From NCBI GenBank assembly GCA_041494705.1, contig JBGQBI010000006.1:1-32000 (forward strand): a stretch of 32,000 nucleotides of DNA, in the 5' to 3' direction. The DNA is from Candidatus Methanoperedens sp. (GTDB lineage: Archaea > Halobacteriota > Methanosarcinia > Methanosarcinales > Methanoperedenaceae). The position numbers and the translations under genes were made by a program. The notes below the pieces were generated by a model. It saw only the letters and a program-made list of their open reading frames with translations. It was not told the origin of the DNA and searched no databases. Below, piece after piece: positions 1 to 32,000 of the stretch; the stretch's first letter is position 1; the number at the start of each line of letters is the position of its first letter.

Positions 1-717
1 ACGCTAAAGTTTAAAAATACAGGCACAGGCACAGTACAGAACGCCGTAGCTGAAATAGACCTTACCGGCACCGGGGGAAGCAGCAAATCATCCTTTTCAA
101 TTCTTGGCGCAGGAACGCAATTTTCTCTCGGTAACCTGAAGACAGGAGATGAGGCCGAAATCACATTTGATCTGGCTGTAGACATTACCGCAACCCCGGG
201 TGCTTATAATCTGCCTTTAAAAATTACAGGACTGGATAATTATTCATCCGATAATTTTGTCGGAGTGGTTGTCGCAGGAACAACTAATTTTGATATAAGT
301 TACCAGGAGACCTCTGGCTCTTTTACCCTTAATGTCCTCAATACAGGGATAAGTTCTGCTAGTGCGGTGACTGTCAGCCTGCCTCCTCAAAAAAACTTCT
401 CAATAACAGGGAGCACTTCTACTGTGCTTGGGACTTTAAATTCCGGTGATTATACATCTGCAATATTCCAGATTTCGAAAATAACGGGCGCCGGCAACAA
501 TCTTGAAATAGAGATACAATATACCGACACCAGCGGGCAAAGACACACAATTACAAAGTCTCTTACTGTTGAATTATCCTCAACAGGAGCTAAGGCAAGT
601 GCAGGATCCACAACAAATTATACAGTATGGATGCTGGCGGTTGTTATCCTTCTGGTGATATACTGGCAGCGAAGTAAAATATCAACCTATTTCCAGAAAC
701 AAAAAGGTAGCAAATGA
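1..717 (+). CDS. Cell-surface beta-sandwich repeat protein (archaeal COG1361/CARDB-like), 5'-truncated by the window edge, with a C-terminal TM anchor
   Basis: Frame 1 is open from base 1, so the track ORF 265..717 is only the part after the first Met. Two repeats resemble surface-domain patterns (…N-TG…A..V.V.L…LG.L..GD…). The protein ends in the hydrophobic helix YTVWMLAVVILLVIYW plus a basic tail. Its stop overlaps the next start (ATGA at 714-717). Confidence 0.5.
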   Translation, partial: TLKFKNTGTGTVQNAVAEIDLTGTGGSSKSSFSILGAGTQFSLGNLKTGDEAEITFDLAVDITATPGAYNLPLKITGLDNYSSDNFVGVVVAGTTNFDISYQETSGSFTLNVLNTGISSASAVTVSLPPQKNFSITGSTSTVLGTLNSGDYTSAIFQISKITGAGNNLEIEIQYTDTSGQRHTITKSLTVELSSTGAKASAGSTTNYTVWMLAVVILLVIYWQRSKISTYFQKQKGSK

Positions 718-1970
718 AGCCTTTTGATATTTTTAGGTTATCGCTCAGCCATGTCAAAAAAAGCAAGATGCGAAGCTGGCTCACAATTATCGGTATAGTA
801 ATAGGTGTAGCTGCGGTCGTAGCTATAATCTCCATAGGACAGAGCATGCAGGAGAGCGTACAGTCCCAGCTTGGCAGTCTTGGAGCAGATTTGATTACTG
901 TCACTCCAGGTTATTCACGGGCATCGGGAGGTGGTGGCGGAGGAGGCGGGTCTACCGGTAGTACGAGTATTAATCTTACGGATAAAGATGCGAACATGAT
1001 CAAGCAGGTATCAGGTGTGCTTTATGTAAACGGTATGGTTTCAGGCAATTCGGATATAAGACTGGGTACAGAGAAGACCTCCGTGTCCATAACCGGTGTC
1101 GATACCGCAGTCTGGCGCTCCATGGTCACAACGCAGCTTGAAACGGGCAGGTATCTTCAGCCGGGCGATTCGAACGCAGTCGTCATAGGCTACGCTTTAG
1201 CTCATACTACCTTTTTACAGCCGATTACCTTGAATAGACCAATTACAATAGGTAGTAAGAACTTCAAGGTCGTAGGAATCCTTGTTTCATCAGGAGGGGG
1301 TTTTGGAGGAGGGGGTGGTGATAATGCGGTTTATATGTCCGCAGATTATGCCCGGGATGTGATAACCGAAAACGTGTCCAGAAATACATTTACTTCGATC
1401 ATGGTAAAGGTAGCCGACAAAACACTTGTGAATAATATAACTTCGGATATTGTGCAAAAACTCATGGCGTCACGGCACGTCAATCAAAGAACCAGGGATT
1501 TTACTGTCACTGCGTACGCAACAATTCAAGAGCAGATAACTAGTATTACTTCAACCATATCTTTGTTCCTTGCTGCTATAGCTGCAGTCTCGCTTCTCGT
1601 AGGTGCGGTAGGAATAGCGAATACTATGTTCATGTCGGTCATGGAACGTACACGTCAGATAGGATTGCTCAAAGCCCTTGGGGCTACAGATAATGAAGTT
1701 ATGGAACTTTTCCTTATGGAATCCGGATTGTTCGGGTTTGTAGGGGGTTTGCTCGGAATAATCTGTGGCATGCTGATATCGGTCATAGTTGTTTCTTTGG
1801 GTCTTCTGGCAATTGGACCTGGGGAAGGGACAATGAATATAGTTATCTCTCCTCAACTTATAATTTTTGCACTTGCATTCTCTATATTAGTGGGTATAAT
1901 CTCAGGTGTCGTGCCTGCAAGAACTGCAGCAAAGATGAGTCCTGTGGATGCGCTAAGATTTGAACAGTAG
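714..1970 (+). CDS. ABC transporter permease, MacB/FtsX family
   Basis: It has an N-terminal TM helix, a large extracytoplasmic MacB-like domain, and a C-terminal FtsX domain with 3 TM helices (…ERTRQIGLLKALGATDNEVMELFLMESGLFG…). Two poly-Gly insertions lie in the outer domain. The start is translationally coupled to the upstream gene. Confidence 0.85.
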   Translation: MKPFDIFRLSLSHVKKSKMRSWLTIIGIVIGVAAVVAIISIGQSMQESVQSQLGSLGADLITVTPGYSRASGGGGGGGGSTGSTSINLTDKDANMIKQVSGVLYVNGMVSGNSDIRLGTEKTSVSITGVDTAVWRSMVTTQLETGRYLQPGDSNAVVIGYALAHTTFLQPITLNRPITIGSKNFKVVGILVSSGGGFGGGGGDNAVYMSADYARDVITENVSRNTFTSIMVKVADKTLVNNITSDIVQKLMASRHVNQRTRDFTVTAYATIQEQITSITSTISLFLAAIAAVSLLVGAVGIANTMFMSVMERTRQIGLLKALGATDNEVMELFLMESGLFGFVGGLLGIICGMLISVIVVSLGLLAIGPGEGTMNIVISPQLIIFALAFSILVGIISGVVPARTAAKMSPVDALRFEQ

Positions 1971-2009
1971 GAGATTCGTATTCAAAGTAATTGTGAAAAA
2001 GAGTCACGA

Positions 2010-2080
2010 ACTCCGCAATTTGCGGAGTATCTGGACCCGGATGCTCGAAAGTTTCGCAATTTTTGGATTTTCTAATTTTT
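2010..2080 (+). terminator. Putative terminator region: palindrome plus oligo-T runs
   Basis: The palindrome ACTCCGCAA-T-TTGCGGAGT (2010-2028) is followed by T5 runs at 2060-2064 and 2076-2080. It lies in the convergent gap between the FtsX gene and rtcA. Confidence 0.3.
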
Positions 2081-2108
2081 GTCCAGGGATATCTTCCTTA
2101 CCGCAAGC

Positions 2109-3119
2109 TCAGACCCAAACCCTGAACAACCCTGTTTCCATTTTTTCAATCTTGAATTTCACTGGGAGGAACTGCTCGGTCACCCATATATTGGTCTTCG
2201 TATGAGGAGTAATAATCCGCGTTGTAAAAGAGCCGCCTCCAGCCAATGCAATATAAGGAACTAACTGGTCGGCAAGGAATACATCCACTCCAGCACCCGA
2301 ACTTAATTCTGAAAGTATCGCCCCGGCTGCCATTTCTCCCACTTTCTCGGCTCTTAACCCGGGTTTCCCAAGAGCGCTCCCCCCGACAGTCCCGCACCAC
2401 AACGTTATTCCACTTCCTGTCGAGGCATAATTTTTTACATCAAGAGAGATTTTTGCATCTTTTCCATCCTCTTGCAACTTTTTTTGCGCGGCTGAAGCCT
2501 GTCTTTCTGCCACATGGGCAGGCAGGCCGGATGAGTGGGAAATTCCCTCCACGAGATTATAGTGATTCGTATCAAAGCTTGCTTTTGTAAGGCTTGAAGG
2601 ATTAATGACAGCTTCAACGCAGCCGTCCCCGCGCGGATAATATCCTCTTCTGATGAGGCTGAGGTTGCAGTCGTATCCCATCTGCGAGAGAGCGCCAATT
2701 GTCACGTACCTGAGATAATCAATAGATGGCGACCACTGGACATCGGTTCCACCGGTAATCTTTATCCTGACGGCGCAAGGCGCATGCATTGCTGCAGGCA
2801 TGAGGCATTGCAGGAAAAGGGATATGCTGCCTGCGGTGCCTATGTCCATTTCGTAATTTCCACCTTTTATTTTACCGGGCGTAAAATGCAGGCGGGTCGA
2901 TTGCAGGCGGCATCCTTCGACATCCGCTTCGCATATTCTTGCCAGACTTTCCACGGCTTTTACATGCTGGGCAGAAAGACCAGGTTTTGGTCTTGCCCGC
3001 CTGATGTTATCTATTTTGACCTCTTTTCCGGTCACTGCAGAAAGCGCCACGGCTGTTCTTAATATCTGGCCGCCGCCTTCACCGTAAGATCCATCCAGTT
3101 CTATCATAATTCGTTTCAA
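2109..3119 (-). CDS. rtcA: RNA 3'-terminal phosphate cyclase
   Basis: The N-terminus MKRIMIELDGSYGEGGGQILRTAVALSAVTGKEVKIDNIRRARPKPGLSAQH matches the RtcA signature, and the length (336 aa) is typical. Confidence 0.9.
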   Translation of the reverse strand: MKRIMIELDGSYGEGGGQILRTAVALSAVTGKEVKIDNIRRARPKPGLSAQHVKAVESLARICEADVEGCRLQSTRLHFTPGKIKGGNYEMDIGTAGSISLFLQCLMPAAMHAPCAVRIKITGGTDVQWSPSIDYLRYVTIGALSQMGYDCNLSLIRRGYYPRGDGCVEAVINPSSLTKASFDTNHYNLVEGISHSSGLPAHVAERQASAAQKKLQEDGKDAKISLDVKNYASTGSGITLWCGTVGGSALGKPGLRAEKVGEMAAGAILSELSSGAGVDVFLADQLVPYIALAGGGSFTTRIITPHTKTNIWVTEQFLPVKFKIEKMETGLFRVWV

Positions 3120-3216
3120 CTATAATATCCAAGAATAAAAAGGGCAACCTATATGAAATATTCCTTATTGTGAGGTCAAACCCCGCGAATGATTCTGAAT
3201 CAACGGTTTAATGTAA

Positions 3217-4209
3217 TTATTCCAGTTTTTCCAAATCCTTAAAATCAATAACAGTGGAAATTGGATACGTAGTTACTCTAATACCCATCTCACTTACGGC
3301 TGCCATCATATTAGTTCCAGCATATACCACAACACCAACCTTTCCCGGGTCAACCGCTACGTTAAGCACCGACTTCCCCGGCTCTCCAATCTCAGCTATG
3401 CCTCCTATCCTGGCATCTACAACAGAACTCATAACTTCTTTAGCCTTGGCAAGAGCCGACTCCGGAATCTCGCGAAGATTGGCAAGAAGTTTACCTGAAC
3501 CTGTATTTACAGTATCAAGAACACGGGTCATTTTCTTTGATATAAATATCCGCATCGGATCAATAGAAGTGCCGCTGTAAGCAATTATATCCTCAAAACA
3601 AAGGGGTTTTTTGTCCTTCACTTTTAATATGCCGCCATATTTAGGATAGACCGAAATCCCGTTTTTCAGCAAAATCCCGTCAATTGTCATACTGCACATG
3701 GTTGCTATTCCTGTTTTGCCTTCCGGGATTTCAATATCAGATATGAAGGTATCTTCATCTATTAACTTGACATACGGACTGAAGGGATAACCAGTATGTA
3801 TCACATTTTTTAGTATTTCCATGGTTTCATCAAAGTCATTTTTATCTATAACAGACATGTTGATTATTACGCTACCCTGCTTTGTATCAGGATCAAAAGT
3901 AGTATCGCACATGAGCCTTTCTATTTTGGAGATAATGAAGCCGACCCTGTCTCTCACCAGCGCATTACTTAACTCGTCTATCCCCCGCCCGGTAATAACC
4001 CTGCCATCGTATCCCAGGCGTTTTGTGAACCCCCGCTCATCAAGGATACGGAGATGATAACGGACAGCCCGCTCTCCGATAGCGTATCCTCGTGAATACA
4101 ACCTGTCGGCTATCAATCTGGCTCCTATAGGTGTATGGCTTTCATGGATTATCCTCAAAATCGCTATGAGTTTTCTTTGTACCGTCAAGTCCATAGTTAT
4201 TGTGCTCAT
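3217..4209 (-). CDS. nrpR: Nitrogen regulatory repressor NrpR (wHTH plus one NrpR/DUF128 domain, NrpRI-like)
   Basis: The N-terminal winged-HTH region reads LIAILRIIHESHTPIGARLIADRL..RGYAIGERAVRYHLRILDERGFT..LGYDGRVITGRG, followed by RVGFIISKIERL…FD, as in methanogen NrpR. At 330 aa it fits the single-domain Methanosarcinales type. It sits next to glnA, glnK, amtB and nif. Confidence 0.8.
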   Translation of the reverse strand: MSTITMDLTVQRKLIAILRIIHESHTPIGARLIADRLYSRGYAIGERAVRYHLRILDERGFTKRLGYDGRVITGRGIDELSNALVRDRVGFIISKIERLMCDTTFDPDTKQGSVIINMSVIDKNDFDETMEILKNVIHTGYPFSPYVKLIDEDTFISDIEIPEGKTGIATMCSMTIDGILLKNGISVYPKYGGILKVKDKKPLCFEDIIAYSGTSIDPMRIFISKKMTRVLDTVNTGSGKLLANLREIPESALAKAKEVMSSVVDARIGGIAEIGEPGKSVLNVAVDPGKVGVVVYAGTNMMAAVSEMGIRVTTYPISTVIDFKDLEKLE

Positions 4210-4275
4210 ACCCCTCCGGCAGTATCCAGGCGGCAGATAAGCCGCAATTGACGAACCTTATTCTATATGCAGTGG

Positions 4276-4317
4276 AAAAAAAAATCATTCCAGCATGCCG
4301 TGTATCATGCCGGAATG
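4276..4317 (-). terminator. Hairpin plus T9 terminator downstream of glnA
   Basis: On the minus strand, CATTCCGGCATG (4317-4306), an 8-nt loop and CATGCTGGAATG (4297-4286; one mismatch) are followed by T9 (plus-strand A9 at 4276-4284). The structure begins 9 nt after the glnA stop. Confidence 0.65.
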
Positions 4318-4325
4318 AGACTGGT

Positions 4326-5774
4326 TTAAATATCGAAGTACTGGTAGAACTCGTACGGCGTGGGCCGGATTGAGTTCTGCTTATACTCCTCGGATTTAAG
4401 CTCTATCCACATATCGATTGCATCGGCGGGGAATACCGGTTCAAGGAACTTCCTGTCGCATTCAAGCTCATCAAGTGCCTCTTTCAGCGAGCCGGGGCAC
4501 TCCTTGATACCCATCTCTTTTCTTCTCTCTGCCGTGATGTGGTAGATGTTCTCATCACACGGATTGCCTGGATCCATCTTCTTCTTTATCCCGTCAAGTC
4601 CGGCGGATGTGAGCGCTGCAAAGGCGAAATAAGTGTTGCAGCTCGTATCGGGCGGCCTGTACTCGATCCTCTTGGGAGCTTCCTTGCCCTTTTCATAGAC
4701 AGGAACTCTTATGCTTGCCGACCTGTTGCGCTTGCTCCATGCGATATAAACGGGTGCTTCATAGCCGGGCACAAGCCTCTTGTACGAGTTCGTGGTGGGC
4801 GAGGTAATAGCGCAGAGCGCCCTTGAGTGTTCCATCAGCCCGCCGATATAATAACGGCATGTCTGCGATATTTCAGCGTACTCGTCGTCAGGGTCATAGA
4901 AGGTATTTCTCCCGTTCTTCCAGAGCGACTGGTGGATGTGCATGCCGGAAGCATTGTCGCCGAATATTGGTTTTGGCATGAATGTGGCAATCATTTTCAT
5001 ATTGTATGCCACGTTCTTGACCACGTTCTTGTATGAGAGCACGTTGTCCGCCATCTTCGTGAGAGTATCATATTTCATGTCTATCTCGCACTGACCCGCC
5101 GTAGCTACCTCGTGGTGGTGTGCATCACAGACTATGCCGAAGTAGTCGTAGAGCATTCCTGTCACCTCGCTCCTGTATTCCTGGAGCGTGTCCTGTGGCG
5201 GTGCGGGATAGTAGCCTTCCTTGAACCTGATAGGATGGTTGATGCCGCTTGTTTGCGACCATGGCGCTTCTTTTGATTCTATCTGGTATCCTGTGCCAGA
5301 CCAGGCGTCGCGTGCCGTGGAGTAGCTTGGCAGCAGTTTGACCGAGTCAAAAACGAAGAACTCAAGTTCAGGTCCCCAGTATGAGAGATCGAACCCTGCT
5401 TTCTTCACAGCCTCCTCAGCCCTCTGCGCTATGTGCCTGGGGTCGCGTGTGAATCGCGGTCCTCCGAAGGCATCGTAGAGGTCGCAAATCAACCGGAGGG
5501 TCCTGTGGGGTGTGTTGTCTGTCCACGGCAGGATTGCACATGTAGCCGGGTCTGGGAACATCCTCATATCCGATTCGAAGATTGACTTGAAACCCTTGAT
5601 TGATGAGCCGTCCAGCTTTCCTATGCCGTCAGTGAAATCCTCTTCTTTTAGGGTATATGAGGGGAGTGTGATATGCTGGATATAACCCGGGATATCCATG
5701 AACTGGAGGTCTACCCATTTTACGTTTTTTTCTTTTATGAATTCCAGTAACTTTTCAGGTGTTTGTGTTGTCAT
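4326..5774 (-). CDS. glnA: Glutamine synthetase, type I
   Basis: The beta-grasp N-domain (VKWVDLQFMDIPGYIQHITLP…) and catalytic-domain motifs (…MPKPIFGDNASGMHIHQSLW…, …NSYKRLVPGYEAPVYIAWSKRNRSASIRVP…) are present. Confidence 0.93.
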   Translation of the reverse strand: MTTQTPEKLLEFIKEKNVKWVDLQFMDIPGYIQHITLPSYTLKEEDFTDGIGKLDGSSIKGFKSIFESDMRMFPDPATCAILPWTDNTPHRTLRLICDLYDAFGGPRFTRDPRHIAQRAEEAVKKAGFDLSYWGPELEFFVFDSVKLLPSYSTARDAWSGTGYQIESKEAPWSQTSGINHPIRFKEGYYPAPPQDTLQEYRSEVTGMLYDYFGIVCDAHHHEVATAGQCEIDMKYDTLTKMADNVLSYKNVVKNVAYNMKMIATFMPKPIFGDNASGMHIHQSLWKNGRNTFYDPDDEYAEISQTCRYYIGGLMEHSRALCAITSPTTNSYKRLVPGYEAPVYIAWSKRNRSASIRVPVYEKGKEAPKRIEYRPPDTSCNTYFAFAALTSAGLDGIKKKMDPGNPCDENIYHITAERRKEMGIKECPGSLKEALDELECDRKFLEPVFPADAIDMWIELKSEEYKQNSIRPTPYEFYQYFDI

Positions 5775-5822
5775 ATTTATTTTCTCCTATAAAGTTATAT
5801 TAAGAAGCTTTTGGAAGCCACA

Positions 5823-6161
5823 TTATATGGCTTCCTTACCGCGTTCACCCGAACTTATGCGCACGACCTGCTCGACTGGAGATATGAAAATTTTCCCATC
5901 TCCATTCTTGCCGGTTCTCGCAACTTTGGTGATTGCTTCTATCGCGTTTTCTACATCCTTGTCGTCAACTACCAGGTCTATTTTTATCTTTGGCAGGAAT
6001 TCTACGCAGTATTCGCCTGCGCGCCATTGCAGGCAGACGCCTTTCTGGCGTCCGCGCCCCTGCACTTCTTCGACCGTCATGCCTATGATACCTTTCTCTT
6101 GAAGCGATACCCGAATCGCATCAAGATTTTCAGGTCTTATTACTGCTTCGATTTTTTTCAT
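5823..6161 (-). CDS. glnK: PII nitrogen regulatory protein (GlnK type, amtB-linked)
   Basis: MKKIEAVIRPENLD…GMTVEEVQGRGRQKG…(T-loop)…ARTGKNGDGKIF. I place the start at the internal Met (6161), preceded by AGGTGA and 10 nt after the amtB stop. The track start at 6194 would overlap amtB. Confidence 0.9.
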   Translation of the reverse strand: MKKIEAVIRPENLDAIRVSLQEKGIIGMTVEEVQGRGRQKGVCLQWRAGEYCVEFLPKIKIDLVVDDKDVENAIEAITKVARTGKNGDGKIFISPVEQVVRISSGERGKEAI

Positions 6162-6171
6162 TTTATTCACC

Positions 6172-7479
6172 TCACGAATAAGCCTTCTCAGCATGCTGGG
6201 AAATGTCTAACCCAACAGCTTCTTCTTCATCGGGGACACGCAGTCCGATAGTTGCATCAACAATCTTTGCTAAAACGACAGTCATAACAAACGCGTAAAC
6301 CCATGTCACAGCGACTGCAATTATCTGCGTTGTAAGCTGTCCGGGATTGCCATAGAGCAAGCCGTTTGCACCTGCGGAATTTACTGCTACGGTGGCAAAT
6401 ATGCCTGTGGCTATAGCACCCCAGGTTCCTCCCAGACCGTGGCATGCCCAGACGTCCAGGGAATCATCCACGTTCTGCTTGCTCCGGAAGAGCATAGCAT
6501 AGTAGCTGATAACCGCTCCGACTGCTCCTATTACTATCGCTGCCATGGGGGTAACGAAACCTGAAGCAGGCGTGATTGCTACCAGACCCACAACACCTCC
6601 GGTAGCTGCACCCAGAACACTCGGTCTCTTATGATACCAGCTAAGAAGTGTCCACATTAACGCCGCCGCCGCTGCGGCTGTGTTGGTTACCACAAAGGCG
6701 CTTGTTGCAAGTCCGTTGCTTGCTACTGCGCTGCCTCCGTTAAACCCGAACCAGCCGAACCACAGGAGCGCTGCGCCAAGAATAACCATTGGTATGTTGT
6801 GCGGTTCCATGGCCTGCTTTCCGAATCCTTTGCGTTTGCCTATCACAAAGGCAATTGCAAGAGCCGAAACCCCAGAGCTTATGTGTACAACCGTGCCTCC
6901 GGCAAAATCAAGCGCACCCATGTTGCGAAGGAAGCCGCCAACGCCCCATACCCAGTGGGCTATCGGGTCATAGACAAGAGTTGCCCAGAGCAGGGAGAAC
7001 ACCATGAAGGCTTTGAACTTTATGCGCTCAACGAATGCACCGGAAATAAGCGCAACTGTAATTACGGCAAACATCGCCTGGAATATCATATATGCCAGGG
7101 CAGGAATCGTGGCTGCGTAATCGGTATTGGGCTCCTGGCCCACGCCATTAAGCCCGAGCCAATCAAGGTTGCCTATTACGTGGCCTATGTCCGGGCCGAA
7201 AGCCAGGGTATAGCCATAAAGCACCCACTGAACGCTAATTAATGCAAGGATCACAAAGCTGAACATTATTGTTGAGAGTGCGTTTTTCTTCCTCACCATG
7301 CCGCCGTAGAACAAACCCAGAGCAGGGGTCATAATCATTACGAGCGCCGAACTCGCAAGAACCCATGCAGTGTCGCCTGAATCTACTTTTGGTGCATCTG
7401 CTGCCAGAGCAGGTGCAGAGAGCAGTAGAAAAACCATTATTACCGACCAGTATATCGATTTTTTTAAACTCATTTTCAT
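6172..7479 (-). CDS. amtB: Ammonium transporter Amt
   Basis: Signal peptide [26 protein letters not shown] is followed by 11 TM segments with Amt motifs ([41 protein letters not shown]). Confidence 0.93.
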
Positions 7480-8461
<982 letters not shown>

Positions 8462-8465
8462 TAAC

Positions 8466-8783
8466 ATGAAGATGATACGTGCAATAATCAGGCCAAACAA
8501 GGAAGAGAAAGTTGTGGAGCATCTGGAAAAAGAAGGATTTTATTCCCTCACCAAGATGAATGTTTTCGGGCGCGGTAAACAGAAAGGAATCAGGGTAGGG
8601 ACGGTATGTTACGATGAACTGCCCAAGGTGATGCTGATGATGGTCGTGGAAGATGAAGATGTGTCAAAGGCAGTGAACGTTATCCAGAACAGCGCACGCA
8701 CCGGGAATATCGGGGACGGCAAGATATTCGTGACCGATGTTTCAGAAGTGTACACTGTGAGAACAGGTGCATCCGGATTATAG
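8466..8783 (+). CDS. nifI1: PII-like nitrogenase regulator NifI1
   Basis: The PII fold is evident (MKMIRAIIRP…FGRGKQKG…ARTGNIGDGKIFV), and the gene sits immediately after nifH. The start is set at 8466, 4 nt after the nifH stop; the track start at 8436 overlaps nifH. Confidence 0.85.
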   Translation: MKMIRAIIRPNKEEKVVEHLEKEGFYSLTKMNVFGRGKQKGIRVGTVCYDELPKVMLMMVVEDEDVSKAVNVIQNSARTGNIGDGKIFVTDVSEVYTVRTGASGL

Positions 8784-8791
8784 GTGAAATC

Positions 8792-9169
8792 ATGAAGGAA
8801 GTTATCGCCATAATACGAAGGCACAGGCTGCAGGAGACCAAGGCTGGTCTTTTGGGAATAGGAATCCCGGCGCTCACAATGATAAGCGTGGAAGGAAGGG
8901 GCAAACAGAAGGGATTGCCGGGCTGGAATTATGAACTTGATCCCACACTTACAGAGATGGAGGAAAAAAATACTGGTGTCAGCATGCGCTTTGTTCCCAA
9001 GAGAATGATATACGCAGTGGTCGAGGACGAGGATGTCCCGAAAGTGGTTGAGACCATAATCAGGACAAATCAGAGCGGGCACATAGGAGATGGTAAGATT
9101 TTTGTGTGCCCTGTGGAAGATGCGGTGAGAGTGAGAACAGGAGAGAACGGAGAACAGGCTTTGAAGTGA
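8792..9169 (+). CDS. nifI2: PII-like nitrogenase regulator NifI2
   Basis: The PII fold has an extended T-loop (VEGRGKQKGLPGWNYELDPTLTEMEEKNTGVSMRFVPKRM…GHIGDGKIFV), in the canonical nifH-I1-I2 position. Confidence 0.85.
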   Translation: MKEVIAIIRRHRLQETKAGLLGIGIPALTMISVEGRGKQKGLPGWNYELDPTLTEMEEKNTGVSMRFVPKRMIYAVVEDEDVPKVVETIIRTNQSGHIGDGKIFVCPVEDAVRVRTGENGEQALK

Positions 9170-9190
9170 GATCGATAGAGTCTTGAAAAA

Positions 9191-9256
9191 CCACAGAGCG
9201 CACAGAGAACCAGAGAAAAACAAACATCTTCTCTGTGAACTCTGTGTCCTCAGTGG
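9191..9256. repeat. CACAGAG-periodic imperfect hairpin element, copy A
   Basis: CCACAGAGcGCACAGAGaaCcAGAG, a 19-nt loop, then CTCTGTGaaCTCTGTGtcCTCaGTGG. Each arm has three 9-bp units, and T-rich sequence (GATTTTATT) follows. It lies in the 121-nt nifI2-nifD spacer. Confidence 0.8.
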
Positions 9257-9290
9257 TTGATTTTATTGAATAAAAAAGGAGAACTAAAAA

Positions 9291-10661
9291 ATGACAACAA
9301 TATTACCGGAATGCGATATCCCGATACCGCAGCGCCAGCCGCACATTGTATGTCATGAGCCCGGGAACATGATATTGCCCATGTGCAATGTCCAGACAGT
9401 TCCAGGAGACATGACCGAACGCGGCTGCACGTTCGCAGGTTGCAGGGGTGTAGTTGGAGGCCCTGTAAAGGATGCTATCCAGCTTGTACATGGGCCAATT
9501 GGCTGTGCCTATTATACATGGGGCACGCGCAGAAACCTCTCTGACACGAAGTTGCACAGGAAGTACTGCTTCAGTACAGACCTGACAGAAGAAAGTGTAA
9601 TATATGGTGGAGCAAAAAAGCTATACAACTCAATAATAGAATCACATGAACTATTTCCTGAAGGAAAGGCAGTGTTTGTCTATTCTACATGCGTTGTCGG
9701 GCTGATAGGCGACGACACCGAAGCTATATGCAAACAGGCACAGGAAAAGATCGGGATACCGGTCATAGCATTCCACTGCGAAGGTTTCAGGGGAGTCAGC
9801 CAGTCCCTCGGCCATCACATAGCCAACCGTACGCTGTTTGAAAAAGTGGTTGGAACGGCAGAACCGCAAGAGTCCACTCCTTACGATATGTGCATTGTGG
9901 GTGAATTCAACATTGACGGTGATGCCTGGATAGTCAAGCCGCTTTTTGAAAGGATGGGCGTGCGGGTACTTTCTGTATTTACAGGCAACGCCTCTTATAA
10001 TGATATTCCACCCATGCACAGGGCGAAGCTGAATATCGTGCAGTGCCAGAGGTCATCCACCTATATCGCAAAGATGATACAGGACAAGTATGGTGTCCCT
10101 TACATCAACGTGTCCCTGTTCGGCATGAAGCAGACTGCGGACGCGCTTCGTGATGTTGGGAAGTTCTTCCACCTTGAAGAGAATGCAGAAAAAGTGATAG
10201 CAGAAGAGCTTGCAAAGTACCAGCCCAAGATCGACAACTACAGAAAGAAACTCGATGGCAAGAAGTGCTTCATATACCAGGGGGCTCCGCGTGCCTGGCA
10301 CTGGATGGGACCGATGCGGGAGTTAGGTATCGAGACAATTCTCACGGCAACGACGTTCGGTCACAAGGACGATTATGAGAAAATAATGGAGAAGGCAAAG
10401 CCAGGCCATATCTGCATAGACAATCCCAATGCCCTTGAGATTGAGGAATACCTGGTCAAGCTCAAGCCCGATTTCTTTATCGGCGGCTTGAAGGAGAAAT
10501 ACCTGACATACAAGCTCGGTATCCCCTTTATCAACGGTCATTCTTATGAAGAGGGACCCTATGCAGGATTTGAGGGATTCGTGAATTTTGCCAGGGATAT
10601 TGATGTTGCGGTGAACAGCCCTGTGTGGAAGTTCATAAACAAGCCACTGGAGGTGAGTTAG
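9291..10661 (+). CDS. nifD: Nitrogenase MoFe protein alpha chain
   Basis: P-cluster Cys contexts are ERGCTFAGC, GPIGCAYY and YSTCVVGLIGDD. The segment HCEGFRGVSQSLGHHIAN carries the Gln191/His195 equivalents. The FeMo-co ligands are present: Cys in NIVQCQRSSTYI and His in INGHSYEEGPYAGFEGFVNFARD. At 456 aa the protein is compact. Confidence 0.9.
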   Translation: MTTILPECDIPIPQRQPHIVCHEPGNMILPMCNVQTVPGDMTERGCTFAGCRGVVGGPVKDAIQLVHGPIGCAYYTWGTRRNLSDTKLHRKYCFSTDLTEESVIYGGAKKLYNSIIESHELFPEGKAVFVYSTCVVGLIGDDTEAICKQAQEKIGIPVIAFHCEGFRGVSQSLGHHIANRTLFEKVVGTAEPQESTPYDMCIVGEFNIDGDAWIVKPLFERMGVRVLSVFTGNASYNDIPPMHRAKLNIVQCQRSSTYIAKMIQDKYGVPYINVSLFGMKQTADALRDVGKFFHLEENAEKVIAEELAKYQPKIDNYRKKLDGKKCFIYQGAPRAWHWMGPMRELGIETILTATTFGHKDDYEKIMEKAKPGHICIDNPNALEIEEYLVKLKPDFFIGGLKEKYLTYKLGIPFINGHSYEEGPYAGFEGFVNFARDIDVAVNSPVWKFINKPLEVS

Positions 10662-11978
10662 ATGACGAGAAGCGTAACTATCAATCCGCCCAAGATGTGT
10701 CAGCCCATGGGCGCCATACTCGCCTACATGGGAGTACACGGCTGCGTGCCGCTGGTGCACGGCTCTCAGGGATGCAGCACATATCCCCGCTACAATATCG
10801 CACGCCATTTCAGGGAATCAGCAGAAGTTGCAGTTTCATCGCTTGCCGAGGATGCCGCTGTGTACGGTGGAGCCAAGAACCTGACAGAAGCGATAAAGAA
10901 CATCAAGTCCAGGCTGAACCCGGCTGCCATAGGTATCTGTACCACTTGCATGAGCGAGACCATAGGCGACGATGTGAAACTGATAGCAAAGAAAGCGCTG
11001 ACCGATGATACTATGAAGATATTCCCCGCGTCCACGCCAAGCTATGTTGGCACGCATCTCACAGGATATGATAATGCCCTGCGGACGCTTGTGGAAACAC
11101 TGGCAGTCAAGGGTGAGCCAAATAACAAAATAAACATTATCACGGGAATCATCAATCCCGGCGACATCAGGGAGATAAAGAACATGCTGCGCTTAATGAA
11201 TGTGCAGAGCATATTCCTGTCAGATATATCAGAAACGCTGGATTCGCCCATATTGCCTGGCGGGCACAAACCCGTACTGCCTGACGGGGGAACAAGTCTC
11301 GCCGATATCGCAGATTCTGCGAACTCGCTTGGTACAATTGCGATATGCAGGAGCGCAGGTTCGGCGGCTGTGTATCTCAAAAACAAGTTCAACGTGCCTT
11401 CTGTGCTTGACCCTGCGCCCATAGGGGTAGCCAACACGGACAGGTTTGTACAGAATATCTGCAAATTAAGCGGCGCTTCGATCCCTGATGATATCATAAA
11501 GGAGCGTGGGCGCCTGATAGACAGCATGGTGGACGTGCATCATTACATGTACGGAAGGAAGGTTGCCATATTCGGAGACCCAGATATAGTGTCCGCCATC
11601 GTGCGATTCTGCGCTGAAGCAGGAATGAACCCCACTGTGGCGATGACAGCTACAAAGCACAAGGACTTTGCACCTGATATAAAGGCAGTGAACAGCGAAT
11701 ATAAGACCGATACCCAGATACTTGAAGGCACTGACCTATATGAATTCCACGAGGTCGTGAAAACCCATGGGGCAGAACTGATACTTGGCAATTCCAAGGG
11801 CAAGGATATCGCCGATGATGAAGGCGTTCCACTTGTACGCTTCGGATTCCCGGTGTACGACCGCGTTGGCGTGTATCGCTATTCCATAATGGGCTATAAT
11901 GGCTCGATATACCTTCTTGACCAGATTACAAACGCAATCCTCGGACACAAGTATGACCCCGACAAGCTGCACCAGTGA
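10662..11978 (+). CDS. nifK: Nitrogenase MoFe protein beta chain
   Basis: Motifs present are HGSQGCSTY, CTTCMSETIGDD, STPSYVGTHLTGYDN, KERGRLIDSMVDVHHY..GRKVAIFGDPD and VRFGFPVYDR. The ATG directly abuts the nifD stop. The short form (438 aa) lacks a long N-terminal extension. Confidence 0.9.
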   Translation: MTRSVTINPPKMCQPMGAILAYMGVHGCVPLVHGSQGCSTYPRYNIARHFRESAEVAVSSLAEDAAVYGGAKNLTEAIKNIKSRLNPAAIGICTTCMSETIGDDVKLIAKKALTDDTMKIFPASTPSYVGTHLTGYDNALRTLVETLAVKGEPNNKINIITGIINPGDIREIKNMLRLMNVQSIFLSDISETLDSPILPGGHKPVLPDGGTSLADIADSANSLGTIAICRSAGSAAVYLKNKFNVPSVLDPAPIGVANTDRFVQNICKLSGASIPDDIIKERGRLIDSMVDVHHYMYGRKVAIFGDPDIVSAIVRFCAEAGMNPTVAMTATKHKDFAPDIKAVNSEYKTDTQILEGTDLYEFHEVVKTHGAELILGNSKGKDIADDEGVPLVRFGFPVYDRVGVYRYSIMGYNGSIYLLDQITNAILGHKYDPDKLHQ

Positions 11979-11987
11979 GGTGAATAT

Positions 11988-12263
11988 ATGGAATATATAA
12001 CAGGAATAACAGCCTCAGGCGGGAGCTTTACTCCCACCTTTGTGGTGAGAAGCAATATCAACAACTGCGGATGCTGCGGTAAGTGCTTCAAGATATGCGG
12101 GCGCGGAGTGTTTGAATATATCGACCACCCCAATAGCGATGACCTCTGCGGCGCAAAGGTCATGACAGTGGCGCATCCTGAGAACTGCATCGGCTGCGGC
12201 GCATGCGCGCGGGGGTGCCCGAAGAAAAATATTGTGTGCGAGCCGAAGGTCAGGGTTGGGTGA
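11988..12263 (+). CDS. fdxN: 2x[4Fe-4S] ferredoxin, nif-specific ferredoxin III (FdxN)-like
   Basis: Two Cys clusters are present, CGCCGKCFKICGRGVF and NCIGCGACARGCPK, separated by a ~30-aa insert (…KVMTVAHPE…). An N-terminal …FTPTFV… segment also matches my recollection of the FdxN family layout. The start is 9 nt after nifK. Confidence 0.65.
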   Translation: MEYITGITASGGSFTPTFVVRSNINNCGCCGKCFKICGRGVFEYIDHPNSDDLCGAKVMTVAHPENCIGCGACARGCPKKNIVCEPKVRVG

Positions 12264-12311
12264 GATCAGGTAATATGGAACTCACAACGCGAAGTTTGCA
12301 AAAAATATCAA

Positions 12312-12371
12312 CCACAGAGGGCACAGAGTTCACAGAGTGTTTTCTCTCTGTGTCCTCTGTGAACTCTGTGG
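12312..12371. repeat. CACAGAG-periodic hairpin element, copy B (probable bidirectional terminator after fdxN)
   Basis: CCACAGAGgGCACAGAGttCACAGAG, an 8-nt loop, then CTCTGTGtcCTCTGTGaaCTCTGTGG. It is flanked by A6 upstream and T5 downstream (12372-12376). Confidence 0.8.
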
Positions 12372-12401
12372 TTTTTGCAGTATGATAGAGGTTACACAAC
12401 A

Positions 12402-12788
12402 ATGTCCAAAATAAGCCACATCCTCCTGAAAAACCCGGTGGTCGTTCCCACCGGGACAAAACTCAGCGAAGCAGTAGCGCTCCTCAAGAAAAACAGGGTT
12501 ACAAGCCTGCTTGTGAGCAGAAACAACAAGCTTGCAGGCGTGATATCGGTGGTGGATATTGCGTATGGCATGCCTGGTGGAAACAGGGATATTACAGTGG
12601 ATGAAGTGATGCACGCACCTGAAATAACCATCGACTCTGATAAATGGATAACGGACGCTCTGGAAATATTCAGGCGCCATAATATTACTCATGTGGCAGT
12701 TGTAGAAAAGGGAGAGAAGATAGGCATTATTATGGCTGAGGATATACTGCATACGTACAGGTTTAATAAAGAAGGCAGTCACAGATAA
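12402..12788 (+). CDS. CBS domain pair protein
   Basis: Two CBS-like units are present (…PVVVPTGTKLSEAVALLKKNRVTSLLV..NNKLAGVISVVDI… and …PEITIDSDKWITDALEIFRRHNITHVAVVEKGEKIGIIMAEDIL). The start is moved to the Met at 12402 because the track start lies inside the repeat element. Confidence 0.7.
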   Translation: MSKISHILLKNPVVVPTGTKLSEAVALLKKNRVTSLLVSRNNKLAGVISVVDIAYGMPGGNRDITVDEVMHAPEITIDSDKWITDALEIFRRHNITHVAVVEKGEKIGIIMAEDILHTYRFNKEGSHR

Positions 12789-12826
12789 AAAAGAAGTCCA
12801 GCCTGAAAGGCACAAAGAGGTTAAAA

Positions 12827-13288
12827 ATGAGGAGAAAAGATAAAGAAATCACTGATATAAAAGAGATAGAATCCATAATAAGCAGGTGTGATGTTTGCAG
12901 GATTGCTCTTTGTGAAAACAATTCTCCGTATATCGTCCCTGTCAGTTTCGGCTATAAGGATAAGTGCCTGTATTTCCATTCCGCAGCAGATGGCAGGAAA
13001 ATAGATATAATTATGAAAAATAACAGGGTTTGTTTTGAGTTTGATATCCATGAGGGTTTGATAAAATCCCAAAATCCCTGCAACTGGGATATGAAATATC
13101 ACAGCGTTGTAGGGTCTGGCAAAGCGTTTTTTATTGAGGACATTGAGGGAAAAACAAAGGTTCTGAATATTATAACAGGACATTATTCAGGTGACGCATT
13201 TGAATACCAAAAAAATTCAATTGATAATGTGACAGTTATTAAAGTTGAGATTGAAAACATTACCGGAAAAAAATCAGGATATTTATGA
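12827..13288 (+). CDS. Pyridoxamine 5'-phosphate oxidase-family FMN-binding protein (NimA-like)
   Basis: MRRKDKEITD..EIESIISRCDVCRIALCENNSPYIVPVSFGY…LYFHSA..GRKIDIIMKNNRVCFEFD is the typical COG3467/PNPOx-like pattern. Confidence 0.7.
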   Translation: MRRKDKEITDIKEIESIISRCDVCRIALCENNSPYIVPVSFGYKDKCLYFHSAADGRKIDIIMKNNRVCFEFDIHEGLIKSQNPCNWDMKYHSVVGSGKAFFIEDIEGKTKVLNIITGHYSGDAFEYQKNSIDNVTVIKVEIENITGKKSGYL

Positions 13289-13298
13289 GAATAGATTT

Positions 13299-14000
13299 AT
13301 GAGAATCCATTCCCTTGAACACGAACCTTTTGAGGGGCTGGCAAACATCGAAGTATGGGCAAAAAACAAAGGTCACAGCATTTCAAGAACCCTGCTCTTC
13401 AATAACGAAGAACTCCCCGATATCGATGACTTCGACTGGCTGGTCATAATGGGAGGGTCGATGAACATCTACGAGGAAGAAAAATACCCCTGGCTCAGGG
13501 AAGAAAAGAATTTCATTGCCGAAGCGATTGCGTCCAAAAAAATCGTCATGGGGATATGCCTTGGCTCCCAACTGATTGCGGATGTCCTTGGCGGCAGGGT
13601 CAGCAAGAATAGATATAAGGAAATCGGATGGTTACCAGTCTCATTAACCAGAGAAGCAAAAAACTCCCCGGTTTTCAGTACTCTTCCAGGCACATTTACC
13701 GCTTTCCACTGGCATGGCGATACATTCAAAATACCGCCTGGCGCTGCAAGAATGGCTGAAAGTGAAGGATGTGCGAACCAGGCATTTGAGTATGGACGCG
13801 TAATAGGATTGCAGTTCCATATCGAATATTCTATTGATAGCATCAATCTCATGTTACAGAACTGCGCAGATGAGATTGTAGATGGCAAATACATACAGGC
13901 AGCGGATGAAATCGCATCGCATATCAGCAATGTGTATAAAATAAAGGAAATATTGAGCACGCTGCTTGATAATATAGAGAGAGAATATGGCAATTTTTAG
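13299..14000 (+). CDS. Class-I glutamine amidotransferase (GuaA-N-like)
   Basis: The nucleophile elbow is GICLGSQLIA, and the His/Glu pair lies in LQFHIEY. …FHWHGDTF… is also present. The start is set at the Met at 13299 (MRIHSLEHEPFEG), which avoids overlap with the preceding gene. Confidence 0.72.
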   Translation: MRIHSLEHEPFEGLANIEVWAKNKGHSISRTLLFNNEELPDIDDFDWLVIMGGSMNIYEEEKYPWLREEKNFIAEAIASKKIVMGICLGSQLIADVLGGRVSKNRYKEIGWLPVSLTREAKNSPVFSTLPGTFTAFHWHGDTFKIPPGAARMAESEGCANQAFEYGRVIGLQFHIEYSIDSINLMLQNCADEIVDGKYIQAADEIASHISNVYKIKEILSTLLDNIEREYGNF

Positions 14001-14023
14001 ATTTTCCGAAAAGTTTATATCAA

Positions 14024-14051
14024 ATCGTTATGTTTGAGCTAACATAACGAT
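14024..14051. promoter_or_regulatory. ModE-type molybdate-responsive operator (Mo-box) overlapping the modA promoter
   Basis: The perfect palindrome ATCGTTATGTT-TGAGCT-AACATAACGAT has the core CGTTATGT-N8-ACATAACG. This has the same spacing and near-identical half-sites as the E. coli modA operator as I recall it (CGTTATAT-N8-ACATAACG). A TATA-like TTTATAT lies at 14014-20 just upstream, and the modA ATG is at 14083. Confidence 0.6.
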
Positions 14052-14082
14052 GTTCACCTCAAGAGAATTAAGGAGTGAAAAC

Positions 14083-14835
14083 ATGAAAACAAAGAGTTTG
14101 CTAACAATTTTTCTAATTGCTGCAATGATAGCAGCAGTATCGGGTTGTTTATCCGGGAAACCAAACGCTAATAAGCCTGTAGAAATCACGGTTTCAGCAG
14201 CGTCAAGTCTTTCGGACGCATTTAAAGATCTTGGAACAGAGTTTCAGAAAACACATCCTGACGTTAAGATTAATTTTAATTTTGGCGCTTCAGGGACGCT
14301 TGAAAAACAAATAGAACAGGGTGCGCCGGTGGATATATTTGCAGGCGCTTCACAATTGGAAATGGACTCGTTGGACGGAAAAGGATTAATCATCAACGAT
14401 ACAAGAACAAACTTTACCAGAAATAAGCTGGTCATAATTGCACCTTCTAAGTTAACAATCGAAGGGCTTAAAAGCCTTGATAAAATAGCAATATGCAATC
14501 CAAAGACTGCACCCGCGGGACGATATGCCCAGACATTCCTGGAGAATGCGGGGATATACGAGATGATGAAGCCAAAACTTATCTTTGCCGAGAACGTGCG
14601 CCAGGCACTTGATTACGTTGAACGCGGAGAAGTGGATGCAGGGTTTGTTTATTTCTCTGATACTTTAAAAAGTAATATGAGCGTTTCCCCGGTCGATGAT
14701 TCCTTATATCCACTTATAGTATATCCTATAGCAGTCGTAAAGAGCAGCCAGCAACCAGCGATATCCCGACAATTCATCGAATATATCCAGAGCAATGAGG
14801 GACAAACCATTTTACGTAAATATGGTTTTGGATGA
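14083..14835 (+). CDS. modA: Molybdate ABC transporter substrate-binding protein
   Basis: A lipoprotein-like signal MKTKSLLTIFLIAAMIAAVSGC is followed by ITVSAASSLSDAFKDLGTEF…FNFGASGTLEKQIEQGAPVDIFAGAS (ModA signature). The SD AAGGAG lies upstream of the Met at 14083. Confidence 0.88.
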   Translation: MKTKSLLTIFLIAAMIAAVSGCLSGKPNANKPVEITVSAASSLSDAFKDLGTEFQKTHPDVKINFNFGASGTLEKQIEQGAPVDIFAGASQLEMDSLDGKGLIINDTRTNFTRNKLVIIAPSKLTIEGLKSLDKIAICNPKTAPAGRYAQTFLENAGIYEMMKPKLIFAENVRQALDYVERGEVDAGFVYFSDTLKSNMSVSPVDDSLYPLIVYPIAVVKSSQQPAISRQFIEYIQSNEGQTILRKYGFG

Positions 14836-14839
14836 GTAA

Positions 14840-15493
14840 ATGGATTTTTCTCCCCTTGTCCTGTCTCTGTGGGTGTCTGCATTATCAACGTCTATAATCG
14901 CTGTGTTCGGTACATTAATTGCATACGTGCTGGCAAGGAAGCGGTTTTTTGGAAGGACAATGCTGGATGCTTTCACTACGCTTCCCATGATTCTTCCCCC
15001 CACAGTCACAGGATACTATCTTATCATCCTCCTCGGAAGGAATGGAATTATAGGTAATCATATATATAAGCTGACAGGCTGGAGCCTAATGTTCACATGG
15101 CAGGCAGCAGTTATAGCCGCAACCGTAGTTGCAATCCCCATAATGATAAAATCTGCAAAAGCGGCAATTGAATCTGTTAATATTGAGTATGAGAAAGCTG
15201 CATTCACGCTTGGCAAGACTGAAATTGAGACTTTCTTTCTTGTAACCCTGCCGCTTGCAAAAAAAGGATTGATTGCAGGTCTGGTTCTCAGTTTTGCCAG
15301 GGCGCTCGGGGAGTTCGGCGCAACAATAATGGTTGCGGGAAATATCCCGGGGAAAACAAGCACGATGCCTCTTGCCATCTATAGCGCATTCCAGTCGGGT
15401 GAAGACCAGCTTGCTACCACGCTTGTGATTATCCTGACTGCCGTCTCTATAGCTGTAATATATATCACTACCAGAATCAGCAGAGCGGATTAA
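14840..15493 (+). CDS. modB: Molybdate ABC transporter permease
   Basis: It has five TM segments and the EAA loop SFARALGEFGATIMVAGNIPGKT characteristic of ModB. Confidence 0.9.
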   Translation: MDFSPLVLSLWVSALSTSIIAVFGTLIAYVLARKRFFGRTMLDAFTTLPMILPPTVTGYYLIILLGRNGIIGNHIYKLTGWSLMFTWQAAVIAATVVAIPIMIKSAKAAIESVNIEYEKAAFTLGKTEIETFFLVTLPLAKKGLIAGLVLSFARALGEFGATIMVAGNIPGKTSTMPLAIYSAFQSGEDQLATTLVIILTAVSIAVIYITTRISRAD

Positions 15494-15495
15494 TT

Positions 15496-16581
15496 ATGGA
15501 GATACAGGTCAGCATATTCAAAAAATTAACGAACAAGAATTCAAGTGAGTTCACACTGGATGCTGAATTTAAATGCCGCAATGAAATGATTGTTCTTTTC
15601 GGCCCTTCCGGGGCAGGAAAAACATTGACTCTTGACTGCATCGCAGGGCTTGAAGCTCCTGATAAAGGCTGCATAATTGTAAATGGTATTACATATTTTG
15701 ATTCTGAAAAAAGAATCAATATTTCACCACAAAAGAGGAACGTCGGATATCTTTTCCAAGATTATGCTCTTTTTCCACACCTTACAGTTGAAGAAAATAT
15801 TATGTTCGGTTTGCGCTCCAAAAAAGATGCGAAAGAACTTGAGAGGATGCTGGATATTTTCGAAATTCACGGACTTGAGAAAAGGTATCCTTCACAATTG
15901 TCAGGAGGACAGCGCCAGAGGGTTGCACTTGCACGTGCGCTAATAACGCAACCAAAAATACTCCTGCTTGATGAGCCTTTTTCATCTCTCGATTATACTA
16001 CGACGGTTAGACTAAGGCGAGATTTGAAAAAAATCAGGGAAATGATTGAAATACCTATTATTTTGATCACCCACAATCCTGTTGAAGCATATACTATGGC
16101 TGACACTCTCATTGTTTATAGACACGGAGGGATAGAACAGGCAGGGCTGCCAAAAGAAATTTTTAACAAGCCGGGAAGCGAAAATGTGGCAAGACTTGTT
16201 GGAATAAATAATATCTTTAAAGGAAGGGTTTGTAATATCCTCGAATATGAAGTTGTAATCCAGAGCCGGGAAAAAATAATCGCGCCAAAAATACCAGGCT
16301 TGGAAAAAGGTGAAGAAGTTACCTGGTGTATTCGTTCAGACCAGGTAATGGTACTGCGAGAAGATAGGCCCCTTGGAAAAGCCGTGGAAGAAAATATTTT
16401 TTCAGGGAGAATTTCTGAAATAATTCCCAAAGGCATGTCATGTTTATTTTTTATTGAGGGAGATTTTAATCTTGAAATTGAAATGCCGGTACACGCTTTT
16501 GAACGCCTTTGCCTTGGAGTAGGGAAATCAATTAAAGTTTCCTTGAAAAAATCTGCAATACATATAATAAAAGAACGTTAA
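15496..16581 (+). CDS. modC: Molybdate ABC transporter ATP-binding protein with a C-terminal TOBE/Mop-like domain
   Basis: Walker A is GPSGAGKT, the signature is LSGGQRQRVALARAL and Walker B is LLLDEPFSSLD. A ~120-aa C-terminal beta-rich extension follows. Confidence 0.9.
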   Translation: MEIQVSIFKKLTNKNSSEFTLDAEFKCRNEMIVLFGPSGAGKTLTLDCIAGLEAPDKGCIIVNGITYFDSEKRINISPQKRNVGYLFQDYALFPHLTVEENIMFGLRSKKDAKELERMLDIFEIHGLEKRYPSQLSGGQRQRVALARALITQPKILLLDEPFSSLDYTTTVRLRRDLKKIREMIEIPIILITHNPVEAYTMADTLIVYRHGGIEQAGLPKEIFNKPGSENVARLVGINNIFKGRVCNILEYEVVIQSREKIIAPKIPGLEKGEEVTWCIRSDQVMVLREDRPLGKAVEENIFSGRISEIIPKGMSCLFFIEGDFNLEIEMPVHAFERLCLGVGKSIKVSLKKSAIHIIKER

Positions 16582-16709
16582 AAAATAGGAGTGTAATTCT
16601 GGGCAGCCGCAGGTTCGTAAATGCGACCCTCTACCGCCTGCTCGCAGTAGTCCTTGTTATCGCAGGCGCAAAGCTCATACTTGGGTGAACTGGAAGGTTA
16701 AAGATATAT

Positions 16710-16940
16710 TCATTCCGTAGCAGGTTCAATTTGGGGAATCTCTCCAAACTTCTCGATATTATTCAATCCGGGCTGGTTCTCTCTCGCTAATTCCTCCTCC
16801 AGCACCTGTATCGCCCCGCTGATGCGCAGCAGGGTATTTCTCAAATTCGCCTGTTTTATCTCCAGTTCTCCTAGCGTCCTCTGGCCTGAATCGAATTCGG
16901 CCCTGAGTTTTTTGAGGCGCTGCTCCAGTTGTTGTTTCAT
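16710..16940 (-). CDS. Small coiled-coil protein of unknown function, the last gene of the tail-like operon
   Basis: The 76-aa protein is heptad-rich (QQLEQRLKKLRAEFDSGQRTLGELEIKQANLRNTLLRISGAIQVLEEELAR). The SD AAGGAG lies 7 nt upstream, and the start is 63 nt downstream of the tail-collar gene. Confidence 0.5.
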   Translation of the reverse strand: MKQQLEQRLKKLRAEFDSGQRTLGELEIKQANLRNTLLRISGAIQVLEEELARENQPGLNNIEKFGEIPQIEPATE

Positions 16941-17003
16941 ATTAATTCTCCTTTTTTTTACTCTTCAATTTCCTTCAGGCATAATCATCTTTTTCTACCC
17001 GAT

Positions 17004-17837
17004 TTAAAGTTTCATTATATAAGCTAAAGCATAATAAGGCGGACGATTTTCATGAGCCTCGCCCCCGCCATTCAAAGCTGTCTTAAAGTGATGGGCATGC
17101 TGGCCTACAGAGTCTGACCACGCATGACCCCTCCACATCTCATTGTTCGGATCGCCACCGCATCCACCGCCGTACCCCATTTTTACTGTCGTATCACCGG
17201 GATAAGACCGTTTTCGCCATGCCAGACCATAGGCATCCTGACCTTCAGTCTGATGCGCGTGCTGGCCGTTTATCTGGGTATCACCTTCATGGTCATGCGC
17301 AGGGATTTGCTTTACATTTAGCGTTACAGTATCCATACCGCCGGTCTCGCCTGGTTTATATTTGTCTCCTGCCCCTGCAATAAACCGGTTCCTTAAATCA
17401 GGTGTGCCTTTATTGCCATCACAAAGCGCCCACCCATTAGGTATAGCGTTTATTGCTCCCGACCACATGACGATCATTCCTTTCAGGATAATGCCATCGC
17501 CCATAAACGATGTTGCTTTTACCGTACCCGAGACCTCCAGCTTCTCTGCCGGCTCTGGCGTCCCGATACCCACGTTGCCGTTCGTATGAATTCTCATACG
17601 TTCTTCAAGAGGACCGCCTTTAAGTCCGGTGGTGCTGATTGCCAGGACTCCCTGGAAATCACTTCCCGCCCCCATCATCATGATCCGGGCAAGAGGTTTT
17701 TCGGAATCTCTTCTTGTAACGCTCAATTCAGTTGTAGGACTTTTTTCGGTGTCCAAAAAAACATTCGCTGCGATTACATCCGATTCAACTGTTTCCGATA
17801 GATTTCTCTCTTTCTTCACTCTTTTCGTATCCGTCAT
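17004..17837 (-). CDS. Tail-fibre protein with a phage Tail Collar domain
   Basis: One fibre module, ERMRIHTNGNVGIGTPEPAEKLEVSGTVKATSFMGDG, is followed by MIVMWSGAINAIPNGWALCDGNKGTPDLRNRFIAGAG…TLNVKQIPAHDH…HENRPPYYALAYIMKL, the classic Tail Collar/MdpB pattern. Confidence 0.8.
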   Translation of the reverse strand: MTDTKRVKKERNLSETVESDVIAANVFLDTEKSPTTELSVTRRDSEKPLARIMMMGAGSDFQGVLAISTTGLKGGPLEERMRIHTNGNVGIGTPEPAEKLEVSGTVKATSFMGDGIILKGMIVMWSGAINAIPNGWALCDGNKGTPDLRNRFIAGAGDKYKPGETGGMDTVTLNVKQIPAHDHEGDTQINGQHAHQTEGQDAYGLAWRKRSYPGDTTVKMGYGGGCGGDPNNEMWRGHAWSDSVGQHAHHFKTALNGGGEAHENRPPYYALAYIMKL

Positions 17838-17851
17838 ATTTCTTTTCCTCT

Positions 17852-20818
17852 TTATTGAGCGGGTAACTTTTGCTCCTCCACATCCAGTATTCCAACATCA
17901 GCTCTCACTGCTTTGACTTCCCAATAGAATTTTTGAGACGGGTTCTTGCGGTCAATCATTTTCACATCGAATTTGCCGTCATCGACTTCCGAGGCTGCAA
18001 GCATAGAAACCTGGGAATTACCTTCAAATTTGGGTGTAATTAAGACAGTCCTATTTTCCTTCCTCGTCAATGCTTCAAAATAATCAGGGAGCTGGATAGT
18101 CGTCCTGCCCTCGGAAAGTTCCGCTTCCCCGCGATAGAAAACCGCGTTCTCAGGTCCTTCAAGCGTGGTATGGATAAGATATTTATTTTCCGGATCCAGC
18201 GGATGGTGTGTAATAAAGTTTTTTGTGCCGAACACTTTAAGGGTTTGTTCCACTGTAATATTGCCGGACACTTTAAGGTTTTGTCCCCCTTTATCCGGAC
18301 CAATTCTTACATCTCCGGAACTCGAGCCCAGCACCAGGTCATTCTTCACGCCTGTTGATGAAGGATCAGCATATAATCCCATAAATCCCCATGCAGTGCC
18401 AACCCTCATTCTTCCTCTACCCCCCTGGGCAAGGGTTTCATTGCCCTGGACATGCATGTTATTTTCTATCCAGGCATCTGTAGCATAGACATTTGCTCCA
18501 GGTCCGCCAATCGAAAGCCTTACTGAAGGACTTGCCGTCCCTATGCCGACATTGCCTCCATTAGGATTAATAGAAGTATTCGTACTACCAACACTGTTTA
18601 TTAAAAATGCCCCGCCTCTCTTCCACCACAGGTTCGCTTTCTGGGTGTTAGCCTCATAAAACTGGATTATCGCCCCTCCCGCTACCGGCGCTCCTCCGAT
18701 TGTCCCTATTGTACCTATGGAACCTATTGCTGATGCTGCCGCTGCTGAAATAGCCGGCTGCCCTGCTAATGTCGCAGCGGACATAACTGGCGTCGTTGTC
18801 CCTGCCGTACTCAGTGGTGTGACCCTTATCGGTGGTTGTATTGGTTGTATTATTGGTGGTTGTATTGGTTGAACTATTGGCGGTTGAACTACTGTTAAGA
18901 CTTCATTCGTAGCATTTATTTTAATGAAATCATCCGGTGCCAGATCGGATGCCCTGAAAATGCTCTCCCCGCTCTTGACTTCAAGATTCGCCCCGGGATT
19001 TTTAGTTCCTATGCCGACATAGCCTTTATCATAATAAATCCCTTTGGTATTGATAAACCACTGGCCAATCGGAAGATTGGTTATCAATGAGCCGTCGCCG
19101 ATAAACGCAGCAGCTTTGATTCTGCCGTTAACCTCCAGCTTCTCAGAAGGCGTCGCAGTCCCGATGCCTACGCCACTGGCTGCCAGTACGAGCGCATCCT
19201 GGAATGAATTGTTGTTTATAGTGAAAGGGGTGAAAGTAGCTCCCGTGATCTTAACGAATTTGAGAGAATTATCATCCCTGGAAGCAATTCTCCATTCCTG
19301 CTGCCCGTTATTCACGGCGACTGAAGGACCCCAACTTCCGGGTTTTCCGAGAATCTCAAGCCCCGCATTACCGGTTGGGCTTCCTGCATTTATTAATACA
19401 TCACCGTCGACCTGGAGCTTCCGCGCAGCAGCCGACGTTCCGATGCAGACCCGCCCTGAACCGTCTATCGTCATCCTGGCGACTGAAGCTGTCCCGAAAC
19501 TCAGCGGATGTGCGGTATTCGTTCCGATTATCATTCCTGCAGGCGCGCCCCACCAGCCGGAATCGTGCGCCAGAACCCGCGCATCTATGCCAGCCGTTCC
19601 GGCCGTTCTGACAGACAGTTTTACACTCTTCGGACCCAGAATATCAAGAACCTTGCCCCACGATTCGGCATTCTCGGCATCTGCCGCCCCTGTCCCGATA
19701 CCCACGTTGCCTGAGTTATCAACGTTCAGGGCAGGATCTACAACACCGTCGGCGCTTACAATTTTACTGTGCCTGTGGAGTGTATTGGCAACCGAGTTGT
19801 TGGTTAAAGCCGCCCAACTGTCACCATAAGCAACATCTGTTAAATTACCTTCAAGACCGATTTTCCATTTATCTGCGGTTTCATCCCAGATTATCTGGGC
19901 GTTTTTCGCAGTACCTCCGCGGAAAACCTCAAGACCCCCATTAATGACCTTCGGGGTAGGCTGTGACGGATATTTATTCACTATGACGACATTATCTTCA
20001 ACTTCCAGCGTTTTGGTCTCGATAGTTGTCGTATCACCTTTGACATCAAGATTCCCATAAATAGTACAGTTACCATCAACGACAAGGTTCTTATCTCCAG
20101 GGTCGGAAGTCCCGCCAATATGCAGACCTCCTGTAATGCCTTCCTTTATAGAGAGGGCTCCGCTAAACCTGGTTAATTGCGAAGTGACAAGAATTCCGTT
20201 TTTACCATCAATTTTCTTTCCTTCAATCAAAGGCTCGTAGGTTTCTTTTTCAATTGACAACGTCAATTTGCCGTAGGCTCCCGCATAGGTACGCAATGGC
20301 GTAGTGCCATCTTTATCAAAATAACTGACGTTGATGATGTCGCCGGTAATTTGAACCAGGGCGAGTATTATTTTCCCTTCGCTTTCTTTAATATTTAACC
20401 TGTTTGTATCCCTGTCGATTACGGCTTTCTCGACCCAGTGGATCTCATCAGTGCCGCCCCTGTCCTGTACTACATCTGCCGCTTCCTTTTTATGATAAAT
20501 ATAAATGTACACGCCTGCCTGCAATTCGGTAATGCTTAGAGGCACAGTAGCTGGGTCTGAAAGGACAATCTCCTGGCTTATGTCTTCATTCTCATTACCT
20601 TCATCCAGTAAGCCTCCAATTGTATTGATAGCCATTCCAGGCTCGATTACGACTTTACCGGATTCAACTTTAACATCCAGACCCCAAACAATCCCCTGTG
20701 TGTGGAGATGCCTGTTATGAAGGCGCCGCATTCGGATATGATAATTCTGTTCCAGGTTAAACTCTTCCTGCTTGAGGAAGAGACCATCAAAATACCGCAT
20801 TCTCTTAACTTCTACCAT
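17852..20818 (-). CDS. Large tail-fibre-like protein (988 aa)
   Basis: The N-terminal adaptor reads RYFDGLFLKQEEFNLEQNYHIRMRRLHNRHLHTQGIVWGL. Five copies of the G-N/V-VGIGT…(K)L(E/Q)V.G fibre motif follow, then a proline-rich tandem repeat and a C-terminal globular region (KNFITHHPLDPENKYLIHTTLEGPENAVFYRGEA…). The SD AAGGAGG is present. Confidence 0.7.
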   Translation of the reverse strand: MVEVKRMRYFDGLFLKQEEFNLEQNYHIRMRRLHNRHLHTQGIVWGLDVKVESGKVVIEPGMAINTIGGLLDEGNENEDISQEIVLSDPATVPLSITELQAGVYIYIYHKKEAADVVQDRGGTDEIHWVEKAVIDRDTNRLNIKESEGKIILALVQITGDIINVSYFDKDGTTPLRTYAGAYGKLTLSIEKETYEPLIEGKKIDGKNGILVTSQLTRFSGALSIKEGITGGLHIGGTSDPGDKNLVVDGNCTIYGNLDVKGDTTTIETKTLEVEDNVVIVNKYPSQPTPKVINGGLEVFRGGTAKNAQIIWDETADKWKIGLEGNLTDVAYGDSWAALTNNSVANTLHRHSKIVSADGVVDPALNVDNSGNVGIGTGAADAENAESWGKVLDILGPKSVKLSVRTAGTAGIDARVLAHDSGWWGAPAGMIIGTNTAHPLSFGTASVARMTIDGSGRVCIGTSAAARKLQVDGDVLINAGSPTGNAGLEILGKPGSWGPSVAVNNGQQEWRIASRDDNSLKFVKITGATFTPFTINNNSFQDALVLAASGVGIGTATPSEKLEVNGRIKAAAFIGDGSLITNLPIGQWFINTKGIYYDKGYVGIGTKNPGANLEVKSGESIFRASDLAPDDFIKINATNEVLTVVQPPIVQPIQPPIIQPIQPPIRVTPLSTAGTTTPVMSAATLAGQPAISAAAASAIGSIGTIGTIGGAPVAGGAIIQFYEANTQKANLWWKRGGAFLINSVGSTNTSINPNGGNVGIGTASPSVRLSIGGPGANVYATDAWIENNMHVQGNETLAQGGRGRMRVGTAWGFMGLYADPSSTGVKNDLVLGSSSGDVRIGPDKGGQNLKVSGNITVEQTLKVFGTKNFITHHPLDPENKYLIHTTLEGPENAVFYRGEAELSEGRTTIQLPDYFEALTRKENRTVLITPKFEGNSQVSMLAASEVDDGKFDVKMIDRKNPSQKFYWEVKAVRADVGILDVEEQKLPAQ
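18831..18894 (-). repeat. In-frame 12/24-bp tandem repeat encoding (Q-P-P/I-I)n
   Basis: On the plus strand, ggtggttgtattggttgtattatt and ggtggttgtattggttgaactatt are followed by ggcggttgaactactg. On the minus strand this translates to VVQPPIVQPIQPPIIQPIQPPI. Confidence 0.85.
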
Positions 20819-20874
20819 TTATTTTTTCCTCCTTGATTTTATCAACATAAGATACAATTTTTTTTAATCAACTC

Positions 20875-21894
20875 TCAGTCGTTATTTTTCCCCATGATCA
20901 GGCCGCCAAGCAGTGTATCCACTCCCACTGTGGAATGGTAGGATATCTGCATGGTCGGGGCCTGGATTATAAGCACGTAGTAAGTATGGGCAGGCTTTTC
21001 CTGGTCGATTAGATCTATGATAGCTTTCTTCTTTTTCTCAAGCATAACCCGGTCAAGCATGGGCAATTCCATGAAAACCTGGAAATAATAGGGGCGCCCT
21101 TCTCCCACCACCGTATTCATTCCAACGGTCGAAGTGACTCCCACCCTGAACGGATCTAAAAATTCAAATATGGATATTTTGACATCCTCGCCAACATATA
21201 TTTTAATATATTCTTTAAGCCCGTCCAGTGTTCCGCGTTTCTGGTACAATGGTATGATTTTAGCTATCAGGTCGCGTTTCTTTCTGGCGTTATCTGCGTT
21301 CCAGTCTTTCTCTTCCTTAAGGATTAATGCCATCCATCCTGCAAGCCATGACAGGAATTCCAGCGGGGTTTTATCAGGATCAAAGTAATCCTGGATACAA
21401 TCCAGTATTTCTTCTATACCTTTCTTTTTCCCGATATCGTCGGGAAACGCCTCTTCCAGGACACTCAAATTCAGAAGGACAAGGTCATTGCCTGCCGGAT
21501 TTTTTTTGATGAGTTCTTTTGTCGGACCGGTTAATATTACCTTCCTGAAACATTTTTCATCATATACCGGTTTGAGGAGCAGATTGTTAAATTCCACGGA
21601 CAAAGCATTTATGAGAGCTTCAGACGGAGGACTCAAACCGTCATACCCATCCAGCAGCGATACAGTTTCCTGTGAAAATAAATTTCTTAAGTACAGGGAT
21701 AGCGGATCATTAACATCCCGAAGCCTGGACGCCAGACTTGCAGGGTTCTTGATATCCACCTGCGGCAGCGAGTAGGCTGAAAGGATATTTTCGAACGCCT
21801 TCAGGAATCTTCCCAGGAAATCATCCTTTTCTTCAGGCTGGTAAATCCCTGGCAGGTACCGGAGATACTTACTTTGATTTTCTTTATTATTCAT
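20875..21894 (-). CDS. Phage tail protein, P2 gpI-like (TIGR02242-type, Afp12-like)
   Basis: The N-terminus YLRYLPGIYQ…DDFLGRFLKAFENIL and the central YFDPDKTPLEFLSWLAGWMALILKEEKDW…KRDLIAKIIPLYQKRGTLDGLKEYIKIYVG match the family pattern. A ~120-aa insertion lies between the two blocks. Confidence 0.72.
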   Translation of the reverse strand: MNNKENQSKYLRYLPGIYQPEEKDDFLGRFLKAFENILSAYSLPQVDIKNPASLASRLRDVNDPLSLYLRNLFSQETVSLLDGYDGLSPPSEALINALSVEFNNLLLKPVYDEKCFRKVILTGPTKELIKKNPAGNDLVLLNLSVLEEAFPDDIGKKKGIEEILDCIQDYFDPDKTPLEFLSWLAGWMALILKEEKDWNADNARKKRDLIAKIIPLYQKRGTLDGLKEYIKIYVGEDVKISIFEFLDPFRVGVTSTVGMNTVVGEGRPYYFQVFMELPMLDRVMLEKKKKAIIDLIDQEKPAHTYYVLIIQAPTMQISYHSTVGVDTLLGGLIMGKNND

Positions 21895-23425
21895 AAGGCG
21901 CCTTTTCCACTGTTAATTCGGGCAATGCGATTAATTGATGTTTTTCTATCTCCGCAGAGGCCGCCTCTGCATCACCGTTTATCCATATCTCTGCAATGTG
22001 GTCGATATCGGCTATCTCTTCCAGAATATGATAGAGTTCGGACCTGTAGACATTCCTTCCAAGCGGCCATCCCGTCCCATCAGGACCGCCGGTGACGGGG
22101 TGAAAGTACTCATTTATCCTGTTTGCAGCCTCTTGTATGGCCTGCGCTTCGTTTTTATTTTTCTTAAGAGCTATCCATACTTTGAGGAATATATTCTTGT
22201 AAAAAGGGGAAACCGCATGCACTCTCGTTGTGATCAATTTTTTTGCTTCCAGATACCCCCTTACCTCTTCTTTTAACAAACGCGACGGCTTCGGTTTGTC
22301 TTTTGAACCTGAATATATATTCGGTTTATTGCTCTCCATTTTGACATTGAATTTATCGGCCATGACATCATCAATTGTCAAAACAGCTCTTGTTTTTTCT
22401 TTGTTCAGCCTGAGCCAGAGGGAATGATTTTCAATGGATAGATTTATGTTATTTTCATCGGTTTTTTTAATTTGTGCATCTTTCACCCAGTTTGCATCAT
22501 AATTCTTTCTTATGTAACTTTTAAATATGTCGCTGCCGGTTGTCGGGATTTCATCAAAGCAAAACAGATACTCTTCACAGTAGCTGGAATTTTCTATCCA
22601 GGCGGGGATTGTAATTACAGATACATGGCCTGGCTTATTTATGTCAACAGTACTGTATTCCAGATCCCTGTTATTCATGCAAACAGCTCTTCCTTCCAGA
22701 CCACTTTGTAATTTCTTCATACAGTCAAGAGCTTTACTTTCAAAATCCATGGATGTAACAGCCCTGTACCCCGACTCCATATAACCCACAGAGGCTTCCT
22801 TGATTTCGATTACACTTTTCTTTTTTCCATCCTCAATATCCCGAAGCAAATCCAGGAGTTTCCTGTATTCAATATCCAGGTCCGGAACATTGTAGATGTT
22901 CAGGTCGCTATTCTTCTTTTCAACATGCAGGTAGCGGGTCTGGCATCCATTTATCTTTAGATTTGCTTTATCATCTTTCTCGCCAAGGATTAACTCCACC
23001 CGGTTTTTACCTTTTTCCTCGACCGCGATGAGGGTTTTATCGTCAATTTTTTCGATAATTTTTGTTTTGGTTGCCCAATCCATATCAAAATCGCTCTTGA
23101 GAAAGGCCCGGAATGTTGCGAAATCATTATCTTCAATCGTATTCCATGTAAATAAGAACGGGCCGCTCAGCAATCTCTCAAGTTCATCTCTTTGCGGGAC
23201 ACCTGCTATCAGCTTTAAAAAGTTAATATAGGATGCATCGGGAACCTGATTTGTCCTGTAAATCACCATTTCGCCAAGCCATGAGAAGAGTTCAAGGAGT
23301 GTTATTCCTGGATCAGAAGGGTTGTAGTTTGTCCAATCCTTGTTGTAGCGTGGAATAAGAGCCCTGGCCTCTTTCATCAGGTCTTCAAAGCTTCTGTCAT
23401 CCAGATTGGGTATGGGTATGGACAT
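21887..23425 (-). CDS. Baseplate J-like assembly protein (second paralogue, 512 aa)
   Basis: The N-terminus reads LDDRSFEDLMKEARALIPRYNKDWTNYNPSDPGITLLELFSWLGEMVIYRTNQVPD, the centre GYRAVTSMDFESKAL…PGHVSVITIP and the C-terminus YFHPVTGGPDGTGWPLGRNVYRSELYHILEEI. These are baseplate J/gp6-like hallmarks. The gene overlaps the next one by 8 nt. Confidence 0.72.
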   Translation of the reverse strand: MSIPIPNLDDRSFEDLMKEARALIPRYNKDWTNYNPSDPGITLLELFSWLGEMVIYRTNQVPDASYINFLKLIAGVPQRDELERLLSGPFLFTWNTIEDNDFATFRAFLKSDFDMDWATKTKIIEKIDDKTLIAVEEKGKNRVELILGEKDDKANLKINGCQTRYLHVEKKNSDLNIYNVPDLDIEYRKLLDLLRDIEDGKKKSVIEIKEASVGYMESGYRAVTSMDFESKALDCMKKLQSGLEGRAVCMNNRDLEYSTVDINKPGHVSVITIPAWIENSSYCEEYLFCFDEIPTTGSDIFKSYIRKNYDANWVKDAQIKKTDENNINLSIENHSLWLRLNKEKTRAVLTIDDVMADKFNVKMESNKPNIYSGSKDKPKPSRLLKEEVRGYLEAKKLITTRVHAVSPFYKNIFLKVWIALKKNKNEAQAIQEAANRINEYFHPVTGGPDGTGWPLGRNVYRSELYHILEEIADIDHIAEIWINGDAEAASAEIEKHQLIALPELTVEKAPYE

Positions 23426-23436
23426 TTTTCACTCCT

Positions 23437-26400
23437 TTAGCGTGTTGACATTTCGGGCCCGAAACACCATCCGCAATAATCGTATCCATCGATCTTATCG
23501 AGGGTTCTGGTAAATATCATATGGTCTTTCTGTATCTGGTCCAGGTTGCAATTCGGTTGAACTCTATTCAGGTCATGGATTTCTTTTGTATTGGTATTCA
23601 TGAGATACCGGTATGCCAGTTCTTCTTTTGGTTTTGTGTTTATTGCATGCTCACCTGAATAAACAAGGTAGTTCTTCTCAATGAATATTTTTTCAGAATT
23701 ACTCACTTTTTTTATCACTCTGGTCACTCGTTTTGAAGGGTCATCTCTAAGGCTAAGGACAAAACTATCGCCGGCATTAAGGATTGATATCTTGAGAGGA
23801 TTAAGACTTATATCGCCTTCCGGAACCTCATTGAGAGTGAAAGATTTAATCCGTTCATCGGAGGTCTTAACTATGCTGCCCGCAGGATATACAGTATCAA
23901 TCTGTGACTGCTCGCATTCAAGGATATCACCCAACATCCCATGGGACACCGACCTTATTACGAGGCTTGCACTCTTATCCTGATGGCTCAGGATGATACT
24001 GTCCCCTTCCTTAAAACCCACAACAGTGAGCGTATCTATCTCTTCTTCCGGAAGCTTTTCAGCCAGGGAAAATGAGAGTTTTCCATCACTTCTTTCTATC
24101 CTGCTGTTCTCAGGGTAAGAATCGGAGAGAATTAAACTCTCCGTTAAAGTCAATTTATAGACCTGGACTGAAGCATTAAGGGTCAGCCCATCAACATAGT
24201 CAACGCCGTCTGTACTTTCGATGACATCATAAACCTGTGATATGTATACATTTCTGCCAAAGTCCCATCCCTCTTTTTCAGGGCCTCCAGTAAGCGGGTG
24301 AAAAAACCGCTTAAGATTTTCGATGATTCTTCCCTCGATGATTTTTGCATCGGCGACCGATGTGAAATGTACCTTCGCCTCAACACCCACCTTAATATAG
24401 CCCGGCCCGATAAGGGTAATCTGGGAAGGGTAGGTTGTGAGGTATGTTGAGGTTCTATTGAAAATATAGTCCTGGATTTCATTAATCAATCCCTGGCTCG
24501 GGACAGGTTTGGGATTCTCGCGTTCATCCGGGACAATGATCAAAGTAATCCAGCCCGGTCTGAAATTCCTGCCCGGGTCGGTAGTTGGCAGACATTTAAC
24601 CTTGGCGGCTTTTGGGGAAGCCTCCCTTACCAGCCATTCAAAGTCCTCATAGGTGACAGCCCTGTCACGATGCTTGATAGTTTGCGGTCCCCGTTCCCTG
24701 AGCCAGTCAAGATTCTTCTGGTCTCCGCCGCCGTCAGAATCCTCATGATTGGTTACTGATTCAACATAAGGAAAAGCCGTCCTGAGCTTTGTTATGGATT
24801 GGACGCCCACATTATTCCCATTCACTCCCCCGCCGTACTGGTAACTGCACCGGATATTTTCCTTTTCTGCAGGAGGAATCATACCCATTTCGCCGTCCCC
24901 AAAAGTTATCGTCCCTTTATTGCGGTCAATAATATAGTGCCGGCTCTGGGGACCGGAAGAGTAAAGATAGTTCCTTTCATGCCACCGCACCCAGTACCCG
25001 ATAACGTTGCCATCATCATCCTCTATCTCTTCTATCGCATCCTTTCCTTCCTCAAAGCGGATAGTCGATTTCATCTCATCGGTAAGTGAGATCTCCAGCA
25101 CCATGACTTTTTGTCCCGGCAAAACAGGGAAATGGGAAAAATTGAAAACCTGACCGGTTTTCCCATTGCTTGAACCCAGAACCTCGCTGTCAACTGTAAT
25201 GCGATTATATGCCCAGACTGTGTTCGTGTAGATGCCTTTCAATCGGGGCAGGTTATCATACTTGCCTTTATCCAGCCTCGCCCGTATCCAGTAATATTCT
25301 GTTTCGAACCCAAAGCAGTACCTCTTTTCCATGTCATCCGGCGCAAGGAATTGTATCATCTCCATTTTGGTCAGGTTCCTTGTTCCGTCTTCAACGCTCA
25401 GAAGGGACCAGGTCTTACCTGTCCAGTACTCCCACGCCACTACCGGAGCCGGAGGGTTGTCAGATGCGATGACAACAGTAAACATATTTTCAAGAAGCGG
25501 GAAGAATATGGTCACCGGAAGCGTGGAAATATCCTGGTCAAATGCCAGGTAAACTGCCTGCTGGGTATCGGCTACAGGCTGGAAGGGGGTGATGTTTTTA
25601 TTGCCACCTTTGGACGCTTCGGTTTCATCGCGATAAATGAAATCGTTATATGTAAGAATGGTCTCCAAATCCTTTTTGGATAGATTAAATGAATATTCAA
25701 GCGCCAGGTTGCTTACGGACGGCGGTTTATAAGTAAGCTGCCTGTACAGCCATCCGGTCTTTTTGATAGTAAAATCCGTTGCTGAACCCAGGTCGGGGTC
25801 AAAGGCAGAATCAATGGTGAGTGAGGTATCGATGGAAATGCCGGTGACGATTCTGGTCTGGTTTGCGGCTATGATTGAATCGCCTATACCGAGCTCGGTT
25901 TTGAACTTCGTCTCCGTCCCTATAACAATATTATCCCTGCTCTTGATTTTCCCCGTACCTTTGCCTGCATCTATTGATATCTTGTCATAACTTGCATCCT
26001 TGCCGTAATTCCCGTCAATGATGCGCACGCGAACCCAGTTATTCTTTTCACCATTGATTTCTTTCTCTTCTATTTTAGGGCATGTGAATTTAACAGTCGC
26101 TTCTTTATCTTTAAATGTAAAGGCATTGGTGGTATCGGTGAACTTATAATCACCTTTTTCTGCCGGAACACCCTTTTGGGTTGTTTCGTATATAGTCTTC
26201 CAGTTCTTTCCATCCCAGAATTCCCAGACGAGGGTTATAGCTTCCGTATTTGGTGATTCCACACCCTTCGAAAAGTTGAATTTTAATGTTAAGATTGCGT
26301 CCTTCTTGGAAAAGACCTCCTTTGAGCCTATATAAAAAGTATCATTGAATTTTGGTCTTTCTCCGAAAGGATAGAAATCCTTTGTCAAATCTATCTGGAA

Positions 26401-27333
26401 ATTATTGAAAAATGCTAAATCCGGAGGGACAGTGGAGCCGGGAATCGAGACACTTGCTTTAATGGTATTGATCAATGGCAGTTTCTCTTTTGGAATCGGG
26501 GTATTCAGTTCGGCGTAAATCCAGTGATTTGTCCAGCTCTTTTCCTCATCCTTTTCTGTCAGGGTCTTTTCCGAGATTCCCCCCACGGGTTCAAAAATAA
26601 TACTCCCACTCTTCAAAAGGCTGGCAACATCCTTGTCAGTACCGGCTGCAACATCCAGGGATTTTGGCGCTAAATTTTCATCAAAATAGTACCATTTCAC
26701 TTCCCAGGGAACAGCCTGTGCTATATCGGCGGCTTTGAGAGTTATATCAAGTGTAATGACAGCCTTTTCCTTGAAGCTGAAAAGTTCACTGTTGCCGAGG
26801 TAAAGGCGGTGAGGAACAAGCTCCTTCCCTTTGAAAAGGACAACATCCTCCGTTGTATTGCCGGATAGAACAGCGGTTTGATCAGCCCATTTATCCTCAT
26901 CCGGTGAAAGACTTACCGCCCCAACCAGTTTTTGCGGGATAATTGTGATGTCTTCCGTGGTTTCAAAAACGATGGCTTCTTTTTCTTTTGTCTGGGCAGT
27001 GGCTGCCTGAGTCCCGCAGGGTATTTTCCTGTATTTAGTTTCCCCTTTTGCCATGGTAAAGGTCAGGGGCGCCGTAGCCACCCTTGGAGGAAATAAACTT
27101 GTACCTACCATATCCAGAAAAGTCAGGAAATTCTTGTCAGGGACTTTGTTCAACCGCTGGATTATTATCTCCATCATCCTGGAAAAGATGTGCATGAGGG
27201 CATCGGCATATTGGTCAGACTCGATTGCAGCCGCATCTTTCCATTCAGGGCAATAGTAAAGAGCCAGGTCCCTTACCTGTTCAAATAACATCTGCTGGTC
27301 TCTTGAGTCGATTTTAGGCGGGTCTATGGTCAT
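23437..27333 (-). CDS. Giant baseplate J-like protein (Afp11/gp6-like, 1298 aa) with a C-terminal extension
   Basis: The N-terminus (…VRDLALYYCPEW…IFSRMMEIIIQRLNKVPDKNFLTFLDMVG) parallels the 512-aa paralogue. …RAVTYEDFEWLVREASP…KVKCLP… and FFHPLTGGPEKEGWDFGRNVYISQVYDVIEST are present. The start overlaps the gp25 stop (ATGA at 27330-27333). Confidence 0.75.
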   Translation of the reverse strand: MTIDPPKIDSRDQQMLFEQVRDLALYYCPEWKDAAAIESDQYADALMHIFSRMMEIIIQRLNKVPDKNFLTFLDMVGTSLFPPRVATAPLTFTMAKGETKYRKIPCGTQAATAQTKEKEAIVFETTEDITIIPQKLVGAVSLSPDEDKWADQTAVLSGNTTEDVVLFKGKELVPHRLYLGNSELFSFKEKAVITLDITLKAADIAQAVPWEVKWYYFDENLAPKSLDVAAGTDKDVASLLKSGSIIFEPVGGISEKTLTEKDEEKSWTNHWIYAELNTPIPKEKLPLINTIKASVSIPGSTVPPDLAFFNNFQIDLTKDFYPFGERPKFNDTFYIGSKEVFSKKDAILTLKFNFSKGVESPNTEAITLVWEFWDGKNWKTIYETTQKGVPAEKGDYKFTDTTNAFTFKDKEATVKFTCPKIEEKEINGEKNNWVRVRIIDGNYGKDASYDKISIDAGKGTGKIKSRDNIVIGTETKFKTELGIGDSIIAANQTRIVTGISIDTSLTIDSAFDPDLGSATDFTIKKTGWLYRQLTYKPPSVSNLALEYSFNLSKKDLETILTYNDFIYRDETEASKGGNKNITPFQPVADTQQAVYLAFDQDISTLPVTIFFPLLENMFTVVIASDNPPAPVVAWEYWTGKTWSLLSVEDGTRNLTKMEMIQFLAPDDMEKRYCFGFETEYYWIRARLDKGKYDNLPRLKGIYTNTVWAYNRITVDSEVLGSSNGKTGQVFNFSHFPVLPGQKVMVLEISLTDEMKSTIRFEEGKDAIEEIEDDDGNVIGYWVRWHERNYLYSSGPQSRHYIIDRNKGTITFGDGEMGMIPPAEKENIRCSYQYGGGVNGNNVGVQSITKLRTAFPYVESVTNHEDSDGGGDQKNLDWLRERGPQTIKHRDRAVTYEDFEWLVREASPKAAKVKCLPTTDPGRNFRPGWITLIIVPDERENPKPVPSQGLINEIQDYIFNRTSTYLTTYPSQITLIGPGYIKVGVEAKVHFTSVADAKIIEGRIIENLKRFFHPLTGGPEKEGWDFGRNVYISQVYDVIESTDGVDYVDGLTLNASVQVYKLTLTESLILSDSYPENSRIERSDGKLSFSLAEKLPEEEIDTLTVVGFKEGDSIILSHQDKSASLVIRSVSHGMLGDILECEQSQIDTVYPAGSIVKTSDERIKSFTLNEVPEGDISLNPLKISILNAGDSFVLSLRDDPSKRVTRVIKKVSNSEKIFIEKNYLVYSGEHAINTKPKEELAYRYLMNTNTKEIHDLNRVQPNCNLDQIQKDHMIFTRTLDKIDGYDYCGWCFGPEMSTR

Positions 27334-27731
27334 GAAACCTTTCCCCTCTCAAGGTAAAATGGATATACCAGGTTATCCCTTGTGTTAGTCGTCTTTACCA
27401 TGTAATCTATAGTTATGATAAGTTTGTTCTGTTCTGTTTCGTCAGGCTCCGCGTTCACGTTCAGTAATTCAATCCTCGGTTCCCATTTCAGCAATGCCTC
27501 TTTTATGTAAAATGTTATGAGCGTGGCAGTTGAGGTATTGTTCGGTGCAAAAACAAGCTCATTGATTCCGCATCCGAAATCAGGTCTCATGACCCGCTCT
27601 CCCTTCGCAGTGCCAAGTATTATCATTATAGATTCCCGGATGGAATCGTAACCCTCTGAAGAAACTATCTTTCCATCTTTAATAGACACCGGGAACTTCC
27701 AGCCGCTGCCTAAGAAATCTGCATCGGTCAT
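27330..27731 (-). CDS. Baseplate wedge protein, GPW/gp25 family
   Basis: FLGSGWKFPV…YDSIRESIMIILGTAKGERVMRPDFGCGINELVFAPNN…LLKWEPRIEL is the canonical gp25 lysozyme-like fold pattern. Confidence 0.87.
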   Translation of the reverse strand: MTDADFLGSGWKFPVSIKDGKIVSSEGYDSIRESIMIILGTAKGERVMRPDFGCGINELVFAPNNTSTATLITFYIKEALLKWEPRIELLNVNAEPDETEQNKLIITIDYMVKTTNTRDNLVYPFYLERGKVS

Positions 27732-28130
27732 TTATCCTCCAATCAGAACAGTACCAACCGCCATGACAGTGCCAACGGGAAGGTCGGAGGGGTCATTGCA
27801 GGTCATGGCAGTATCGCCGCTCCTTGCCGCCATTTTCCCGTTTATTTTTACAGTAGTACTTCCCATTTTTATAGTCGCCTTGTTTGAGGGTGGATTCTGG
27901 AACGGTCCGCCCTGCGGAATATGCGGCGGCGTGTTTGAAGCCGTTGAATCAACAGTAGCTGCCGGCATTCCCATTATTTTTACGTCCGAGCTGAGACTTC
28001 CGTCTATAATACCGACAAAAGGATGCGGTAAGGGCGTAGGCACAGGCGGTCCCGGAGGTGCGGGTATCATTATAATATGCGTATCTGTTGCCATTACCTG
28101 GTCTCCCTGTTTAGCTGCCGGCTGTCCCAT
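27732..28130 (-). CDS. PAAR-domain spike-tip protein
   Basis: AKQGDQV…THI…, …IMGMPAATVDS… and …INGKMAARSGD..MTCND… are three PAAR-like repeats. The gene lies between the spike and gp25 genes, as in Afp10/T6SS-like systems. Confidence 0.8.
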   Translation of the reverse strand: MGQPAAKQGDQVMATDTHIIMIPAPPGPPVPTPLPHPFVGIIDGSLSSDVKIMGMPAATVDSTASNTPPHIPQGGPFQNPPSNKATIKMGSTTVKINGKMAARSGDTAMTCNDPSDLPVGTVMAVGTVLIGG

Positions 28131-28131
28131 A

Positions 28132-28770
28132 TTAATTAATGTTCACCGTTGCCCCTTTTAGATTCGCAGTTGCGGATGCTTTGAGATCCATAGTTGATGA
28201 TGCCTCAATCTTTGTAGAAGCGGATGATTTGACTTCGATATCCATTGCCTCGATTTTCACTTTCCCGTTTGGCGCGGATATTTCGATGTCCTTGTCTGAT
28301 ATTATGGAGATTTTCTTTTCTTTGGTGTCGATGATTATCTTGTTATTTTTCGATTTATCCACTATCTCTATCTTTTCCTGCCCATCGGTATCATCAAGCC
28401 TTATCACATGGCCGCTTCGTGATTTTATGATCCTGAAATTGTTCTTCCCGTCATCATTTGTTAGCGGCGGGCTATCCTTGCCATTCCATAACGAGCCGAT
28501 TACGTAGGGGATGTTTATGTCGCCATACTCAAAAGCCACGAGCACTTCATCATTCACCTCAGGCAAAAAAAATCCGCCCATTTCTTTCCCTGCCATAAAG
28601 GAAATAACTCTTGCCCAGTTCGATTCATCCTCCGAGCTCAAACGGGGTATTTTTACTTTCACACGTCCAAGTTTATCCGGATCTTTATTATCAGTCACAA
28701 TCCCGACAACGACTCCGTTTATCCTCGAATCGGGTCTCCTGCTTTGCTCAAGAATTGCGGTAATGCTCAT
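28132..28770 (-). CDS. Central spike protein, gpV/gp5 OB-fold plus C-terminal beta-helix
   Basis: INGVVVGIVTDNKDPDKLGRVKVKIPRLSSEDESNWARV…GGFFLPEVNDEVLVAFEYGDINIPYVIGSLWNG is followed by 8-residue-periodic beta-helix repeats (KISIISDKDIEISAPNGKVKIEAMDIEVKSSAST…). Confidence 0.87.
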   Translation of the reverse strand: MSITAILEQSRRPDSRINGVVVGIVTDNKDPDKLGRVKVKIPRLSSEDESNWARVISFMAGKEMGGFFLPEVNDEVLVAFEYGDINIPYVIGSLWNGKDSPPLTNDDGKNNFRIIKSRSGHVIRLDDTDGQEKIEIVDKSKNNKIIIDTKEKKISIISDKDIEISAPNGKVKIEAMDIEVKSSASTKIEASSTMDLKASATANLKGATVNIN

Positions 28771-29816
28771 ACCCCGGTCCTCCTCACCCTGAATGTCGTT
28801 GAATATGCTCCCTCGTTGATGGAATGAATACTGGATGCAATATAATATGCGCCGCTGAGCCTGTCTCCCAAACCTTTGATTTCTATGGTTTTCCCTGCCC
28901 GTATTTTCGGATTCCCGCCGCAGACTCCCTCGCCTGTTAAAAATTCTTTAAGAAATAAATTATACTTCGCCTTTGCAATATTTTCAGCGTCTTTTGAATC
29001 TATGATTAAATCGTCCACTACCGAGACCGCCGAAGCGGTAAACGCTTTTTCAGATATTTCAAATCCCGATTCTTTACCTTTCATCTTTGATTTCTCACTG
29101 CCTTTTGAAGCTGTGGAGGTTATTTCCTCCTTGTCTTTAACATTCCAGCCCCTGACCTCTATCTTGCTTCCTTCGGTCAGTGTTTTTATCCGGGCTGAAA
29201 AATTCAGCAAATCTATCCCGTACTGGAGTGTTACCTCCGGGGTTTTATCTTCCTGCGATTTCCGGAAAATAAAGGTCTTATCATCAACAAGCATTTCATA
29301 ACCAATCCGGTTTGTGCGTTCGAGGAGGAATTCATAGTTGGTCTGGTTATTCTGGAATATGTACGGCTGGATGGTTCCCGTATCGTCGACATCGGGTGAA
29401 AGACTGACCTCGGAAGCAACCTTTGATGCGATATCGCTGTCCTTCATATCCTTGAACGAGCGCCTCATTGTTCCAAACCTGAGCCTGTGAAGCCTGTCAT
29501 AACCTCTTATCTCGACATAGGAAGAATCCCCGAAGGTATAATCAAGGGCGGTTATTTCGCCTGTCATCATTTCTACCGTGCTGTCGTTGCCCATGAAGAC
29601 TTTTACAATGTCCCCGACCTTGAAGGTCTTAAGATCAACGCCTCTCCATGCGCCTTTAAAAAAATCAACCGTATTGAATTTGATAGTGAACATCGCCGGA
29701 AGATTAATCTCATCTTCAAGGGTCACTCCCTCCACTGCGGATAATAACTCTCCTGAAAGCTCAGTTCCATTCAGGAACAGCTTGAAATTGGCGACATTTA
29801 TTACATCGGAAACCAT
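28767..29816 (-). CDS. Baseplate hub protein, phage late control gene D / gp27-like (VgrG N-terminal equivalent)
   Basis: FKLFLNGTEL…EGVTLEDEINLPAMFTIKF…FKVGDIVKVFMG…MTGEITALDYTF…VEIRGYDRLHRL…SFKDMKDSDIASKVA…IFQNNQTNYEFLLERTNRIGYE matches the gpD pattern. The stop overlaps the spike gene start by 4 nt. Confidence 0.8.
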   Translation of the reverse strand: MVSDVINVANFKLFLNGTELSGELLSAVEGVTLEDEINLPAMFTIKFNTVDFFKGAWRGVDLKTFKVGDIVKVFMGNDSTVEMMTGEITALDYTFGDSSYVEIRGYDRLHRLRFGTMRRSFKDMKDSDIASKVASEVSLSPDVDDTGTIQPYIFQNNQTNYEFLLERTNRIGYEMLVDDKTFIFRKSQEDKTPEVTLQYGIDLLNFSARIKTLTEGSKIEVRGWNVKDKEEITSTASKGSEKSKMKGKESGFEISEKAFTASAVSVVDDLIIDSKDAENIAKAKYNLFLKEFLTGEGVCGGNPKIRAGKTIEIKGLGDRLSGAYYIASSIHSINEGAYSTTFRVRRTGV

Positions 29817-29829
29817 AAGGCAAGACTCC

Positions 29830-30438
29830 CTAATCCGGAATTATTAAAGTCCTTCCGATGTCGTCGTCTTTTGGAAACTCAAGCGGGTTAAGAATATTGT
29901 TCTCGTCAGCGATTTTCCTCCATAAAGATACATCCTTGAGCGCCTTATCGGCGATAAGGTCAAGCCTGTCCCCGCTTTTTACAGTCCACAATTTCCTGCA
30001 GGCTTCCGCTCCTTTTAACTTCGCGTCTTCTTCGGTTGTTACAACAGACTTGAAGGTGACTGACAGTTCCGCTCTTACAGGTATCCCGCTCGGGAGAAAC
30101 AGTGTGAACTTCTGGTCATGTTTATATATGATTCCCTTGTAAGTGAATTTTCCCCAGCTAAACAGGCATATGTGGGGTTTTTTTGTTTGTTTTCCCTCAA
30201 CAGTAGGCATAACGAGTGAGGTTATCTTTTCGATTTTCTCCCTGACATCAGTTTGCTTTTCGTAAGTATCGAAGAGCAGCGTAACAGTGAAATCCGATAG
30301 ATTTACCTTATTGAAACTCAGCGATGACCCTTCACCGGTTGTCTGTGCAAGTGTCGAGACGGTATATTCCTTCGGATTAAACATCACTTCAATAGTTTCA
30401 TTCGTATCGAGTACGGTTATTTGCGCCTTTGAAACCAT
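29830..30438 (-). CDS. Tube-initiator-like protein with a C-terminal LysM domain (Afp7-like)
   Basis: The N-terminal tube-like fold reads ITVLDTNETIEVMFNPKEYTVS…FTVTLLFDTY. The C-terminal LysM reads WTVKSGDRLDLIADKAL.D.SLWRKIADENNILNP…IGRTLIIP. The start overlaps the upstream stop (TGATG). Confidence 0.8.
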   Translation of the reverse strand: MVSKAQITVLDTNETIEVMFNPKEYTVSTLAQTTGEGSSLSFNKVNLSDFTVTLLFDTYEKQTDVREKIEKITSLVMPTVEGKQTKKPHICLFSWGKFTYKGIIYKHDQKFTLFLPSGIPVRAELSVTFKSVVTTEEDAKLKGAEACRKLWTVKSGDRLDLIADKALKDVSLWRKIADENNILNPLEFPKDDDIGRTLIIPD

Positions 30439-32000
30439 CAGGATAACCCCCTTCTGTCTTTTTCTATCGAGATTCTTTTCTCAATCATCTTGTAAACGGT
30501 ATCGGCAATCCTGTTGATCTCATGGAACGGTTTTTCTCTGAAGGATTCCCTGATAAAAGTATCGTTTATATTCGGGGGAGCTGTTTTTCCTGCCTGTTCC
30601 TTGTTTTCCGGAATAATTTCTGTTTTTTGCACCACCGGTTTTTTAAGAATCAGTTCCAGAGAGGAGTTATAGGCAAGCTCGCCGGTTGAAACCTCCATTG
30701 GTGTTTTCATGTCATTGGGAATACCGTATTTCAAATCGATACCATTCCGGGGAAAAACCAGGTCAGAAAATTGGTCTTCAGCCGGTTTCAATATTATCCC
30801 TCCACGATGTGCGCGGATTGTATTTTTTCTTCCTGTCTTTTCATATTCCCTGATAATATTTTCATAGCGTGTATTCACGATAGTTCTGTTTTGCAAGACT
30901 GATTCTGTGCCTTTTTCCGTCATGTCCCGAATACCTGCCGGAGTCCCATCCGCTTTTATGTGCGATGGCTCCCCGGATTGGTTTTCATTATTTGAAGGCT
31001 GTGCTGCAGGGACAAAATGATGAATGCCCCGGTTACTTTTTGAGAGTATGTTCCCGATATTGGGCGTTCTTTTTAAATTGCTAAAATTTACAGTATTTGA
31101 AGGATTCAAGACCATTTTTAAAGGCCGACTTATCAGATGCGAACCGGGGAGGTTTTTGTAGCTTGTTTCAGTTTCAGTCATGCTCCGGTATAAGGCATTT
31201 TTGGCCTCTGGATGACCGCTCGTTCTTGAAAGCGCCGGTTCTAAAAATCCCCCTTCTTTAATAAAATTCCTTAATCCCGATACAGGAGCCTGGATAATCC
31301 TGTGTTGTGAACCCGTCTCGATATCGGGAGGTCTTTTTAAATAACCCCTCATCCCGGCGTTTGAATATATGTTTGAGTATATCAAAGTCATATTCGCGGG
31401 CCGGGTTATTAAATGCGAGCCGGTGAATAAAAGGTTCCCTCCAGTCCCGCTTTCCTGAGGATTATTTTCATAGCTTATGTCCGCTGCCGCCCCGTTTTGC
31501 GAATATAATGGCTTTGCTGATACCGCATCTTTCCCGGCCGAATGGGAGTTCATTATTTTTGCGGGAAAAGAATGCCTTTCTTCGGGCTGCTTGCCAGATG
31601 CAAAAGGATAACCGGTTTGATAGCGCCGTGAACCGAAAATCCAGGCGTTCTGCAATCTTTGCAAATGGCTTATAGTCACATTCGCAGAATACGTGACCAT
31701 TCTAATTGGCCGGATAATCGAATATGAACGGGTGAGTAAAAAATTCTTTCCTGCATTGCCGGACTCCCCTGTATTATATTCATAATCTATATTCGATACT
31801 GTGATTTCCTTCTGGAAAGCATTTGTGCCTTCCGATGGTTTCACATTCATTATTGCGCGTGGCGATGCCGAAGAAACTTCTTCATGAGAAGCCTTTATTC
31901 CGGATGGTATAGGTTCGATTATTTTTTTATCGTCCTGAGCAGGGTAGGAAGAAGAAAGCTGCTTATGTGTGAATATCCGGTCACTCTGATTCGTTGCGGA
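30438..32000 (-). CDS. Repeat-containing protein, putative tape-measure/length-determining protein; 5' end outside the window
   Basis: The reading frame stays open from 31850 up to base 32000, with no stop and no SD before the Met at 31850. The track ORF (470 aa) is therefore probably N-terminally incomplete. Its position immediately upstream of the LysM and gpD genes matches P2 gpT. The functional call rests on synteny plus three internal repeats only. Confidence 0.4.
   Translation of the reverse strand, partial: SATNQSDRIFTHKQLSSSYPAQDDKKIIEPIPSGIKASHEEVSSASPRAIMNVKPSEGTNAFQKEITVSNIDYEYNTGESGNAGKNFLLTRSYSIIRPIRMVTYSANVTISHLQRLQNAWIFGSRRYQTGYPFASGKQPEERHSFPAKIMNSHSAGKDAVSAKPLYSQNGAAADISYENNPQESGTGGNLLFTGSHLITRPANMTLIYSNIYSNAGMRGYLKRPPDIETGSQHRIIQAPVSGLRNFIKEGGFLEPALSRTSGHPEAKNALYRSMTETETSYKNLPGSHLISRPLKMVLNPSNTVNFSNLKRTPNIGNILSKSNRGIHHFVPAAQPSNNENQSGEPSHIKADGTPAGIRDMTEKGTESVLQNRTIVNTRYENIIREYEKTGRKNTIRAHRGGIILKPAEDQFSDLVFPRNGIDLKYGIPNDMKTPMEVSTGELAYNSSLELILKKPVVQKTEIIPENKEQAGKTAPPNINDTFIRESFREKPFHEINRIADTVYKMIEKRISIEKDRRGLS

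Follow-up and report, generated by a model that had tools for sequence, protein, structure and literature searches.

A Contractile Injection System Gene Cluster With Long Modular Fibres in Candidatus Methanoperedens

Introduction

Work published in 2024 demonstrated that a homologous contractile injection system (CIS) of a haloarchaeon, Halogeometricum borinquense, is a T6SS-like weapon of antagonism, bound to the membrane and dependent on cell contact (Zachs et al., 2024, PMC11566945). Marks of this archaeal T6SS mode are extended particles that stand perpendicular to the cytoplasmic membrane and killing that requires contact. An initial annotation of the DNA studied here had stated that no archaeal CIS has a known function, which that work has outdated. 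Gene clusters of the eCIS/PLTS superfamily with similar synteny have been reported in all ANME groups (Sarris, 2014; Chadwick, 2022, PMC9012536; PMC12180501; PMC12246660; PMC13444090), and the same ANME and Methanoperedens papers report them in all Methanoperedens MAGs from Lake Cadagno and in one Methanoperedens extrachromosomal element. These papers (PMC9012536; PMC12180501; PMC12246660; PMC13444090) supply inventories and phylogenies, and a mapping of the subunits, the modularity of the fibres, the absence of an anchor and the 76-aa gene described below were not found in the passages searched.

The CIS of Streptomyces coelicolor (CIS-Sc, type IId; PDB 9GTP/9GTR; PMC12237407) fires within its producer, and its wedge has two Cis11 positions and one Cis12. 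The Photorhabdus PVC and the Serratia Afp are lineage I systems in which VgrG is fused, Afp11 is single and the genes are ordered differently, and they carry eukaryote-targeting toxins that are loaded by signal peptides. Phage P2 has head genes and the pyocins have a lysis cassette; P2 and pyocins lack an AAA+ ATPase, a Pvc16-type cap and DUF4157 cargo.

Results

The window, which is the whole stretch of 32,000 nucleotides that was analysed, corresponds to bases 1-32000 of an NCBI contig 201 kb long. The ORF listing contained eleven same-direction genes and a conserved 76-aa gene on the minus strand at 16710-32000, in agreement with the initial annotation. The tight junctions that it had described also agreed with the ORF coordinates: a 1-nt overlap (TGATG) at 30438, overlaps of 4 nt at 28767-28770 and 27330-27333, and one of 8 nt at 21887-21894. 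The remaining intergenic gaps in the CIS block were 0, 1, 11, 13, 14, 56, and 63 nt. The ORFs of this block, all 12 of them intact with coupled junctions, are genuine genes and not chance ORFs: their order was kept on other Methanoperedens contigs with 56-98 % identity, and nine of the eleven gave profile matches at or above curated cut-offs or strong matches to PDB sequences. The PDB sequences matched include named subunits of CIS-Sc, AlgoCIS, tCIS, AFP, and PVC.

The host is Candidatus Methanoperedens (ANME-2d), a methane-oxidising archaeon, and the cluster is chromosomally encoded. The window carries an archaeal nitrogen regulon (NrpR, GlnA, Amt, and nifH-nifI1-nifI2-nifDK), the chromosomal neighbours are modABC and nif at one end and, at the other, cargo genes and the ATPase of the CIS, and the nif operon adjoins the cluster in two species. 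The best relatives were all Ca. Methanoperedens. The sheath was 76-88 % identical to those of five MAGs of this lineage (three labelled Ca. Methanoperedens and two labelled "uncultured archaeon") and 68 % identical to that of M. nitroreducens. The GC content of the CIS block (0.41-0.51) was the same as in the rest of the window, with no compositional break. The archaeal diazotroph of methanogen or ANME type that had been proposed as host was thereby borne out, while the COG1361-like neighbour was not: the 150-aa ORF at 265-717 had no Pfam match, and 714-1970 encodes a MacB/FtsX permease.

The first gene of the block (30438-32000, minus strand) holds the C-terminal 520 codons of a Cis14-like protein of 711 aa in the tape-measure position. 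The frame of the ORF at 30438-31850 runs open to the window edge at base 32000, and the full gene lies at 7866-10001 of locus L001 on the parent contig. The protein is of low complexity and bears repeats, and it had no Pfam, NCBIfam, PHROG, or PDB match; its length varied from 441 to 730 aa among relatives. It ends in a conserved C-terminal helix motif (...INRIADTVYKMIEKRISIEKDRRGLS). In Methanoperedens (L011), an Anaerolineaceae MAG (L017), Streptomyces (L024), and H. borinquense, the gene upstream of Cis7 ends in this motif as well. Gene position and this one motif make it a putative tape measure. A related Streptomyces cluster is described in the CisA paper as having no recognisable tape-measure gene. 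The next gene (29830-30438, minus strand) encodes a Cis7/Afp7-type tube initiator of 202 aa, with a tube-fold domain (PF19266 CIS_tube, 5e-25) and a diverged LysM-like C-terminus. It matched the Cis7 chains of CIS-Sc, AlgoCIS, and tCIS (9gtp_P, 7aeb_M, and 7b5h_AK, named "LysM domain-containing protein") at 2e-8 to 1e-6. There was no Pfam LysM match in the 202 residues, residues 132-189 weakly matched the LysM protein Kbp, and the "LysM" Cis7 of H. borinquense was 35 % identical over the full length. The LysM label is suggested by this full-length homology to Cis7. The other parts named in the initial annotation were confirmed by profile or PDB matches; its tape measure stands by position and motif, and its LysM domain by homology.

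The spike is encoded as a split VgrG. Its gp27/gpD-like N-terminal half (Cis8a, 349 aa, 28767-29816, minus strand) covered positions 8-348 of the 547 of NF033848 VgrG_rel (1e-43), and residues 11-346 matched the tCIS protein All3320 in the PDB (2e-21), with weak Phage_GPD/YQBQ matches. The C-terminal half (Cis8b, 212 aa, 28132-28770, minus strand), a gp5/gpV-like OB-fold and beta-helix spike, matched PF04717 (8e-28) and positions 369-541 of the same VgrG_rel profile (6e-43). A PAAR spike tip (Cis10, 132 aa, 27732-28130, minus strand; PF05488, 5e-12) follows, which was 80-98 % conserved among relatives.

The baseplate genes begin with a gp25/TssE-type sheath initiator (Cis9, 133 aa, 27330-27731, minus strand; PF04965, 6e-30; TIGR03357, 2e-8). 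Cis11a (1298 aa, 23437-27333, minus strand) is a large baseplate-J/gp6-like wedge protein that matched TIGR02243 above the cut-off (4e-71) and the CIS-Sc Cis11 chain 9gtp_1K (2e-58). It has an internal insertion of ~400 aa and a C-terminal extension of ~240 aa; most of its length was homologous to the Cis11a of H. borinquense (1064 aa), and the extension consists of repeat modules kept only in close relatives. The second, shorter baseplate-J paralogue, Cis11b (512 aa, 21887-23425, minus strand), matched TIGR02243 (2e-37) and the same chain 9gtp_1K (1e-26), and its N-terminal 74 aa were 45-53 % identical to bacterial and haloarchaeal Cis11. Cis12 (339 aa, 20875-21894, minus strand), a gp7/P2 gpI-like wedge protein, matched TIGR02242 above the cut-off (1.5e-24), CIS12_fam, PF09684 (5e-12), and the CIS-Sc Cis12 chain 9gtp_E (7e-8).

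Two fibre genes are located after the baseplate genes, where eCIS encode their fibres. The long fibre (988 aa, 17852-20818, minus strand) starts with a Cis13-type baseplate adaptor of ~180 aa, of which residues 4-115 matched CIS13_fam, and it also matched PHROG tail fibres. Four G-x-V-G-I-G-T repeats at residues 370, 455, 599, and 755 precede a C-terminal tip domain. The N-terminus was common to ~90 homologues with differing C-termini, and C-termini were exchanged between Methanoperedens homologues. The short fibre (277 aa, 17004-17837, minus strand) has a tail-collar (MdpB-like) tip; it matched the tail collar fibre family phrog_1800 (2e-30), PF07484 weakly, and residues 258-434 of the PVC tail fibre 9qgo_A, the Pvc13 tip (1e-10). 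In L091, a paralogue is alike over the N-terminal 100 aa but ends in a different tip.

The sheath, tube, AAA+ ATPase, cap, and cargo genes had been expected beyond 32000, and they are there. The next 8.4 kb of the parent contig contain two tube genes (both matching PF06841), a tail chaperone, a sheath of 500 aa (Phage_sheath_1/1C, for which 565 relatives were found), a Pvc16-type cap (Pvc16_N, 7e-35), and an Afp15-type AAA+ ATPase (WHD PF22977, 1e-55; AAA, 6e-37). Together with the genes of the window, which make up the distal half with baseplate, spike, and fibres, they complete the CIS. Upstream of the ATPase lie a 552-aa eCIS_core (DUF4157) gene and then a 145-aa ORF. In Methanoperedens relatives, the cluster is flanked by eCIS_core arrays with varied C-termini, followed by small ORFs. 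In haloarchaea, DUF4157 proteins are toxins whose secretion depends on the CIS, with immunity partners encoded downstream, and in Streptomyces they are effectors; by this homology, the 552-aa protein is a candidate cargo. No capsid, portal, or terminase gene was found in the 8.4 kb past the window (to record base 40438) or in the 3-6 kb further out in five relatives, and no holin- or lysin-like gene or lysis cassette was recognised in the cluster.

Profile matches place the locus in the eCIS/PLTS superfamily, lineage II, with the layout of subtypes IIa/IIc. The eight core components of Chen et al. (2019) are present, namely sheath, tube, Afp7, Afp8, Afp9, Afp11, ATPase, and cap. Subtypes IIa/IIc are recognised by gp27 and gp5 parts of afp8 on separate ORFs, a doubled afp11, and PAAR (Chen 2019, PMC6899500), and here VgrG_rel extends across two adjacent genes, beside two TIGR02243 proteins and a PAAR protein. 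The split VgrG and doubled baseplate-J, which had been called atypical, are in fact the defining layout of IIa/IIc (Chen 2019, PMC6899500); in bacterial IId relatives, VgrG is fused and Cis11 is single. The homologues of Cis12 and Cis13 and the one-to-one homology with clade-IIa H. borinquense favour an assignment to IIa.

The H. borinquense CIS on pHBOR03 is homologous gene for gene. The two systems have in common the order Cis7, split VgrG, PAAR, gp25, Cis11a, Cis11b, and Cis12, as well as a Cis13 N-terminal domain, two tubes, a Pvc16 cap, a WHD+AAA ATPase, cargo genes of the DUF4157 type, and, upstream of Cis7, a long disordered protein that ends in the same C-terminal motif. Identities ranged from 30 to 53 % (Cis7 35 %, gp5 part 42 %, gp25 53 %, Cis11a 31 %, sheath 42 %, ATPase 34 %), apart from the highly conserved chaperone-like protein with 58 %. 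However, the Methanoperedens genes form one collinear, co-directional chromosomal block, while those of H. borinquense form two subclusters on a plasmid, and the Methanoperedens sheath lacks ~100 residues of the haloarchaeal domain-3 region. The Methanoperedens Cis13 is a 988-aa repeat fibre followed by the collar-tip fibre and the 76-aa gene, whereas H. borinquense differs there and haloarchaeal Cis13 has no fibre repeats. H. borinquense also has a putative anchor with 6 TM segments, of which no homologue was found in the Methanoperedens loci searched. RS17580 and RS17575, multi-TM proteins upstream of the Hbor cluster of which we take RS17580 to be this anchor (Hbor_38620), gave no tblastn hit with E < 0.07 in the window, L001, or ten Methanoperedens-lineage loci, searched over ~10 kb on each side. 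No TM segment was predicted in any protein of the cluster.

CIS-Sc gave the best matches among solved structures for Cis11, Cis12, and Cis7, and its ATPase, cap, and sheath were 35-45 % identical to those of Methanoperedens, but its fused VgrG, single Cis11, lack of fibres, and membrane protein CisA in the fibre slot are not seen here. With PVC and Afp the locus has in common the Afp7-Afp13 part list, the Afp15 ATPase, and the Afp16 cap, and the Pvc13 tip is homologous to that of the short fibre. The P2 order T-(U/X)-D...V-W-J-I-H is mirrored in the locus, and P2 and the R-type pyocins resemble it in the tail chaperone between tube and tape-measure position and in a wedge of two gp6-like and one gp7-like protein. 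The present locus does not differ in kind from the clusters catalogued in the ANME and Methanoperedens papers, and protein by protein it was 76-98 % identical to other Methanoperedens loci; what is added here are the long modular fibres, the missing haloarchaeal membrane-anchor gene in the loci searched, and the lack of a predicted transmembrane protein in the cluster.

Discussion

We are confident that the locus encodes a complete archaeal CIS that would work by the general injection mechanism, the mode of firing left aside. By homology to solved CIS structures, the spike would consist of the split VgrG (the 349-aa gp27-like and 212-aa gp5-like proteins) capped by PAAR, Cis7 would adapt it to the six-fold tube, and gp25 would initiate the sheath. 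We infer six wedges, each of Cis11a, Cis11b, and Cis12, in which Cis11a and Cis11b would occupy, as a heteromer, the two Cis11 sites taken by a homodimer in Streptomyces. The 988-aa Cis13-anchored fibre and the 277-aa collar fibre would be suspended from the wedges, and tube, chaperone, sheath, cap, and AAA+ ATPase would come from the genes just past 32000. On contraction, the sheath would push the spike, the tube and cargo tagged with eCIS_core/DUF4157 into another cell.

The term "eCIS/tailocin-type" of the initial annotation, that is a released particle, describes a mode of action, which sequence alone is insufficient to establish. We give about even chances to an eCIS-like mode, in which a particle guided by its fibres would act on the target from outside. 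We lean to this fibre-guided, possibly extracellular mode because the fibres are long and modular, no anchor gene was found, and no transmembrane protein is predicted in the cluster.

Less probable is that the same machine works as an archaeal T6SS, as in Halogeometricum, with its baseplate on the cytoplasmic membrane of the producer, contact-dependent firing, and "fibres" that act as feet or as contacts to the envelope and not as receptors for a target. The one archaeal homologue that has been characterised works as such a membrane-bound T6SS, and it is the gene-for-gene homologous H. borinquense cluster that was shown to be membrane-bound and contact-dependent. Moreover, Methanoperedens forms dense aggregates suited to contact-dependent delivery, and the cluster has no visible lysis genes, which a released particle would need. 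However, none of the loci searched holds a homologue of the putative anchor whose presence goes with the T6SS mode in haloarchaea, no TM segment is predicted in any cluster protein, and Zachs et al. (PMC11566945) propose another mode for clusters without an anchor. In addition, Cis13 here bears fibre repeats over ~800 aa and an exchangeable tip, neither of which is present in haloarchaeal Cis13, and the second fibre bears a Pvc13-like receptor-binding tip.

We consider it improbable that the CIS is cytoplasmic and fires inside its producer as in S. coelicolor, in regulated cell death or a developmental change in the aggregate. Among the best-scoring sheath matches in genomes and plasmids, those outside Archaea are mostly type IId from Streptomyces, Kribbella, and Chloroflexi (41-45 %), and of the solved structures CIS-Sc comes closest for Cis11, Cis12, and Cis7. 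Yet the locus differs from CIS-Sc in all four of VgrG fusion, Cis11 number, fibres, and CisA slot, and swappable fibre tips are ill-suited to an intracellular target. A conserved but non-functional relic is very improbable, given 12 of 12 intact ORFs with coupled junctions, their conservation across species at 69-98 % identity including the 76-aa gene, and related ANME-2c clusters that are described as well transcribed. Lastly, a tail module from a myovirus, integrated or defective, to which the phage-tail homology of every part and the PHROG tail-fibre matches would point, is close to refuted: eCIS cap, ATPase, and cargo genes (Pvc16-type, Afp15-type WHD+AAA, and eCIS_core) occupy the neck and head gene position with no head genes in the stretch read, the next 3-6 kb in relatives hold more eCIS_core genes or genes with housekeeping roles (ThiN, M4 peptidase, DUF92, prenyl transferases), the search for tRNAs gave none and the profiled ORFs of the window included no integrase, the cluster lies beside the nif operon in two species without a compositional break, and IMG/VR has no relative above 52 % sheath identity.

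To return to the fibre-guided particle, we tentatively suggest, at somewhat less than even chances, that Methanoperedens makes a true extracellular, fibre-targeted particle, for which strain-specific tips would determine the target, with DUF4157-tagged proteins as the payload. CIS gene clusters as such are already catalogued in Methanoperedens and ANME in the papers cited. If the suggestion is true, the candidate targets would be bacteria, as partners or competitors, or rival archaea of the methane-oxidising aggregates, and the extracellular mode, so far undemonstrated in Archaea, would give an archaeal counterpart of tailocins and PVCs with a mode distinct from the haloarchaeal T6SS.

The cluster is closed by the 76-aa gene (16710-16940, minus strand), which encodes a conserved helical protein that had no family match in profile searches including PHROG. 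Its homologues were 69-93 % identical and always located right behind the fibre gene or genes (L087, L091, and M. nitroreducens L089), and a role as a fibre-assembly factor would be our guess.

Gene Organization and Baseplate Composition

The ORF table of the window and the gene junctions confirmed the co-directional run of baseplate and fibre genes described in the initial annotation: 11 minus-strand genes follow one another without a break, and a further ORF lies at 16710-16940. Neighbouring genes overlap by 1 nt at 30438, by 4 nt at 28767-28770 and 27330-27333, and by 8 nt at 21887-21894, as had been claimed, and the other gaps are 0-14 nt, except for 56 nt before the long fibre gene and 63 nt before the last, 76-aa gene. 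The GC content of the block (0.41-0.51) did not depart from that of the remainder of the window. At the operon end, a scan for promoters and terminators of the bacterial type gave nothing above the shuffled expectation.

The 202-aa protein (29830-30438) is the tube initiator Cis7, as shown by CIS_tube (5e-25) and by Cis7 chains of the Streptomyces coelicolor system CIS-Sc (9gtp_P), AlgoCIS (7aeb_M), and tCIS (7b5h_AK). No LysM match to it was obtained in Pfam even at E ≤ 1, and the LysM label first given may be kept in a softer form, since the protein is homologous over its full length to LysM-annotated Cis7 and weakly matches Kbp, a LysM protein. VgrG is split. The 349-aa protein (28767-29816) is the gp27-like half, which covers positions 8-348 of the VgrG_rel model, has Phage_GPD/YQBQ matches below the cut-off, and matches fused Cis8/VgrG chains among the PDB sequences over their N-terminal ~345 residues, and the 212-aa protein (28132-28770) is the gp5-like half (Phage_base_V, 8e-28; VgrG_rel model positions 369-541). 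These are followed by PAAR (132 aa, 27732-28130; 5e-12) and gp25 (133 aa, 27330-27731; 6e-30).

Two Baseplate_J paralogues come next, Cis11a (1298 aa, 23437-27333), with TIGR02243 above the cut-off, and Cis11b (512 aa, 21887-23425), with TIGR02243 below it; they match the CIS-Sc Cis11 chain 9gtp_1K at 2e-58 and 1e-26, respectively. Cis12 (339 aa, 20875-21894) was recognized by Tail_P2_I, TIGR02242, CIS12_fam, and the Cis12 of CIS-Sc. The solved CIS-Sc baseplate has a wedge with two Cis11 positions and one Cis12. Since both paralogues match the same CIS-Sc chain, a Cis11a-Cis11b-Cis12 wedge is the simplest reading, and by homology the baseplate of the locus would be built on it. The large size of Cis11a was also considered as a novel insertion, which was rejected: haloarchaeal Cis11a aligns over most of that region, the Cis11 proteins of AlgoCIS and tCIS are equally large, and only a ~240-aa C-terminal extension, composed of repeat modules, is confined to close relatives.

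Genes Beyond the Window Edge

The window is identical to bases 1-32000 of NCBI contig JBGPBB010000005.1 (GCA_041480985.1, 201,534 bp), on which the sheath, tube, AAA+ ATPase, and cap genes predicted to lie past the edge were found on the same strand. In order, the rest of the edge gene is followed by a gp19 tube gene, a gene for a 122-aa protein, a second gp19 tube gene, a 500-aa sheath, 75-aa and 188-aa ORFs, a Pvc16_N cap, a WHD+AAA ATPase, a 145-aa ORF, and a 552-aa eCIS_core (DUF4157) protein. The 122-aa protein (6862-7230 of L001, the parent-contig stretch past the edge) matched a PHROG tail assembly chaperone at 1e-7 and had no Pfam match. It is conserved across domains more strongly than any other protein of the cluster, the sheath included, at 52-69% identity to the bacterial versions compared and 58% to the one from haloarchaea.

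The edge gene (ORF 30438-31850, with the frame open to base 32000) encodes 711 aa in full, and the protein has no match in Pfam, NCBIfam, PHROGs, or the PDB. It is marked by its gene position and by the C-terminal motif ...ADTVYKMIEKRISIEKDRRGL, which is found again at the C-terminus of the protein encoded upstream of Cis7 in a further Methanoperedens, in an Anaerolineaceae MAG, and in Streptomyces and Halogeometricum. Position and shared motif speak for the original tape-measure label, but with no family or PDB match the label is a softer one. In Halogeometricum borinquense, a 2203-aa open frame (5672-12283 of comparison locus L086; pHBOR03, NC_014736.1 about 65671-72282), Ser/Thr-rich and apparently disordered, continues into HBOR_RS17605, a 182-aa hypothetical protein just upstream of Cis7, and ends in the same motif. 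The annotated HBOR_RS17605 may be only the end of a giant protein in the tape-measure position, cut short in gene calling.

Comparison With Known Systems

In lineage II of the extracellular contractile injection systems (eCIS), afp8 is divided between a gp27 and a gp5 ORF and afp11 is present twice in subtypes IIa and IIc, which are the subtypes that include archaea (Chen et al., 2019; PMC6899500). The locus matches this layout exactly, with a split VgrG and two Cis11, whereas the bacterial IId relatives among the loci compared have a fused VgrG and one Cis11. The clade-IIa cluster of H. borinquense is gene-for-gene homologous to the locus.

According to Chadwick et al. (2022; PMC9012536), such clusters occur in all ANME groups, ANME-2d included, and later papers (PMC12180501; PMC12246660; PMC13444090) report them from ANME-3, from every Lake Cadagno Methanoperedens MAG, and from a Methanoperedens extrachromosomal element. 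Because of these reports, the locus represents a correct identification of a known kind. The system had been named correctly, but the premise of novelty is partly outdated, the kind having already been reported in this genus.

Fibre Module and Mode of Action

The 988-aa protein (17852-20818) is a Cis13-anchored long fibre, with CIS13_fam at its N-terminus, PHROG tail-fibre matches, and four GxVGIGT repeats. The 277-aa protein (17004-17837) is a short collar fibre, which matched a PHROG tail-collar fibre (2e-30) and the tip of the Photorhabdus PVC fibre (9qgo_A, 1e-10). The module is kept in two other species (about 1000 aa, 277 aa, and 76 aa), and that of M. nitroreducens consists of 851-aa and 77-aa proteins. 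Homologues of the long fibre share its first ~640 residues, and their C-termini are swapped; the Cis13 adaptor is common to about 90 database proteins whose C-terminal domains are unrelated. In one relative there is an extra short fibre that shares the N-terminal 100 residues and differs in its tip. No diversity-generating retroelement or template repeats were found for the fibres, the sole repeats being short in-frame fibre motif repeats.

Zachs et al. (2024; PMC11566945) showed that the system of haloarchaea is bound to the membrane, depends on contact, and delivers DUF4157 toxins that have immunity partners; the clusters of methanogens and ANME were explicitly set aside in that study. A membrane-bound, T6SS-like mode at our locus is less likely than not in our estimate, and it is retained because a T6SS is the closest relative that has been characterised and lysis genes are not visible in the cluster. 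The 6-TM protein correlated with the haloarchaeal T6SS mode had no homologue at the locus, and no TM segment was predicted in any cluster protein. Haloarchaeal Cis13 has the adaptor and lacks the fibre repeats, whereas the Cis13 of the locus has both. Together with the modular fibres, these sequence features lead us to lean toward fibre-guided targeting. The chances that the locus makes a released particle seem evenly balanced, and its description as an archaeal extracellular, fibre-targeted CIS is tentative.

If the particles are released and fibre-guided, archaeal CIS would have a second mode of action. CIS clusters are among the few candidate cell-cell devices in ANME genomes, and they bear on the question of how these archaea recognise neighbours in methane-oxidising consortia, retain them, or fight them. 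The locus does not reopen that question, such clusters having been inventoried, and offers a clean, complete, and well-mapped example. Its handles are two fibres whose exchangeable tips could serve to probe binding, a candidate eCIS_core cargo that has a putative immunity partner, and the absence of the putative anchor gene that marks the T6SS mode in haloarchaea.

Host and Genomic Context

An archaeal nitrogen regulon occupies the left half of the window (NrpR, GlnA, Amt, nifH-nifI1-nifI2-nifD-nifK, ferredoxin, and modABC). The nearest relatives of the sheath, with one genome per GTDB species, are Ca. Methanoperedens MAGs (88, 79, 78, 77, and 76% identity), with M. nitroreducens at 68%, and the whole cluster is collinear in Methanoperedens relatives. 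These sequence comparisons indicate that the host is an ANME-2d archaeon. The initial interpretation is supported by the gene identities, with corrections to its novelty premise and to one neighbour: the COG1361-like surface protein was not confirmed, the 150-aa ORF at 265-717 having no Pfam match, and 714-1970 encodes a MacB/FtsX-type ABC permease.

A myovirus prophage is very strongly argued against by gene content in this genome to base 40438 of the parent contig and in the flanks of relatives, since the neck and head gene positions hold cap, ATPase, and cargo genes. In relatives, further eCIS_core genes with small partner ORFs fill the 3-6 kb upstream of the ATPase; in M. nitroreducens this stretch has housekeeping genes. 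There were no tRNA or integration signals in the window, and an IMG/VR scan for viral relatives gave no close one and five distant matches only. For the sequence past base 40438, an exact 50-mer scan of JGI metagenomes gave no match, and a wobble-degenerate pattern recovered only a 2.3-kb contig.

In a second Methanoperedens species (L091, 12473-16851), the end of the CIS cluster adjoins a nifDK-ferredoxin-GATase region, without the modABC and PNPOx genes that separate nif from CIS at 9291-16940 of the window. The adjacency in two species indicates that this neighbourhood is older than their split. The nifD-nifK genes and that of a 91-aa ferredoxin are flanked by a 37-nt inverted repeat, CTCTGTGAACTCTGTGTCCTCAGTGGTTGATTTTATT, whose arms (89% complementary) lie shortly before the start of nifD (9231-9267) and directly behind the ferredoxin ORF (12301-12337). 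The repeat may be regulatory or may be what remains of a mobile element. An archaeal-layout cluster with a split VgrG was also present on a 27-kb contig labelled Fibrobacter sp. MAG (JAAYPC010000349.1). Its proteins are 42-80% identical to the Methanoperedens ones (PAAR 80%, chaperone-like protein 69%), reflecting either inter-domain transfer or a binning error.

Cargo Region

The eCIS_core protein upstream of the ATPase has a 167-aa Cys-rich C-terminal domain (L001 3-506, ~8 kb past the window edge), which also occurs in at least 93 stand-alone proteins of ~260 aa. The N-terminal start of some of those inspected resembles what we take to be a DUF4157-type leader. AlphaFold predicted a confident beta-sandwich for the domain (pLDDT 91), and comparison of this model with PDB folds gave no meaningful match (best TM 0.36). 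In view of its invariant H, E, D, and R residues, the domain may be an enzyme, and the adjacent 145-aa ORF is a putative immunity partner.

The cargo region changes position among species. In M. nitroreducens (L089, 9909-16556), there are four eCIS_core genes past the fibre and 77-aa genes, and in the present species (L001 1-960) and close relatives the eCIS_core genes lie upstream of the ATPase. The contig of the 90%-cluster representative of the ATPase begins inside an eCIS_core gene. The eCIS_core proteins encoded upstream of the ATPase have different C-terminal domains, comprising a TGL transglutaminase-like domain, one with a weak, sub-threshold OmpA-like match, and the beta-sandwich.
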